Source: Burkholderiales bacterium (GTDB lineage: Bacteria; Pseudomonadota; Gammaproteobacteria; Burkholderiales; SG8-41). From it: a stretch of DNA of 64,000 nt. Each line of letters begins with the position of its first letter. The first letter of the stretch is position 1. Positions 1-64,000 of the stretch are shown here, in pieces. Position numbers and translations under genes: made by a program. The notes under the pieces were generated by a model that saw only the letters and a program-made list of their open reading frames with translations, searched no databases and was not told where the DNA came from. Location: the NCBI GenBank assembly GCA_019635015.1, contig JAHCAG010000009.1, forward strand, positions 53,735 to 117,734. The letters are read 5' to 3'.

Positions 1-126
1 AATGGCGGACAGTGGGAGCGGCTGGCCGGCGGACGGGATTGCGCATTGCCAAGGATCGGCGCTGGCGGTGGAACTCGCCATACAGAGCGCGGTGAGGGTT
101 ACAAGGCGGGATGTGGTGCTTTTCAT
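1..126 (-). CDS. hypothetical exported protein, N-terminal fragment (gene runs off the left edge)
   Basis: Minus-strand ATG at 124-126 is preceded by AGGAAA 7 nt upstream. It translates to MKSTTSRLVTLTALCMASSTASADPW..., which is signal-peptide-like with high GC3. Below the ORF-track size cutoff. Competes with the plus-strand ORF 2..208. Confidence 0.35.
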   Translation of the reverse strand, partial: MKSTTSRLVTLTALCMASSTASADPWQCAIPSAGQPLPLSAI

Positions 127-255
127 GATGCGGTTTCCTAGTATGAGGCGATGCCGGATTCGATATCGACGGACGCATCATGAAAGTCCGTGGCTGAACT
201 GGTGCTGAGCGCCCTGTTCATCTGGCATTCAGCTGATTTTGCTTATAGTGTGAAG

Positions 256-585
256 ATGAAATCCAGGATCGGGATCATGCTGGCGCTGGCGCTGGCGCTG
301 GCGCCCGCTGCGGTGATTGCCGACGGCGGTTCTGAACGCGCCTGGCGCGCCCTCAAGGCGGGGGAAATATTGCCGCTTACGCGCATCCTCGAAGTAGTGC
401 ACCGCGATTTCGCCGGAGACGTGATCGAGGTCGAGCTGGAACGCTCGGATGGCCGCTGGATCTACGAGATCAAGCTGCTGTCGACCAAGGGTGCGGTCAT
501 CGAACTGGATTACGACGCACGGGATGCCCGTCTGCTGAGGACCAAGGGTTCGGGTGTAGGCGCAGCGCGCCGGAGCAACCGGTAA
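256..585 (+). CDS. PepSY domain-containing periplasmic protein
   Basis: Signal peptide MKSRIGIMLALALALAPAAVIADG, then a PepSY-like segment (ILEVVHRDFAGDVIEVELERSDGRWIYEIKLLSTKGAVIELDYDA). Stop overlaps the downstream response-regulator start (TAATG). Internal ATG at 256 preferred over the GTG at 190. Confidence 0.7.
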   Translation: MKSRIGIMLALALALAPAAVIADGGSERAWRALKAGEILPLTRILEVVHRDFAGDVIEVELERSDGRWIYEIKLLSTKGAVIELDYDARDARLLRTKGSGVGAARRSNR

Positions 586-1259
586 TGCGTGTCTTGCTGG
601 TCGAGGATGAACCGCGCCTGTCGGCGCAGATCCGTTCTGCGCTGGAGACGGCGGGCTTCGCTGTCGATGCGGTGGCCGACGGACTCGAAGCATGGCACTG
701 CGGGCGCAATGAACCTTATGATGTCGTGATACTGGATCTGGGATTGCCCGGCATGGACGGGTTGTCCCTGCTTCGGCGGTGGCGCTCCGAAGCGGTGGCT
801 TTTCCGGTGATTGTGCTGACGGCCCGGGCGGGTTGGACGGAGCGGGTCGAGGGTATTGATGCCGGCGCCGATGATTACCTACCTAAACCATTTCGCATGG
901 AGGAGTTGCTGGCCCGCGTACGCGCTTTGATCCGGCGCGCGCACGGCTTTTCGGCGGCCGAACTCGTCTGCGGCGATCTGCGGCTGGATACGCGGTTCGC
1001 GCGGGTTACGCTCAACGGAGAAGCGGTCCCACTGACCGCGCACGAGTTCAAGATACTTTCTTATCTGATGCATCATCCCGGTGCGGTGGTCAGCCGCACC
1101 GAGCTTATCGAGCACATTTATTCTCAGGATTTCGACCGCGACAGCAACACGATCGAGGTATTCATCGGCAGGCTGCGCCGTAAGCTTGGTGCTCAGCGGA
1201 TAGAAACAGTCCGGGGTCTGGGCTATCGCCTGTCTTCCGGGCGCGGAGCCGATGCGTAA
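585..1259 (+). CDS. OmpR/PhoB-family response regulator (receiver + winged-helix)
   Basis: MRVLLVEDE...ILDLGLPGMDG receiver motifs; C-terminal LTAHEFKILSYLM...IEVFIGRLRRKL...TVRGLGYRL winged helix. Confidence 0.9.
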   Translation: MRVLLVEDEPRLSAQIRSALETAGFAVDAVADGLEAWHCGRNEPYDVVILDLGLPGMDGLSLLRRWRSEAVAFPVIVLTARAGWTERVEGIDAGADDYLPKPFRMEELLARVRALIRRAHGFSAAELVCGDLRLDTRFARVTLNGEAVPLTAHEFKILSYLMHHPGAVVSRTELIEHIYSQDFDRDSNTIEVFIGRLRRKLGAQRIETVRGLGYRLSSGRGADA

Positions 1260-2589
1260 TTCCCTGGCGCTGCGCCTGATCGGCGGGGCATCCATCTGGC
1301 TGGCCGTCGCGCTCGCACTATCTGGATTCGGGCTTTCCGAAGTCTTCGAACGTCAGGTGACTGCGACTTATCAACGTCAACTGACACAGCAGGTGGACCG
1401 GCTGGCGGCCGGTCTTCAATGGACACCCGGGGGCACGCTGTCACTGGTGGCTCCGCCCTCTGATCCCGCGTACCGGCGGCCTTATTCAGGCCGCTATTGG
1501 CAGGTCTCCGGAGAGGGCGAGATCGTCATGCGTTCCGATTCCCTGTGGGATCAGTCGTTGGTTTTGCCCGAGCCCTCCGGCCCCCTGGGAGAAGTGGGGC
1601 GTCATGTGGTGCCCGGACCCGCGGACCAGTCGCTGCTGCTGGCCGAACGCAGCGTGGCACTGGTCGGCCGGGACGTCCCTGTCCGGCTTGCGGTTGCCGT
1701 TGATCGCGCCGAACTCGCCACGGCCAATGCGGAATTCAACCGCCTGCTGAGCGCGTCCCTGCTGATTCTCGGTCTTGGACTGATACTGGCGGTGGCCGTG
1801 CAGATCATGTTCGGGTTGTGGCCTCTCAAACGTCTGCAGCGCTCCCTTGCGATGCTGCGCAACCGACGCCAGCAGCGGTTGAGCGGCTCATGGCCTGTCG
1901 AGGTGCGTCCCCTTGTCGATGAAATCAACGAATTGCTGGAGCGGGACGAGGCCCTGCTGGAACGCACGCGGCGCCAGGCGGCCGATCTGGCCCATGGACT
2001 GAAAACACCGCTGGCGGTACTGGCCAACGAGGCCGGCTGCGGAGATGGTGCCTTGCACGAGGAAGTCGGCCGCCAGGTGGATGCGATGCGCAAACAGATC
2101 GAACGCCATCTGGCGCGGGCCCGCACTGCGGGGCTGACCGCGAAGAATGCCGGGGTGGTCGATGCAACAGGCACGATCAGGGAACTGGCCCGGACTCTGA
2201 CCCGGATACATGGGGAAAAGCCGCTGGATTTCGAGATCGTAGGGACCGGACATTTTGCCGGAGACCGCCAGGATTTTGCCGAGATGCTGGGCAATCTGAT
2301 GGAAAACGCCTGCCGCTGGGCGAAAAGACGAATCGCCGTTTCCCTTCATGAATTTGGCGGGAGGTTGCGCATCACTATCGACGATGATGGTCCCGGCATG
2401 ACCAGTGAACAGCGGGAGCAGGCGCTGGAGCGCTATGGCCGTCTGGACGAATCCGCGCCCGGCAGCGGACTTGGTCTGGCTATAGCGGTCGACATTGCAT
2501 CGATGTACGGCGGCAGTCTTTCGCTTGATCGTGCCGCATCGGGCGGCCTGCGTGTCGTGCTGGAATTGCCTGCACACCCGCCGGCTTGA
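1252..2589 (+). CDS. two-component sensor histidine kinase (partner of 585..1259)
   Basis: 8-nt overlap with the regulator gene. Two TM segments, HAMP-like region, H-box AADLAHGLKTPL, N box LGNLMENACRWA, G boxes DDDGPGM and GSGLGLAI. Confidence 0.9.
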   Translation: MRNSLALRLIGGASIWLAVALALSGFGLSEVFERQVTATYQRQLTQQVDRLAAGLQWTPGGTLSLVAPPSDPAYRRPYSGRYWQVSGEGEIVMRSDSLWDQSLVLPEPSGPLGEVGRHVVPGPADQSLLLAERSVALVGRDVPVRLAVAVDRAELATANAEFNRLLSASLLILGLGLILAVAVQIMFGLWPLKRLQRSLAMLRNRRQQRLSGSWPVEVRPLVDEINELLERDEALLERTRRQAADLAHGLKTPLAVLANEAGCGDGALHEEVGRQVDAMRKQIERHLARARTAGLTAKNAGVVDATGTIRELARTLTRIHGEKPLDFEIVGTGHFAGDRQDFAEMLGNLMENACRWAKRRIAVSLHEFGGRLRITIDDDGPGMTSEQREQALERYGRLDESAPGSGLGLAIAVDIASMYGGSLSLDRAASGGLRVVLELPAHPPA

Positions 2590-2720
2590 TCATCGGCGTC
2601 GAAAATTACGGCGATGCAGTCTGCTTAAGCAGCTCAAACAACACCTTAAGCGGCAGTCGTTCTTGAGGGATTCTTCGGCGGCTACCGCCGGTTTTCTACC
2701 CGGCCGTGCTGCGTCGAACT

Positions 2721-2905
2721 CTAGAACCTGTTATGAACCTGAAAATTAATCAGGTAAATCAGAGAGATGCTTTCCCTCACCTCCTGCCCCTCTCCCGAAG
2801 GGAGAGGGGGTAAAGCCCTTCTCCCTCCGGGACCAGGGAACACTGGAAGCGGAGCAGAAGGGTTGGGATGAGGGAAGATTTTTGCAAGTTTATAACAGGC
2901 TCTAG
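2721..2905. mobile_element. MITE-like 185-bp element bounded by 21-bp imperfect inverted repeats
   Basis: CTAGAACCTGTTATGAACCTG (2721-2741) matches the reverse complement of 2885-2905 (CTAGAGCCTGTTATAAACTTG) at 18/21. Interior has a further complementary pair (TTCCCTCA / TGAGGGAA) and a central hairpin CCCCTCTCCC-GAAG-GGAGAGGGG (about 2788-2810). No credible CDS inside. Confidence 0.5.
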
Positions 2906-3219
2906 GCGGATCGTAATGGTGCGGATGATGCTGTCCGCAAAGGGCCCGGCTCGACACACCGGCTTGCCGGACATCCTGCGCGCCATCGGTGGGCAGATCT
3001 GTTGCGACGGCGAGTTTCCTGCCTTCAACTATTCCTTGCCGGCAAAAGGCCAGCATACCCGCGATTTGCTGGCGGAAATTCGGATACGGGCCTGCAGAGA
3101 TCGAGGGTTTCCTGCGCACTGGCAGCGCCTTCGTCGAGGCTGGCTGAACGGAGCGCGGCGGGCTCAGGATGGCGCCGGACAGGCGATAATAGGCATTCGA
3201 AAATCCGCCTTATTCGCCA

Positions 3220-4134
3220 GTGGCCAAATCCGGAAAAATCACCGATTCCCTCGACCAGTTCGCTGATCTGTTGCCGGGCTTTCTCTACCAGCTTGAGCGC
3301 AGCCCGGCGGGCGTATTCCGCTACCGTTACGTCAGTTCAGGCATGCAGCGCATCCTCGGCGTGTCGCCTGCCGAGGCACTGGCCGATGCCGACGGTGTGC
3401 TGGCGATGATCCATCCGGATGATATCGACCGGGTGATCGAGGAAAGCATGCAGACCGCGGCCGAACTGCGGCCCTGGCGCAGTGAGTTCCGCATGCGCGC
3501 GCGGGATGGCCGGCTGATCTGGATCGAGGCGCAGGACCTGCCGGTGAAGGAGCCTGACGGCACGATTCTCTGGAGCGGTTACGCCAACGACGTTTCGGAA
3601 AAGAAGCTGCTGGAGCAGAAGATCCGCGATCTCGCGCGTTTCGACGGGCTGACGGGATTGCCCAATCGCCAGAACTTCATCGACCTTGTCGAGAACAACC
3701 TGTTGCGGGCGCGCCGCAACCGCAGCCGCTTTGCGCTGTTTTTTGTCGACCTCGACCGTTTCAAGCCGGTAAACGACAGCTGCGGGCACGCGGCGGGCGA
3801 TGAGCTGCTGAAGGCCGTGGCGGCAAGGCTGCGCGGGGCTCTGCGCGAATCGGATATCGTCGGGCGCTTCGGGGGTGACGAATTCCTGGTTCTGCTGCCG
3901 GATATCGCGCAGCCCGCGGACGCCGTGGGCGTTGCGGAAAAAATCGGCGCGGCACTGGACCGGACTTTTGAACTTCCCTGCGGGCAATTCAGCATTTCTT
4001 CCAGCATCGGCATCGCGATCTATCCGGATAACGGCAGAGCCGTCGACAGGCTGATCGAGAATGCCGATCTTGCGATGTACGAGGTGAAGAAGGACGGTGG
4101 CGGCAGTTACCGGTTTTCGGTTGCCGCAGGCTGA
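3220..4134 (+). CDS. PAS domain-containing diguanylate cyclase (GGDEF)
   Basis: N-terminal PAS-like region (FLYQLERSPAGVFRYRYVSSGMQRILG...WIEAQD), then the GGDEF domain (DGLTGLPNR ... RFGGDEFLVLL). GTG start. Confidence 0.9.
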   Translation: MAKSGKITDSLDQFADLLPGFLYQLERSPAGVFRYRYVSSGMQRILGVSPAEALADADGVLAMIHPDDIDRVIEESMQTAAELRPWRSEFRMRARDGRLIWIEAQDLPVKEPDGTILWSGYANDVSEKKLLEQKIRDLARFDGLTGLPNRQNFIDLVENNLLRARRNRSRFALFFVDLDRFKPVNDSCGHAAGDELLKAVAARLRGALRESDIVGRFGGDEFLVLLPDIAQPADAVGVAEKIGAALDRTFELPCGQFSISSSIGIAIYPDNGRAVDRLIENADLAMYEVKKDGGGSYRFSVAAG

Positions 4135-7100
4135 GGTGCCACGGCGGCAACTGAGGGCATCGGCTCGAAGGACAGTTTCAGCGGCACGCCGTTCTTGATG
4201 GTTTCTTCGGCGGCTGCCGCCGGCTTCCCGCCCAGTCGCGCCGCATCGAACTTGAGGCGGGTGGTGAATGCACGCACGATGCTGTCCGCGCGCGATTGCG
4301 CCAGCTCCGGCAATGTGCTGTCCGCCAGCGGCTGCAGTTCGATCAGCCGCTGGTGCATCGCAACGTAGAGTTCGCGATCACCGGCCCCGCGGCTCATCAC
4401 CGCCAGCACCGGATTGACGCGCGGGGCCTCGCGCCCGGCGGTCTTGCGGTAGGTCTCGGTGAACTGCGCAACCGCGTTGCCGCCGGCGCGCGCTTCCAGC
4501 ATCATTTCCAGCGCGCGTTGGGTCTTGGCATTGTCGAAGCCGACCGGCCCCGGGTCTTCGCCGGGGGCAAGCTTGAGCCCCTCGCGCGTGGCGAGGTCGG
4601 CGCGCACGGCCAGCGCGCGCAATGCACGGCTGTCGCTGTCCTTGTGATACAGGCCCTGAATGACCAGCTTGAGTTGCGGCCGCTTCTGCAGGCCTTCCGC
4701 GACGCGGCGCAGCTTCTCGTACTCGGTGGGCAGGATGCGCGCGCTGCCCGGATCGAACACGATGTCGCCGAGATCCTCGGCATTGCCGCCGAACAGGGCG
4801 CCGAGCGCGCGGAAGGGCGCGGTGACGATGCGCGTGATCACCGTGCGGATCGCCTGCCAGACGACATGTCCGTAGCTGAATTCGGGATTGTCGACATCGC
4901 CGCTGACCGGAATCGCGAGATCGATCCTGCCGCTGCTGTCGGTCAGCAGCGCGATGGCGAGGTCCAGCGGCAGGTTGACAGCAGTCGGGCTTTCGACACG
5001 TTCGCCGAGCGTGAACTGTTCCAGCAACACCTTGTTGTCGCCGGCCAGCTTGCTGTTGTCGAGCTTGTATTGCAGGTCGAGTGACAGCTTGCCGGAGGCG
5101 ATCTTGCGGCCGGCGAAGGTGGCGGTGTACGGGCTCATCGGTGTCAACTCGACGTTGCGGAAAACAACCGCGATATCGGTGAATTTTTTCGGCGCAAAGG
5201 GCTGGATCGCGCCTTCGGCCCGGGCCAGGCCGTAATCCTCGATGCGGCCTTCAAACTTGAGGCTGGCGCGCGACTCCGGGGCGGAGGACAGCCCGCTGAT
5301 CGACCCGCCCAGTGACTGGATGTAGGTCGAGAACGGCAGCACCAGGCTAAGGTCGGTGAAATCCATGTTGCCGCGCTCGACGCTGACGCGGTCGATGTTC
5401 ACGGCGAGCCCGGATCCCGCGGCAGGGTCTGCTGCGGCAGCCTTTGTCGGTGCAGGACGGCGGATGGCGGCGAGGTTGGTGCTGCGGTCCTTGTTGATGA
5501 CCAGCCGGGCGTAGGGGCGTGACAGACTCAGCTGGGAAACGGAAAGGCGGTTGTCGCCGCTGTTGTAGTCGATGCCGCTGGCGGCGAAACGCTGCCAGCT
5601 GAACAGTTTTTCGTTGCTGGCCGCGGTTTTGAGTTCGAGGTCATTGATGGTCGCGTCGCCGGCATAATGCACGGCCGGCTGTTTCGCGCTGCTCCAGCGC
5701 AGCTGCCCGCTGCTGCCGGCCTGGCCCGATACCAGGGTCAGCGTGGTCTGCTGCCGCAGCACGGTTTCCAGCGGTGCCAGCGCAAGTCCGGCCAGTTCGA
5801 GTTTCAGGTCGCCCGCCTGCTGTTTCAGGTCGACGCTGCCTTTTGCGCGCAGCGTGCCACCCTGTTTCACCTGCAGCGACAGTTCCAGCGCAAGGGGTTT
5901 CTCCGGCGGCATCGACAGCGACCCGGCACTGACGCTGATTTTTTCGAGCTCGTAGGCGAGCGGCGGCTGGAAACCCTGGTCGCTCAGTGCGACCGTGTAA
6001 TCCGACAGTTCGATCCGGTCGATCACGGTGGAGAAACCGGTCTTTTCAGTCGGTGAATCTTTCAGCGGTGCAAACATGCGCAGCAGGGGAAAGGCGCCTT
6101 CTGCATCACGCATGACCTCGCTGCGGCCGCCGCTAAGGCGGATGTTCTCCACGCGGATGGCCTGTTTCTGCAGGTCGAAGCTGCCTCCCGCCAGCTCGGC
6201 GGAGGCCAGCGTCAGCGGCGCTTCCTTCGCGTCGCCGGGAATCGCCTGCAGTTCACGCAGGGCGATGCTGCCTTCGGTCACGCTCACCTGGAGTTGTCCG
6301 CCGGTGCGGGCTTCGAGTCCGAAACCGGCCTCGGCCTGCGCGACCTGCAGCCGTAGCGGTGCAACGCGGCTGTGGTCTGTGATCGACAGGGCCAGCGGAC
6401 CGATCGCGACTTTGGGCAGTGACAGCTGCCAGGCGGGGCGGGGTGCCGTTGCGGATTCCGCCGTGTCCGGTTCCGTCGGCTTTCCGGTGTTTGCGGGTTC
6501 GCGCACAAGGCGGCCCCAATCGGGGCTGCCGTCCCGGTCGAGCGCGAGATTGATCTTCCCTTCGCCGATCCGGACCTGCCCGAAGGCGACGCTGCGTTTC
6601 TGCAGATCGAAACTGCCGTTCTCCAGCGCCAGCGCGGCAAGCCCGGCGAGCTGCTCACCGCCGGGTTTTGCGAGGGCAAGATCCTTGAGGCGGAAGCTCA
6701 GGTCTTCGGCCCGCAGGTCGAGGGCGCCCTCGCGGTAACCCAGTTGGTAACTCAACCCGATCGTGAAGGCGCCAGCCGGTTCGGCCAGTGCCAGCCGGTC
6801 CTGCGCGAAGCGCCACAGCGTCGCCAGCTTGCCCTCCTTCAGTTCGAGTGAACCCGAGGAGTCAAAGGGAGCCAGTGACAGCTTGCCCTGCCATTGCAGG
6901 CTGCCGCCGCCGGGCAGTCGGGCACTGAGCCGGTGTTCACCGTCATGATCCGGCAGTGTCGCCAGGTCCTGGATTTCGAAATCGACCGGATCGAAGCGTG
7001 CCACGGCGGCCGGCTGCAGCGTCTGGTCGGTGAAGCGGAAAACGCCGCCGCTGATGACGACATGCTGCAGCAGCAGGCGCGGTGTTTTGCTGGGTTCGGC

Positions 7101-7538
7101 CGGTTTTTCTGTGGCCTGTCCGCTGCGGGGTGCGAACAGGCGTGCGATGTTCAGGCTTTCCCGGACATCAAGCTCGGCATTGACCACCGGCTGTTCCAGC
7201 CGGATTTCGCGGAAGGTCCAGGCCCAGCGCAGCAGGCTGCTGGTTTCGAAATCGACGAACAGCCGGCGGATGCTGAATACCGGATCGCCCGTTTTTTCGG
7301 CGATCGTCAGATCATTTGCTTCGACAGTCAGCAGGAAGGGATTGATTCGCACCGTGCCGACGGAGCCCTGGGCGCCGAACTGCTGTTCGACCAGTCCGGG
7401 CAGCTGGTGGCGGACCAGCCAGGGCGCGGCGAAAAAACCGAGCAGGGTGTAGAGCAGCAGCAGGGCACCGGCGACCAGTGCCGGTTTCGACAGCAGCAGT
7501 GTGCGCAGGCGGGCGTAGCGGGGAGCAGTCTCGCTCAT
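4107..7538 (-). CDS. DUF748 domain-containing large envelope protein (AsmA-like family)
   Basis: 1143 aa with a single N-terminal TM helix (PALVAGALLLLYTLLGFFAAPWLV), followed by a long repetitive beta-rich sequence typical of DUF748/AsmA-like proteins. Family assignment is from memory of the family, not from a search. Confidence 0.6.
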   Translation of the reverse strand: MSETAPRYARLRTLLLSKPALVAGALLLLYTLLGFFAAPWLVRHQLPGLVEQQFGAQGSVGTVRINPFLLTVEANDLTIAEKTGDPVFSIRRLFVDFETSSLLRWAWTFREIRLEQPVVNAELDVRESLNIARLFAPRSGQATEKPAEPSKTPRLLLQHVVISGGVFRFTDQTLQPAAVARFDPVDFEIQDLATLPDHDGEHRLSARLPGGGSLQWQGKLSLAPFDSSGSLELKEGKLATLWRFAQDRLALAEPAGAFTIGLSYQLGYREGALDLRAEDLSFRLKDLALAKPGGEQLAGLAALALENGSFDLQKRSVAFGQVRIGEGKINLALDRDGSPDWGRLVREPANTGKPTEPDTAESATAPRPAWQLSLPKVAIGPLALSITDHSRVAPLRLQVAQAEAGFGLEARTGGQLQVSVTEGSIALRELQAIPGDAKEAPLTLASAELAGGSFDLQKQAIRVENIRLSGGRSEVMRDAEGAFPLLRMFAPLKDSPTEKTGFSTVIDRIELSDYTVALSDQGFQPPLAYELEKISVSAGSLSMPPEKPLALELSLQVKQGGTLRAKGSVDLKQQAGDLKLELAGLALAPLETVLRQQTTLTLVSGQAGSSGQLRWSSAKQPAVHYAGDATINDLELKTAASNEKLFSWQRFAASGIDYNSGDNRLSVSQLSLSRPYARLVINKDRSTNLAAIRRPAPTKAAAADPAAGSGLAVNIDRVSVERGNMDFTDLSLVLPFSTYIQSLGGSISGLSSAPESRASLKFEGRIEDYGLARAEGAIQPFAPKKFTDIAVVFRNVELTPMSPYTATFAGRKIASGKLSLDLQYKLDNSKLAGDNKVLLEQFTLGERVESPTAVNLPLDLAIALLTDSSGRIDLAIPVSGDVDNPEFSYGHVVWQAIRTVITRIVTAPFRALGALFGGNAEDLGDIVFDPGSARILPTEYEKLRRVAEGLQKRPQLKLVIQGLYHKDSDSRALRALAVRADLATREGLKLAPGEDPGPVGFDNAKTQRALEMMLEARAGGNAVAQFTETYRKTAGREAPRVNPVLAVMSRGAGDRELYVAMHQRLIELQPLADSTLPELAQSRADSIVRAFTTRLKFDAARLGGKPAAAAEETIKNGVPLKLSFEPMPSVAAVAPQPAATENR

Positions 7539-7553
7539 CGCTGCGCCGCCGCC

Positions 7554-8483
7554 TCAATCCTTGTCGGCGTGCAGGATGCCGAAGCCGGCCTGCAGCGCCC
7601 GCTCGATGCGGGATTTTTCTTTTTTGATCTTGTCGTCGTCCCAGTCCCACATGCCGGCCTTGGCCTTCATGCCGGTGCGACCCCTGGCCACCATGTCCTT
7701 CAGGAATTGCGGCGGCACCTGCTCGGTGTGCAGGTGCGGATACAGCGCCTCGCCGACCAGGTAATTGGTGTCCCAGCCCGACATTTCCTTCTGCATCATC
7801 GGTCCGCAGGCGATGAAACGGAAGCCGAAGCCCTGGCGCACGGCGGTGTCGATGCCTTCGGCATCGGTGACACCATCGGCGATCAGGTACAGCGCCTCGC
7901 GCATCATCGCGTGCTGCAGGCGATTGCCGACAAAACCGGGCACGTCCTTCTTCACCCAGATCGGCGCCTTGTTGAGATCCTTCAGCAGTTGCACCAGGCC
8001 TTCGGCGACCTTCGCATCCGTCAGCGCCGAACTGACGACTTCCACCAGCGGCACCAGGTGCGCCGGCATGAAGAAATGCAGGCCGGCAACGCGCTGCGGA
8101 TGTTTCAGTCCTTTTGCGATTTCCCCGATGGGGAAGTTCGAGGTGTTGCTGGCCAGCGGAATGTCCGGCTTTGCCAGCGCTTCGATTTCCGCGAACAGTT
8201 TCTGCTTCAGCGGCAGGTCCTCGGTGGCGGCCTCGACCACGATGCCGACGCCGGACCAGGGAATGGCCTTCAGTTCGGAGTAAGCGTGCACCGCGGCGGC
8301 ATGGCCTGCCGGTGCGCCGAGTTTGGCGAGGCCTGCGGCAATGCGTCCCGGCAAGGCTTCGCGTGTTTTCGGCGAGGGGCTCATGACATGGACGGTCCAG
8401 CCATGGGCCGCAAACACGGTGGCGATGTCGCCGCCCATGATGCCGCCACCGATGACCACCGCATGTTTGCTGTTTCCGGACAT
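7554..8483 (-). CDS. 3-hydroxyacyl-CoA dehydrogenase family protein (NAD-binding)
   Basis: Rossmann motif VVIGGGIMGGDIA at the N-terminus after choosing the internal ATG at 8483. LASNTSNFPI, HFFMPAHLVPLVEV and PGFVGNRL motifs typical of HBD/HADH enzymes. Confidence 0.8.
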   Translation of the reverse strand: MSGNSKHAVVIGGGIMGGDIATVFAAHGWTVHVMSPSPKTREALPGRIAAGLAKLGAPAGHAAAVHAYSELKAIPWSGVGIVVEAATEDLPLKQKLFAEIEALAKPDIPLASNTSNFPIGEIAKGLKHPQRVAGLHFFMPAHLVPLVEVVSSALTDAKVAEGLVQLLKDLNKAPIWVKKDVPGFVGNRLQHAMMREALYLIADGVTDAEGIDTAVRQGFGFRFIACGPMMQKEMSGWDTNYLVGEALYPHLHTEQVPPQFLKDMVARGRTGMKAKAGMWDWDDDKIKKEKSRIERALQAGFGILHADKD

Positions 8484-8619
8484 GAAAATTCCTTGTGGAG
8501 TGTTGCGGGCGTTCGGGTTCGGACGATTATATCGCCGAAGACAATCAGCCCCCTTCGGGCGCCGGCAGTGCCTGAAGGGAGTGTCTGTGACAGCAGGCGG
8601 CGGGGAAGCCGCGCAGGAC

Positions 8620-9447
8620 TTACTTGACCAGCGATGCACTCCACGGAGTGGCCGGTGCATCCGGACGTGCCCGCATCGTGCCCTGCATCGAAGAGCCGCT
8701 GACACGGCCGGTGTAGCTTGCGTTGCCGATGCTGAAGCTGATCTGGTCGCCGCGCAGGTTGCTGCTGGTGACGCGCCAGCTCATGCCGTCAGTGTTGCGG
8801 AAACTGCCGTCGAAATCCTGGAATTTCTGTTTCAGCTCCAGCGAGCCATTGTCCATTTTCCAGGTGCCTTCGACTTTTGCCGGCACGATCCACAGGTAGG
8901 CGGTGCGGCCCTCGGTGGAATCGGTCTGGTCCGGCGCCCAGTCGTCCATCGTGAAGGCATGCGACACCACGCGGGTGCCGGGCTTCATGTTGAGGATCGT
9001 CGGCCGCAGCTTGAGATTGAGGTAAGGCAGCAGGTACATGGTCAGCACGGTGGCATGGCTGAAATCGGTGGCAAAGATGTCGCCGCGGATGAACTGCGTC
9101 TTGTCGGCCACGCCTTCCTTCTGCGCATTGCGTTTCGACAGCTCGACCATGTCCGGGTTGTACTCGATGCCGGTGGCGCGCACGCCGAACTGCTTGGCTG
9201 CCGTGATCACGGTGATGCCGTCGCCGGAGCCGAGATCGAACACCACATCCGTGGGTTTGACATCGGCCATCTTGAGCATTTTTTCGACCAGGCTTTTCGG
9301 GGTCGGCACCCAGATCACGTCCTTGCCGGCCTGGCCGACCTGCGGCTTGAATTCGGTGCCGCTGGTCTGTGCCTGTGCGGGAACAGCCAGTGTTGCCGCT
9401 GCGATGAGCAGCGTGGTCAAAACGGTGTGACGGACAATCGACTGCAT
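8620..9447 (-). CDS. class I SAM-dependent methyltransferase with N-terminal signal peptide/anchor and an extra C-terminal beta-rich domain
   Basis: GGAG 6 nt upstream of the ATG at 9447. MQSIVRHTVLTTLLIAAATLAVPAQAQ signal-like N-terminus. SAM motif I VFDLGSGDGITVI, then GIEYNPDMV and FIRGDIF. About 100 aa C-terminal extension of unknown function. Confidence 0.7.
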   Translation of the reverse strand: MQSIVRHTVLTTLLIAAATLAVPAQAQTSGTEFKPQVGQAGKDVIWVPTPKSLVEKMLKMADVKPTDVVFDLGSGDGITVITAAKQFGVRATGIEYNPDMVELSKRNAQKEGVADKTQFIRGDIFATDFSHATVLTMYLLPYLNLKLRPTILNMKPGTRVVSHAFTMDDWAPDQTDSTEGRTAYLWIVPAKVEGTWKMDNGSLELKQKFQDFDGSFRNTDGMSWRVTSSNLRGDQISFSIGNASYTGRVSGSSMQGTMRARPDAPATPWSASLVK

Positions 9448-9511
9448 GGTGGTCTCCGTGGAAGTGAGCGGGAAATTATGCCTCAATCAGACTGTATTTC
9501 CGGAAACCGGT

Positions 9512-10492
9512 TCAGTCCGGCCTCGCACCCGAGGCTTTGACCACCGGCGCCCAGCGCGCGATCTCGGCCTTGATGTGCGCGGCAAACTGTTCCGGCGTGT
9601 TGGCTACGGCTTCAGCGCCGTCGGCAGCGAGGCGTTCCCTGACGTCGGCGCGGGCCATGACCTTGACGATGTCGGCGTGCAGCTTGTTGACGATGTCGCG
9701 CGGCACCGCGGCCTGGGTCAGCACGCCGTACCACTGGTTGGCGTCGTAGCCGGGCACGCCGCTCTCGTGGATGGTCGGCACATCGGGTGCGATCGACAGG
9801 CGTTTCATCGTGGCCACACCGAGCAGCTTGAGCCGGTTCGATTTGACATGCGGGCCCAGCGCGACCATGCCGGTGATGGTCATCGTGGTTTCGCCCGAAA
9901 TCATGCTGATCATCGCCGGGGCGGTGCCTTTGTACGGCACGTGCACCATGTTGATCTTGGTCAGCAGCTTGAAATACTCGCCCGCCAGATGCGAGGCGCT
10001 GCCGCTGCCGCCTGAGGCATAGAGCAGTTCGCCAGGCCTTGCCCTGGCCAGCGCAATGAAATCGCGCGCGGTTTTCACCGGCAGCGAGGGGTGCACCGCC
10101 ATGCCGTTGGGCACGGTGGCGAGCACGGTGACCGGCGCGAAATCGCGGATCGCGTCATAGGACAGCTTCGGATACAGGGTCGGATTGACACCGAAGGTGC
10201 CGACATGACCCATGACGATGGTGTAGCCGTCGGGGGCCGCGCGCGCCGCGAGTTCGACGCCGATGGTGCCGGCGGCGCCGCCGCGGTTTTCGACAATGAC
10301 CTGCTGGCCCCAGGCTTCGGTCAGCTTCTGCGCCACCAGCCGCGCCAGCAGGTCCGTGCTGCCGCCGGGCGGAAAGGGTGCGATGAAGCGCACCGGCTTG
10401 CTCGGATAGTTGGCGGCGCTCTGGGCGTAGGTGTTACCCGTGGCGCTGCAGGCAATCAGAGAAATTGCCACCAAGTATTTGATTTTAATCAC
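9512..10492 (-). CDS. Bug-family (TctC-like) tripartite tricarboxylate transporter substrate-binding protein
   Basis: YPSKPVRFIAPFPPGGSTDLLARL..., GHVGTFGVNP and VPYKGTAPA motifs of the Bug family. GTG start preceded by GGAGGAG. The 5' end overlaps AT-rich module copy 1. Confidence 0.9.
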   Translation of the reverse strand: MIKIKYLVAISLIACSATGNTYAQSAANYPSKPVRFIAPFPPGGSTDLLARLVAQKLTEAWGQQVIVENRGGAAGTIGVELAARAAPDGYTIVMGHVGTFGVNPTLYPKLSYDAIRDFAPVTVLATVPNGMAVHPSLPVKTARDFIALARARPGELLYASGGSGSASHLAGEYFKLLTKINMVHVPYKGTAPAMISMISGETTMTITGMVALGPHVKSNRLKLLGVATMKRLSIAPDVPTIHESGVPGYDANQWYGVLTQAAVPRDIVNKLHADIVKVMARADVRERLAADGAEAVANTPEQFAAHIKAEIARWAPVVKASGARPD

Positions 10493-10500
10493 TTATTTTT
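10472..10500 (-). repeat. AT-rich IHF-consensus-like module, copy 1
   Basis: Minus strand reads AAAAATAAGTGATTAAAATCAAATACTTG. The core AATCAAATACTTG fits WATCAANNNNTTR exactly. Overlaps the GTG start and first codons of the Bug gene 9512..10492. Confidence 0.6.
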
Positions 10501-10516
10501 CTCCTCCGGAAGAACT

Positions 10517-11728
10517 TCAAGTTTTCAGGCGCCCATCGTGCGTGGCCCCGGCATCAATCAGGGCCTGGATTTCGCTGTCGGACAGGCCGGCTTCGCGCAG
10601 GATCTCCACGCTTTGCTGGCCCAGTTTCGGCGCCGGACTCCAGCCTTCGCGCAGGCCGCAGGACCACTGGTTCGGCAGCCGCATGCTGCGTGTGCGGCCT
10701 TCGGTCGGGTGGTCCTTCATTTCGAAGAAGCCGATGTCCTGCAGATGCGGGTCCTCGAGCACGCTGTCGAGCGTGTGATAGGGCATGGCCGGCACATCAG
10801 CCTGGTCGAAGATTTCCAGCCATTCAGCGGTGGTCTTGCTTTTCAGTGCGGCCATGCGCACTTCGAAGTAGGCCGCCACGTTGGCGAAGCGCGCCTGCAC
10901 GCTGCAGAAGCGCGGATCGTCTTTCAGTTCCGGCTGGCCGATGGCCTTGAAGAAGGCGAAGGCCTGGTCGTTGGTGTTGGCCGAGATGCAGATCCAGCTG
11001 TCCTTGGTCGGGATCGGCTTGCCCAGCGGGTCGAGCAGCCGCGGGTCGCCGGTTTCACCCAGCGGGGGATCGAAGGTCTTCAGGTACATGTGTTCTTCTA
11101 GCACGAACTTGACGAAGTTTTCGAACATCGGGATTTCGATCGAACAGCCTTCGCCGGTCTTCGCCTTGCGGTAGAGCGCCATGGTGATCATCTGCACCGC
11201 GATCAGGCCCACGGTCTTGTCGGCGACCACCATCGGCACGAAACGCGGCTCGCCGGTGGCGCGGTGGTGCAGGGCAGCCATGCCGGAGGATCCCTGGATG
11301 ATGGTGTCATAGGCCGGTTTGTCGCGGTAACGGCCGTCCTGGCCGAAACCGAACATGCCGCAGTAGATCAGGCCGGGATTGATCTTGCGCACATCCTCGT
11401 AAGAAAGTTTCAGCCGCGCCATCGCCGGCGGGCGCACGTTCCACACCAGAACATCAGCTTTCTCGATCAGCTTCAGCAGCGCGGCATGGCCGCCGGGATG
11501 CTTCAAGTCGAGCACCAGCGAGCGCTTGTTGCGGTTCAGGTGCAGGAATTTCGCGCCCATGCCCGGCGTCACCGACTTGCCGTTCATGTTGCGGATCAGG
11601 TCGCCGGATTTGGTTTCGACCTTGATCACTTCCGCGCCATGGTCGGCGAGGATCTGTGTCGCCAGCGGACCGACCACGACCGAGGTCAGGTCAATGATGC
11701 GCACGCCTTCCAGCGGTCCGCCGGCCAT
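10517..11728 (-). CDS. family III (CaiB/BaiF) CoA-transferase, candidate dicarboxylate (itaconate-type) CoA-transferase
   Basis: GPLEGVRIIDLTSVVVGPLATQILADHGAEVIKVE N-terminal signature. Internal ATG at 11728 chosen; it overlaps the stop of the upstream gene (TAATG). Confidence 0.85.
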   Translation of the reverse strand: MAGGPLEGVRIIDLTSVVVGPLATQILADHGAEVIKVETKSGDLIRNMNGKSVTPGMGAKFLHLNRNKRSLVLDLKHPGGHAALLKLIEKADVLVWNVRPPAMARLKLSYEDVRKINPGLIYCGMFGFGQDGRYRDKPAYDTIIQGSSGMAALHHRATGEPRFVPMVVADKTVGLIAVQMITMALYRKAKTGEGCSIEIPMFENFVKFVLEEHMYLKTFDPPLGETGDPRLLDPLGKPIPTKDSWICISANTNDQAFAFFKAIGQPELKDDPRFCSVQARFANVAAYFEVRMAALKSKTTAEWLEIFDQADVPAMPYHTLDSVLEDPHLQDIGFFEMKDHPTEGRTRSMRLPNQWSCGLREGWSPAPKLGQQSVEILREAGLSDSEIQALIDAGATHDGRLKT

Positions 11729-12579
11729 TACGCGAACTCCGCTTCGGCGGTCAGCGCCAGCGCGCCGGTATCGTCCTGGGCCCACAGTTTTGCGGTCCTG
11801 TTGTCGGCCGAGGGTTCGCCGCAGAGCGTGATGCTGCGGTTCACGAACAGCGCGCGCACGTTGCGCGAGGACATGAATTTCACCGGTGTCGAGCCGTGGC
11901 TGCGCGCCAGTTCGTAGACCAGCAGCGTCGTCAGGCCGCCGTTCATCACCAGGTTGGGATAACCCTCGACGCCCGTGACATAGGGATGGTCGTAGTGGAT
12001 GCGGTGGCCGTTGAAGGTCAGCGCTGAATAGCGGAACAGCATCACCGGGTCCGGCGTGACTTCATGCTGCCACACCGCCTTGCCCGGTGCCGGCTGGGCC
12101 GGGGGTGGCGGCGCGTTCTTGTCGGGTTCGCCGCGGTAGACGATGTCCTGCTCTTCGCTGATCGCCAGTCCGCGCGGGCTCGAGATGTCGGTCTTCACGG
12201 TGACGAACACCATGCGGCCGCTGCGGCCGTCCTTGACCGTCACGTTCTGGATCGTCGACAGGCGCTTGACTTCGTCACCGACCCGCAGCGGCGCGATGAA
12301 AGTCGTGCGTTTGCCGGCGAACATGCGCCGCGGCAGCGGCACCGGCGGCAGGAAGTCGCCGCGCTGCGGATGGCCGTCGGGGCCGATCTGCGAGTGGCGC
12401 ACGATGCGCGGGAACAGCGTGGAGTGCCAGCCGACGGGCAGCGGATCGCCGATCTTCGGGAAGGCATCGTCGCGGTCGAGTGTCGCCGACAGCCGGTCGA
12501 CCATCGGCACGGTGACGTAATCAACAGCGGTTTCGGTGCGGCCGATCCACTGCTTCAGGGATTCGATATCTGCGGTCAT
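11728..12579 (-). CDS. double hot-dog MaoC/FAS1-like acyl-CoA hydratase (itaconyl-/mesaconyl-CoA hydratase-like)
   Basis: About 284 aa. N-terminal FAS1-like dehydratase region plus a C-terminal MaoC-like region (LFRYSALTFNGHRIHYD). Sits between a dioxygenase and a CoA-transferase. Specific substrate is inferred only from context. Confidence 0.6.
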   Translation of the reverse strand: MTADIESLKQWIGRTETAVDYVTVPMVDRLSATLDRDDAFPKIGDPLPVGWHSTLFPRIVRHSQIGPDGHPQRGDFLPPVPLPRRMFAGKRTTFIAPLRVGDEVKRLSTIQNVTVKDGRSGRMVFVTVKTDISSPRGLAISEEQDIVYRGEPDKNAPPPPAQPAPGKAVWQHEVTPDPVMLFRYSALTFNGHRIHYDHPYVTGVEGYPNLVMNGGLTTLLVYELARSHGSTPVKFMSSRNVRALFVNRSITLCGEPSADNRTAKLWAQDDTGALALTAEAEFA

Positions 12580-12646
12580 GCGGTTGCCTTGATTGTTGCG
12601 GATGAAGAACCGCAATTTTAAGTCAGGGATTGTGCCTGGCGGGAAT

Positions 12647-13498
12647 TCAGCGGCCGAGGCGGAAGTCGAACTCCACACTGTGATAGGGCAGCGGCAGCCG
12701 GTAACGCTGCGCCAGCGCGGGATCGCTGCCCGTTTGCGGATTGACCAGCAGCGATTCGCGCACGCCGAACACCGCGTCCTCGTCGATATAGCGGTCGTCG
12801 GCGAAAAACACCTCGGTGGTCAGCGCGCGGAATCCTTCGGCACTGACGATGAAATGGAAATGCGCGGGCCGCCAGGCATGGCGGCCGCCGGCACGCAGCA
12901 GATCACCGACCGGACCGTCGTAGGGCACGGTGTACGGCGCGGGGCGCACGGTGGTGAAGGAGTAGGTGCCGTCATCACCGGTGACCATGCGGAAGCGCAG
13001 GTTGTCGGGACTCTGTTCCGGGTCCTGCTGCCAGTACTTGCCGTTGACCGCGGCCTGCCAGAAATCGAGCTGTGCCCGGGGAACCGGCCTGCCTGCGGAG
13101 TCGACGACGCGTCCCCGCACCAGCATCGGCTCGCCGGCGTTGTCGCGCTTCAGGTCGCCGCCGACCTCCAGCATCGGCGACCCTTCGGCGTGGAAGGGGC
13201 CCAGCGCGCTGCGTTCGGTGGCGCCGGCACCGCTGGCGAGCAGATCGACCAGCGACGACAGGCCCATGACGTCCGACAACAGCACGAATTCGTTGCGCGC
13301 GTCGGTGGAAATTTTGCCGGCGGCGTGGAGGAAGGCGATGCCGCGCTGCCACTCCTCGGGCGTGAGCCGGGTCTCGCGCGCGAAGGCATGCAAGTGCTGG
13401 ACCAGTTTTGCGATGATTTCGCGCAGCCGCGGGTCGGCGGCGCCGTCGAAGGAGCGGACGACGGCCTGCGTGATGCTGTCGGCGTTGACGGATCTCAT
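12647..13498 (-). CDS. intradiol ring-cleavage dioxygenase (catechol/hydroxyquinol 1,2-dioxygenase family)
   Basis: N-terminal dioxygenase helical domain (ADPRLREIIAKLVQHLHAFARETRLTPEEWQRGIAFL). Core motifs GRVVDSAGRPVPRAQLDFWQAAVNGKYW and RPAHFHFIVSAEGF. Internal ATG at 13498 chosen. Confidence 0.85.
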   Translation of the reverse strand: MRSVNADSITQAVVRSFDGAADPRLREIIAKLVQHLHAFARETRLTPEEWQRGIAFLHAAGKISTDARNEFVLLSDVMGLSSLVDLLASGAGATERSALGPFHAEGSPMLEVGGDLKRDNAGEPMLVRGRVVDSAGRPVPRAQLDFWQAAVNGKYWQQDPEQSPDNLRFRMVTGDDGTYSFTTVRPAPYTVPYDGPVGDLLRAGGRHAWRPAHFHFIVSAEGFRALTTEVFFADDRYIDEDAVFGVRESLLVNPQTGSDPALAQRYRLPLPYHSVEFDFRLGR

Positions 13499-13505
13499 CG
13501 CCTGC

Positions 13506-14477
13506 TCAGTCGACGCGGGCGCCGGACTGTTTGACGATCTGGGCGTATTTCTCGACCTCGCTGCGCAGCCGCTTGGCGAACTCGGCCGGCGTATTGGGCT
13601 CGAATTCCAGCGACAGCGCGGCAAGGCGCTCCTTCGCCGCCGGCGATTGCAGCGCTGCGGTGAAGTCGCGGTTGACCTGGCTGACCACCGCGGCAGGAAT
13701 GCCCGCCGGCGCAAACACTGAGAACCAGGTGTAGTCGTCAAAGCCCGGGAATCCGGATTCGGCGACTGTGGGCACCTCGGGCAGCACTGCGGAGCGTTTT
13801 GCGGTGGTCACCGCGATCGCGCGCAGGCGTCCACTCTTGACGTGAGGCACCGCCGGCGGCATCGAGGTCGAGCCCACCGGCACCTGGTTGGCGACCACCG
13901 CGGTGGCTGCCGCTGCCGGGCTGTACGGCACATGCGTGATGTCCACCTTGGCCAGGGTCTTGAACAGCAGTTCCATGTCGAGGTGCGGTGTGGTGCCGAT
14001 GCCCGAGGAACCGTAGGACAGCGGTTTTGATCTGGCCAGCGCGAGCAGTTCCTGCAGCGTCTTGACCGGCAGTGAGGGATGCACGGTGATCATGTTCGGC
14101 GTGGTCGGCCCCTGCAGGATCGGCGTGATTTCCTTCATTGAATAGCCGGGTTTGGAATACAGCGTGACGTTCACCGCGATCGCCGAGCTGTTCATGAACA
14201 GCGTGTGTCCGTCGGGATTGGCACGCAGCGCAATCTGGGTGCCGATGTTGCCGGAGGCGCCGGGGCGGTTTTCGATCACCACGTTCTGTCCCCAGATCTC
14301 GGTCAGGCGTTCGCCGACGACCCGCGCGACGATGTCGGTCGAACTGCCGGGCGGGAAGGCAACGATCACGCGCACCGGCTTGGTCGGAAATTTTGCAGTG
14401 CCCTGCGCGGCGGCAGGCATTGCTGCAGCAAACAGTACGGATGCTATTAAGTATTTGATTTTATTGATATTTTTCAT
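13506..14477 (-). CDS. Bug-family (TctC-like) substrate-binding protein
   Basis: FPTKPVRVIVAFPPGSSTDIVARV... and VPYSPAAAA motifs. GGGAGGAG RBS upstream of the ATG at 14477. N-terminus MKNINKIKYLIA is encoded by AT-rich module copy 2. Confidence 0.9.
   Translation of the reverse strand: MKNINKIKYLIASVLFAAAMPAAAQGTAKFPTKPVRVIVAFPPGSSTDIVARVVGERLTEIWGQNVVIENRPGASGNIGTQIALRANPDGHTLFMNSSAIAVNVTLYSKPGYSMKEITPILQGPTTPNMITVHPSLPVKTLQELLALARSKPLSYGSSGIGTTPHLDMELLFKTLAKVDITHVPYSPAAAATAVVANQVPVGSTSMPPAVPHVKSGRLRAIAVTTAKRSAVLPEVPTVAESGFPGFDDYTWFSVFAPAGIPAAVVSQVNRDFTAALQSPAAKERLAALSLEFEPNTPAEFAKRLRSEVEKYAQIVKQSGARVD
14448..14474 (-). repeat. AT-rich IHF-consensus-like module, copy 2 (closest to the family consensus)
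   Basis: Minus strand reads AAAAATATCAATAAAATCAAATACTTA. The core AATCAAATACTTA is a perfect consensus match. Encodes residues KNINKIKYL of the Bug gene 13506..14477. Confidence 0.6.
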
Positions 14478-14561
14478 GACTCCTCCCAATGCGCGACAAC
14501 GGGCCGCCGCCGCGTCGCGCCATCCTAGCTGACCGCGGCCGGAAAGAGAATCGTCATGAAG

Positions 14562-14583
14562 GGCGCCGGCATGAGCCGGCGCC
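14562..14583 (-). terminator. 9-bp perfect GC hairpin downstream of the lyase gene (possible intrinsic terminator or attenuator)
   Basis: GGCGCCGGC-ATGA-GCCGGCGCC lies 8 nt after the stop of 14591..15502. The downstream tract on the minus strand is only moderately T-rich. Confidence 0.35.
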
Positions 14584-14590
14584 TGCGGTC

Positions 14591-15502
14591 TCAGCCCTTC
14601 ATTGCGGCGAGTGTCCGGGACTCGCGGGCGGTGATGGCGTCGTAGCGTTTGAGCAGGCGCTGCGCGCGCACGATGATCGGGATGTCGATCATCTTGCCGT
14701 CGAGCGCGAAGGACGCGCGGCCTGCCGCAGCGGCTTCCTTGTCCAGCGCGATGACCTTGCGCGCGTATTCGACCTCGGCGGCACTCGGCTTGTATTCCTC
14801 GTTGACGATGGTGACCTGGCCGGGATGGATGCAGCCGGCGCCCATGAAACCGAAGTCGCGCGAGCGGCGCACCATCTTGCGGAAGTTGTCCCAGTCGCCG
14901 AAGGTGGCGACGCTGTCGACGAAGCCCAGCGGCATGATGCCGGCGGCGCTGGCGGCGAAAATCATGTGCTGTTTCGGATAAAACAGCGCCTCTCCCGTCG
15001 GCTGCATGCCGCAGTTCAGTGCGTAGTCTTCACCGCCGATGTTGCAGGCGATGATGCGGCTGGTCGCGGTGGTGATTTCACGGATTTTGAAAAACGCCTC
15101 CGGCGTTTCGATCATCGTGATGAACTTGGTGTGGCCGACCGTCATGCCGCGTTTCTGTTCCAGCTCGCTGACCAGTTCGTCGAGCAGCTGCAGGTGCGAC
15201 ACGCCGGTGGCCTTGGTCACTGCAATGCCGTCGACGTCGGGGCACACCGAATGCTCGATGTCACGCACCGCCAGCGACAGCGGCTGGTTGATGCGCACCA
15301 CCACATCGGCGCCGCCGCGGCGTACTCGCGCGGCGTTTTTCTCGACCAGCTTGCGCGCATTGGCCTTCTCGGCGGGCGGCACGCTGTCCTCGAGGTCGAG
15401 CTGGATCACGTCGGCGCCGCGGGTGTGGGCCTTGTCGACGTATTTCTCGACGTTGACCGGGACGTACATCAGCGAGCGCCAGACGGGAAGTTCACGATAC
15501 AT
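14591..15502 (-). CDS. HpcH/HpaI aldolase / CitE-like acyl-CoA lyase (citramalyl-/malyl-CoA lyase-like)
   Basis: RSLMYVPVNVEKYVDKAHTRGADVIQLDLEDSV and later GFMGAGCIHPGQV motifs typical of the citrate lyase beta / CitE family. Confidence 0.8.
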   Translation of the reverse strand: MYRELPVWRSLMYVPVNVEKYVDKAHTRGADVIQLDLEDSVPPAEKANARKLVEKNAARVRRGGADVVVRINQPLSLAVRDIEHSVCPDVDGIAVTKATGVSHLQLLDELVSELEQKRGMTVGHTKFITMIETPEAFFKIREITTATSRIIACNIGGEDYALNCGMQPTGEALFYPKQHMIFAASAAGIMPLGFVDSVATFGDWDNFRKMVRRSRDFGFMGAGCIHPGQVTIVNEEYKPSAAEVEYARKVIALDKEAAAAGRASFALDGKMIDIPIIVRAQRLLKRYDAITARESRTLAAMKG

Positions 15503-15547
15503 GGCTGGATCCTTTGCGGTGGTTGCGGATGCGGCGGCGCCGCGGGT

Positions 15548-16798
15548 TCATTCTTCGCCGGCGGGCGCGGCATCACCCGCGCAGGCAATGCCGGCTTCGA
15601 GGAGCCTGCGGTAGGCCGCGGCGTCGATGCCGGCTTCAGCCAGCAGGGACTCGTTGTGTTCGCCGAGTTTCGGCGCCGGGCTGCGGATTGCCGCCGGCGT
15701 GCCCGACAGCCGCGGCACCACATGGTGCATCGGAAAGTCGCCCATGTCCTCGTCCGGATAGTCGGCGAGGATTTCTCGGGCTGCGAAATGCGGATCCTCG
15801 AAAATCTGCCGGATGTCGTAGATCGGGCCGATGGTGACCTCGGCTTCTTCGAAAAAGGCGACATTTTCGGCCTGGGTGCGCTGCGCGACGAAGTCGCCGA
15901 TCACCGTATCGAGTTCCTCGGCATGTTTCACCCGTTCCTCGTTGGTGGCGTAACGCGGATCAGTGATGAACTCGGGGTGGCCGATCGAGCGGAACAGGCG
16001 CTCGGCCATTTTCTGGGTCGACGAAGACAGGCAGACATAGAGTCCGTCCTTGCACCGGTAGGCGTTGCGCGGCCCGGCATTGGTCGAGCGGCTGCCGGTG
16101 CGCGGCTTGACCTTGCCGGTCAGGCGGTAATTTGCGGCCTGGGGCCCCAGCACCGCGAACAGCGGATCGAGCAGCGGCAGGTCGATGACCTGGCCTTTGC
16201 CGCCGTTGGTTTCGACTTCACGCAGCGCGGCCATTGCGGCCGCCGCGCCATAGAGTCCGGCAACGGTGTCGGCGAGGTACATCGGCGGCAGCACCGGTTC
16301 GCGGTCGGCGAAACCGTTGAAGGAAGCGAAACCCGACATGCCCTCGACCAGCGTGCCGAAGCCGGGACGCCGGCTGTAGGGGCCGTCTTGGCCCCAGCCA
16401 GAAATGCGCACGATCACCAGCTTCGGATTGAGCTTCAGCAGTTCGTCGGGCCCGAGGCCCATCTTCTCCAGCGTGCCGGGGCGGAAGCTTTCGATGAACA
16501 TCTGTGCCGAAGGGACGAGTTTTTTCAGCAGCTCGCGCGCTTCCGGTTTGCGCAGCTCGAGTCCCAGGCTTTTCTTGCTGCGCGCGTAGAGTTTCCAGTT
16601 GGTCTGGACGTCTTTGGTTTTCCAGGCACGCAGCGTGTCGCCGGCTGGCGGCTCAACCTTGATCACCTCGGCGCCGAAGTCGGCGAGAAACTGGGTCAGG
16701 GTGTTGCCGGCGACCAGCCGCGACAGGTCGAGCACACGCAGGCGGTCAAGTGTGCCGCGTGCGTCCGGTTCGTAACTTCTCCGGGGCAGTTCAGCCAT
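15548..16798 (-). CDS. family III (CaiB/BaiF) CoA-transferase, second paralog
   Basis: LDRLRVLDLSRLVAGNTLTQFLADFGAEVIKVEPP signature. Internal ATG at 16798 overlaps the stop of the upstream Bug gene (TAATG), the same junction architecture as at 11728. Confidence 0.85.
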   Translation of the reverse strand: MAELPRRSYEPDARGTLDRLRVLDLSRLVAGNTLTQFLADFGAEVIKVEPPAGDTLRAWKTKDVQTNWKLYARSKKSLGLELRKPEARELLKKLVPSAQMFIESFRPGTLEKMGLGPDELLKLNPKLVIVRISGWGQDGPYSRRPGFGTLVEGMSGFASFNGFADREPVLPPMYLADTVAGLYGAAAAMAALREVETNGGKGQVIDLPLLDPLFAVLGPQAANYRLTGKVKPRTGSRSTNAGPRNAYRCKDGLYVCLSSSTQKMAERLFRSIGHPEFITDPRYATNEERVKHAEELDTVIGDFVAQRTQAENVAFFEEAEVTIGPIYDIRQIFEDPHFAAREILADYPDEDMGDFPMHHVVPRLSGTPAAIRSPAPKLGEHNESLLAEAGIDAAAYRRLLEAGIACAGDAAPAGEE

Positions 16799-17763
16799 TA
16801 CTCGGGCTTGATGCCGGTCTCCTGCGCGACCTTGCGCCAGCGCGAGATTTCGTTGGAGACAAATCGCAGGAAAGCCTCGCCGCTCATCGTCGCCGGCTCC
16901 GCACCCTCGCCGGCGAAGCGCTGCCGGAGATCGGCGGATTGCAAGGCTTTCGCCAGTTCGCTGCCCAGCCGCGCAGTGATCTCCGGCGGTGTTTTCGCCG
17001 GAACCACCAGGCCCCACCAGAACTCGGCCATGTAGCCCGGCACGCCGGCTTCGGCGATGGTCGGCACCTGCGGCATGAAGCTGGTGCGTTTTTCGCTGGC
17101 CACGCCCAGCGCTTTCATGCGGCCGGCCTGCACCTGGGTCATCGCCGAAGGCAGGCTGGTCATCACCAGCTGGATGTGGCCACCCATCAGGTCGGTCAGC
17201 GCCGGCGCTGCGCCCTTGTACGGCACGTGCACGATGTTGATGCCGGCCATGCGCTTGAACAGTTCGGTGGCCATGTGGTTGTGGCTGCCGGTGCCGGTGG
17301 AGCCGTAGTTGACCTGGCCCGGCCTTGATTTGGCCAGCGCGATGAACTCGCCCACGGTTTTCACCGGCAGCGACGGATGCACCACCATCAGCAGCGGGCC
17401 ACGCGCCATCATCCCGACATAGGCGAAGTCGGCGACCGGTTCGTAGGGCAGCTTGGCCCGCAGCGCGGCATTGGCGACAAAGGATGCCTGGATGTTGAGC
17501 ATGCTGTAACCGTCGCCCGGCGACTTGGCGACGTTCTCGGCGCCGACGATGCCGCCGCCGCCGGCACGGTTTTCGACAACGATCTGCTGACCGAGCCCGG
17601 GGCTCATGGTCTGCGCGGTGATGCGCGACAGCACGTCGTTGCTGGCGCCGGGGGGGAAAGGCACCACCAGGCGGATCGGTTTGGCCGGCCAGGCCTGGGC
17701 AAGGGCGGTGCCGGCTGTGGCGGCAAGCAGCAGTGCGGCGATCAGGCGGAATGCGTGGTTCAC
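16798..17763 (-). CDS. Bug-family (TctC-like) substrate-binding protein
   Basis: Signal peptide MNHAFRLIAALLLAATAGTALAQA, then WPAKPIRLVVPFPPGASNDVLSRI and VPYKGAAPA. Confidence 0.9.
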   Translation of the reverse strand: MNHAFRLIAALLLAATAGTALAQAWPAKPIRLVVPFPPGASNDVLSRITAQTMSPGLGQQIVVENRAGGGGIVGAENVAKSPGDGYSMLNIQASFVANAALRAKLPYEPVADFAYVGMMARGPLLMVVHPSLPVKTVGEFIALAKSRPGQVNYGSTGTGSHNHMATELFKRMAGINIVHVPYKGAAPALTDLMGGHIQLVMTSLPSAMTQVQAGRMKALGVASEKRTSFMPQVPTIAEAGVPGYMAEFWWGLVVPAKTPPEITARLGSELAKALQSADLRQRFAGEGAEPATMSGEAFLRFVSNEISRWRKVAQETGIKPE

Positions 17764-17832
17764 GGTGTTCTCCTCGTTGTTGCCGCTTTTATCCCGGCAT
17801 TACCGCGATTGTGCCGCAGGACAGTGTCTGCG

Positions 17833-18642
17833 TCAGCGGATTTCCATGCCGTTGGCGATCTGCCGTTCGATCAGCCGCGCTTCATTGCGCAGCAGCGTCG
17901 CCAGCTCCTGCACCCGGCGGTCGGCCATGCGGCTGGAAATCGCCGAAATCGACAGCGAGGCAAAGGGGACGCCACTCTGGTTGCGCAGCACGTGGCCGAT
18001 GGAACGCACGCCCGCGAGCGTCGGCGTCTCGCGCACCGCGTAGCCAAGCTTCTGCGCCTTGCGTGCCTGCGACAGCAGCGACGGCCCGTTGAGGCCGTGC
18101 TCGGGCAGCCGCGGTTCGTTGCTGGCGATGATGCTGCGGAATTCCTCCTCGGGCAGCGCCGAGAGGATGGCCAGGCTGCCGGTACCGACACCCAGCGGCC
18201 GGCGTATGCCGACTTCCAGGGTGAAGGTCTTGATCGGAAAGGTGCCTTCGCGGCGATCAATGCAGACGGCATCGAGGCCGCTCCTCTGGGTCAGGAACAC
18301 CGTGTCGCCGGTGGCTTCGGCGATGCGCGACATCGCCGGATGGCAGATTTCGCGCAGGTTGAAGCGCGGCGCCGCGGTCAGGCCGAGTTCGAATGCCATC
18401 GGGCCGAGGAAATAACGGTGGGTTTCGGAGTCCTGCTGGACCATGCCCTCGTGGGCGAGGCACTTCAGCATGCGGTGCACCGTCGGGCGCTGCAGGCTGG
18501 TGCGCGTGGCGAGGTCGAGCAGGCGGGAGCCGGAACGGTTGTGCGCGGCGATTTCCCGGAGCAGGAGCAGCGCGCGTTCGATGCTTTGGGTGCCGGTCAG
18601 GCGGCCCTGATTGTCGTCGTCGGGGTTTTTCGCGGGTGCCAT
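17833..18642 (-). CDS. IclR-family transcriptional regulator
   Basis: N-terminal wHTH (SIERALLLLREIAAHNRSGSRLLDLATRTSLQRPTVHRMLKCL) plus a C-terminal IclR effector domain. First gene of the minus-strand catabolic locus, divergent from prpB. Confidence 0.9.
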   Translation of the reverse strand: MAPAKNPDDDNQGRLTGTQSIERALLLLREIAAHNRSGSRLLDLATRTSLQRPTVHRMLKCLAHEGMVQQDSETHRYFLGPMAFELGLTAAPRFNLREICHPAMSRIAEATGDTVFLTQRSGLDAVCIDRREGTFPIKTFTLEVGIRRPLGVGTGSLAILSALPEEEFRSIIASNEPRLPEHGLNGPSLLSQARKAQKLGYAVRETPTLAGVRSIGHVLRNQSGVPFASLSISAISSRMADRRVQELATLLRNEARLIERQIANGMEIR

Positions 18643-18863
18643 AAGCTTAGTCCGAATCGTGAGACTGGGGAGCCGGGATTATGCCACCGTGTCCGCTCTG
18701 GCGGAATAGCTGTCCCTGTGGTATCTTTTTTGCAGCTGTTTTTGAATAAAAAATCCGATTCGTCCAGATTCCGGACGGCCGCCCGGGCGGCCATCCGGGC
18801 TTTCGGGCGTTCGCATGCCGGCAACGCCCGCGCTGCCGCCGCCTTTCCGACAGGAGTTCTGCC

Positions 18864-19748
18864 ATGACCGTTTCCCTGACCCCGGGCGCGAAATTCCGCG
18901 CCGCGGTTGCCGCCGAAAAGCCGCTGCAGATCGTCGGTGCCATCAATGCCTACCATGCCCGGCTTGCCCAGCGCAGCGGTTTCAAGGCGATCTACCTGTC
19001 GGGCGGTGGTGTGGCCGCCGGTTCGCTGGGCGTGCCCGATCTCGCGATCAGCACGCTCGATGACGTGCTGACCGACGTGCGCCGCATCACCGATGTCTGC
19101 GACCTGCCGCTGCTGGTCGACGTCGATACCGGCTTCGGCGGCGCCTTCAACATTGCGCGCACCGTGAAGTCGCTGATCAAGTTCGGCGCCGCGGCGATGC
19201 ACATCGAAGACCAGGTGATGCAGAAGCGCTGCGGCCACCGTCCGAACAAGGAAATCGTCAGCAAGGAGGAAATGGTCGATCGCATCAAGGCATCGGCCGA
19301 TGCCAAGACCGACGCCAACTTTGTCATCATCGCGCGCACAGATTCGCTGGCAGTGGAGGGGTTGGACGCTGCGGTCGAACGCGCGGTGGCCTGCGTCGAG
19401 GCCGGCGCCGACATGATTTTTCCGGAGGCGATCACCGAGCTGTCGGAGTACAAAAAATTCGCCGATGCGGTGAAGGTGCCGATCCTCGCCAACATCACCG
19501 AGTTCGGCAAGACGCCGCTGTTCACGACCCAGGAACTCGCCGGCGCCAACGTCGCGATGGCGCTGTATCCGCTGTCGGCCTGGCGCGCGGCCAATGCCGC
19601 GGCGCTGAAGGTCTACCAGAGCATCCGCAAGGAAGGGCACCAGAAAAACGTGGTTGACCTGATGCAGTCGCGCGACGACCTCTACGACTATCTCGACTAC
19701 CACTCGTACGAGCAGAAACTCGACGCGCTGTTCAAGCGCGACAAGTAA
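18864..19748 (+). CDS. prpB: 2-methylisocitrate lyase
   Basis: Near-collinear similarity, from memory, to E. coli PrpB: [80 protein letters not shown]. Confidence 0.85.
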
Positions 19749-19791
19749 TTACGGGCTTCATCAACACCTTTTTTGCGGGGAGCATCAGGCA

Positions 19792-20784
19792 ATGACCGGT
19801 ATCTTGCTGTCCAGGGGGTTCGTGGCGCAGTTCGGCGAACAGTTGCAGGCTGCGGCAAAGGCCGCCGGCGTCACGCCGCAGATCGTTCATCTGCCCGATG
19901 ACGCGGCACAGCGCCTGCCGGCGGAGACGCTGGCGAAGATCGAGGCCGCTTACCTGACGCGCGACATCCGTTTTTCAGATCATTACCTCAGTTTCGGCGA
20001 CGCGATGAAGGCGGCCCCGAAGCTGAAGTGGGTGCATTTCACCAGCACCGGCATTGACCAGCATCCCTTCCTGCCGGCGCTGCACGAGCGCAAGGTGCGG
20101 CTGACGACCTCCGCCGGAACCAACGGCGAACCGGTCGGGCAGACGGCGGTATGCGGCCTGCTGATGCTGGCGCGCGGATTCCCGCGCTGGATTGCCGCCC
20201 AGCGCGAGCGCAAATGGGATCCTGTGCGCGGTGCCGCCGTGCCGCGCGACCTGCGCGGCCAGACGGTGATCGTTGTCGGCCTCGGCACCATCGGCGCGAC
20301 GGTGGCAAAAATGTGCCAGGCGCTGGAAATGAAGGTCATCGGCCTGCGCCGCAGCCCGAAACGCGACGACGACCCGGTGGACGAGATGCACACGCTGGAC
20401 AAGCTGCCGGCCCTGCTGCCGTCCTGCGACTGGCTGGTGCTGGCCTGCCCGTACACGAAGGAAACCCATCAGCTGGTCAATGCGAAGACACTGGCGCTGA
20501 TGCCGAAACACGCCCACCTCATCAACGTCGCCCGCGGCGCCGTGTGCGAGGAAAAGGCGCTGATCGCCGCGCTGCAGTCGAAGCAGATCGCCGGCGCCTA
20601 CCTCGATGTGTTCGAGAAGGAGCCGCTGCCGGCCGATTCGCCGCTGTGGGACATTCCGAATGTCATCGTGTCGCCGCACAATGCCTCGGCCTCCGCCGGC
20701 AACGACAACCGCGCCGCCGCGATATTCACGGAAAATCTCAAGCTCTACGCGGCCGGCAAGCCGATGGTCAACGAACAGGGCTGA
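19792..20784 (+). CDS. D-isomer-specific 2-hydroxyacid dehydrogenase family protein (NAD-binding)
   Basis: VIVVGLGTIGATVAKM Rossmann motif; LINVARGAVCEEKALIAAL and SPHNASAS motifs of the family. Confidence 0.85.
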   Translation: MTGILLSRGFVAQFGEQLQAAAKAAGVTPQIVHLPDDAAQRLPAETLAKIEAAYLTRDIRFSDHYLSFGDAMKAAPKLKWVHFTSTGIDQHPFLPALHERKVRLTTSAGTNGEPVGQTAVCGLLMLARGFPRWIAAQRERKWDPVRGAAVPRDLRGQTVIVVGLGTIGATVAKMCQALEMKVIGLRRSPKRDDDPVDEMHTLDKLPALLPSCDWLVLACPYTKETHQLVNAKTLALMPKHAHLINVARGAVCEEKALIAALQSKQIAGAYLDVFEKEPLPADSPLWDIPNVIVSPHNASASAGNDNRAAAIFTENLKLYAAGKPMVNEQG

Positions 20785-20790
20785 ACGGAC

Positions 20791-20961
20791 GTGAAGAAGT
20801 GGCAGTGCATCCTCTGCAACTTCATCTATGACGAAGCCGCCGGTCTGCCTGACGAGGGCATCCCGCCGGGCACGCGCTGGGAAGACGTGCCCGCCGACTG
20901 GACCTGCCCCTACTGCGGGGCGACCAAGGCGGACTTCGACATGATCGCGATTTCGGGTTGA
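20791..20961 (+). CDS. rubredoxin (56 aa, absent from the supplied ORF track)
   Basis: Hand translation from the GTG at 20791: VKKWQCILCNFIYDEAAGLPDEGIPPGTRWEDVPADWTCPYCGATKADFDMIAISG*. Contains both CxxC knuckles (CILC, CPYCG) and the conserved W/F/Y positions of rubredoxins. Confidence 0.85.
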   Translation: MKKWQCILCNFIYDEAAGLPDEGIPPGTRWEDVPADWTCPYCGATKADFDMIAISG

Positions 20962-20972
20962 GCGTCTGTCGC

Positions 20973-21740
20973 TCAGTCGCGGAAGCGTTCCAGCTTCGCT
21001 TTCCAGGTGTCCGACAGCATGCAGGGCAGCCAGGCCTCGTTTTCGGCCTGCAGTCCGCCTGAGAGCATGGTTTCCTGCGAGGCGTTGAGCGCGACCTTTG
21101 CCTGGATTACCGCAATGCGCGGATTTTTCGCGATGGCCTGCGCCAGTTCCATCGCTGCCGGCATCAGCTGTTCGCGCGTGACCACGCGCAGCACGATGCC
21201 CAGGCGTTCGGCTTCCGCGGCATCGATGTGGCGCCCGGTCAGGATCATTTCCTTGGCTTTCTGCAGCCCGATCAGGCGCGGCAGGCGCTGGGTGCCGCCG
21301 CCGCCCGGCAGGAAGCCCAGCGTCACCTCGGGCAGGCCGAAGCGGGCGTTGTCGGAGGCGATGCGCAGGTCGCACTGCAGCGCCACTTCGAGTCCGCCGC
21401 CGAGGCAGTAGCCATTGATCGCGGCGATGGTCGGCTTGGCGATGTTGGCAATCACGCTGATCCACCGGCCGCGGAAAAAGCGCCGCTCGTCGTACATCGC
21501 TTCCGTCGTGCGCTGGCCGCGCTCCTTGAGGTCGGCGCCGGCACAGAAGGCGCGGTCGCCTGCTCCGGTGAACACGATGACGCCGACATCCGGGTCGGCG
21601 TCGAGCCCGGTGCACAGCGCCATGATTTCCTCGCGCAGTTGCAGGTTCAGCGCATTCATGACCTGCGGGCGATTGAGGGTGACGACGGCAACGCCGTGGT
21701 CGATGCTGACGGTCAGGACATCACTGCTTCTGCTGGACAT
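20973..21740 (-). CDS. enoyl-CoA hydratase/isomerase (crotonase) family protein
   Basis: VVTLNRPQVMNALN, FTGAGDRAFCAGADLKE and INGYCLGGGLEVAL crotonase motifs. Confidence 0.9.
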   Translation of the reverse strand: MSSRSSDVLTVSIDHGVAVVTLNRPQVMNALNLQLREEIMALCTGLDADPDVGVIVFTGAGDRAFCAGADLKERGQRTTEAMYDERRFFRGRWISVIANIAKPTIAAINGYCLGGGLEVALQCDLRIASDNARFGLPEVTLGFLPGGGGTQRLPRLIGLQKAKEMILTGRHIDAAEAERLGIVLRVVTREQLMPAAMELAQAIAKNPRIAVIQAKVALNASQETMLSGGLQAENEAWLPCMLSDTWKAKLERFRD

Positions 21741-21915
21741 GCGGGGCCTCGGTTTCCGGTGATGGTTTCGGGAAACCCCGGATTCTAAGGCTTGCGCCTG
21801 TGCCGCCGCCGCCGCGGGCCGCGCGGCGGCCTGCTCCGGGTGGCGACAGGTGGGCTAAGCGGTTAAAATGCAAGGCCTTTTTACGGTGCCAGTCGCCCCG
21901 TGCGACATCGCTGCC

Positions 21916-23169
21916 ATGCCGCTGTTTGCCTTCGGACTCAACCACCAGACCGCGCCGCTGGACGTGCGCGAGCAGGTGGTATTCCAGGCCGAGCAGCTGA
22001 CGCAGGCCCTGCGCGACCTGGTCGACCGCCGTCCGGTCAGTGAAGCGGCGATCATTTCCACCTGCAACCGCACCGAGGTCTACTGCTCGACCGCCGATCC
22101 GCGTTTCGCCATCGACTGGCTGGCGGATTACCACCGGCTGAAACCGGCGCAGATCCAGCCCTATCTCTACGAATTGCCGCAGGACCGCGCGGTGAAACAC
22201 GCTTTCCGTGTCGCCAGCGGACTTGATTCGATGGTGCTGGGCGAGCCGCAGATCCTCGGCCAGTTCAAGAGCGCGGTGCGTTCCGCGGAGGCCGCCGGCA
22301 CCCTGGGCTGGCTGCTCAACAAGCTGTTCCAGCGCACCTTCTCGGTCGCGAAGACCGTGCGCAGCGAAACCGAGATCGGCGCCAGCACGGTGTCGATGGC
22401 CGCCGCCGCGGTACGCCTGGCCGAGTGCATCTATCCGAGCATTGCCGGACAGAGCGTACTGTTTGTCGGCGCCGGCGAGATGATCGAACTGGCGGCCACG
22501 CATTTTGCGGCCCACCATCCGAAGCGGATGACTTTCGCCAACCGCACGACCGCGCGCGCGCAGCAGCTGGCCGACCGCTTTTTCGGCCACGTGATCCCGC
22601 TCAACGATATCGCGGCGCAACTGGCGCTGTACGACATCGTGATCTCCTGCACGGCAAGCCCGCTGCCGATCATCGGCAAGGGCCTGATGGAAAGCGCGCT
22701 GAAGGCGCGCAAGCACCGGCCGATGCTGATGTTCGACCTGGCCGTGCCGCGCGACATCGAGGCCGAGGTCGGCGAACTGGACGACGCCTTCCTCTACACC
22801 GTCGATGATCTCGGGCAGATCGCGCGCGAGGGCATGGACCAGCGCGGCAACGCGGTGGCGCAGGCCGAGGTGATCATCGAGAACCAGGTTTCGGATTTCA
22901 TGCACTGGCTCGACAACCGCGAGCTGGTGCCGACCATCCGCGCGCTGCGCGACACCGCGGAACGTGCGCGCCGGCACGAACTGGAGCGCGCGCAGCGGCG
23001 CATTGCACGCGGCGCCGATCCGCAGCAGGTGCTGGACGAACTGTCGCGGGCGCTGACCAACAAGTTCATGCATCCGCCGTCGCATGCGCTCAACCACGCG
23101 GCGCAGGACGAGCGTGACGAGCTGGCTGCGCTGATCGCGCGGCTCTACCAGATCCAGCGTCCGGAGTAG
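21916..23169 (+). CDS. hemA: glutamyl-tRNA reductase
   Basis: [19 protein letters not shown]..., STCNRTEVY active-site Cys motif and [13 protein letters not shown] site. Followed by prfA as in many proteobacteria. Confidence 0.95.
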
Positions 23170-23216
23170 GGGCCGCGGCCCGCGCCCCGCCGGCGCGGCC
23201 TGCACCATTTCCCGCC

Positions 23217-24305
23217 ATGAAACCCAGCATCGCCGCCAAACTCGATCAACTGTCCAATCGCCTGGAGGAGATCAATCGCCTGCTGGGCAGCGAGTCCGCG
23301 ACGGCCAGCATGGACAATTACCGCAAACTCACGCGGGAACATGCCGAGCTGGGTCCGGTGGTCGAGCTCTATCGCGCCTACCAGAGCAGCCATGCCGACC
23401 TCAAAACCGCGCAGGAGATGGTCAACGATCCGGCGATGCGTGAATTCGCCGAAGTTGAAGTCGCGGAAACCCGCGCGCGGCTGGAGGGTTACGAGGCGGA
23501 ACTGCAGAAACTGCTGCTGCCGAAGGATCCCAACGACGAGCGCAATATCTTCCTCGAGGTGCGCGCCGGCACCGGCGGCGACGAGTCGGCATTGTTTGCC
23601 GCGGAACTGTTCCGCATGTACGCGCGTTACGCCGAGCGCAAGCGCTGGCAGGTCGAAATCATTTCTGAAAGTCCGTCGGACCTCGGCGGTTACCGCGAGA
23701 TCATTGCCCGCATCATCGGCCACGGCGCCTATTCGAAACTGAAATTCGAATCCGGCGGCCACCGCGTGCAGCGCGTGCCGGTGACCGAAACCCAGGGCCG
23801 CATCCACACCTCGGCCTGCACGGTGGCGGTGATGCCGGAGGCGGACGAGGTGGCCGAGGTCGTGCTCAATCCGGCGGAGCTGCGCATCGACACCTTCCGC
23901 GCCTCGGGTGCCGGCGGCCAGCATGTCAACAAGACCGATTCGGCGATCCGCATCACCCACCTGCCGACGGGGCTGGTGGTCGAATGCCAGGACGACCGCT
24001 CGCAGCACAAGAACAAGGCGCGCGCGCTGGCGGTGCTGGCGGCGCGGCTGAAGGACAAGCAGACCCGCGAACAGCAGTCGAAGGAAGCGGCGACGCGCAA
24101 ATCGCTGATCGGCAGCGGCGACCGCTCCGAACGCATCCGCACCTACAACTTCCCGCAGGGCCGCGTCACCGACCACCGCATCAACCTGACGCTGTACAAG
24201 ATTGCGCAGATCATCGACGGCGATCTCGACGATCTGGTCGATGCGCTGGCATCGGAACACCAGGCGGAGCTGCTGGCGCAACTGGCCGAAGAGCAGGGTG
24301 TTTGA
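23217..24305 (+). CDS. prfA: peptide chain release factor 1
   Basis: GGQ motif ([21 protein letters not shown]) and overall RF1 layout. Confidence 0.95.
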
Positions 24306-24334
24306 TAACCATTTGATTTTATTTATATTTTTAT
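24306..24334 (-). repeat. AT-rich IHF-consensus-like module, copy 3
   Basis: Minus strand reads ATAAAAATATAAATAAAATCAAATGGTTA. The core AATCAAATGGTTA is a perfect consensus match. Fills most of the 40-bp prfA-prmC spacer. Confidence 0.6.
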
Positions 24335-24345
24335 AACTTCCCCTG

Positions 24346-25179
24346 ATGTCCGGCGCACCAACCATCCGTGAGGCACTGGATGCTGCCCAGCAGGCCACCG
24401 GCCGCATCGAAGCGCGGGTGTTGTTGCGCGAGGTATTGAATCAATCCGATGCCTGGTTGCTGGCGCATGATGATGCACTGCTGACGGCTGAACAGGCGCA
24501 GCAGTACGTCGCACTGGTCGTGCGCCGCGTCGCCGGTGAACCCGTCGCCTATATCACCGGTCGCCGCGAGTTTTTTGGCCGCATGTTTGTCGTAAACCCA
24601 TCCGTATTGATCCCGCGCCCCGAAACCGAACTGCTGGTGGAACTGGCGCTGCAGCGTTTGCCCGCCGGCGCGCCGGCTCATGTGCTTGACCTCGGCACCG
24701 GCAGCGGCTGCATCGGCGTCACGATTGCTGCGGAACGACCGCAGGTGCAGGTGACGCTGGTTGATGCCTCAGTGGCCGCGCTGGACATTGCCCGCGCCAA
24801 TGCTGCGCAATGGGCTGCCGGCAACACCACGCTGTTGCACGGTGACTGGTATTCGGCAGTGGTTTCGGAACGCTACGATCTGATCGTGGCCAATCCGCCC
24901 TATGTCGCGGAGGCCGATGCGCATCTGCAGCAGGGGGATCTGCGGTTTGAACCGCGCAGCGCCCTGGCGGCTGGCGCCGATGGCCTGAATGATCTGCGCC
25001 GCATCATTGTTGAAGCGCCGCAGCATCTGCGGGCAGACGGCTGGCTGTTGCTGGAACACGGTTACGATCAGGCGACGGCCTGTGCAGAGTTGCTGGCAGC
25101 GTCAGGGTTGAAGGATATTTTTTCTGCGCCGGATCTGGCGGGGATGCCGCGCGTCAGCGGCGGATGCCTGCAGGGCTGA
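24346..25179 (+). CDS. prmC: release factor glutamine N5-methyltransferase
   Basis: LDLGTGSGCIG SAM motif and the NPPY motif (VANPPYV). Conserved position after prfA. Confidence 0.9.
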   Translation: MSGAPTIREALDAAQQATGRIEARVLLREVLNQSDAWLLAHDDALLTAEQAQQYVALVVRRVAGEPVAYITGRREFFGRMFVVNPSVLIPRPETELLVELALQRLPAGAPAHVLDLGTGSGCIGVTIAAERPQVQVTLVDASVAALDIARANAAQWAAGNTTLLHGDWYSAVVSERYDLIVANPPYVAEADAHLQQGDLRFEPRSALAAGADGLNDLRRIIVEAPQHLRADGWLLLEHGYDQATACAELLAASGLKDIFSAPDLAGMPRVSGGCLQG

Positions 25180-25180
25180 C

Positions 25181-25798
25181 ATGGACGACGATTTGGAAGC
25201 TGACTCCAGCGCCGGACAGCGGCGCAAAAAGGCGGCCTGGCTGCGCGCGGTGTACGAGCGCAATCTGGCGCAGTGTCGCGCCGCGGATACCGCGGATGCG
25301 CCGGCACTGGCGCGCAAGGCGCATACGGCGATGGATGCGCAACTGCAGCGCGACAGCGTGTCTGTCCCCGAGGGGAAACCGATCCGCTGCGGCAGGGGCT
25401 GCAGCCATTGCTGCCACGGGCCGGTGGAAATCTGGCCGCAGGAGGCCGCGCTGCTGGCGCAGTTTGTGCGCGATGCCGGCCTCAGGCCGGACCTTGCACG
25501 GCTGGAACGCCAGAGCCATTACACCGTCGAAACCTGGCGCGAACAGGCTGTCGCGGACCAGGCCTGCGTGTTTCTGGATCACGAAGGGGCATGCAGCGTG
25601 TATGCTGCGCGGCCCAATACCTGCCGCAAGCTGCTGGTCATGAGCGATCCCGCCTGTTGTGATGTGCAACAGGGCCGCACGGACGAGATCGACCGCTGGT
25701 TCAGCTGGGAAGCGGAAATGATGGAAGTGGCAGCGCTCGAAGTGTTCGGCATGGCCCTGCTTCCCCGTCTCCTGTTGCCGGCCTTGCAGCAGAAATGA
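25181..25798 (+). CDS. YkgJ-family cysteine-cluster (CxxCxxCC) protein
   Basis: CGRGCSHCCHGP and ACVFLDHEGACSVYAARPNTCR motifs. The ATG lies 1 nt after the prmC stop. Confidence 0.65.
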   Translation: MDDDLEADSSAGQRRKKAAWLRAVYERNLAQCRAADTADAPALARKAHTAMDAQLQRDSVSVPEGKPIRCGRGCSHCCHGPVEIWPQEAALLAQFVRDAGLRPDLARLERQSHYTVETWREQAVADQACVFLDHEGACSVYAARPNTCRKLLVMSDPACCDVQQGRTDEIDRWFSWEAEMMEVAALEVFGMALLPRLLLPALQQK

Positions 25799-25896
25799 GT
25801 GCCCGCGGCGTTGACCCTGTCTGCCGGCATCGGTAAACTTAAACCCGATGGTTTTTGTCAGGTAATTTTTGAAGCAGTCAATTTTTGGAGCAGCTC

Positions 25897-26205
25897 ATGT
25901 CCGTTCAAGATGAAATCAAAAAACAGGTGACCGGCAACAAGGTCGTGTTGTACATGAAAGGTTCGCCTGATTTCCCGCAGTGCGGTTTTTCGGCAAATGC
26001 GGTCAATATCCTGCGCGCCTGCGGTGTCAACGAAATGTTCACCGTCAACGTGCTTGAGAATCCGGAAATCCGCCAGGGCATCAAGCAGTACGCCAACTGG
26101 CCGACGATTCCGCAGCTGTACATCGATGGCGAGTTTGTCGGGGGCTCGGATATCGTGACCGAGCTTTACCAGAGCGGCGAGCTGCAGAAAATGCTGCAGC
26201 CCTGA
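25897..26205 (+). CDS. grxD: Grx4-family monothiol glutaredoxin
   Basis: VVLYMKGSPDFPQCGFS (CGFS active site) and WPTIPQLYIDGEFVGG. GGAG 7 nt upstream of the ATG at 25897. Confidence 0.9.
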   Translation: MSVQDEIKKQVTGNKVVLYMKGSPDFPQCGFSANAVNILRACGVNEMFTVNVLENPEIRQGIKQYANWPTIPQLYIDGEFVGGSDIVTELYQSGELQKMLQP

Positions 26206-26222
26206 ACGGGGTTCGCTGAATC

Positions 26223-26247
26223 AAAAGCCGGCGCAAGCCGGCTTTTT
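26223..26247. terminator. bidirectional rho-independent terminator between grxD and the tauE-like gene
   Basis: AAAAGCCGGC-GCAA-GCCGGCTTTTT: 6-bp GC stem flanked by an A-run and a T-run, between convergent genes. Confidence 0.7.
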
Positions 26248-27023
26248 CATGCCTGCAGCCAGCCCAGGACCACCTGCGTCAGCAGGATCAGCGCCATGGT
26301 CAGCAGCATGCGGCGCATCCAGATGCGGTAGGTGGGTCCGTCGATGCGGCTGCGCACTTTCGAGCCCTGCCAGCTGGCGAGGGTGGCCACCACGGCCAGC
26401 GGCAGTGTCAGCAGCCACTGTTCCAGGGTCGCGATGCCGCTCGGCGCGAGAGTCGCGAACTGCGTGGCCTTGCCGACAAAAAACGAAATGTTCATCGCCG
26501 GCACCAGCAGCAGCGGCTGCAGGCCGATGCCGAGGTAATAGATGATCAGCGGCGGGGCCGCGATGTTCGCCGTCGACTCGCTCAAACCGCCGAGAAAACC
26601 GAACAGCAGTCCGAAGGACTTCTCGTTGCGCTGCATCAGCGGCCACTGCGAGAGGCCCAGCCGTTCGAGGTTCAGGTAGAACAGGATCACGCCGGCGAGC
26701 AGCAGCGCGTAGGGAAAACCGGGAAACAGCACGAACAGTTTTGCGCCCGCGGCGGCGCCGAGCAGCGCGACGATGGAAATCCACCAGAAACGCTGCAGGA
26801 TGCCGGCGAAGCCGGGGCTGCGCAGGATGCTGACGATGACCGTGGCGATGCAGGGAAGCAGCACCATCACCACGGCGAACTGCATGTTTGTCGCGGCGGC
26901 AATCAGCGGCGTGGCGATCATCGGGAAACCGAGGCCCAGCGCGCCTTGTATCCAGCCGGCGACGGCGATGACGAGGGCGACGTACGCGATCAGCCAGGGC
27001 GACAGTGATTCGAGGCCGGCCAC
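26247..27023 (-). CDS. TauE/SafE-family (TSUP) sulfite/organosulfonate exporter-like membrane protein
   Basis: 258 aa, about 8 hydrophobic helices, duplicated halves with G-rich motifs typical of TSUP/TauE. 11 bp downstream of the FAD/Fe-S dehydrogenase gene on the same strand. Confidence 0.75.
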   Translation of the reverse strand: MAGLESLSPWLIAYVALVIAVAGWIQGALGLGFPMIATPLIAAATNMQFAVVMVLLPCIATVIVSILRSPGFAGILQRFWWISIVALLGAAAGAKLFVLFPGFPYALLLAGVILFYLNLERLGLSQWPLMQRNEKSFGLLFGFLGGLSESTANIAAPPLIIYYLGIGLQPLLLVPAMNISFFVGKATQFATLAPSGIATLEQWLLTLPLAVVATLASWQGSKVRSRIDGPTYRIWMRRMLLTMALILLTQVVLGWLQA

Positions 27024-27034
27024 GGAATCGGGAG

Positions 27035-30000
27035 TCAGGCGGCGCTGCGCGCGCGGTTCAGGGCAAGTGCGACGACTTCGGCGATATGCAGGGCGTCACG
27101 GTCGGAGAGCTGCGCGATCTGTTCGCGGCAGCTGTAACCGCTGGCGACGATCATCGTATCCTCGGAGGCGGCACGCACCGCGGGCAGCAGCGCGGCTTCC
27201 GCCGCCTTGACCGAGACCTCGTAGTGCCGGGCGTTGAAACCGAAGGCCCCCGCCATGCCGCAGCAGCCGGTCTCGACCGTGTGCGCGCGGATGCCGAGGC
27301 GTTTGAGCAGGGCCATTTCGGCAGCCATGCCGAACACCGATTTCTGGTGGCAGTGGCCGTGCACCAGCGCCTCGCCGCCCAGTTGCGGCGCGTCCCAGTC
27401 CGGAATGGCCATCAGGAAATCGCTGAACAGGTGGACCTGGGCGCTCAGCTTCCGCGCCAGCGGATCGTCCGGGAAAAGATTCGGCAACTCGTCGCGGAAG
27501 ACCGACAGGCAGGCCGGTTCGAGGCCCACCACCGGCACGCCGGCGCGGATGTCGTCACCGAGCATGTCGAGAATGTCGCGCAGGTGGCCGCGCGCGGTGT
27601 CGAGCATGCCGAAGTCATACAGCGGCCGGCCGCAGCAGAGCTGCCGCCTGGGCAGCGTCACCGCAAAACCGAGGGCTTCCAGCACTTCCACGGCGGCGGC
27701 AGCCGATCCTGGCTGGAAATGGTTGTTGAAGGTGTCGGCCCAGAGGATGACCCGGCCGCGCGGCGCATGGCCTGGCGCCACGGCCCTGCGCCGCAGGAAC
27801 CAGCGGCGGAAGCTGCGGCGGGCGAATTTCGGGATGCTGCGCTGGCGGGCGATGCCGGTCGCGAATTTGAGCAGGGCCGACAATCCCGGTGCATGGGTCA
27901 GCAGGTTGACCAGGCGCGGCGCAATGGCGGCGACCCGCGCCCAGCGGCTGATCCAGCCCATCGTGTAGGCCTGCACCGGGCGCAGCCGGCCGCGGTAGTG
28001 ATGGTGCAGGAACTCGGCCTTGTAGGCGGCCATGTCGGTATGCGTCGGGCAGTCGCTGCGGCAGCCCTTGCAGGCGAGGCAGAGATCCAGCGCTTCGCGG
28101 ACTTCCTCGCTTTGCCAGCCGTCGCGGATGACTTCGCCGCGCAGCATCTCGGCCAGCAGCCGCGCGCGGCCCCGGGTCGAATAACGTTCTTCGCCGGTTG
28201 CGCGGTAGCTCGGGCACATCACGCCGCCGGCCTGTGCCCGGCATTTGCCCATGCCAACGCAGCGTTCGACCGCGCGGTTGAAACCCTGGCCTTCGGGGCT
28301 GGCGAAAGCGAATTGCGTCGCCGGCCGCCACGGCCGGTAATCCGGTCCGTATTTCAGGTTTTCGTCGGCGCGATAGGGATCAATGACCTTGCCCGGATTC
28401 ATGCGGTTGTCCGGATCCCAGATCGCCTTGAACTCGCGGAAGGCCTGTATCAGCTCCTCACCGTACATGATCGGCAGGAACTCGGCCTTGGCCTGGCCGT
28501 CGCCGTGTTCGCCCGACAGCGAGCCGCCGTACTTGACGACCAGTTCAGCCGCCTGGCGCAGGAAGCTGCGCCAGACCTGGATGCCTTCGACAGAACGCGT
28601 ATCGAAGGTGATGCGGGCGTGGATGCAGCCGTCACCGAAATGGCCGTAGAGCGAAGTTTTGTAGCCGTGACGGTCGACCAGTGCCTGGAATTCGCGCAGG
28701 TAATCGCCGAGACGCAGCGGATCGACCGCGGCATCTTCCCAGCCGACGACCGGATCGGGTTCGCCGGGATGAATGGTCAATGCGGTGGCGGAGGCCGCGG
28801 TTTCGCGGAGGGTCCAGATGCGCTCGCACATCGCCGGGTCGGTGATCAGCCAGGAGGACGGCGCGGGCGTCCTGCCGGCATAGTGCGCGACCAGCGCACC
28901 GGCCTGCGCGCTCGCAGCCTCGACCGTTGCCGCACCGAACTCGATCATGATCCAGGCATTGCCCGGTGGCAGCAGCGCGATGTCGGCGCTGCGCAGTCCG
29001 CGTTCGCGCAGGCCGCCGATGATGCGTTCATCGAGGCCTTCGGTGGCAATCGGCCTGAAGGGCAGGATGTCCGGCACTGCGTCGCCAGCCTGGTAGATGT
29101 CGGGGAAACCGAGCACCAGAATGACCCGCGACTGCGGGCTGGGCACCAGCCGGGTTTTTGCCTCCAGCGTGATGACGCAGGTGCCTTCGCTGCCGACCAG
29201 CGCGCGCGCGACGTTGAAGCCGTTCTCCGGCAGCAGCTGGTCGAGGTTGTAGCCGGAGACGCGACGCTTGATTTTCGGGAAACGCGCGCGGATCAGGTCG
29301 GCATATTTGTCGCGCAGGTCGCGCAGCCGGCGGTAGATCTCTCCGCGGCGGCCGCCACCGCGGATGATGCGCACCAGTTCGTCTTCGGATGTCGGTCCGA
29401 CGGTCAGGCGCAGTCCGTCATAGGTCAGGATGTCCAGCGTTTCGATGTTGTCGACGGTCTTGCCCGCCATCACCGAGTGCGCACCGCAGGAATTGTTGCC
29501 GATCATGCCGCCCAGCGTGCAGCGGCTGTGGGTGGCCGGATCCGGGCCGAAGGTCAGCGCGTGCCGTTCGGCGGCATCGCGCAGCGTGTCGCAGACCGCA
29601 CCCGGCTCGACGCGCGCGGTTTTCCCCTGCGGATCGACTTCGAGCACACGGTTCAGGTATTTCGAAGTGTCGATGACCACGGCGACGTTGACGCACTGGC
29701 CGTTCTGCGAAGTGCCGCCGCCGCGGGGCAGGATCGGCACACCGAACTCGCGGCAGACATCGATCGTTTCGACGATGTCCCCGATGCTGCGCGGCAAGAC
29801 GACGCCGATGGGGACCTGGCGGTAGTTCGATGCGTCGGCGGAGTAGCTTGCCCGTGCGGCGGTGTCGAAACGGACTTCGCCGGCGATGCGGCGCTCCAGT
29901 TGTTCGGCCAGGGCGGCGAAATCGCCGGCCGCCAGTTGCCGGGGGTCGGTGGGAGCGTTCAATTCAGTGGAGGGCGGGTATGGACGGGACGTGCGCGCAG

Positions 30001-30046
30001 CATCGGCGGGATTGTAGCCTGCCCCGGAGCCACTGTCCGAAAGCAT
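27035..30046 (-). CDS. fused FAD-binding (GlcD/PCMH-type) and Fe-S (GlcF/CCG-type) oxidoreductase, YdiJ-like
   Basis: VVLPRSIGDIVETIDVCREFGVPILPRGGGTSQNGQ FAD-binding domain; GSLSGEHGDG; 4Fe-4S motifs CVGMGKCRAQAGGVMCP and CLACKGCRSDCP; C-terminal cysteine-rich CCG repeats (HCHQKS, CCGMAGAFG). Internal ATG at 30046 chosen. Confidence 0.85.
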   Translation of the reverse strand: MLSDSGSGAGYNPADAARTSRPYPPSTELNAPTDPRQLAAGDFAALAEQLERRIAGEVRFDTAARASYSADASNYRQVPIGVVLPRSIGDIVETIDVCREFGVPILPRGGGTSQNGQCVNVAVVIDTSKYLNRVLEVDPQGKTARVEPGAVCDTLRDAAERHALTFGPDPATHSRCTLGGMIGNNSCGAHSVMAGKTVDNIETLDILTYDGLRLTVGPTSEDELVRIIRGGGRRGEIYRRLRDLRDKYADLIRARFPKIKRRVSGYNLDQLLPENGFNVARALVGSEGTCVITLEAKTRLVPSPQSRVILVLGFPDIYQAGDAVPDILPFRPIATEGLDERIIGGLRERGLRSADIALLPPGNAWIMIEFGAATVEAASAQAGALVAHYAGRTPAPSSWLITDPAMCERIWTLRETAASATALTIHPGEPDPVVGWEDAAVDPLRLGDYLREFQALVDRHGYKTSLYGHFGDGCIHARITFDTRSVEGIQVWRSFLRQAAELVVKYGGSLSGEHGDGQAKAEFLPIMYGEELIQAFREFKAIWDPDNRMNPGKVIDPYRADENLKYGPDYRPWRPATQFAFASPEGQGFNRAVERCVGMGKCRAQAGGVMCPSYRATGEERYSTRGRARLLAEMLRGEVIRDGWQSEEVREALDLCLACKGCRSDCPTHTDMAAYKAEFLHHHYRGRLRPVQAYTMGWISRWARVAAIAPRLVNLLTHAPGLSALLKFATGIARQRSIPKFARRSFRRWFLRRRAVAPGHAPRGRVILWADTFNNHFQPGSAAAAVEVLEALGFAVTLPRRQLCCGRPLYDFGMLDTARGHLRDILDMLGDDIRAGVPVVGLEPACLSVFRDELPNLFPDDPLARKLSAQVHLFSDFLMAIPDWDAPQLGGEALVHGHCHQKSVFGMAAEMALLKRLGIRAHTVETGCCGMAGAFGFNARHYEVSVKAAEAALLPAVRAASEDTMIVASGYSCREQIAQLSDRDALHIAEVVALALNRARSAA

Positions 30047-30091
30047 CGCCCAAACAAGGGCTAGACCTGGCTTTCCCCTTCTTGATCGGGC

Positions 30092-30118
30092 ATAAAGTAC
30101 AATAAAAACAATGATTTG
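30092..30118 (+). repeat. AT-rich IHF-consensus-like module, copy 4 (diverged)
   Basis: ATAAAGTACAATAAAAACAATGATTTG. The core AAACAATGATTTG has one mismatch (T to A). Lies in the divergent xsc / FAD-FeS promoter region, 10 bp from the LacI-type palindrome. Confidence 0.45.
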
Positions 30119-30127
30119 CTGACCTTT

Positions 30128-30143
30128 GTGCAAGCGCTTGCAC
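30128..30143. promoter_or_regulatory. perfect 16-bp palindrome matching the LacI-family operator pattern
   Basis: GTGCAAGC|GCTTGCAC contains TGCAAGCGCTTGCA, which fits TGnAAnCGnTTnCA. Located in the 228-bp divergent region between 27035..30046 (-) and xsc (+). A LacI-family regulator is encoded at 32097. Confidence 0.6.
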
Positions 30144-30274
30144 TACGCTGGCTGGCGGCGTATCATGCAAGGCCGCCGGGCAGGAATATCCGCCGGCAGG
30201 ACAGGAATCCCAACTGCATTGTTGCGGCTGGCGCCGGTGTGGCGCCGTGCGCTTTTACTCCGGAGGAAGTATCC

Positions 30275-32044
30275 ATGAATACCATGGCAGACACCAAAAA
30301 CATGGCCAAGGCATCCGCCGGCGGCAAGCAGCGGATGACGCCGTCCGAAGCCTTTGTCGAAACGCTGGTCGCCCAGGGCGTGAAGGACACCTTCGGCATT
30401 GTCGGTTCAGCCTACATGGATGCCCATGACCTGTTTCCGCTCGCCGGCATCCGTTTCCTGTCGGTGGCGCATGAGCAGAACGCCGCGCACATGGCCGACG
30501 GTTATTCGCGGGTCACCGGCAAACACGGCGTGTGCATCGCGCAGAACGGCCCCGGCATCACCAACTTCGTTACCGGCATCGCGGCCGCGTACTGGGCGCA
30601 TTCACCGGTGGTCTGCGTGACCCCGGAATCGGGCAGTCTGAGCATGGGCCTGGGCGGTTTCCAGGAGACCGAGCAGATGCCGATCTTCTCGAAAATCACC
30701 AAGTGGCAGGTGCATGTCAATTCGCCGCTGCGCATCGCAGAACTGACCGGGCGCGCCTTCGACATCGCGATGGCGGAACGCGGTCCGGTGCAGGTCAACA
30801 TCCCGCGCGACTATTTCTACGGCGAGGGCGAATACGACATTCCGCAGCCGCACAAGCTGGAGCGCGCGGCTGGCGGACCGGAGTCACTGGATGCCGCAGC
30901 CAAAATGCTCGCCAAGGCCAAGTTCCCGGTGATCCTGTCCGGCGGCGGCGTGATCATGAGCAACGGCATCAAGGAATGCGCGGCGCTGGCCGAGTACCTG
31001 ACCGCGCCCGTGGTCAACTCCTATCTGCACAATGATTCCTTCCCCGCCAGCCACGTCCTGTCCTGCGGTCCGCTGGGTTACCAGGGATCGAAGGCGGCGA
31101 TGAACATCATCGCCAAGGCCGACGTGGTGCTGGCGCTGGGTTCGCGGCTGGGCCCCTTCGGCACGCTGCCGCAGCACGGTCTCGATTACTGGCCGAAAAA
31201 CGCCAAGATCATCCAGGTCGATGCCGACTCGCGCATGCTCGGGCTGGTGAAGAAAACCACGGTCGGCATTTGCGGCGACGCGAAACTGGCCGCGGTTGCA
31301 TTGCTTGAGCGTGTGAAAGCCATGGTCAAGCTGACACCCAACAAGGCGCGCATCGTCGAAGTGCAGAAGGCGAAAAAGGCCTGGGCCGATGAACTCGACA
31401 AATGGCCCTCGCCGAACACCAAGACCCGCATCGGTCCGCGCCAGGCGCTGGCGGCGCTGGCGCGTGCGATGCCGAAAAACGCGATGGTCGCCACCGACAT
31501 CGGCAACGTCTGCTCGGTGTCGAACAGCTACCTGCATTTCGAGCAGGCACCGTCCTTCCTCGCGGCGATGAGTTTCGGCAACTGCGGTTATGCCTTCCCG
31601 GCGGCGATGGGTGCCAAGGTCGGGCGTCCGGACCGCCCGTCGATCGCCTACGTCGGCGATGGCGCCTGGGGCATGAGCCTCAACGAGGTGATGACCTGCG
31701 TGCGCGAGAAGATTCCGGTGGTCGCCGTGGTGTTCAACAACGGCCAGTGGGGCGCGGAGAAAAAGAACCAGGTCGACTATTTCGACAACCGCTTCCTCGG
31801 CACCAACCTGCAGAACCCCAACTTCGCCGATGTCGCGGAGTCGATGGGCGCACAGGGGCTGACGGTGGAGCACGCGGATGAAGTGGGCGACGCGCTGCGG
31901 GCTGCGGTGCGCTCCAACAAACCCACGGTCATCAACATGATGCTGACGCAGGAACTCGGCGATCCCTTCCGCCGCGATGCCTTCCGCCAGCCGCAGCGCC
32001 TGCTGCCGAAATACCGCAAGTACAGCGCGAAGCAGTACCGTTGA
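30275..32044 (+). CDS. xsc: thiamine-diphosphate enzyme, sulfoacetaldehyde acetyltransferase-like
   Basis: KQRMTPSEAFVETLVAQGVKD..., AQNGPGITNFVTGIAAAYWAHSPVV, GGFQETEQ and the C-terminal ThDP motif GDGAWGMSLNEV...NN. Matches my recollection of Xsc sequences. GGAGGA RBS upstream of the ATG at 30275. Confidence 0.7.
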   Translation: MNTMADTKNMAKASAGGKQRMTPSEAFVETLVAQGVKDTFGIVGSAYMDAHDLFPLAGIRFLSVAHEQNAAHMADGYSRVTGKHGVCIAQNGPGITNFVTGIAAAYWAHSPVVCVTPESGSLSMGLGGFQETEQMPIFSKITKWQVHVNSPLRIAELTGRAFDIAMAERGPVQVNIPRDYFYGEGEYDIPQPHKLERAAGGPESLDAAAKMLAKAKFPVILSGGGVIMSNGIKECAALAEYLTAPVVNSYLHNDSFPASHVLSCGPLGYQGSKAAMNIIAKADVVLALGSRLGPFGTLPQHGLDYWPKNAKIIQVDADSRMLGLVKKTTVGICGDAKLAAVALLERVKAMVKLTPNKARIVEVQKAKKAWADELDKWPSPNTKTRIGPRQALAALARAMPKNAMVATDIGNVCSVSNSYLHFEQAPSFLAAMSFGNCGYAFPAAMGAKVGRPDRPSIAYVGDGAWGMSLNEVMTCVREKIPVVAVVFNNGQWGAEKKNQVDYFDNRFLGTNLQNPNFADVAESMGAQGLTVEHADEVGDALRAAVRSNKPTVINMMLTQELGDPFRRDAFRQPQRLLPKYRKYSAKQYR

Positions 32045-32065
32045 ACGTGGTGCGCGCGCACCCTG

Positions 32066-32092
32066 AAAGCCGGCGTCAGCCGGCTTTTTTTC
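32066..32092 (+). terminator. rho-independent terminator after xsc
   Basis: AAAGCCGGC-GTCA-GCCGGCTTTTTTT immediately after the xsc stop. A second GC hairpin GGTGCGCGCGCACC lies just upstream. Confidence 0.75.
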
Positions 32093-32096
32093 TCCG

Positions 32097-33125
32097 ATGA
32101 GAACCCGCGCCAGCAAGGCCGCGCGGCTCGCCGATGTCGCGCGGCTGGCCAAGGTGTCGACGGCCACGGTGTCGCGGGCGCTGACGCTGCCGCACAAGGT
32201 CAAGGCGCGCACGCTCGAGCGGGTGCAGCAGGCGGCGCGGTCACTCGGTTATGTCGCGCATGGCGCAGCCAGGGCGCTGGCTTCGCGGCGCACCCACACC
32301 ATCGGCGCCGTGGTGCCGACGCTGGAAAATGCGATTTTCGCCAATACCATCCACGCACTGCAGAGGACGCTCGATTCCGCCGGTTACGTGCTGCTGCTGG
32401 CGAGCCACGATTTCGACGCCGACATCGAGGCGCGCGTCACCCGCACGCTGATCGAGCGCGGCGTCGACGGCCTGGTGCTGCTGGGCACGACCCACCATCC
32501 CGACATCTACCGCATGATCGAGGGGCACGGTGTGCCCTATGTGCTGACCTGGGCCTTCGACGAGAGTGGCAACCACCCCTGCGTCGGCTTTGACAACCGT
32601 GCCGCGGCGGTGCGCATCACCAATTACCTGCTCGATCTCGGCCACCGCCGGTTTGCGATGGTTTCCGGGATCACCGTGCACAACGAGCGCGCCCAGGAGC
32701 GCGTCGCCGGCGTGCGCCAGGCGCTGGCCGCGCGCGGCATCACGCTTCCCGCCGGACAGGTTGTTGAAAAGCCTTACACCCACACCGGCGGCCGTGACGG
32801 CCTGCGCGAGGTGATGGCTGCGCGCGAGAAGCCGACGGCGGTGATCTGCGGCAACGATGTGCTGGCCATCGGCGCCATCGCCGAATGCCATGTGCAGGGG
32901 CTGGCGGTGCCGGGTGACGTGTCGATCACCGGTTTCGACGACATGGAAGTCGCGGCGATGATGCGGCCCGCACTGACCACGGTGAGGTTTCCGACCGCCG
33001 ATCTCGGCGCCTATGCCGCGAACCACCTGCTGCTGCGGCTCGAGGGCAAGGCGGTTGACCTGCGCTGCAAGCTGCCGACGGAACTGGTGGTGCGCGAAAG
33101 CGCGGCGGTGCCGCGCATCGACTGA
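32097..33125 (+). CDS. LacI-family transcriptional regulator
   Basis: N-terminal HTH (ARLADVARLAKVSTATVSRALT) plus a periplasmic-binding-protein-like effector domain. Confidence 0.9.
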   Translation: MRTRASKAARLADVARLAKVSTATVSRALTLPHKVKARTLERVQQAARSLGYVAHGAARALASRRTHTIGAVVPTLENAIFANTIHALQRTLDSAGYVLLLASHDFDADIEARVTRTLIERGVDGLVLLGTTHHPDIYRMIEGHGVPYVLTWAFDESGNHPCVGFDNRAAAVRITNYLLDLGHRRFAMVSGITVHNERAQERVAGVRQALAARGITLPAGQVVEKPYTHTGGRDGLREVMAAREKPTAVICGNDVLAIGAIAECHVQGLAVPGDVSITGFDDMEVAAMMRPALTTVRFPTADLGAYAANHLLLRLEGKAVDLRCKLPTELVVRESAAVPRID

Positions 33126-33148
33126 CGCCGCCGTCCGGGCGAGCCGGA

Positions 33149-34567
33149 TCAGAGCAGGGTTTTGCGGGCCTTGGCGATGGCGGCCTTGACGCGGGCCGGC
33201 GCCGTGCCGCCGATGTGGCTGCGGCTTTTCATGGAACCCTCAAGGGTCAGCGCGTCAAAGGCATCGGCGGCGACCAGCGGCGAAAACTGCCGCAGGTCTT
33301 CCAGCGACAGTTCGGACAGGTCGCAGCCCCGGGTTTCGGCAAAACGCACGGCCAGCGCCACCGCCTCGTGCGCTTCGCGGAAGGGCAGCCCTTTCTTCAC
33401 CAGGTAGTCGGCGAGATCGGTTGCCGTGGCATAACCCTCGCGCGCCGCGGCGCGCATGCGCTCGGCGTTGACGGTGATGCCGCCGACCATGCCGGCAAAC
33501 ACCGCGAGGCTCATCATCAGCGTATCGACGGTGTCGAGCAGCGGTTCCTTGTCTTCCTGGTTGTCCTTGTTGTAGGCCAGCGGCTGGCCCTTCATCAGCG
33601 TCAGCAGCGCCACCAGGTGGCCGTTGACGCGGCCGGTCTTGCCGCGCACCAGTTCGGCCACGTCCGGATTTTTCTTCTGCGGCATGATCGAGGAGCCGGT
33701 GCAGTAACGGTCGGCGATGTCGATGAAGCCGAAGCGCGGGCTCATCCACAGGATCAGTTCCTCGCTGAAGCGCGAGAGGTGGGTCATCGTCAGCGCGCCG
33801 GCGGCGACGAATTCGATCGCGAAGTCGCGGTCGGATACCGCGTCCAGCGAGTTTTCGCAGACACCGTCGAAACCGAGTTCCTTGGCGACCATCTGGCGGT
33901 CGATCGGGAATGATGTGCCGGCCAGCGCCGCCGCACCCAGCGGCAGCCGGTTGACGCGCCTGCGGCAGTCGGCGAAACGCTGGGCGTCCCGCGACAGCAT
34001 CTCGACATAGGCGAGCAGGTGGTGGGCAAAGGACACCGGCTGCGCCACCTGCAGGTGGGTGAATCCCGGCATCACGGTATCGGCGTGCCGCTCGGCCAGA
34101 TCGAGCAGCGCGCGCTGCAGCCCCTTGATCAGGGTCTGCACATGGTCGATCGCCGCGCGCAGGTAGAGGCGCACGTCGGTGGCGACCTGGTCGTTGCGCG
34201 AGCGGCCGGTGTGCAGGCGCTTGCCGGCGTCGCCGACCATGTCGGTGAGCCGGCGCTCGATGTTTAGATGCACGTCCTCGAGATCGACCGACCAGGGGAA
34301 AGTGCCGTTGCGGATTTCCCCGCCGATGGCCGCCAGTCCGCGCTCGATGGCCTCGAGATCTGCGGCGGAGATGATGCCGGTCGCCTGCAGCATGCGTGCA
34401 TGCGCCACCGATCCCTGGATGTCGAATTCGGCAAGCCGCTGGTCGAAACCGACCGAAGCCGTGAAGCGTTTGACGAGCTCGTCGACCGGTTCGCTGAAAC
34501 GTCCCGACCACGCTTTGGTGGCGCCCGGCTTTGCGCCGCTTTTCGTTGTTTTGTCTTTTGCCGTCAT
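33149..34567 (-). CDS. argH: argininosuccinate lyase
   Basis: WSGRFSEP N-terminus, the fumarate-lyase signature [12 protein letters not shown], and matching length and synteny. Confidence 0.95.
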
Positions 34568-34583
34568 GAACTTGCGTGGGTTT

Positions 34584-34592
34584 TGCTAGAAT
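34584..34592 (+). promoter_or_regulatory. extended -10 promoter element TGCTAGAAT upstream of algZ
   Basis: TGCTAGAAT ends 9 nt before the ATG at 34602, and there is no Shine-Dalgarno sequence between them. This suggests a leaderless or near-leaderless transcript. Confidence 0.35.
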
Positions 34593-34601
34593 GAAACTGC
34601 C

Positions 34602-35618
34602 ATGGCGCGGAGTATAAATCATAATGCCAACACCGGCGCCCTGCCGGACTTCCGCAATCCCGGAATCCTGCTGCGTGTGCTGCTGATCGTGAACGGCGTG
34701 GCCCTGCTCGCATCGCTGCTGCAGGTCGATGGTTTCCGCGCCCTGCCGTCACGGATCACGGAGAATGCCGCGGCTGTCGAGCCTCTGCTGATCCTCAGCC
34801 TGCTGGTGCTCGCGGCGCTGAACAATGTGCTGCGCCGCCTGCCGTTCCTCGCCGCGGCAATTGTGGTCATCGCCATCGAGCTCGCATTGACGGTTGCGCT
34901 GCATGCCCTGGCGGAAAGCCTGCACCTCGCCGACGCTTCGATGCTGGCGCGCCGGCTGCTGATCGTCGCCCTGACCACGGGCATGCTGCTGGTTTACTTC
35001 GACCTGCGCGGACGCGCACTTTCGCCGGCCTTGGCCGAGGCGCGACTGCAGGCGCTGCAGGCGCGCATCCGCCCGCATTTCCTGTTCAACAGCCTGAATG
35101 CCGTGTTGTCGCTGGTGCGCCAGGAGCCGCGGCGCGCGGAAACCGCGCTGGAGGATCTGGCCGCGCTGTTTCGCGCGCTGATGGCCGACAACCGCGAGCT
35201 GGTGCCGATTGCGAACGAGGTCGAACTGTGCCGGCAGTACCTCGAGCTCGAGCAGTTGCGGCTCGGCGACCGGCTGCAGGTCGAATGGCATGTGGAGAAC
35301 ATGCCCGCCGACGCGCTGGTGCCGCCGCTTGCACTGCAGCCCCTGCTTGAGAACGCCGTCTACCACGGCATCGAGCCGTCGGAAACGCCGGGCGTGGTCA
35401 GCATCGACATTCATGCCGCACGCGACCGGCTGCATGTCGTGCTGCGCAACCCTTACCGCGCCAGCGGCGACCATCATGTCGGCAACAGGATGGCGCTGGC
35501 CAACATCCGCGAACGCCTGCAGCTGCATTTCGACGTTGCCGCGGAACTTGAGACACGTGTCGGCGAAAACGCCTACGAGGTGCGCATCGTGATGCCTTAC
35601 CGGAAGGCTGGAGCTTGA
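34602..35618 (+). CDS. algZ: LytS/YehU-type sensor histidine kinase (AlgZ/FimS-like)
   Basis: N-terminal LPDFRNPGILLRVLL membrane domain, the His_kinase internal motif (IRPHFLFNSLN) and an HATPase region. Divergent from argH and overlaps algR by 4 nt, as in Pseudomonas. Confidence 0.75.
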   Translation: MARSINHNANTGALPDFRNPGILLRVLLIVNGVALLASLLQVDGFRALPSRITENAAAVEPLLILSLLVLAALNNVLRRLPFLAAAIVVIAIELALTVALHALAESLHLADASMLARRLLIVALTTGMLLVYFDLRGRALSPALAEARLQALQARIRPHFLFNSLNAVLSLVRQEPRRAETALEDLAALFRALMADNRELVPIANEVELCRQYLELEQLRLGDRLQVEWHVENMPADALVPPLALQPLLENAVYHGIEPSETPGVVSIDIHAARDRLHVVLRNPYRASGDHHVGNRMALANIRERLQLHFDVAAELETRVGENAYEVRIVMPYRKAGA

Positions 35619-36373
35619 GCGCGCAGCCGCTGCGTGTGCTGGTGGTTGATGACGAGGCGCCGGCGCGCAGCCGCATGCGCGACCTGCTGGCCGACGTCGA
35701 CGCGGTACTGCCCGTGGCCATTGCCGGCGAGGCCGCCAACGGACGCGATGCGCTGCGGCTGGCGGAGGGCGGGGTGGATGTCGTGCTGCTCGACGTGCGC
35801 ATGCCCGGCATGGACGGGATCGAGGTGGCGCGGCATCTGCAGAAGCTGGAGCCGCCGCCGGCGGTGATTTTCACCACGGCCTACGATGCCTATGCCATCC
35901 AGGCCTTCGACCTGCACGTCGTCGATTACCTGCTGAAACCGATCAAGGCGTCGCGGCTGCAGGAGGCCTTGTCGCGCGTCGGCGCCGGGAAATCCGCGCC
36001 GGCCGCGGAAATGCTGCGTGCGATGCAGCCTGCGCCGCGCAGCTGCCTCAGTGCCGCCGAACGTGGCAGGGTGCACCTGATCCCGGTGGAGGAGGTGCTG
36101 TTCCTGCGCGCGGAGCTGAAATACGTGACGGTGCGCACCGCCGGCCGCGAATACCTGATCGAGGAATCGCTGACCCAGCTCGAACAGGAGTTTCCGGACC
36201 GTTTCGTGAGGGTGCACCGCAACTGCCTGGTGGCGCGCGCCGCGATCCGCGGCTTTGAGCGCTCCGCCGCGGACAGCGGGGAGGGCCCTTGGCAGGTCGT
36301 GCTGGCCGGGCTGGAGGAACGCATACCGGTGAGCCGCCGCCAGCAGCACGTGGTGCGCGACCTCGTCCGCTGA
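35615..36373 (+). CDS. algR: LytTR-family response regulator (AlgR-like)
   Basis: Receiver domain (LRVLVVDDE...LLDVRMPGMDG) plus a C-terminal LytTR DNA-binding domain (YVTVRTAGREYLIEESLTQLEQEFPDRFVRVHRNCLV). Confidence 0.8.
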   Translation: MSAQPLRVLVVDDEAPARSRMRDLLADVDAVLPVAIAGEAANGRDALRLAEGGVDVVLLDVRMPGMDGIEVARHLQKLEPPPAVIFTTAYDAYAIQAFDLHVVDYLLKPIKASRLQEALSRVGAGKSAPAAEMLRAMQPAPRSCLSAAERGRVHLIPVEEVLFLRAELKYVTVRTAGREYLIEESLTQLEQEFPDRFVRVHRNCLVARAAIRGFERSAADSGEGPWQVVLAGLEERIPVSRRQQHVVRDLVR

Positions 36374-36391
36374 AGCGGCGGAGCGCTTAGC

Positions 36392-36874
36392 TTAGCGCCC
36401 GGGTGCGCGCATGCGGGCGAGACCCGCCTCGATGGCCTGTTCGATATACAGCTGGTAGAAGTCCTCCGCCAGCAGGCCGGTGATCGGCGGTGCGGCCTGC
36501 CTGCCGTCGGCATCAAACACGATCAGCGTCGGCACGCGGCGCACACCGAGGCTGCGGGCAAACGCGCGGTGGGTTGTCCGGTTGCCGGCAAAGTCGCGCA
36601 GCGGCGTGCTGCGGTCGGTTTCAATCTCGAGAATCCGCACACGGTTGCGCCACTGCGGGTCACTCTGCAGCGGAAGCAGGTGATCGCGACGCGCCACCGC
36701 GCAGTACGGACAGGATTGCTGCATGAAGGCGATCAGCAGCGGTGCACCGCGGGACCGGGCCTCGGTTGCCGCGCGCAGGAGGTCATCCGCCGGCTGTAAC
36801 TGGGCGTGGACCGGGGCCGTTGCGAGCAGCATGCATGCTACAATCAGGGCCGCGAGTCGATCAAAAATATTCAA
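36392..36874 (-). CDS. periplasmic thioredoxin-fold protein (CPYC motif)
   Basis: C-terminal part of the long minus ORF: ...[19 protein letters not shown] signal-like segment, then [20 protein letters not shown] and [11 protein letters not shown]. Start is uncertain: in-frame TTG at 36874 or 36883, with no clear RBS. Confidence 0.6.
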
Positions 36875-36890
36875 TAAAATCAATATGATA
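36862..36890 (+). repeat. AT-rich IHF-consensus-like module, copy 5
   Basis: CAAAAATATTCAATAAAATCAATATGATA. The core AATCAATATGATA has one mismatch. Spans the head-to-head starts of the thioredoxin-fold gene (-) and hemC (+). Confidence 0.55.
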
Positions 36891-37838
36891 GAAAGAAATG
36901 TCGAGCAGCGCCCGGAAACCCTGGTGATCGCCACCCGCGAGTCCGCTCTGGCCCTGTGGCAGGCGCGGCATGTGCAGTCGGAGTTGCAGCGATTATATCC
37001 GGGGCTGCGGGTCTCATTGCTCGGCATGACCACCGAGGGTGATCGCAATCTCGGCAGTTCGCTCGCCAGGATCGGCGGCAAGGGCCTGTTCGTCAAGGAA
37101 CTCGAAGATGCCCTGGCCGACGGCCGCGCCGACATCGCGGTGCATTCGATGAAGGACGTGCCTATGCATCTGCCCGCGGGATTTGCGCTGGCGGCGATCC
37201 TCGAGCGCGCCGATCCGCGCGATGCTTTCGTATCCGTGAAGCACCGCGGACTTGGGCAGCTGCCGCCCGGCGCCCGTGTCGGCACATCGAGCCTGCGCCG
37301 CGAATGCCAGCTGCGCGCGCAGCATCCGCAACTCGTCATCGAAGCGCTGCGCGGCAATGTGCAGACCCGGCTGCGCAAGCTCGACGAGGGGCAGTACGAC
37401 GCGATCATCCTTGCCGCCGCCGGGCTCAAGCGGCTGGGTCTGGCCGAACGCATCACCGCGCTGCTGCCGCCGGAGGCCAGTTTGCCGGCGGTTGGCCAGG
37501 GGGCGCTGGGCATCGAATGCCGGGAAGATCGCGGCGACCTGATCGGCTTGCTGGCCCCGCTGGTGCATCCGCCGACCCGGCAATGCGTGCTCGCCGAGCG
37601 TGCATTTTCAAGGACACTGGCCGGCAGTTGCAACGTGCCCTTGGGTGGATTCGCGGAAATTTCCGGCGGGCGCCTGTTCCTGCGCGGTCTCGTCGGCGCG
37701 CCCGATGGTTCACGGGTCGTACGCGGCGAGACTGGCGGTGCGGCCGGCGATGCGGAAACCATCGGCATTGCGCTTGCCGAAGACCTGAAGCGCCGCGGCG
37801 CTGCGGACATCCTCGCCGCGCTTGCGCGGGACGCATGA
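36885..37838 (+). CDS. hemC: hydroxymethylbilane synthase (porphobilinogen deaminase)
   Basis: [29 protein letters not shown] and TSSLRR motifs. ATG at 36885 chosen by N-terminal comparison with E. coli HemC. Confidence 0.9.
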
Positions 37839-38611
37839 CCCCGGCGGGCCCCCTTGCCGGGCGCGGCATCGTGGTCACGCGGCCGGCAGCGCAGGCCGGG
37901 CCGCTGGCCGGAATGATCCGTGCCGCGGGCGGCCTTCCGATACTGTTTCCGGTGCTCGAGATCCTCGATACCGGTGATCTTGCGCCGCTGCTCGAAGTCG
38001 TGGATCGCCTCGATCATTTTGACCTGGCGATATTCATCAGTCCGAATGCAGTGCTGCGCGCAATGAACCAGGTCGCCGCACGCCGCCCCTGGCCCGCAGG
38101 ACTGCGCGCCGCAGCCATCGGCAAAGGCAGCGTCAGGGAGCTGAAACGTTTCGGCATAACCGATGTCATCGCGCCCGCGCGCGCCTTCGACAGCGAGGGG
38201 CTGCTGGCCCTGCCGGAAATGCAGCGGGTCGCCGGGTGGCGGGTGGTGATCTTCCGCGGCGACGGCGGCCGCGAACTGCTGGGTGACACCCTCGCCGCGC
38301 GCGGCGCGAGCGTCGAGTATGTCGAGTGTTACCGGCGCGCCCGACCTCGCGCCGATGCCGCGCCGCTGCTCAGGGCCTGGGCACGCAACGAAGTCGATGC
38401 GGTGACTGTCACCAGCAGCGAAGGCCTGCGCAACCTGTTCGAAATGGTCGGCAGGCTCGGACAATCGTGGCTGAAACGCACGCCGCTGCTGGCGCCGCAT
38501 CCGCGCATAACCGCCGCTGCGCGCGAACTCGGCTGCGGCAATGTCATCGAGACGGCGCCGGGCGATGAAGGATTGATGGATGCACTGTTGCGGCTGTTTC
38601 CCCGCTCTTGA
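37835..38611 (+). CDS. hemD: uroporphyrinogen-III synthase
   Basis: ATGA overlap with the hemC stop. [16 protein letters not shown]...AIFISPNAV pattern. Position between hemC and hemX. Confidence 0.8.
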
Positions 38612-38640
38612 GCGCGCAGTCGCCATGTTATTCTCCACGC

Positions 38641-39711
38641 ATGAATGAGCCCATCGCCGATTCCGGAAATGCAGCCCCTGCGGCTGCTGGCGCCGCGGCT
38701 CCGGCGGGCACCGCTGCCGGCACGGCCGTGCTGCCGGTGCTGGCGCTGATCGTCGCCCTCTGCGCCGGCGGCTTCAGCGTTTTCCATTGGTACCAGGGAC
38801 GCGGCGCGGACGATACCCTGCGCCATGAACTGGCACAGCGGCTGGCGGAAATGGCTGCGCGCGACCAGGCTGCCGCGGCGCGCGCCGACCAGGCCGCAGC
38901 GGCCCTGCGTGAAGCCGAGATCAAGGTGGGCGTCCTCGAGGCGAAGCTGGCCGAATCGCAGAGCCAGCAGATCGCGCTGGAGGCGCTGTACCAGGAGTTG
39001 TCGCGCAACCGCGATGAATGGGCATTTGCCGAGATCGAACAGTCAGTGCTGCTGGCCAGCCAGCAGCTGCAGGTTGCGGCGAATGTCCGCGCCGCGCTGA
39101 TCGGGCTCGAAAATGCCGAGGCAAGGCTGCAGCGCATGGAACAGCCGCGCTACAACATGCTGCGACGGGCGATCGTGCGCGACATCGAAAGGCTGAAGGC
39201 GCTGCCGCTGGCCGATGTTTATGGCACTGCAGCGCGCATCGACGACGCCATTTCGGCGATCGACCGCCTGCCGCTGGCGATGGATGCACGCTCCCGGCCG
39301 GACACTCCGCCGGCGGAACCCGCGGCCGGCCTTCCGGCCTGGGAACGCCTGCTGCGCGAGGCCTGGCAGGAGTTGCGCCAGCTGGTGCGCGTGCAACGCA
39401 CCGGCGTCGAAGATGCCGCGCTGCTGCCGCCGGAGCAGGTTTTTTTCCTGCGGGAGAATCTCAAACTGCGGATGCTCGGCGCGCGACTCGCATTGCTGTC
39501 GCGGGACGTTCGCAGCTACCAGGCCGACCTGCGTGCCGCCTCGGCGGCGCTGGAGCGGCACTTCGACATGAATGATGCCGCAGTGGCCGCGAGTGCTGCC
39601 GCCCTGCGCCGGCTGCAGGCGGCGCAGATCGAGATCGCGGTTCCGGACCTTGCCGAAACGCTGGACGCCTTGCGCCGGCTGCGTCCTTCACGCGGCAGGG
39701 CGCCGGCCTGA
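38641..39711 (+). CDS. hemX: HemX-family membrane protein
   Basis: Ala-rich N-terminus, one TM helix and a long coiled-coil region (QIALEALYQELSRNRDEW). Position after hemD. Confidence 0.8.
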   Translation: MNEPIADSGNAAPAAAGAAAPAGTAAGTAVLPVLALIVALCAGGFSVFHWYQGRGADDTLRHELAQRLAEMAARDQAAAARADQAAAALREAEIKVGVLEAKLAESQSQQIALEALYQELSRNRDEWAFAEIEQSVLLASQQLQVAANVRAALIGLENAEARLQRMEQPRYNMLRRAIVRDIERLKALPLADVYGTAARIDDAISAIDRLPLAMDARSRPDTPPAEPAAGLPAWERLLREAWQELRQLVRVQRTGVEDAALLPPEQVFFLRENLKLRMLGARLALLSRDVRSYQADLRAASAALERHFDMNDAAVAASAAALRRLQAAQIEIAVPDLAETLDALRRLRPSRGRAPA

Positions 39712-39736
39712 GCGCGGGCGCGGTGGCGGAGTACAG

Positions 39737-40945
39737 ATGCGCTGGGTGATCCGGATTTTCGTGCTGGGTGCGCTGGCAACGGGACTGACGCTGCTCGCCG
39801 GCCTCAATACCGGTTATGTGCTGGTGGCGCTGCCCGGCCACCGCGTCGAGCTGTCGCTCAATTTTGCGCTGATTCTTGCGGTGGCCGGTTTTGTCGCCGC
39901 TTATCTGCTGGTCCGCCTGCTGGTCACCACCGTCGAGTTGCCGGCGCGTGTCGCGCGTTTCCGCGCGGAGCGGCGCAGGGCCGCGGCCCACGACGCGCTG
40001 ATCGAGGCCTTGCGCGATTTTTTTGCCGGCAGCTATGCGCGCGCGGAAAAAAACGTGAACCGCGCCGTCGGACTGGGGGAGCCCGCCGACATTGGCGCCG
40101 TCATCGCCGCATCCGCCGCGCACGAACTGCGCGCTCCGGACCGCCGCGACCGTTATCTTGCGCAAGGGGCGGCCGATCCGGCAAAACCCGATGCCGCGCG
40201 GACGGTCAGCGAGGCCCGGATGCTGCTCGACGAGCGGCGGCCCGAGGATGCACTGGCCGCGCTTGCCGTGCTGCCGGCAAAACACACTGCTGCACTGCGT
40301 CTCGAGCTGCGGGCGCGGCAGCGCCTCGGGCAGTGGGATCTGGTGCCGGCCCTGGTCGATCAGCTGGAAAAGCGCGCCGTGTTCGGCAAGGATCGCGCGG
40401 ATGCCGAGCGCTCCCATGCCTGGCGCCAGTTGCTTGAGCGCGAGGCCGGGGATGCTGCAGCACTGGCCGCAGCCTGGAAACGTGTTCCCGATGCGTACCG
40501 CCGCGATACGACAGTTGCCGCCGCGGCGGCAACTGCTTTTCACGCGCTGGGGCGCTGCTCCGAAGCGCAGGAGGTGATCGAACGCAGCCTCGAGGCGGAC
40601 TGGGATGGCGGACTGGTCGCTCTCTACGGGGAATGCAGCGGGCAGGACACCCTGCGCCAGATCGAGCGCGCCGAGCGCTGGCTGAAGGATCATCGCGAGG
40701 ACGGCGCGCTGCTGCTGGCGCTGGGGCGCCTCTGCGCGCGGCAGCAGCTCTGGGGCAAGGCGCAGAGTTATCTGGAGGCGAGCATCGCCGTCGAACCGAC
40801 CTATTCGGCGCACCTGGAACTGGCGCGGCTGCATGAGCAGCTCGAACGTCCGGACGCCGCCCGCGCACAATACCGCGCCAGCCTCGACCTCGCAGTAGCG
40901 CAGCTCAACCGCCTGTCCGGCGGCCGCCGGCGCAAACCGCTGTAG
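39737..40945 (+). CDS. hemY: HemY-family protein (N-terminal membrane domain + TPR)
   Basis: MRWVIRIFVLGALATG..., two TM segments, then TPR-like repeats. Position after hemX. Confidence 0.8.
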   Translation: MRWVIRIFVLGALATGLTLLAGLNTGYVLVALPGHRVELSLNFALILAVAGFVAAYLLVRLLVTTVELPARVARFRAERRRAAAHDALIEALRDFFAGSYARAEKNVNRAVGLGEPADIGAVIAASAAHELRAPDRRDRYLAQGAADPAKPDAARTVSEARMLLDERRPEDALAALAVLPAKHTAALRLELRARQRLGQWDLVPALVDQLEKRAVFGKDRADAERSHAWRQLLEREAGDAAALAAAWKRVPDAYRRDTTVAAAAATAFHALGRCSEAQEVIERSLEADWDGGLVALYGECSGQDTLRQIERAERWLKDHREDGALLLALGRLCARQQLWGKAQSYLEASIAVEPTYSAHLELARLHEQLERPDAARAQYRASLDLAVAQLNRLSGGRRRKPL

Positions 40946-40957
40946 GCGGCGCGCCGC

Positions 40958-41980
40958 TCAGCCGCCCGGCGCCACCGCCGGGGTAAAGGCGTCGGCGTGG
41001 AATGCCGATTCGGGCAGACCGCAGCGCGTGCTGAAATCGCGTTTCGCCGCCTCGATCATCGCCGGCGCCCCGCAGGCATAAACCTCGTGGCCCGACAGGT
41101 CCGGCAGGTCGGCCATCACCGCTTCATGGACCAGGCCGCGGCGCCCCTGCCAGCCGTCGCCGGCAACGGTTTCCGAAAGTACCGGCACATAACGAATGCC
41201 ATGCTCGCGCTGCCAGGTTTCCGGGAGCTCGTTGAGGTAGAGATCCGGAGCCTGACGCGCGCCGCGGTAGAGCAGCAGCGGGCGTTTGATCCTGTGGTGC
41301 AGCGCGTGCTCGATCATGGCCTTGATCGGGGCGAAACCCGTGCCGCCCGCGATCATCACGGCCGGCTTTTCGCTGTCTTCGTGCAGATGGAAACTGCCCA
41401 GGGGGCCTTCGAAACGCAGGATGTCCTTCTCTTTCATCTGCGTGAAGACATGGCTGCTGAACGGCCCGCCGTAATTGCGCAGATGCAGTTCGAGCAGTCC
41501 GTCATCGTGCGGGGGATTGGCCAGCGAGAGGCTGCGGCGCGTGCCGTCCTTGAGCAGGATGTCGATGTACTGCCCGGCGAGGAACTGCAGGCGCTCCGAC
41601 GCCGGCAGCCGCAGCCGGATGCGCATCACGTCGGGCGCCAGTTTTTCCAGCGACTGCACGCGGCAGGGAAGGATCTTCACCGGAATGTCCTTGACCGCGC
41701 CGATCTCGCGGCATTCGATCACCAGGTCCGATACCGGCAGCGCCTGGCAGAACAGCGCCATGCCGCGCTCGCGTTCCGCAGCCGGCAATGCCGTTTCCTG
41801 CGACAGGCCGTGGTCCACCGCGCCCGCGACGACCTTGCCCTTGCAGGAGCCGCAGGCGCCGTTGCGGCAGCCATAGGGCAGCATGTAGCCCTCGCGCAAT
41901 GCGGCCTCGAGCACGGTCTCGCCGCTGTTCGCGTGAAATACATGGCCGCTGGGGCGGATGGTGATGATTTGCCGGGACAT
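40958..41980 (-). CDS. 2Fe-2S ferredoxin / FNR-type flavin reductase fusion (CDP-6-deoxy-delta-3,4-glucoseen reductase-like)
   Basis: Plant-type ferredoxin motif CRNGACGSCKGKV; FAD/NAD modules RSLSLAN and MIAGGTGFAP. Confidence 0.8.
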   Translation of the reverse strand: MSRQIITIRPSGHVFHANSGETVLEAALREGYMLPYGCRNGACGSCKGKVVAGAVDHGLSQETALPAAERERGMALFCQALPVSDLVIECREIGAVKDIPVKILPCRVQSLEKLAPDVMRIRLRLPASERLQFLAGQYIDILLKDGTRRSLSLANPPHDDGLLELHLRNYGGPFSSHVFTQMKEKDILRFEGPLGSFHLHEDSEKPAVMIAGGTGFAPIKAMIEHALHHRIKRPLLLYRGARQAPDLYLNELPETWQREHGIRYVPVLSETVAGDGWQGRRGLVHEAVMADLPDLSGHEVYACGAPAMIEAAKRDFSTRCGLPESAFHADAFTPAVAPGG

Positions 41981-42011
41981 GGGTCGGAGGTTCGGGGAGG
42001 GGTGGCTGGGC

Positions 42012-42017
42012 TAGAAT
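42012..42017 (+). promoter_or_regulatory. -10 element (GCTAGAAT context) 8 nt upstream of the SDR gene ATG
   Basis: GGGCTAGAATAGGGCACTATG has no SD sequence. It uses the same GCTAGAAT word found upstream of algZ and tRNA-Arg. Confidence 0.3.
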
Positions 42018-42025
42018 AGGGCACT

Positions 42026-42922
42026 ATGAAACGGCTGCTGATCATCGGTTGCGGCGACGTCGGCTTGCGCACGGCCTTGCTGCTGCGCAAGCGCTACCGC
42101 ATCCATGCGCTGACGCACAGCCTGGAGCGGATTGCCGTGCTGCGCAGCCATGGCCTGATGCCGATGTACGGTGACCTTGACCGGCCGCACACGCTGGACG
42201 GCCTTCCGGGCCTTGCCCATGACGTCATCCACCTTGCGCCGCCGCCGCCGCGCGGCCGCAGCGACACGCGCACCGCGCACCTGATCGCAGCCATCGCGAG
42301 GGGCGGCAGTCTACCACAGCACTTTGTCTACATCAGCACCAGCGGTGTCTACGGCGATTGCGGCGGCGCGCTGGTCGATGAAACAAGCCCGCTGCGCCCG
42401 CAGACCGATCGTGCCCGCCGTCGCGCGGACGCCGAAAGGCGGCTGCGCGAGTGGGGCGCGCGCAGCGGTGTGCGCGTCAGTATCCTGCGTGTGCCCGGCA
42501 TCTATGCCGCCGACCGCCTGCCGCTGGCACGCATCGAACGCGGCACGCCCGCACTGCAGCCGCAGGACGACTCGTATGTGAATCATGTCCACGCCGATGA
42601 TCTGGCCGGGATGATCGTGGCCGCGTTGCATCGCGGCCAGGCCAACCGCAGCTACAACGCCAGCGACGATGCGCCGCAGAAGATGGGCGACTATTTCGAT
42701 CTCGTGGCCGACCGTTTTCTCCTGCCGCGGCCGCCGCGGGTGACCCGCGCCGAAGCCCGGTCGGTGATTCCGGACAACCTCTATTCGTTCATGAACGAAT
42801 CCCGGCGTCTTGCCAACGCGCGCATCAAGCAGGAACTGCGGGTCCGTCTGCGTTATCCGACCGTGCGGGAGGGCATTGCCGGGTCGCTGGCCGGCAGGCG
42901 GGGGCCGGCCCATGGCGGCTGA
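42026..42922 (+). CDS. SDR / NAD-dependent epimerase-dehydratase family oxidoreductase
   Basis: MKRLLIIGCGDVGLR Rossmann N-terminus, YISTSGVYGD and later HVHADDLA. Confidence 0.75.
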   Translation: MKRLLIIGCGDVGLRTALLLRKRYRIHALTHSLERIAVLRSHGLMPMYGDLDRPHTLDGLPGLAHDVIHLAPPPPRGRSDTRTAHLIAAIARGGSLPQHFVYISTSGVYGDCGGALVDETSPLRPQTDRARRRADAERRLREWGARSGVRVSILRVPGIYAADRLPLARIERGTPALQPQDDSYVNHVHADDLAGMIVAALHRGQANRSYNASDDAPQKMGDYFDLVADRFLLPRPPRVTRAEARSVIPDNLYSFMNESRRLANARIKQELRVRLRYPTVREGIAGSLAGRRGPAHGG

Positions 42923-43274
42923 CGCCGGATCCGCGTTGCTGGTATTTTCGACTTTGCCCGATGCCGCCGCGGCACGGCGGCTGGCACGGCTGCTGCTGGA
43001 GCGCAGGCTGGCGGCCTGTGTCAGCGTCCTCGCGCCCTGCACCTCGGTGTACCGCTGGCGGGGCGCGATCGAAGAAGCCGCGGAAGTGCCGCTGATGATC
43101 AAGACCACGGCCGCGCGCTACCCCGATCTCGAGGCGGCAATCCGCGCGGAGCACCCCTACGAACTTCCGGAAATTGTCGCGGTCCCAGTCCAGCGCGGCC
43201 TGCCCGGGTACCTCGACTGGGTGGCTGCCGAAACCGCAGCCCCGCCTCCATCCTCCCCTTCCCCCCGCACATGA
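42912..43274 (+). CDS. cutA: divalent-cation tolerance protein CutA
   Basis: LAACVSVLAPCTSVYRWRGAIE....HPYELPEIV motifs. Overlaps the dsbD start (ATGA), the classical cutA-dsbD arrangement. Confidence 0.85.
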   Translation: MAADAGSALLVFSTLPDAAAARRLARLLLERRLAACVSVLAPCTSVYRWRGAIEEAAEVPLMIKTTAARYPDLEAAIRAEHPYELPEIVAVPVQRGLPGYLDWVAAETAAPPPSSPSPRT

Positions 43275-45067
43275 CCCTGCGCTGGCTGATACTGCTGCTT
43301 GTCTTCGCCACCGGCATTGCGCGGGCGGCGGAACCGGATCTGCTGGATCCGGAAAAGGCCTTCGTGTTCAGCGCGCGTGTCGTTGCACCCGATGCTGTCG
43401 AAGTGCGTTATGTGATCGCCAAGGGCTATTACATGTACCGCGACAAGTTCCGCTTCTCGCTGGAACCTGCCGCGGTCAGCGCCGGCGCGGACGAACGGCC
43501 GCCCGGCCTGGTGCACAAGGACGAATTCTTCGGCGAAACCCGGATTTACCGTGACGAAGTGCGTATCCGGCTGCCGATCCATGCCGGCAGTGCGCAGCGT
43601 GCGGTGCTCACCGCCGTTTCCCAGGGCTGCGCTGATGCCGGCGTCTGTTATGTGCCGGTCGAACAGAAGGCCGAGCTGCGCCTCGCCGCGGCGCCGGCCG
43701 GTGGTGATGCCGCGGCATCGCGCCTGTTCGGCGCGTCATCGTCCGCGGCGCCGGCTGCGCAGGGTGAGGACGGCGCGGTGGCGGCGCTGTTCCACGGCGA
43801 GGCCTGGCTGCTGATTCTCAGTTTCTTCGGCTTTGGCCTGCTGCTGTCGTTCACGCCCTGCGTGCTGCCGATGGTGCCGATATTGTCCGGCATCATCGTC
43901 GGGCAGGGCCACAAGGTCACCCGCGTCCACGGCCTGCTGCTCTCCGGCAGTTATGTGCTGGGTATGGCGCTTACCTATGCGCTGGCCGGCGTCGCTGCCG
44001 GACTGTCGGGCGCGATGCTGGCCGCGGCGCTGCAGAATCCCTGGGTCCTCGGCGCTTTTGCCGCGGTGTTTGTCGCGCTGGCGTTGTCGATGTTCGGGTT
44101 CTACGAGCTGCAGCTGCCTTCGGCGCTGCAGTCAAAGCTGGCCGGCGCCAGCGGCAGACTGCACGGCGGCCACTATGCGGGAGTCTTTGCGATGGGCGTG
44201 CTGTCGGCGCTGATCGTCGGCCCCTGCGTTGCCGCGCCGCTGGCCGGGGCGCTGCTCTACATCTCGCAAAGCGGTGATGCCGTGCTCGGTGGTGTCGCCC
44301 TGTTTGCCATGGCGCTGGGCATGGGGGTTCCGCTGCTGGTGGTCGGCGCCTCCGCCGGCGCGCTGCTGCCCAGGGCCGGGCCGTGGATGGAGACCGTCAA
44401 GCGCTTCTTCGGCGTGATGCTGATCGCGGTCGCCATATACCTGGTGTCTCCGGTGATCCCGGTGACGGTGCAGATGCTGGCATGGGCTGCCTTGCTGATA
44501 CTGGCTGCGGTCCACCTGCAGGCGCTGGACCCGCTGCCGCCGAATGCGCGCGGATTTGCCCGCTTCAGCAAGGGAATAGGCGTCATCGCGCTGGTCGCGG
44601 GAATTGCCTTCCTGGTGGGTGCGCTGTCCGGGGCGCGCGACGTGCTGCAGCCGCTGTCCGGCCTTCGCAGCACCGCGGCGGCCGGTGCTGCACAGTCGGG
44701 TCCGGTGCCATTCCAGCGGGTGTCCAGCAATGCCGAGCTCGATGCCGCGATCAGCGCTTCTGCGGGCAAGACCGTGATGCTCGATTTTTATGCCGACTGG
44801 TGCGTCACCTGCAAGGAGATGGAGCGCTACACCTTCACCGATTCCGCGGTGCAGGCCCGGCTTTCCGGCATGGTCAAGATACAGGCCGACGTGACCGCGG
44901 GCACGCCGGAGCACCGTGCGCTGCTGCAGCGTTTCCGCCTGTTCGGTCCGCCGGGCATCGTGTTTTTCGACCCAGCCGGCCGTGAAATCCAGGGCTTGCG
45001 CGTGATCGGATTCCAGGCCGCCGACCGTTTTGCCGCGGTACTTGACCAGGCGCTGGGCGTCCGGTGA
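43271..45067 (+). CDS. dsbD: thiol:disulfide interchange protein DsbD
   Basis: N-terminal periplasmic domain (QGCADAGVCY), central membrane domain (FTPCVLPMVPIL, GPCVAAPL) and a C-terminal thioredoxin domain (DWCVTCKE). Confidence 0.9.
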   Translation: MTLRWLILLLVFATGIARAAEPDLLDPEKAFVFSARVVAPDAVEVRYVIAKGYYMYRDKFRFSLEPAAVSAGADERPPGLVHKDEFFGETRIYRDEVRIRLPIHAGSAQRAVLTAVSQGCADAGVCYVPVEQKAELRLAAAPAGGDAAASRLFGASSSAAPAAQGEDGAVAALFHGEAWLLILSFFGFGLLLSFTPCVLPMVPILSGIIVGQGHKVTRVHGLLLSGSYVLGMALTYALAGVAAGLSGAMLAAALQNPWVLGAFAAVFVALALSMFGFYELQLPSALQSKLAGASGRLHGGHYAGVFAMGVLSALIVGPCVAAPLAGALLYISQSGDAVLGGVALFAMALGMGVPLLVVGASAGALLPRAGPWMETVKRFFGVMLIAVAIYLVSPVIPVTVQMLAWAALLILAAVHLQALDPLPPNARGFARFSKGIGVIALVAGIAFLVGALSGARDVLQPLSGLRSTAAAGAAQSGPVPFQRVSSNAELDAAISASAGKTVMLDFYADWCVTCKEMERYTFTDSAVQARLSGMVKIQADVTAGTPEHRALLQRFRLFGPPGIVFFDPAGREIQGLRVIGFQAADRFAAVLDQALGVR

Positions 45068-45612
45068 GGCCGCTGCGCCGGGCCCTGTTGGCGGCCGCTG
45101 TCGGCGGTGTGGCTGCGGCGGCCGGTTATGGCGCCCACCTCTGGCGCATCGGCAGCATCGGCGCGAAACCGGCGGATGACGCAGCGCGCGCAATCCTTGA
45201 AAGCCGGCTGACCACACTCGATGGCGTGGCCCGTACGCTGGAGGATTTCCGCGGCCGGATCCTGATCATCAATTACTGGGCAACCTGGTGCGCACCCTGC
45301 CGCGAGGAAATTCCGATGTTCGTCCGCCTGCAGCAGGAACTCTCCGGCAACGGCGTTCAATTCATAGGCATTGCCGTCGATCAGGCAGACAAGGTTTTCG
45401 ATTTCTCGCGGGAGTTCGGAATCAACTATCCACTGTTTATCGGCGGCATTGATGCCGTGGATCTGTCGCGCAAGGCGGGCAACCGCGCCGGCGTGCTTCC
45501 CTACACGCTGGTGCTGGACCGCTTTGGCGCCATTCGCGCGAGCCTAGTGGGGGAATTGACGGAGGCGCGCCTGCGGGGGGAGCTGCAACCGCTGTTATCA
45601 GTCGCAAGCTGA
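45064..45612 (+). CDS. TlpA/ResA-family periplasmic thiol-disulfide oxidoreductase
   Basis: ILIINYWATWCAPCREEIP thioredoxin-like motif. 4-nt overlap with dsbD. Confidence 0.85.
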   Translation: MRPLRRALLAAAVGGVAAAAGYGAHLWRIGSIGAKPADDAARAILESRLTTLDGVARTLEDFRGRILIINYWATWCAPCREEIPMFVRLQQELSGNGVQFIGIAVDQADKVFDFSREFGINYPLFIGGIDAVDLSRKAGNRAGVLPYTLVLDRFGAIRASLVGELTEARLRGELQPLLSVAS

Positions 45613-45949
45613 GCGGGGGCGAAGGCCCCTTGCGTTGCGAATCAGCGGTCAATTCCGGCCGTCATGCGCTGATATCAAGGCTTTAATACACCAATTTCTG
45701 TTAATTATCATCAGATCATCCGGGCGAAAGAGGGCCGGGGAGAGGCCGTGCCCAGCCTGAAATGGCGTCGATGCGCAGTCGCCCATGCGGTCCAGCGGGC
45801 AGAAGGTTAACGTCCGTTAAATCCTATTCTATTGTGGACTTTTCCCGTTAACTTAAGGCAAAATCCGCCAACTTTCGTCAGATGGGCGTTGAGGAGCTGC
45901 GGCCCGGATGCCATGGGCCGATGTGGCCATCGTTATAATTGCGAACATC

Positions 45950-46402
45950 ATGTCCAAGCCGAAACATCTGTTGCTGCTGAATGGCCCCAATCTGAATCTG
46001 CTCGGCACGCGCGAGCCCGGGATCTATGGCGCGACCACACTGGCCGAGATCGAATCCGGGCTGCAGGCGAGAGCACAGTCGGCACAAGCCACGCTGGCCT
46101 GTTTTCAGAGCAATTCCGAGGCCGAACTGGTCGAGCGGGTGCAACAGGCCGGCCGTGAAGGGGTGGATTTCATCCTGATCAATCCTGCCGCCTATACCCA
46201 TACCAGTGTCGCCCTGCGTGATGCGCTGGCCGCGGTCGCCATTCCGTTTGTCGAGATCCATCTCTCCAATGTATTTGCCCGGGAGTCGTTCCGCCGGGAA
46301 TCCTTTTTTTCCGATATTGCTGTCGGCGTCATCAGCGGCCTCGGGCCGGCCGGTTACGAACTGGCACTCGATTACGCACTGCGCCACACCACAAAGGGCT
46401 GA
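45950..46402 (+). CDS. aroQ: type II 3-dehydroquinate dehydratase
   Basis: [33 protein letters not shown] and EIHLSNV motifs. aroQ-accB-accC order. Confidence 0.95.
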
Positions 46403-46405
46403 TTC

Positions 46406-46864
46406 ATGGATTTGCGCAAGTTGAAAACGCTGATCGACCTTGTACAGCAGTCCGGCATTGCCGAGCTGGAGATCACCGAAGGCGAGGAAAAGGTGCGCAT
46501 CAGCCGTTTCGGCGCGGCCGGTGCGCAGACCGTGGCGCCGCAGAGCGTGGTGGTTCCGCTGCCCGTCGCAGCCGCGGCAGCCGAGCCCGCGGCGCCTGCT
46601 GCAGAGGCGGAGTCCGCATCGGAACCGGAAGCGCATGCCCTGAAATCCCCGATGGTCGGCACTTTCTATCGTTCGTCGGCGCCGGGCGCCAAGTCCTTTG
46701 TCGAAGTCGGACAGGCTGTAAAGGCCGGCGAGACCGTCTGCATCATCGAGGCCATGAAGCTGCTCAATGAAATAGAGGCGGATCGCGACGGCGTGATCAA
46801 GGCCATCCTGGTGGAAAACGGCCAGCCGGTCGAGTACGGCCAGCCGCTGTTCCTGATCGACTGA
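46406..46864 (+). CDS. accB: acetyl-CoA carboxylase biotin carboxyl carrier protein
   Basis: Ala/Pro-rich linker and biotinylation motif [14 protein letters not shown]. Confidence 0.95.
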
Positions 46865-46942
46865 GCAAACCCGCATTGCCGGACGGATACCTGCGCCTGT
46901 TTCCATCCGGCCCCTGCGACGCGCCCCTGAATAAAACCGCCC

Positions 46943-48298
46943 ATGTTTGAAAAAATCCTCATCGCCAACCGCGGCGAAATCGCCCTGCGCATCCAGCGCG
47001 CCTGCCGTGAAATGGGCATCAAGACCGTGGTCGTGCATTCCGAGGCCGACGCCGAAGCCAAGTACGTCCGGCTTGCCGACGAGTCGGTGTGTATCGGCCC
47101 GGCGCCTTCCGCGGCGAGTTACCTCAACGTGCCGGCGATCATTGCCGCGGCGGAGGTGACCGATGCCGAAGCCATCCACCCCGGCTACGGATTCCTGTCC
47201 GAAAACGCGGATTTCGCCGAACGCGTCGAGCAGAGCGGCTTCACCTTCATCGGCCCGCGCGCCGAGACCATCCGCCTGATGGGAGACAAGGTCAGCGCCA
47301 AGAACGCAATGAAGAAAGCCGGCGTGCCGGTGGTGCCGGGCATGGACGGGGCCTTGCCCGAGGACCCCAAGGAAATCGTCAAAATAGCGCGCCAGATCGG
47401 CTACCCGGTGATCATCAAGGCGGCGGGCGGCGGCGGCGGCCGCGGCATGCGCGTGGTGCACACCGAGGCTGCGCTGAAAAATGCCGTGGCCACCACGCGG
47501 GCGGAGGCGCAGGCCGCTTTCAGCAATCCCTCGGTGTACATGGAGAAGTACCTGGAAAAGCCGCGGCACATCGAAATCCAGGTGCTCGCCGACAAGCATC
47601 GCAATGCCTACTATTTCGGCGACCGCGACTGTTCGATGCAGCGCCGCCACCAGAAGATCATCGAGGAAGCCCCCGCGCCGCTGCTGACCGAACGCGCGCG
47701 CGTCCGCATCGGCGAGCGCTGTGCCGAAGCCTGCCGCAAGATCGGCTACGAAGGGGCCGGCACCTTCGAATTCCTCTATGAGGGCGGCGAATTCTATTTC
47801 ATAGAAATGAACACGCGGCTGCAGGTCGAACACCCGGTCACCGAGTTCGTCACCGGCCACGATCTCGTGCAGTTGCAGATCCGCGTGGCGGCCGGCGAGA
47901 AGCTCACGCTGCGGCAGAAGGACATCGTGCTCAGGGGCCACGCGGTCGAGTGCCGCATCAATGCCGAGGATCCGTACAAGTTCACGCCGTCGCCCGGGCG
48001 CATCACCTCGCTGCACATGCCCGGCGGCCCGGGGGTGCGCGTCGATTCGCATGCCTACAACGGCTATTTTGTGCCGCCCAACTACGACTCGCTGATCGGC
48101 AAGATCATCACCTACGGCGATACCCGCGAGCAGGCGATCGCGCGCATGCACATCGCGCTGTCGGAGACGGTCATCGAGGGCATCAGCACCAATCTGCCGC
48201 TGCATCGCGAACTGATGGGCGATGCCGCCTTCCGCCGCGGCGGCACCAGCATCCACTATCTCGAAGAGCGGCTGGCGAAACTGACCCGCGCCGAATAG
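46943..48298 (+). CDS. accC: acetyl-CoA carboxylase biotin carboxylase subunit
   Basis: [17 protein letters not shown]..., [18 protein letters not shown] and [14 protein letters not shown]. Confidence 0.95.
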
Positions 48299-48338
48299 GG
48301 CGCGGCGACGCGCCGGCGCAACAACCCCGGACGGCACC

Positions 48339-49229
48339 ATGGCCTGGCTGTGCGCGATCATGCATGTGGAGGAAGCCTCGGTCGAGGCGCTGTCGGATGC
48401 CCTGCTCGATGCGGGCGCGCTGGCGGTCGATGTGCAGGACGCGGCGGCAGGCACCGGGGCCGAACGCCCGATTTTTGCCGAACCGGGTGAGGCGCCCGCC
48501 TCGGCCTGGCTCGCCAACCGCATCAGCGCACTGTTTCCGCTGGAGGCCGAACTGCAGTTGGCGGTGCCGCAGGCTCTGGCCGCGGCCGGCGTCGCGGCCG
48601 GCACGACCTTCCGGGTCGAGCGCGTCGAGGATGAAGACTGGGTGCGCCTGACCCAGAGCCAGTTCCAGCCGCTGCAGATCACGGACCGCCTGTGGGTGGT
48701 GCCGAGCTGGCACCAGCCCCCCGATGCGGACGCGATCAATATCGTGCTTGATCCGGGCGTGGCCTTCGGCACCGGCGCCCATCCGACGACGCGGCTGTGC
48801 CTGCGCTGGCTCGCCGGAACCGTGACGCCCGGCGTCGACGTGCTCGATTACGGCTGCGGTTCCGGCATCCTCGCCATCGCCGCGATGAAACTCGGGGCCG
48901 GCAGCGCCCGCGGCATCGACATTGATCCCCAGGCGCTGGACGCGGCGCGTGACAATGCGCGACGCAACGAAGTTGACATCACTTTCGCCACGGCCGAATC
49001 GGCAGTCGTCGCCCCGGCGCGGATCGTGGTCGCCAACATCCTCGCCAACCCGCTGACCGTGCTTGCACCCCTGCTGGCGCGGCTGACATGCCCGGGCGGA
49101 CACATCGCGCTGGCGGGCATACTCGCCGACCAGTGGCAGAAGGTGCACGCAGTCTATGCGGCCGATTTCGACATGCGGCCCGAGGCCACCGACGACGGCT
49201 GGGTTTTGCTGACCGGCGTACGCAGGTAG
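48339..49229 (+). CDS. prmA: ribosomal protein L11 methyltransferase
   Basis: LDPGVAFGTGAHPTT and VLDYGCGSGILAIAA motifs. Position after accC. Confidence 0.9.
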   Translation: MAWLCAIMHVEEASVEALSDALLDAGALAVDVQDAAAGTGAERPIFAEPGEAPASAWLANRISALFPLEAELQLAVPQALAAAGVAAGTTFRVERVEDEDWVRLTQSQFQPLQITDRLWVVPSWHQPPDADAINIVLDPGVAFGTGAHPTTRLCLRWLAGTVTPGVDVLDYGCGSGILAIAAMKLGAGSARGIDIDPQALDAARDNARRNEVDITFATAESAVVAPARIVVANILANPLTVLAPLLARLTCPGGHIALAGILADQWQKVHAVYAADFDMRPEATDDGWVLLTGVRR

Positions 49230-49238
49230 AGTGACGCC

Positions 49239-50231
49239 ATGCCGCTGATGACCCGCTGCTCCCATTGCCAGACGGTGTTCCGCATTACGCCGGAGCAGCT
49301 GCGTGTGCATGGCGGGCGGGTACGCTGCGGGCGCTGTCTCCAGGTTTTCAACGGGCTGGAGACACTGGTGCCGGATGTGCAGCCGCCGGCCGCCACCGCG
49401 ATGGCGGTTGATCCGGTGCCGGCGGACCTTGCACCGGACACGCCGGTCCCCGCGGACGGAACCGCTGTCACCGGAATCGTGGTGGAGAGTGTCATCGAGG
49501 ACGCCGCTGCCGCAGCGCCTGCTGAAACGGCACCCGCCGGGCCATCGGCCGGGCTGACGGATATCCTGCCGGAGCCGTCCGAGATGATTCCGGAGGCTCC
49601 TCTCGCCGTGCGGACTCCCGGAGAGGCGGGGGAGGCAAAAGCGGAAGCGGAGATGCAAGTGCAGGTGGAGGCCGCTGCTGCGCCGGCGGAAGAACCCGCC
49701 GGCAATCCGTTCATGCAGGAGGACGTGATGCCGGCGACGGAGTCGCCGCGGCGGCCGTGGCTGCTTGCGGCGAGTGTGCTGCTGGCACTCGTGCTCGGTG
49801 CACAGGCCATTTATTTTTATCGTGGCGACATTGCCGCGCGTCATCCGCAGGCGCGGCAATGGCTCAATGCGGCCTGCGCGCAGATGGCCTGCACGGTGCC
49901 GCTGCCGCAGTTGCCGAAATCGGTGCTGATCGAAGCCTCTGATCTGCAGCTGGCGGACCCGGCGCGCCCCGAGCGCATCCAGCTCACGGCGACGCTGCGC
50001 AATCATGCCGGGCACGCGGTCGCCTATCCGGCGCTCGACCTCGTGCTGACCAATGCCAATGACCATACGCTGGCGCGGCGCATTTTTCTGCCGGCGGAGT
50101 ATCTGGGCGGCGGCCGTGATCCGCAGGGGGGGCTCGCCGCCAATGCCGAGCTGACGGTGCGGCTCGCGCTGGATACCGGCAATCTCGGCGCAGCGGGATT
50201 CCGCCTCGCGGTGCTCGCGGCACCGCGTTGA
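49239..50231 (+). CDS. zinc-ribbon (MJ0042-type) + DUF3426 domain protein
   Basis: TRCSHCQTVFRITPEQL...VRCGRCLQVF zinc ribbon, an acidic/Ala-Pro-rich linker, one TM helix and a C-terminal DUF3426-like domain. Confidence 0.7.
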   Translation: MPLMTRCSHCQTVFRITPEQLRVHGGRVRCGRCLQVFNGLETLVPDVQPPAATAMAVDPVPADLAPDTPVPADGTAVTGIVVESVIEDAAAAAPAETAPAGPSAGLTDILPEPSEMIPEAPLAVRTPGEAGEAKAEAEMQVQVEAAAAPAEEPAGNPFMQEDVMPATESPRRPWLLAASVLLALVLGAQAIYFYRGDIAARHPQARQWLNAACAQMACTVPLPQLPKSVLIEASDLQLADPARPERIQLTATLRNHAGHAVAYPALDLVLTNANDHTLARRIFLPAEYLGGGRDPQGGLAANAELTVRLALDTGNLGAAGFRLAVLAAPR

Positions 50232-50263
50232 GTCCGACCCGCGCCCCGGACCGTTTTATGCTA

Positions 50264-50291
50264 TAAATAATTGATTTTATTGATATTTTTT
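50264..50291 (-). repeat. AT-rich IHF-consensus-like module, copy 6
   Basis: Minus strand reads AAAAAATATCAATAAAATCAATTATTTA. The core AATCAATTATTTA is a perfect consensus match. Lies 13 bp upstream of the gcvH ATG. Confidence 0.6.
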
Positions 50292-50303
50292 GGAGTATTG
50301 TGA

Positions 50304-50693
50304 ATGAGCGCCCCTGAACACCTGAAATACACCTCCAGTCATGAATGGGTGCGCCGTGAGGCCGACGGCAGCGTCAGCATCGGCATTACCCAGCATGCGC
50401 AGGAACAACTGGGCGATGTAGTGTTCATCGACAACCCGCAACCGGGACGGCGTGTGGAGCAGGGCGAGGAATGCGGTGTCATCGAATCCGTAAAGGCGGC
50501 GGGCGACATCCATGCGCCGGTATCCGGCGAAATCGTCGCCGCCAATGCCGAACTGGCAGACGTGCCCGAGAAAATCAACGAGGATCCGTACGCGGCGTGG
50601 ATGTTCCGCATCCGGCCCTCCGATCCGGCGCAGATCGACGCCTTGCTCGATGCTGCGGGTTACCTCAAGGCGGTCGGATCGGGGGACGGCTGA
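50304..50693 (+). CDS. gcvH: glycine cleavage system H protein (lipoyl carrier)
   Basis: LKYTSSHEWVR and the lipoylation motif VIESVKAAGDIHAPVSGEIV. Confidence 0.9.
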   Translation: MSAPEHLKYTSSHEWVRREADGSVSIGITQHAQEQLGDVVFIDNPQPGRRVEQGEECGVIESVKAAGDIHAPVSGEIVAANAELADVPEKINEDPYAAWMFRIRPSDPAQIDALLDAAGYLKAVGSGDG

Positions 50694-50828
50694 ACAGCCG
50701 CAGCCTCGCGGTGCCCGGCGCCGCAGCAACACGAACGCAACATGCGCCTGTCAGGATCGCGCCGCCATGCGGCCGGATGTCCGGCCCGCGGTGGACAACT
50801 GCAGAAGCAGATGGGGAGATGGCCGACG

Positions 50829-51215
50829 ATGGATTCCGCACAGGGTGGCGAAAGCCCGCACAAAGGCAAGACCGGACTGAAGCGCGTGTACAACGCGTTT
50901 TTCTACTCGATGGACGGTCTGCGCGCCGCATTCCGCCACGAGGATGCCTTTCGCCAGGAAGTCCTGCTCGCGGCACTGCTGATCCCGGCCGCGCTGTTCA
51001 CGCCCGCCTCCGGCACCGGCAAGGCCATGATGATTGCGGCGGTGCTGCTGGTGCTGATCGTCGAACTGCTGAACTCGGCGGTGGAAGCCGCAGTTGACCG
51101 CATTTCGCTGGAGAACCACGCGCTGGCCAAGCGCGCGAAAGACATCGGCAGCGCCGCGGTGTTTCTCGCGCTGGTCAACGTGCCGCTGGTGTGGGTCTTG
51201 GTGCTGTTCGGCTGA
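50829..51215 (+). CDS. dgkA: diacylglycerol kinase
   Basis: GLKRVYNAFFYSMDGLRAAFRHEDAFRQE and ELLNSAVEAAVDRIS motifs. The start (50829 versus 50811) is not resolved. Confidence 0.85.
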   Translation: MDSAQGGESPHKGKTGLKRVYNAFFYSMDGLRAAFRHEDAFRQEVLLAALLIPAALFTPASGTGKAMMIAAVLLVLIVELLNSAVEAAVDRISLENHALAKRAKDIGSAAVFLALVNVPLVWVLVLFG

Positions 51216-51350
51216 TTTCCGCGCGCCGCCGCCCGGCTGTCGCGCAACTGTCATTCCGCTGTCACCGCCGCGTCGCATCGCCGCGGCAGGATGCGCGTCA
51301 TGGACGGCGCAGACATCGTGTTGCAGCATTATCCGGCGGCCGTGCGCAGG

Positions 51351-52514
51351 ATGCGCGTGGCGATGGTCACCGAGACCTATCCGCCGGAAATCAACGGCGT
51401 GGCGATGACCATGGGCCGCATCGTCAGCGGATTGCAGGCGCGCGGCCACGCGGTGCAGCTGATCCGCCCGCGCCAGCATGCCGGCGACCAGCCCGCCGAC
51501 CAGCCGCTGTTCCAGGAAGTGCTGCAGCGGGGCATGCCGATCCCGCGTTACGATGCACTGAAGCTCGGCCTGCCGGCGAAACAGGCGCTGATGCGGTTGT
51601 GGGCGACGCGCCGGCCCGACATCGTGCACGTGGTCACCGAAGGCCCGCTCGGCTGGTCGGCGCTGGCCGCAGCCTCGAAACTGAAGCTGCCGGTGGCGAC
51701 CGATTTCCATACCAATTTCCACAGCTACAGCGCGCATTACGGCGTCGGCTGGCTGAAGACGCCGATCACCGCCTATCTGCGCAAGTTCCACAACAGGGCC
51801 TTGCGCACGCTGGTGCCGACCGAAAGCCTGCGGCAGGAACTTCAAGCGCTCGGGTTCCGCAACCTGCAGGTGGTTGCGCGCGGTGTCGATACCGCGCTGT
51901 TCAATCCCTCGCGGCGCAGCGCCGCGCTGCGCGGGGAGTGGGGCGCCGCCGCGGAGGATCCTGTTGCGCTGTACGTCGGCCGGCTGGCCCCGGAAAAAAA
52001 CCTGCCGCTGGTGCTGCGCGCTTACGCGCTGATGCGCGAGCTGCAGCCGCGGCTGAAGCTGGTGATGGTGGGTGACGGCCCCGAGCGCGGGCGCATCGAG
52101 CGCGAGAACCCCGGCGTGCTGTTCGCCGGCATGCGCACCGGCGAAGATCTGGCCGCGCATTACGCCTCAGCCGACATTTTCCTGTTTCCCAGCCTCACCG
52201 AAACCTACGGCAACGTCACCGTCGAGGCGATGGCGAGCGGACTGGCGGTCATCGCCTACGACTATGCCGCCGCGCAGCAGCACATCCGCAGCGGCGAGAA
52301 CGGGCTGCTTGCGGCGCCTGGAGCCGCTGATGACTACGCGCAGGCCGCAGCCGCCCTAGCCATCGATCTGCCGCGCGCGCGCCGGCTCGGCGGACAGGCA
52401 AGGAGGACCACCGAAAAGCTCGACTGGTCGTGCATCGTTGCCGAATTCGAGGATGCCCTGCTGGCGCTGACCGGCGACGCCGGCGAAGGGGAGGCTGTGC
52501 ATGCCCGTGCTTGA
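51351..52514 (+). CDS. GT4-family (group 1) glycosyltransferase
   Basis: MRVAMVTETYPPEINGVAMTM N-terminus and the C-terminal FPSLTETYGNVTVEAMASGLAV (EX7E-type) motif. Confidence 0.85.
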   Translation: MRVAMVTETYPPEINGVAMTMGRIVSGLQARGHAVQLIRPRQHAGDQPADQPLFQEVLQRGMPIPRYDALKLGLPAKQALMRLWATRRPDIVHVVTEGPLGWSALAAASKLKLPVATDFHTNFHSYSAHYGVGWLKTPITAYLRKFHNRALRTLVPTESLRQELQALGFRNLQVVARGVDTALFNPSRRSAALRGEWGAAAEDPVALYVGRLAPEKNLPLVLRAYALMRELQPRLKLVMVGDGPERGRIERENPGVLFAGMRTGEDLAAHYASADIFLFPSLTETYGNVTVEAMASGLAVIAYDYAAAQQHIRSGENGLLAAPGAADDYAQAAAALAIDLPRARRLGGQARRTTEKLDWSCIVAEFEDALLALTGDAGEGEAVHARA

Positions 52515-53025
52515 GCGGTTTGCACACTGGGATCTGCAGCTCTGCCTGCGTGTCAACCGCGTCTGCCGGCGGGTCAGCTGGCGCATGCTGTTCCGCTGTG
52601 TCAGCGTTCTCGGCGACGGCCTGTTCTGGTACGCGCTGATGGCGGCCCTGCTGGTCGCCGGACGCGATGCCGCGGTGACCCCGGTGTTGCACATGATGGC
52701 GGTTGGCCTGGCCTGCAGCTTCGGCTACAAGTGGCTGAAGGCACGCACCCTGCGGCCGCGGCCGTACCAGGTGCATGCGGACATCGAACGTTTCGCGGTG
52801 CCGCTCGACCGCTTCAGTTTTCCCTCGGGTCATACACTGCATGCGGTGGCCTTCACGCTGGTGGCGCTGGCCTACTATCCCGCGCTGGCCTGGCTGCTGT
52901 GGCCGTTCACGCTGCTGGTGGCGCTGTCGCGGGTGGTGCTGGGCCTGCACTATCCCAGCGACGTGCTGGTCGGTGCTGTGCTGGGGGCTGCGCTGGCGCT
53001 GCTGTCACTCCAGATCGCGCCATAA
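52501..53025 (+). CDS. PAP2-family phosphatase (membrane)
   Basis: Acid-phosphatase motifs KARTLRPRP, FPSGHT and SRVVLGLHYPSD. 14-nt overlap with the glycosyltransferase gene. Confidence 0.85.
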   Translation: MPVLERFAHWDLQLCLRVNRVCRRVSWRMLFRCVSVLGDGLFWYALMAALLVAGRDAAVTPVLHMMAVGLACSFGYKWLKARTLRPRPYQVHADIERFAVPLDRFSFPSGHTLHAVAFTLVALAYYPALAWLLWPFTLLVALSRVVLGLHYPSDVLVGAVLGAALALLSLQIAP

Positions 53026-53047
53026 AATAATTTAAAAACAAATACTT
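53021..53047 (+). repeat. AT-rich IHF-consensus-like module, copy 7 (diverged)
   Basis: ATAAAATAATTTAAAAACAAATACTTG. The core AAACAAATACTTG has one mismatch. The module contains the TAA stop of the PAP2 gene. Confidence 0.5.
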
Positions 53048-53117
53048 GCGATAGATCCTGCCTGAAAGACGGACACGTCCTCAGCCGGCGCATCCGTCGA
53101 TACCGTCGGTCGCCAGC

Positions 53118-53543
53118 CTATTTCTTCAGGGCGTCGCGGATTTCACGCAGCAACAGAACATCTTCCGGCGTTGCCGCCGGCGCTGCGGGCGCAGCCTCTT
53201 CCTTGCGCTTCATGCGATTGATCGCGCGGATCAGCAGAAACACTGCGAAGGCGACGATGATGAAGCTGATGCAGGTGTTGATGAACATGCCGTAGTTGAA
53301 GGTCACCGCGCCGGCCTTCTGCGCCGCGTCGACCGACAGGTACGGGCCGGGCATCGCGCCTTCCCGCATCACCAGGAACAGGTTCGAGAAATCGACCTTG
53401 CCGAGCAGCAGGCCGATCGGCGGCATGATCACGTCCTTCACCAGCGACTCGACGATCTTGCCGAATGCCGCGCCGATGATGATGCCGACGGCCATGTCGA
53501 CAACGTTGCCGCGCATCGCGAATTCCCGGAATTCCTTGAGCAT
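53118..53543 (-). CDS. mscL: large-conductance mechanosensitive channel
   Basis: [31 protein letters not shown]... GGGAGGGA RBS upstream of the ATG at 53543. Confidence 0.95.
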
Positions 53544-53709
53544 GATGGTGTTCCCTCCCTTGAGTTGTGGGTCGGCGGCGGCAACAGCCAAGCCTCCGCA
53601 ACCCTTTACCGATTATGCAGCAGGCATGCTGGCGCACCAAGGTGTCGTTCGCGGGAGACGGCAGGGGGCGTTGGTATAATCCGCCGTCCATTTTTCCAGG
53701 CGGCCCCCG

Positions 53710-54645
53710 ATGTCCACACTGATCTGCGGTTCGATGGCGTACGACACCATCATGGTGTTCCGCGACCGTTTCAAGAACCACATACTGCCCGACCAGCTGC
53801 ATATCCTCAACGTCGCCTTCCTGGTGCCCGACATGCGCCGCGAGTTCGGCGGCTGCGCCGGCAACATTGCCTATACCCTGCAGATGCTCGGCGGCGATGC
53901 GCACATCATGGCCACCGTCGGCGATGATTTCGCGCCCTACGATGACCGCCTGCAGCGGCTCGGCCTGTCGCAGGACCACATCCGCACGGTCCCCGGCAGT
54001 TTCACCGCCCAGGCCTTCATCACCACCGATCTCGACGACAACCAGATCACGGCTTTCCACCCGGGGGCGATGAACCATTCGCACGAGAACCATGTCGGCG
54101 ACGCGGCCGGCGTAAAACTCGGCATCGTGGCGCCGGACGGCCGCGACGGCATGATCCAGCATGCGCGGGAATTCCACGAAGCCGGCATACCGTTCATTTT
54201 CGATCCCGGCCAGGGCCTGCCGATGTTCAATGGCGCCGAGCTCGAGGAGTTCCTGCGGCTTGCGCAATATGTCACGGTCAACGACTACGAGGCGCAGATG
54301 CTGCAGGAGCGCACCGGCAAAAAGCTCGGGGAACTGGCGAAACTTGTCAGTGCCGTCGTGGTCACACTGGGAGCAAAAGGCGCGGTGGTGCACGCCGGCG
54401 GTAAACAGATCGCGATTCCGAGCGTTAAACCGGAAGCGGTGCTTGATCCGACCGGCTGCGGCGACGCCTTCCGGGCGGGCCTGCTCTATGGCCTGGCCAG
54501 CGGCGCCGACTGGGAGCTGACCGGCCGGCTGGCGTCGTTGATGGGCTCGCTGAAGATTGCCCGGCGCGGCGGACAGAACCACCGTTTCGAACGTGACGAA
54601 GTGGCGGAGCGTTTTCGCGAGGCCTTCGGCATGAAGCTGTGGTAA
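53710..54645 (+). CDS. PfkB-family carbohydrate/nucleoside kinase
   Basis: GGCAGNIAY and the C-terminal DPTGCGDAFRAG motif of ribokinase-like kinases. Confidence 0.85.
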   Translation: MSTLICGSMAYDTIMVFRDRFKNHILPDQLHILNVAFLVPDMRREFGGCAGNIAYTLQMLGGDAHIMATVGDDFAPYDDRLQRLGLSQDHIRTVPGSFTAQAFITTDLDDNQITAFHPGAMNHSHENHVGDAAGVKLGIVAPDGRDGMIQHAREFHEAGIPFIFDPGQGLPMFNGAELEEFLRLAQYVTVNDYEAQMLQERTGKKLGELAKLVSAVVVTLGAKGAVVHAGGKQIAIPSVKPEAVLDPTGCGDAFRAGLLYGLASGADWELTGRLASLMGSLKIARRGGQNHRFERDEVAERFREAFGMKLW

Positions 54646-54659
54646 CGGGAGACATCATC

Positions 54660-55115
54660 ATGGACAGACGGATGCAGGTGGCAGCGGCACTCCTCGCGCT
54701 GGCGATGCTGGGCGGTTGTGCCCAGGGACTCGGCGGCGGGGCCTATACCCGCGACGAAGCGCGGCGCGAACAGAATGTGCGCATGGGCATGGTCGAGAGC
54801 GTGCGCCCGGTGCAGATTGAAGGCACACGGAGCGGCGTCGGCCCCGCGGCGGGTGCCATTGTCGGCGGCATTGCCGGCAGCACCGTCGGCGGCGGACGCG
54901 GTTCGACGGCTGCCGCGGTGCTGGGCGGTGTCGCCGGCGGCGTCGCCGGACAGGCGATCGAGCAGGGCGCCACCCGGCGCACCGGCGTCGAAATCACGGT
55001 CAAGCTCGACAGCGGTGCGCTGGTGGCGATCGTGCAGGAGGCCGACGAGACCTTCAAACCCGGCGAACGCGTGCGCATCCTTTCCGACGGGCGCACTTCG
55101 CGCGTCACGCATTGA
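54660..55115 (+). CDS. glycine-zipper 2TM outer-membrane lipoprotein (SlyB/Pcp-like)
   Basis: Lipobox LAMLGGC and glycine-zipper tract GAIVGGIAGSTVGGGRGSTAAAVLGGVAGGVAGQ. Confidence 0.8.
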   Translation: MDRRMQVAAALLALAMLGGCAQGLGGGAYTRDEARREQNVRMGMVESVRPVQIEGTRSGVGPAAGAIVGGIAGSTVGGGRGSTAAAVLGGVAGGVAGQAIEQGATRRTGVEITVKLDSGALVAIVQEADETFKPGERVRILSDGRTSRVTH

Positions 55116-55227
55116 TTTCAGGGGCCGCGGCGCGGCGGCCCGTAACCGATTTTTAACGCCAGCTTAACCGCGCTGTAACGGCCCCGCCTTAGCCTGCATT
55201 CCGTCAACCGATGACGGAGGCGGGCCC

Positions 55228-55992
55228 ATGCTGGAACACACCCTTGGACAATCCGAACCGCAGGAGCGGGCCACCCCCGAACTCGCGCTCTCGTTCGCGC
55301 GCACGCCGGCCGAGGTGATGGAGGCGCAGCGTCTGCGTTACAGGGTGTTCGCCGGGGAACTCGGCGCAAAAATGCCCACGGCGGCGGCCGGCATCGACAG
55401 CGATTTCTACGACGCGCACTGCGAACACCTGCTGGTCCGCGACACCGGCAGCGGCGAAGTGGTGGGCACCTACCGGCTGCTGCCCGGGCCGCGGGCGCAG
55501 CGGCTGGGCAGCTTCTATGCCGACGGCGAATTTGATCTGACGCGGCTGCGGCACCTGCGCGAAGCCACCGTGGAAATCGGGCGTTCCTGCGTGCATCCGG
55601 ATTACCGCAACGGCGCGACCATTGCGCGGCTGTGGTCCGGTCTGATCGGTTATGCGGCGCAGCGCGGTTATCGCTACCTGATGGGTTGTGCATCGCTGGG
55701 CATGGCTGACGGCGGGCATGCTGCAGCCGCGATCTATCGCAGCCTCGCCTGCGAACATCTCTCGCCGGTCGAGTACCGCGTGTTCCCGCGTTGCGAGCTG
55801 CCGCTGGACGCCCTCGGCCGTGATGCCGGAGCGGTATCGCCGCCGCCGCTGGTCAAGGCCTATGCCCGGATCGGCGCCTGGATCTGCGGGGCTCCCGCCT
55901 GGGATCCCGATTTCAACACCGCCGACCTGCTGATGCTGCTGCCGCTGTCGCGGATGAACGCGCGCTACGCGCGGCATTTCATGCACGGCTGA
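55228..55992 (+). CDS. olsB: GNAT-family N-acyltransferase, ornithine lipid synthase OlsB-like
   Basis: EAQRLRYRVFAGELG....D.D.FD..C.HLLV.D...GEVVGTYRLL pattern typical of OlsB/hemolysin-like acyltransferases. Immediately followed by an acyltransferase with overlapping stop/start. Confidence 0.7.
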   Translation: MLEHTLGQSEPQERATPELALSFARTPAEVMEAQRLRYRVFAGELGAKMPTAAAGIDSDFYDAHCEHLLVRDTGSGEVVGTYRLLPGPRAQRLGSFYADGEFDLTRLRHLREATVEIGRSCVHPDYRNGATIARLWSGLIGYAAQRGYRYLMGCASLGMADGGHAAAAIYRSLACEHLSPVEYRVFPRCELPLDALGRDAGAVSPPPLVKAYARIGAWICGAPAWDPDFNTADLLMLLPLSRMNARYARHFMHG

Positions 55993-56789
55993 TGGCCGGT
56001 ACGCTGCGCGCCCCTATAATTGCCGCCATGAGCGGCCGGGGTACCACCACATCGCTGCCGAAACGCGGCATGCGCCTTGCGCGCGTCACGCTGCATCTGC
56101 TGCATGGCCTGTGGACTGCGGCCGTGCACTTCCCGTTTTATTCCATTTCGCGTCGGCGCACCGCGGTCCGTCGCTGGTCGCGCAAGCTGCTGCGCATTCT
56201 CGGCGTGCGGCTGCATGTCGAGGGTGTATTGCCGTCCGGCGACACCGGTCCGGCAATGCTGGTGGCCAACCATGTGTCCTGGCTGGACATTTTCGTGATC
56301 AATTCAGCCCTGCCGGTGCGTTTTGTCGCGAAATCGGAAATCCGTTCGTGGCCTGCGATTGGCTGGCTCAGCGCGCGCACCGGCACCCTGTTCATCGAAA
56401 GGGCACGGCGCCGCGATGCCGCACGCATCAATGGCGAGATCGCCGATGCGATGATCGCAGGTGACGTTGTCGCGGTGTTTCCGGAAGGCACGACCACTGA
56501 CGGTTCGCGGGTGCTGCGTTTCCACGGCGCTTTGCTGCAGCCGGCCCTGATTGCAGGCGCCCGGGTGCATCCCGTGGCGCTGCGTTTCGAAGATGGCGGC
56601 GGCGACCTTTGCGTGGCAGCAGCCTACGACGGCGACAAGTCGCTGTGGCAGACGCTGCTCGCGATTGTCGCGCAGCCTGCAGTGCACGCCCGGCTGTGGT
56701 TCCTGACGCCGCTGACATCCGGGGCCGGCCATCGCCGCGAACTGGCCGCGGCGGCACAGCAGCTCATTGCGGATCGCCTGAAGCACTGA
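55992..56789 (+). CDS. olsA: lysophospholipid (PlsC-type) acyltransferase, OlsA-like
   Basis: HX4D motif NHVSWLDI, plus FPEGTTTDG. Coupled to the olsB-like gene. Confidence 0.7.
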
Positions 56790-57591
56790 CGCCCTCGCAG
56801 CCGCACTGGAAGACGCGGCGATCCTCCAGCCGCACGGCGGTCAGGCGCCTGCCCCAGACACAACCCGAATCAAGGCCCAGCAGGTCTTGGCGCAGCGTCA
56901 GTCCCAGCGCGGCCCAGTGGCCGAACAGCACCGGGGTGTCACGGCTCGCGCGCTGCGGAATGTCGAACCACGACAGATAGCCGGCCGGCGCGCCTTCCGG
57001 CGCGGTCTTGTGGCTGAACTCCATGACGCCTTCCGGGGTGCATACCCGCAGCCGCGTCATCGCATTGACGATCACCCGCAGGCGGTCGAAGCCCGTGAGG
57101 TCGTCGCGCCACTGTGCCGGCGTGTTGCCGTACATCTGTTCCAGGAATTCGCGGTGATCCGGCCCCTGCAGTGCCGCCTCGACTTCACGCGCCAGCGCCA
57201 GCGCCCGGGCAATGCTCCACTGCGGCAGCAGGCCGGCATGCACCATCGCATAACCCTTGTCCGCATGCATCAGGCGCTGCCGGCGCAGCCAGTCGAGCAG
57301 TTCTTCGCGGTCGGGTGCGGCGAGTATCCCGTCCAGGGTGTCGCTGCGATGCGGCTTGCGCACGCCGGCGGCGACAACCAGAAGATGGAGGTCGTGGTTG
57401 CCGAGCACGCTGATCGTGCGATCGCCCAGGTCGCGCAGGAAACGCAGCACTTCCGCCGACTGCGGGCCGCGGTTGACGAGGTCGCCGACCAGCCACAGGC
57501 GGTCGCCTGCCGGGTCGAAAGCCACGGTGTCGAGCAGCCGCCGCAACTCGTCGTAACAGCCCTGGATGTCGCCGATGGCGTAGGTGCTCAT
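56764..57591 (-). CDS. apaH: symmetrical bis(5'-nucleosyl)-tetraphosphatase
   Basis: [16 protein letters not shown]...[10 protein letters not shown]...GNHD metallophosphatase motifs. Confidence 0.9.
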
Positions 57592-57610
57592 GGGTAATGC
57601 GCGAAACAGC

Positions 57611-57643
57611 AGAAAACAAAAAAGGGCGCAGCTCGCTGCGCCC
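57611..57643 (-). terminator. rho-independent terminator after the cytochrome c gene
   Basis: On the minus strand: GGGCGCAG-CGAG-CTGCGCCC followed by TTTTTTGTTTTCT. Confidence 0.8.
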
Positions 57644-57671
57644 CTTGATTATGCATGATCGGAGTTTTTAT

Positions 57672-58217
57672 TTACTTTGCAGTGCTTACCATGTACTCGA
57701 CCGCGGCCTTGACGTCGTCATCCGACAGGGACATGTTGCCCCCTTTCGGCGGCATTGCACCCTTGCCCTTGATCGCAGCGGCCACCAGCGCGCTGTTGCC
57801 GGTTTTCAGGCGCGCGGCCCATGCGGCCTTGTCGCCGGTCTTCGGCGCCCCTGCGACGCCGGCGGTGTGGCAGGCCGCGCAGCTGGTGTCGTAGACGCTC
57901 TTGCCTTTGCCGGCATCGCCGGCCGGCGCTGCCGCCGCTGGCGCAGCCCCTGGCGCCACCGCAACAGCAACGGGCTCTGCGGGTGCCGGCGGGGGCGCAT
58001 TGGGATCGACGACAACTTCACCGGCGGGTTTCAGGCGCTTCGCCACCGCCTCTTCGGCGGCGGCGGAATCGGCAGGCCTGCTTTTTCCGCTGGTTGCAAT
58101 CTGCGCCAGCATGACGATGATCACGACGGGAAGGATGAAAGCCAGCACGACGACAATGGCCAGCTGCCTGGGCGTCTTGATCGGGGAACTGTGTTCGGGG
58201 ATGTGGTTGTCGCTCAT
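57672..58217 (-). CDS. membrane-anchored c-type cytochrome (c5-like)
   Basis: N-terminal TM anchor (LAIVVVLAFILPVVIIVMLAQI), an Ala/Pro-rich linker and the heme motif CAACH with downstream MPPKGG. Internal ATG at 58217 chosen. Confidence 0.8.
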   Translation of the reverse strand: MSDNHIPEHSSPIKTPRQLAIVVVLAFILPVVIIVMLAQIATSGKSRPADSAAAEEAVAKRLKPAGEVVVDPNAPPPAPAEPVAVAVAPGAAPAAAAPAGDAGKGKSVYDTSCAACHTAGVAGAPKTGDKAAWAARLKTGNSALVAAAIKGKGAMPPKGGNMSLSDDDVKAAVEYMVSTAK

Positions 58218-58301
58218 GGCGAGTTCCTGATTTCCGGGGGATGCAAGAAAGCGCGGATTATATCGGCATTGCCATACCCGGTAAAACCCGCCAAAGGGGC
58301 A

Positions 58302-58310
58302 TGCTAGAAT
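58302..58310 (+). promoter_or_regulatory. extended -10 promoter element TGCTAGAAT for tRNA-Arg
   Basis: TGCTAGAAT ends 12 nt upstream of the mature tRNA 5' end. Confidence 0.45.
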
Positions 58311-58322
58311 GCCGACCGCAAC

Positions 58323-58399
58323 GCGCCCGTAGCTCAGCTGGATAGAGTACTGCCCTCCGAAGGCAGGGGTCGGACGTTCGAATCGTCTCGGGCGCGCCA
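58323..58399 (+). tRNA. tRNA-Arg (anticodon CCG)
   Basis: Cloverleaf read by eye: acceptor GCGCCCG/CGGGCGC, D-arm TAGCTCAGCTGGATAGAGTA, anticodon stem CTGCC/GGCAG with loop CTCCGAA, T-arm GGACGTTCGAATCGTC, encoded CCA. Confidence 0.9.
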
Positions 58400-58432
58400 A
58401 ATTCCGTATCCCGCACGCCAGTCCATGCCGAC

Positions 58433-60055
58433 ATGCCCCTGCCCGCCGCCTGCGATGTCCTGATCGTCGGTGGCGGCCATAATGGCCTGACCTGCGCCTG
58501 TTACCTGGCCGCGGCCGGGCTCAAGGTGCGCGTGCTCGAACGCCGCAACGTGGTCGGCGGTGCCGCAGTCACCGAGGAATTCCATCCCGGATTCCGCAAT
58601 TCCACCGCGAGTTATACCGTCAGCCTGCTCAATCCGCAGGTGATCCGCGACCTGCGGCTGGCCGAACACGGCCTGCGCATAGTCGAACGGCCGATCTCGA
58701 ATTTCCTGCCGCTGTCCGATGCGGATTACCTGAAAGTCGGCGGCACGCTGGAGGCCACCCAGGCCGAAGTCGCACGGTTTTCGAAGCAGGACGCGGTGCG
58801 CCTGCCGCAGTATTACGCGATGCTCGAGCGCGTTGCCGATGTGCTGCGCGAGCTTGCGCTGGAGACGCCGCCCAACGTCGGTGGCGGCATCGGTGATTTC
58901 CTGGCGGCGCTGAAAACCGCTCGGCGATTCAAGAAACTCGACATGGCGGCGCGGCGCGACGTGCTGGACCTGTTCACGAAAAGCGCAGGCGACCTGCTCG
59001 ATGCCTGGTTCGAGTCGGCGCCGATCAAGGCAGCCTTCGGCTTCGATGCCATTGTCGGCAACTTTGCCAGTCCCTACGCCCCGGGGACGGCCTACGTTCT
59101 GCTGCATCACGTCTTCGGCGAGGTCAATGGCAAACGCGGCATCTGGGGGCATGCCGTCGGCGGCATGGGGGCCATCACCCAGGCGATGGCGGCGGAGGCG
59201 CGCGAACGCGGCGTGCAGATCGACACCCGGGCCGAGGTGGCCAGTGTCTGCGTCGATTCGCGCGGCGCCCAGGGTGTGCAGCTGAAGGACGGCCGGGTGA
59301 TCGAGGCACGCTGTGTCGTCGCCAACGTCAATCCGAAACTGCTCTACCTGAAACTGGTCGATGCCCCGGCACTGGATGCGGAGTTCCTGCAGCGCATCCG
59401 CGGCTGGAAATGCGGCTCGGGCACTTTCCGCATGAATGTCGCCCTCAGCGAACTGCCGGATTTCACATGTCTGCCCGGCACGGTTCCGGCGCTGCATCAC
59501 CAGTCGGGCATCATCATGGCACCATCGCTGCAGTACATGGAGCAGGCCTATTTCGATGCGCGGACCTACGGCTGTTCGCGTGCCCCGGTGGTCGAGATGC
59601 TTATCCCGTCGACGGTCGATGGCTCGCTGGCGCCGGCGGGCCGGCATGTCGCCAGCCTGTTCTGCCAGCATTTCAGCCCCGAGTTGCCGAACGGCCTGTC
59701 CTGGGACGACATCCGTGAGGATGCTGCCGACCACATCATCGACACCGTGACCCGTTACGCACCCAACTTCAAGGCGGCGGTGATCGCTCGAAAAATATTC
59801 TCGCCGCTCGACCTCGAGCGCGAGTTCGGCTTGACCGGCGGCGACATATTCCACGGTGCGCTGACGCTGGACCAGTTGTGGACCGCACGGCCGGTGCTCG
59901 GCCATGCCGACTACCGCTCACCGGTGCGCCGGCTCTATCTCTGCGGTGCCGGCGCCCATCCCGGCGGTGGCGTCACCGGCCTGCCGGGCCGCAACGCCGC
60001 GCGCGAAATCGTCCGCGACTTCAGGCGCGGCCTGTTCAAGGAGAACAAAGCATGA
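58433..60055 (+). CDS. phytoene-desaturase-family NAD(P)/FAD-dependent oxidoreductase
   Basis: DVLIVGGGHNGLTCACYLAAAGLKVRVLERRNVVGGA dinucleotide-binding motif; C-terminal LYLCGAGAHPGGGVTG. Confidence 0.8.
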   Translation: MPLPAACDVLIVGGGHNGLTCACYLAAAGLKVRVLERRNVVGGAAVTEEFHPGFRNSTASYTVSLLNPQVIRDLRLAEHGLRIVERPISNFLPLSDADYLKVGGTLEATQAEVARFSKQDAVRLPQYYAMLERVADVLRELALETPPNVGGGIGDFLAALKTARRFKKLDMAARRDVLDLFTKSAGDLLDAWFESAPIKAAFGFDAIVGNFASPYAPGTAYVLLHHVFGEVNGKRGIWGHAVGGMGAITQAMAAEARERGVQIDTRAEVASVCVDSRGAQGVQLKDGRVIEARCVVANVNPKLLYLKLVDAPALDAEFLQRIRGWKCGSGTFRMNVALSELPDFTCLPGTVPALHHQSGIIMAPSLQYMEQAYFDARTYGCSRAPVVEMLIPSTVDGSLAPAGRHVASLFCQHFSPELPNGLSWDDIREDAADHIIDTVTRYAPNFKAAVIARKIFSPLDLEREFGLTGGDIFHGALTLDQLWTARPVLGHADYRSPVRRLYLCGAGAHPGGGVTGLPGRNAAREIVRDFRRGLFKENKA

Positions 60056-60660
60056 TGCGTAGCCTGTGGCTGGCAGTGATGGCGGCAGTATTGCTGGCGG
60101 GATGCGGCAGTGATGTGCCGCGCATCGGCAAAATCGGCGCGGGGGATGTCATCCTCGCTTTCGGCGACAGCCTGACCCACGGTACTGGCGCGAAGGCGGA
60201 AGAGAGTTATCCGGCGGTGCTCGGCCAGCTGATCGGCCGCACCGTGATCCGCGCCGGCGTGCCCGGCGAACAGACCGCGGGCGGCCTGGCGCGCCTGCCG
60301 GAAGTGCTCGATGAACACCGGCCGAAACTGGTGATCGTCTGCCTCGGCGGCAATGACATGCTGCGCAAGGGCACGCCGGCCAACATCGAGGCCAACCTGC
60401 GTGAAATCCTGAAGACCATCAAGTCGCGCGGCCTCGACGCTCTGCTGATCGGCGTGCCGGCGCCGGCGGTGATCACCCGGCCGCCGGATTTCTATTCGAG
60501 GCTGGCGAAGGAGTTCGGCATCCCCTACGAGGGCGACATCGTCACCCGCGTGCTCTACAAGTCCGACCTGAAATCCGACCCCATCCATCCCAATGCCGCG
60601 GGTTATCGCAAGATGGCCGAGGCGATCGCCGGACTGTTGCGCGACGCCGGGGCCCTCTGA
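60052..60660 (+). CDS. SGNH/GDSL-family arylesterase/lipase lipoprotein (TesA-like)
   Basis: Lipobox LLAGC, GDSL block VILAFGDSLTHG, plus GGNDML and DPIHPN blocks. ATGA overlap with the upstream gene. Confidence 0.85.
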   Translation: MMRSLWLAVMAAVLLAGCGSDVPRIGKIGAGDVILAFGDSLTHGTGAKAEESYPAVLGQLIGRTVIRAGVPGEQTAGGLARLPEVLDEHRPKLVIVCLGGNDMLRKGTPANIEANLREILKTIKSRGLDALLIGVPAPAVITRPPDFYSRLAKEFGIPYEGDIVTRVLYKSDLKSDPIHPNAAGYRKMAEAIAGLLRDAGAL

Positions 60661-60673
60661 GCGCGGCTGAAGC

Positions 60674-61891
60674 ATGACTGCAGGAAAACATTCGGCGCGC
60701 CGGCTCACCGCCACAATGTGCGGCGCCGAAGTGCTGTCGATGACCGGCTTCGCCGCCTACACCACGCTGCTGCCCCAGCTGCAGCGCGAATGGGGATTGT
60801 CGAACTCCGAGGCCGGCGCGATCAGCGGTTTCCTGTTCGCGGGCTACATGCTGTCGGTGCCTGTGCTGACCAGCCTCACCGACCGCATGGATTCGCGGCG
60901 CATCTATCTCGCCGCCTGCCTCATCGGCAGCCTCGGTGCGGCATTCTTTGCGTTTTTCGGCGCAGGATTCTGGAGCGCGGCCTTCGCCCAGTTCCTGATC
61001 GGCGCTGCGCTCGGCGGAACCTACATGCCGGGGCTGAAGGCGCTGACCGACCACCTCGAGGGCGCGGCGCAGTCACGCGCCACTGCGTTTTACACCGCAA
61101 GTTTCGGCGTCGGCTCGACGATCTCGATCCTCGTCGCCGGCAAGATCGGCGCCACCATCGACTGGCACTGGGCGTTCTGGTTCGGCGCGATCGGTCCGGT
61201 GCTGGCGGGACTGCTGGTCATGTTTGCAATGCCGCCGGGCCGCATGCGCGCGGCGGAACAGCATGCCACCGCGCTGCTTGATTTCCGTCCGGTGCTGAAG
61301 AACCGGAAAACCCTGCCGTACATCATCGGTTATGCCGCGCACAACTACGAACTCTTCGGCCAGCGCTCGTGGATGGTTGCCTTCCTCGTGTTCTGCGCGG
61401 CACTGCAGCCCGAGCATGCGCCGATGGCGCTGAGCGCGGCGACACTGGCGGCGATGATCAACGTGCTGGGGCCGGTGTTCAGCGTCACCGGCAACGAGAT
61501 GGCGATCCGCTTCGGCCGCCAGCGCATCATTTTCCTGTTCATGACCCTGTCCGGGGCGATTGCCTGCCTGATCGGGTTCAGCGCAGCCTGGCCCTGGTAC
61601 ATCGTGGTCATGCTGATGATGGTGCACTACGGTGCGATGCTTGGTGATTCCGGCGCGCTGACTTCAGGCGCAGTCGCCAGCACGCCGCCGGAAATGCGCG
61701 GCGCGATGATGGCGGTTTATTCCTTCCTGGGTTTCAGCACCGCCTTCCTCGCGCCGCTGGTGTTCGGCCTGACGCTGGATCTGGCCGGCGGGAACCAGAG
61801 TGTCACGGCCTGGGGGCTGGCCTTTGCCAGCATCGGCATCTTCGGTCTGCTGTCGCCGCTGGCGCGCTGGTGGTATTTGCGTAGAGCATAA
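60674..61891 (+). CDS. MFS transporter
   Basis: About 12 predicted hydrophobic segments and the LTDRMDSRRIY loop motif between TM2 and TM3. Confidence 0.8.
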   Translation: MTAGKHSARRLTATMCGAEVLSMTGFAAYTTLLPQLQREWGLSNSEAGAISGFLFAGYMLSVPVLTSLTDRMDSRRIYLAACLIGSLGAAFFAFFGAGFWSAAFAQFLIGAALGGTYMPGLKALTDHLEGAAQSRATAFYTASFGVGSTISILVAGKIGATIDWHWAFWFGAIGPVLAGLLVMFAMPPGRMRAAEQHATALLDFRPVLKNRKTLPYIIGYAAHNYELFGQRSWMVAFLVFCAALQPEHAPMALSAATLAAMINVLGPVFSVTGNEMAIRFGRQRIIFLFMTLSGAIACLIGFSAAWPWYIVVMLMMVHYGAMLGDSGALTSGAVASTPPEMRGAMMAVYSFLGFSTAFLAPLVFGLTLDLAGGNQSVTAWGLAFASIGIFGLLSPLARWWYLRRA

Positions 61892-61923
61892 AAATACCAA
61901 TAAAAACAAATACTTAAATAATT
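61888..61923 (+). repeat. AT-rich IHF-consensus-like module, copy 8
   Basis: ATAAAAATACCAATAAAAACAAATACTTAAATAATT differs from copy 2 at only 2 of the central 26 positions. The core AAACAAATACTTA has one mismatch. Contains the TAA stop of the MFS gene. Confidence 0.6.
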
Positions 61924-61963
61924 CCCGGATTGAGTCCGGGACAATGCGGAGTGCGCCGCTTCC

Positions 61964-62521
61964 TTATCGCTGTCCGGTATAGAACTCCGGCCAGCGCTCC
62001 AGCACCGCCGGCGCGTCGTCCTTGTAGATGTGGCAGGAGTTGATCTGGTAGGGCTTTTTGCCGGTGGCGGGTTTGCTGGCGTTATGTGCTTCACGCGCGC
62101 GCCCCGTGGCCTGGTAGGCGGTGGTGCCGAGCGGGCCCAGCAGTTCGACCAGGTGTGTGCAGCCGAGCACGCCGCCGACGCGTTCGGCAATCGCCTTGCG
62201 CCAGCCGGGGCCGATGGTGAGGCCGACCAGTTTCCTGAAATTCACCGTGATGTTGCCGCAGTTTTCGTACGGACCCGTATCAGTGACGGCTTCGACATCA
62301 TGGATTTTCAGGTCGAGATCGATGGTCAGCCGCAGCCACATGTTGTGCACCGGATCACCGGGCTGGCGCTCGCGGCCGCCATCGCGGCGTGAATGGACAT
62401 AGGTCTTGGTGTCGACGAGGTGGCCCTCGATGTCCCACAGGCCGTCTTCGCGTTCATAACCTTTGCATTCGACGGTGCGCGTGTGTTTGAGGGTGCGCGG
62501 GGCGGGGGCGGGCAACGGCAT
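61964..62521 (-). CDS. DUF2889 domain-containing protein
   Basis: Pattern RTVECKGYEREDGLWDIEGHLVDTK...VLGCTHLVELL matches what I remember of DUF2889. Function unknown. Confidence 0.55.
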   Translation of the reverse strand: MPLPAPAPRTLKHTRTVECKGYEREDGLWDIEGHLVDTKTYVHSRRDGGRERQPGDPVHNMWLRLTIDLDLKIHDVEAVTDTGPYENCGNITVNFRKLVGLTIGPGWRKAIAERVGGVLGCTHLVELLGPLGTTAYQATGRAREAHNASKPATGKKPYQINSCHIYKDDAPAVLERWPEFYTGQR

Positions 62522-62539
62522 AAAGCGGACTCCGATGGT

Positions 62540-62743
62540 TCAGTTGATGATGGAACGGCTTGCACGGCGGTCTTCGAGGCGCGCCAGCAGCTTGAGTTTC
62601 TGTTCCCGGGTGTAGCGATGCCAGTCGCTGATTTCCCGCAGCGTGCGCCAGCAGCCGACGCAGAAATCGTGATCCGGTTCGATCATGCAGATGCGCACGC
62701 AGGGCGATTCCACGTCCTGCGTCCCGTCGCCTGGCGCGGTCAT
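62540..62743 (-). CDS. DUF1289 domain-containing small Cys-rich protein (67 aa)
   Basis: SPCVRICMIEPDHDFCVGCWRTLREISDW is the DUF1289 (YdhL-like) signature. The ATG overlaps the stop of the HMG-CoA lyase gene (ATGA). Confidence 0.7.
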   Translation of the reverse strand: MTAPGDGTQDVESPCVRICMIEPDHDFCVGCWRTLREISDWHRYTREQKLKLLARLEDRRASRSIIN

Positions 62744-63645
62744 GCCGCCCTGGCGCGGATCGCGCGCGCGACGCGGGACAGCGTCGGGCGGCCGAGCACG
62801 CCGCAGATGTAGTCGCCGGCGGCGATCAGCTTCGTCATGTCGACCCCGGTTTCGATGCCGAGGCCGTCGAGCAGGTAGAGCACGTCTTCGGTCGCGACAT
62901 TGCCGGTGGCGCCCCTGGCGTAGGGACAGCCGCCGAGCCCGGACACCGAGCTGTCGAAGGTGGCCACGCCGCATTCGAGCGCGGCGTAGATGTTGGTCAG
63001 CGCCTGGCCATAGGTGTCGTGGAAGTGCCCGGCGATGCGCTCGACCGGAATGTGTTTCGCCACCGCTTCGATGACCGTGCGGGTCTTGCCGGCGGTGCCG
63101 GTGCCGATGGTGTCGCAGACGGTGATCTCGTAGCAACCCATCGCATCGAGCCCTTTCGCCACGTGCACCACCGCGGCGGGATCGACTTCGCCCTCGTAGG
63201 GGCAGCCGAGGCAGACCGAAATGTCGCCGCGCACGCGGATGCCTTTCGCGATGGCCGCCTGCGCGACCTCTTCGAAGCGCGCCAGGCCCTCGTCGATCGT
63301 GCAATTGGTGTTGCGCTTCGAGAAACTTTCGGTGGCGGCGCCGAACACCACGACTTCCTCCGCGCCGGCGGCGATCGCGGCGTCCAGCCCTTTCATGTTC
63401 GGCACCAGCACCGGGTAGATCACGCCGGGCTTGCGGTGGATGCCGGCCATCACCTCGGCGTTGTCCGCCATCTGCGGCACCCATTTCGGCGACACGAAGG
63501 CGGTGGCCTCGATCAGCGTCAGGCCGGCGTCCTGCAGCCGGTGGATCAGTTCGATCTTGGATGCGGTCGGCACCGGCGCGGCTTCGTTCTGCAACCCGTC
63601 GCGCGGACCGACCTCGAACAGGCGGACTTTTTTCGGCAAGGCCAT
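62740..63645 (-). CDS. hydroxymethylglutaryl-CoA lyase
   Basis: VRLFEVGPRDGLQNE N-terminal motif, HFHDTYGQALTN and GLGGCPYA motifs of the HMGL family. Confidence 0.9.
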   Translation of the reverse strand: MALPKKVRLFEVGPRDGLQNEAAPVPTASKIELIHRLQDAGLTLIEATAFVSPKWVPQMADNAEVMAGIHRKPGVIYPVLVPNMKGLDAAIAAGAEEVVVFGAATESFSKRNTNCTIDEGLARFEEVAQAAIAKGIRVRGDISVCLGCPYEGEVDPAAVVHVAKGLDAMGCYEITVCDTIGTGTAGKTRTVIEAVAKHIPVERIAGHFHDTYGQALTNIYAALECGVATFDSSVSGLGGCPYARGATGNVATEDVLYLLDGLGIETGVDMTKLIAAGDYICGVLGRPTLSRVARAIRARAA

Positions 63646-63673
63646 GGCAGTGATCTCCGGCAGCGGATCCGGG

Positions 63674-64000
63674 CTAGCGTTTTTTCGCGGACTTCTTCGC
63701 CGCGGTCCCTGCCTTCGGCGCTTCGGTCCATTTCGGTTTGCGTTTTTCGAGGAAGGCGCCGAGGCCCTCCTGCGCCTCGGGCGTCGCGCGGATCTCGGCG
63801 ATGCCCTCGGCGGTTTTCCTGACGATGTCCGGGCCGATAAGGCTGTGTGCGCTCAGCGGAATCATGCGCTTGACCGCCTGCATCGCCTTCGGACCGCTGC
63901 TGTAGAGCTGGCCAAGCATTTCCCCGACACGTGTCACCAGATGCTCCTCCTCGACAAGGTCGTGCACCAGGCCGATGCGCCAGGCTTCGGCGCAGTCGAA
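63674..64000 (-). CDS. enoyl-CoA hydratase family protein, C-terminal part (methylglutaconyl-CoA hydratase-like); gene continues beyond the right edge
   Basis: ...FDCAEAWRIGLVHDLV...EGLGAFLEKRKPKW crotonase C-terminus with a Lys-rich tail. Lies upstream of the HMG-CoA lyase gene, as in leucine/isovalerate (liu) clusters. Confidence 0.75.
   Translation of the reverse strand, partial: FDCAEAWRIGLVHDLVEEEHLVTRVGEMLGQLYSSGPKAMQAVKRMIPLSAHSLIGPDIVRKTAEGIAEIRATPEAQEGLGAFLEKRKPKWTEAPKAGTAAKKSAKKR

Follow-up and report, generated by a model that had tools for sequence, protein, structure and literature searches.

A repeated 34-bp sequence with the anatomy of an IHF site lies at gene ends in one uncultured Burkholderiales lineage

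Short AT-rich modules lie along a 64,000-nucleotide stretch of Burkholderiales DNA (the window), and the question that they raise is whether they are copies of one conserved sequence and, if so, what reads it. The original prediction had placed eight of them, all at gene edges, with two in the first codons of Bug genes and two containing stop codons. All eight were present where they had been placed and on the expected strands, and their position at gene edges was correct throughout the window, with copies 1 and 2 in the Bug genes and copies 7 and 8 at the stops. They are listed here with their scores under a position weight matrix (PWM) retrained on related genomes.

Copy 1 (weak), 10467..10499, minus strand: AAAATAAGTGATTAAAATCAAATACTTGGTGGC, 26 bits, with an exact WATCAANNNNTTR core; spans the beginning of a TctC/Bug gene (9512-10492), with its GTG start (10492) and first codons, 17 nt past the stop codon that ends a CoA-transferase gene (10517-11728).
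Copy 2 (strong), 14443..14475, minus strand: GAAAAATATCAATAAAATCAAATACTTAATAGC, 50 bits; within the first codons (MKNINKIKYLIA) of a TctC/Bug gene (13506-14477), with an HpcH-type aldolase gene ending 115 nt upstream.
Copy 3 (strong), 24301..24333, minus strand: TAAAAATATAAATAAAATCAAATGGTTATCAAA, 51 bits; occupies the prfA-prmC spacer, antisense to both genes, its 3' end overlapping the prfA TGA stop (24303-24305) and its other end 12 nt before the prmC ATG (24346).
Copy 4 (weak), 30091..30123, plus strand: CATAAAGTACAATAAAAACAATGATTTGCTGAC, 25 bits; in the divergent spacer between a FAD-oxidase/Fe-S gene (27035-29962, minus) and a TPP-enzyme gene (30275-32044, plus).
Copy 5 (weak), 36863..36895, plus strand: AAAAATATTCAATAAAATCAATATGATAGAAAG, 31 bits, with a 5' arm one base longer and ATA in place of the expected TTR; in the spacer separating a thioredoxin-like gene (36392-36832, minus) from the divergent hemC gene (36885-37838, plus), whose ATG lies inside the motif.
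Copy 6 (strong), 50259..50291, minus strand: AAAAAATATCAATAAAATCAATTATTTATAGCA, 56 bits; between a DUF3426 gene (end 50231) and gcvH (start 50304), antisense to both and 12 nt upstream of gcvH.
Copy 7 (weak), 53021..53053, plus strand: CATAAAATAATTTAAAAACAAATACTTGCGATA, 34 bits; a PAP2 gene has its TAA stop (53023-25) inside the copy, with the convergent mscL gene (53118-53543, minus) ending 64 nt off.
Copy 8 (strong), 61889..61921, plus strand: TAAAAATACCAATAAAAACAAATACTTAAATAA, 58 bits; an MFS transporter gene has its TAA stop (61889-91) inside the copy, which is followed by a hairpin (61923-61941) and then a convergent DUF2889 gene (61964-62521, minus).

The eight AT-rich modules were confirmed as true copies of one conserved sequence. 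The family-specific core AAAWCAANNNNTTR matched eight times in the window against an expectation of 0.13, and WATCAANNNNTTR matched exactly six times against 0.37, a count reached by 0 of 100 shuffles. The six exact matches were copies 1, 2, 3 and 6, the same four for which an exact core had been claimed, together with 45673 and a site at 1923-1935 that lies within a gene and had been overlooked. A PWM built from the window copies gave eight matches at 41-54 bits, with the next best at 18.8, and the retrained PWM again scored all eight, at 25-58 bits, copies 2, 3, 6 and 8 being strong and 1, 4, 5 and 7 weak. Since nothing above 18.8 bits followed these matches, eight is the complete count for the window and not the lower bound that it had been taken for. 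The core at 45673-45685 is indeed perfect, but it is without the A-tract and the PWM rejects it as a family member; the look-alike island near 18740 likewise fell outside the family. Eight of the ten islands with at least 23 A+T per 30 were family copies; this is a specific sequence and not general AT-richness, as had been proposed. In 0.8 Mb, made up of the window and related DNA, there were 171 family sites of at least 15 bits, while a Markov shuffle of these 0.8 Mb gave a single match above 5 bits, and the family thus stood far above the shuffled controls that the original prediction had called for.

To what known site does the sequence correspond? The conserved unit, tAAAAATATCAATAAAAWCAAATACTTAtaa, is close to 34 bp (measured at about 34-36 bp, and not the ~26-30 bp first suggested), and we number it from the A of ATATCAAT. 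The 34-bp IHF site has been described as a WATCAA element, a TTR element, a tract of 4-6 A in the 5' half and two steps, mostly AA, placed 9 bp apart (PMC1874591), and the A-tract stabilises the full U-bend (10.1101/382655). All four of these canonical elements were present in the family, in register. The 5' half holds a tract of five A at positions -4..0 (0.58-0.98 A). AA steps lie at 5-6 and 14-15, a spacing of exactly 9 bp, with A frequencies of 0.80 and 0.70 at 5-6 in non-seed sites. The WATCAA-type core at 10-15 reads AAWCAA, with C13, A14 and A15 conserved at 88-100% in 69 non-seed sites, and is an exact WATCAA in 4 of the 8 window copies. TTR follows at 20-22, four bases after the core, and in non-seed sites T20 was at 0.91, T21 at 1.00, and position 22 was always a purine, A at 0.93 and G at 0.07. 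Either A or T occupies the third core base, with A in 65-70% of sites, which departs from WATCAR and which we regard as a tolerated departure.

The amount of sequence retained differed between strong and weak copies. Weak copies kept just the A-tract and AAAAWCAA-N4-TTA with N4 free, and N4 holds less information. In strong copies conservation covered almost all of the 33 positions, among them ATATCAAT, which lies between A-tract and core, and ATAC, and this exceeds the published IHF consensus. We know of no base preference of E. coli IHF between A-tract and core, and the extra conservation of ATATCAAT could reflect an additional constraint, another protein or a process of copying. Among known sites the closest in form is of the lambda H' type, which shares the asymmetric 34 bp, the A-tract, the AA kink steps 9 bp apart, WATCAA and TTR; in the H' 35-mer the A-tract presumably begins 14 nt 5' of W, as it does here. 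The present family differs in having A as the third core base in about two-thirds of copies, in also conserving ATATCAAT, and in occurring hundreds of times per genome at gene ends, whereas H'-type sites lie within one recombination or promoter complex.

We consider it probable (roughly 0.65), from the sequence match, that the modules are selected high-affinity sites for IHF or for a closely related DNABII protein that recognises DNA in the same geometry. The AA steps would be the proline-intercalation kinks, and binding of the dimer would bend the DNA through a U-turn. The IHF reading of the core in the original prediction gains by this, as the anatomy fits the four-element site and extends beyond the 13-bp core.

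The same sequence was found in more than 100 tiles from uncultured Burkholderiales/Betaproteobacteria MAGs. Unseeded in-group DNA held 8 sites in 64 kb and 7 sites in 61 kb, and 39 kb of in-group loci gave 7 matches, while 382 kb of out-group loci gave 0 PWM matches and 0 core matches. The family belongs to a single uncultured Burkholderiales lineage; the relatives of that lineage lack it. Within the lineage, the examination of orthologous spacers in related genomes that had been suggested showed the family to be conserved. Orthologues of copy 3 at the prfA site were kept in L036, L122, L123, L125, L126, L129 and L130. Across the prfA-site footprint in 8 genomes, pairwise identity was 0.93 in the core and 1.00 in TTA, compared with 0.50 in N4 and 0.31 in the 3' tail; fourfold-degenerate sites in these genomes were at 0.59, so that N4 changes at about the neutral rate. 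Between orthologues, CAA-ATGG-TTA was exchanged for CAA-TGGC-TTA, compensating changes that preserve the 4-bp spacing. Copy 6 had orthologues of identical place and orientation at gcvH in L203, L204 and L205; copy 8 had them at the MFS gene end in L042, L203 and L204, and none in L205; copy 7 had one in L203, 69 nt from the mscL stop, and none in L204 or L205. At the gcvH, MFS and mscL sites place and orientation were retained although the neighbouring genes differ. The arrangement of copy 2 was also found in L097, and L041 carries a copy that is not present in the window. Synteny with L042 stops exactly where copy 8 ends. Where a site was lost (L124 compared with L130), the loss was by point substitution and not by clean excision.

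Placement was tabulated against start and stop codons, as the original prediction had proposed, and the bias toward gene boundaries was strong. Among 136 strong sites, 96 lay no more than 30 nt from a called gene end, 38 contained a stop codon and 2 were deep inside a called gene; a stop was nearer than a start by 54:29. Site density was about 1 per 8-13 kb. In co-directional spacers 46 sites were antisense and 35 sense (p=0.27). Convergent-gene spacers were enriched (24 sites, 21% of strong sites) and divergent spacers depleted, with 5 of 114 strong sites compared with 15-25 expected (p=0.001 to 1e-7). The restriction to one lineage, the orientation-independence, the stop-codon bias and the depletion in divergent regions are additions to what had been noted before. 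Occurrence in either orientation, in gene-end spacers and away from divergent promoter regions points to an action on DNA and not on the transcript, and together with the lack of terminal repeats and flanking palindromes it suggests a protein site at the DNA level. The proposal of a genome-wide architectural or regulatory element is supported by the shuffles, the gene-boundary bias and the orthologous conservation.

If the modules are IHF-type sites, they would function in both orientations and in short gene-end spacers, often providing the stop codon, and their role would be an architectural punctuation of the chromosome, with about one site per 8-13 kb. Such punctuation might serve compaction, or might form a local barrier to transcription-driven supercoiling or to read-through between neighbours. 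By analogy, an architectural role of the kind proposed for RIB/BIME-1 is the most likely. In E. coli, RIB/RIP elements (BIME-1) consist of inverted REPs whose L linker holds an IHF site, and they have been proposed to structure DNA and to act with gyrase as topological insulators (PMC3333891; 10.1101/2020.08.24.264499). The present family resembles them as a set of repeated chromosomal IHF sites (here predicted) at the 3' ends of transcription units, with a gene-3'-end bias and avoidance of divergent promoters. It differs in having neither flanking REP palindromes nor other flank conservation, in having no link to a RAYT-type transposase, and in that many of its copies are placed within operons or run across a start or stop codon. 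No sequence similarity of the family to 5,426 E. coli genomes was detected. A bolder form of the idea, which we hold as a tentative possibility, is a dedicated punctuation system, evolved by this lineage, in which hundreds of near-maximal U-turn sites at gene ends, in both orientations, act as topological insulators or protein roadblocks between neighbours, or are served by a lineage-specific reader other than IHF; such a system would do without REP palindromes what BIMEs supposedly do in enterobacteria.

Several other explanations were weighed against IHF-type sites. One is a non-autonomous copy-and-paste mini-repeat of REP or MITE type, in which the IHF-like sequence is a passenger or a host factor for mobility. 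The near-identity of strong copies over 33 bp, beyond what the IHF consensus needs, is in keeping with this, as are an abundant, lineage-restricted family, a REP-like distribution (frequent at 3' ends and in convergent spacers, rare in divergent ones), a presence that varies among relatives (copies missing from L205 and L204, the extra copy in L041) and the L042 synteny break at the end of copy 8. However, we regard it as unlikely, as terminal inverted repeats, a consistent target-site duplication, flanking palindromes and an associated transposase gene were all absent. The logo was at background level outside -5..+31, inverted symmetry was absent from the unit ends, no flanking duplication was conserved among 104 aligned copies, and folding energies of the flanks equalled those of controls, with no REP palindromes by the family. 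In addition, orthologous copies kept their place and orientation between genomes with only 59% identity at fourfold-degenerate sites, loss was by substitution, the strong-to-weak continuum is what binding sites would show, and the conservation profile, drawn from PWM-anchored alignments that favour high-information columns, tracks the IHF consensus. An improbable alternative of similar weight is a different lineage-specific protein, either a nucleoid protein or regulator bound to an ATCAAT-AAA-ATCAAT repeat or an H-NS-like AT nucleator. IHF is widespread and the family is confined to one lineage, conservation reaches past the IHF elements, the third core base is predominantly A and the sequence contains a direct repeat, though an imperfect one, with a spacing of 9 bp. 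Yet the second half-repeat is mostly ACAAAT, which makes the direct repeat poor; the invariance of the C positions and of the spacing speaks against generic AT-rich nucleation; and the 34-bp unit with all four IHF elements at exact spacing, the variable N4 and the purine-only position 22 match what IHF predicts.

A signal in transcription or in the transcript seems very unlikely, whether a promoter with a TATAAT-like 3' end, a terminator U-tract or, in a transcriptome that is GC-rich, an AU-rich translation enhancer or RNase E site. Positions 21-26 are frequently TATAAw, several copies lie 11-16 nt before start codons or across them, and the hairpin and T-rich strand at copy 8 are terminator-like for the minus-strand gene. 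Against this, the copies are oriented at random with respect to the genes beside them, convergent gene pairs enclose 21% of strong sites, one DNA motif on opposite strands yields different RNAs, no -35 lies at 16-18 bp and the last -10 T is T in only ~42%. A sigma-70 promoter was rejected as a candidate on the missing -35 match, an empty promoter scan at the copies and the random orientation, and an intrinsic terminator because hairpins beside the motif were no commoner than in controls and only single cases (copy 8) fit. Sigma-54-like promoters were not enriched in the window; IHF sites of sigma-54 or other regulatory promoters share the consensus core with the present family. In Dickeya, predicted IHF sites are denser in divergent AT-rich promoter regions, whereas the present family is depleted there. 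Lastly, a DNA uptake signal serving natural transformation, such as Pasteurellaceae USS or Neisseriaceae DUS, would also be confined to a lineage, indifferent to orientation, strongly conserved, over-represented and common at gene ends, and we give it hardly any credence. USS and DUS occur at about 1 copy per kb, with many in genes, while the present sites occur at about 1 per 8-13 kb, are practically never intragenic (2 of 136 strong sites deep in a gene) and form no inverted pairs; the detailed match to an IHF site would then be coincidence.

Under the preferred reading of IHF-type sites, the family would be an innovation of one uncultured Burkholderiales lineage, vertically inherited and kept by purifying selection on its copies. 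To our knowledge IHF is near-universal in Proteobacteria, yet sister lineages are without these sites, which counts against this reading and suggests that something lineage-specific is at work. A tblastn search with E. coli IhfA and IhfB sequences gave no match in the window or in ~0.8 Mb of scattered 8-kb tiles, and was uninformative since those tiles were drawn from many genomes. In enterobacteria, IHF sites and IHF-binding 3'-end repeats are known. This lineage offers a cleaner natural experiment on the reason for such placement, with the sites alone and no confounding REP palindromes: they stand out in 60-68% GC DNA, come near an idealised four-element site, and are missing from sister lineages while the same spacers keep them over long divergence. 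They raise the questions of why a U-turn at a gene end would be selected, whether IHF specificity is different in Betaproteobacteria, and how such a family originates with no obvious mobility mechanism. The motif is also a sharp metagenome marker of the lineage, and it explains why certain genes of the lineage begin with unusual AT-rich codons.

Each of the eight modules of the original prediction was recovered at its place in the window, and all lay, as had been proposed, at gene starts, at stops or in spacers. Genes were called with a codon-usage model, and the calls were consistent with Pfam results and with the deposited calls on L203-L205, three 20-kb loci that were found via MscL homologues, were unselected for the motif and are syntenic with window 43-63 kb. 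The copies were placed as follows.

Copy 1, 10467: spans the start of a TctC/Bug gene (9512-10492)
Copy 2, 14443: spans the start of a second TctC/Bug gene (13506-14477)
Copy 3, 24301: prfA-prmC spacer
Copy 4, 30091: divergent spacer
Copy 5, 36863: spans the hemC start
Copy 6, 50259: gcvH begins 12 nt further on
Copy 7, 53021: contains the TAA of a PAP2 gene and faces mscL
Copy 8, 61889: contains the TAA of an MFS gene and faces a DUF2889 gene

The window contained 6 matches to WATCAANNNNTTR versus 0.37 expected from dinucleotide shuffles, which bears out the estimate of fewer than one perfect core by chance, and 8 matches to the family-specific core AAAWCAANNNNTTR versus 0.13 expected. A weight matrix trained on the eight copies returned the same eight at 41-54 bits, with the next best site at 18.8 bits. 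Since nothing else exceeded 18.8 bits, eight is the complete family count in the window and not the lower bound it was taken for. Ten 30-bp stretches of the window held at least 23 A+T, and 8 of the 10 were family copies; an AT-rich island in this 65% GC DNA is almost always the family motif. Shuffles, core counts and island counts together ruled out chance or plain AT-richness as the source of the family.

Three other places in the window deserve mention. The sixth exact WATCAANNNNTTR match, at 1923-1935 (AATCAACGAATTG), lies in called gene 1528-2589 and had been overlooked; lacking an A-tract and scoring low with the matrix, it is probably a chance match. The isolated core at 45673-45685 (TATCAAGGCTTTA) is indeed a perfect WATCAANNNNTTR match, but it has no A-tract and the matrix rejects it as a family member. 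It sits in the 296 bp separating a redoxin gene from aroQ (type II dehydroquinase), and the orthologous spacer of L205 holds a weak family site of 24 bits at 15770-15802. The weak look-alike reported near 18740 does lie in an AT-rich spacer but is not a family member by matrix. Immediately upstream of it is TGGTATCTTTTTTGCA (18719-18734, plus strand), a sigma-54 -24/-12 pattern with 2 mismatches (region 18719-18755), in the spacer upstream of gene 18864-19748, named prpB in the original prediction.

To find related sequences we ran an exact-pattern scan with ATAYMAATAAAAWCAAWTAYTT, using one genome per species, and obtained at least 120 tiles, which are not all independent genomes, several MAGs having given more than one. 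Among the tiles listed, ∼85% belonged to MAGs of uncultured Burkholderiales or Betaproteobacteria (56-68% GC), some carrying the label Bordetella; the others were single chance matches in AT-rich genomes, without flanking conservation. Alignment of 104 copies, with positions counted from the A of ATATCAAT, gave tAAAAATATCAATAAAAWCAAATACTTAtaawwwwC, a block conserved between -5 and about +31. The aligned unit is ∼34 bp, longer than the 26-30 bp first assigned to the module. Outside the block, composition dropped sharply to background on both sides, and no terminal repeats or flanking motif were present in the 104 copies. A retrained matrix found 171 sites scoring 15 bits or more in the listed tiles (744 kb) plus the window, while a Markov shuffle control gave one hit above 5 bits, placing the family far above background. 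The weaker non-seed sites retained only the A-tract and AAAAWCAA-N4-TTA, with a variable N4; in 69 non-seed sites information peaked at A9-A11, C13-A15 and T20-T21, and position 22 was A or G only.

The canonical IHF site spans 34 bp and has four elements, namely WATCAA, TTR, a 5'-half tract of 4-6 A, and two steps, mostly AA and 9 bp apart, where prolines intercalate (PMC1874591). The A-tract holds IHF-bound DNA in the full U-bend (10.1101/382655). All four elements were found in the motif, in register and over a total of ∼34 bp (motif numbering):

-4 to 0: A-tract, A5
5-6 and 14-15: kink steps, AA, 9 bp apart
10-15: core, AAWCAA
20-22: TTR element, TTA

The A-tract begins 14 nt 5' of W, as it does in the lambda H' 35-mer. 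Unlike the canonical site, the family has A more often than T as the third core base, and its strong copies (2, 3, 6 and 8 in the window), which are uniform across 33 bp, conserve ATATCAAT between A-tract and core.

In orthologous spacers of relatives the motif proved to be conserved at the prfA, gcvH, MFS and mscL sites. Scanning metagenomes with the RF1 protein of the window, the prfA product, gave 80 orthologous prfA loci. At 85% RF1 identity or more, 6 of the 7 returned loci carried the motif directly after the prfA stop in one orientation, which the window and L036, a related locus, share; the seventh, L124, had a version decayed through point substitutions. The 73 loci at 74-82% RF1 identity (382 kb) gave 0 matrix hits and 0 core matches. 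Their AT-rich islands occurred at a similar density (1.25 per 10 kb) without the family sequence, in agreement with the original view that the modules are not simply local AT richness. Among eight orthologous prfA-site copies, pairwise identity fell from 0.93 for the core through 0.72 (5' arm) and 0.50 (N4) to 0.31 (3' tail), with 0.59 at prfA fourfold-degenerate sites for comparison; the value of 1.00 for TTA is inflated because TTA doubles as the prfA stop codon in 3 of the 8. Among the MscL-found loci, the gcvH copy was present in 3 of 3 with place and orientation unchanged, the MFS-end copy in 2 of 3 (and in L042, another related locus) and the mscL-end copy in 1 of 3. Unseeded site density was 8 in 64 kb for the window and 7 in 61 kb for the MscL-found loci. 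Given this conservation at orthologous places, the sites are old and vertically inherited; purifying selection acts on them with an IHF-shaped profile, and loss is occasional.

Strong sites across all loci showed a clear bias toward gene boundaries. In 38 of 136 the stop codon was the motif's own TAA (at -5 to -3) or TTA (at 20-22, on the opposite strand), a start codon was contained in 11 of 136, and only 2 of 136 lay deep within a called gene. By spacer type, 85 were co-directional, 24 convergent and 5 divergent, against baseline spacers numbering 485, 95 and 90, with divergent regions under-represented (spacer counts, p = 0.001; base pairs, p = 1e-7). In co-directional spacers the sites tended, by 54:29, to lie closer to the upstream stop (median distance 13 nt) than to the downstream start (43 nt), and 46 were antisense versus 35 sense (p = 0.27).

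Being orientation-independent and avoiding promoter regions, the element appears to act on DNA; it is neither promoter, terminator nor RNA signal. Hairpins in the site flanks were no commoner than in control sequence, and promoter scans gave no support at the copies. At copy 8, a hairpin at 61923-61941 (minus strand, TCCCGGACTCAATCCGGGA) runs into the T-rich strand of that copy, an arrangement resembling an intrinsic terminator of the DUF2889 gene, and there the motif may double as the U-tract. A sigma-54 association was rejected, TGGCAC-N5-TTGCW having 30 matches versus 38 expected in the window, none adjoining a copy. The end of a LytTR-type response-regulator gene (35636-36373) lies 490 bp before copy 5; LytTR-type sites are 9-bp repeats 12 bp apart, and the family motif is unlike them. 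Paralogous coding sequence, in the form of Bug N-termini, would account for copies 1 and 2 only and was rejected, the same DNA motif being present also downstream of stop codons and between convergent gene pairs. In the TctC/Bug genes 13506-14477 and 9512-10492 the motif is encoded in signal-peptide N-regions (MKNINKIKYLIA; VIKIKYLVA), an arrangement also seen in L097, a related locus; the DNA site is thus kept even at the cost of constraining codons. A phage link was likewise dismissed, since a viral-contig scan gave 1 hit, a chance match in a 27% GC contig.

The best-supported reading is that the family comprises lineage-specific, selected, high-affinity candidate IHF or IHF-like U-turn sites. 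The analysis establishes the existence of the family, its anatomy, location and conservation, and the lineage that carries it; the sequence match points to IHF as the putative binding protein, and analogy suggests that the sites may serve as an architectural or topological barrier at gene ends. IHF is widespread, and the sites are nonetheless restricted to one lineage; a copying process or a different protein may contribute. In tblastn searches of the window and scattered 8-kb tiles (∼0.8 Mb from many genomes), ihfA and ihfB had no match, which at this coverage is uninformative. In E. coli, RIB/BIME-1 elements carry an IHF site in the L linker and are located at transcription-unit 3' ends, and published work connects them with gyrase and with positive-supercoil insulation (PMC3333891; 10.1101/2020.08.24.264499). 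The family is not a RIB/BIME-1 member, because it lacks REP palindromes and has no sequence similarity to anything in E. coli, RIP/BIME and other E. coli sequences matching at chance level only (E of at least 0.6). No prior description of the family was found in the searchable literature, the coverage of which is incomplete.

Gene content between gcvH and mscL (window 50700-53100; L203-L205 around 10400-13400) differed among close relatives, being DAGK-GT4-PAP2 in the window, AhpC-DAGK-GT4 in L203, AhpC-DAGK in L204 and nothing in L205. Genes have been gained and lost in this interval, a small hotspot with copies 6 and 7 on either side. Similarity between the window and L042 breaks off precisely where copy 8 has its 3' end (window 61916-61964; L042 1209 onward), and in L204 (1485-2246) the MFS gene adjoins a FitA/PIN toxin-antitoxin pair in place of DUF2889; the MFS-end motif remains with the MFS gene although the adjoining gene differs. 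Window 12322-15353 is 100% identical to L001, a 3,032-bp Logan contig (SRR12908307) and the only public contig found with the exact copy-2 TctC protein. MscL homologues at 85-95% identity formed more than 100 clusters, indicating that the lineage is common in metagenomes.
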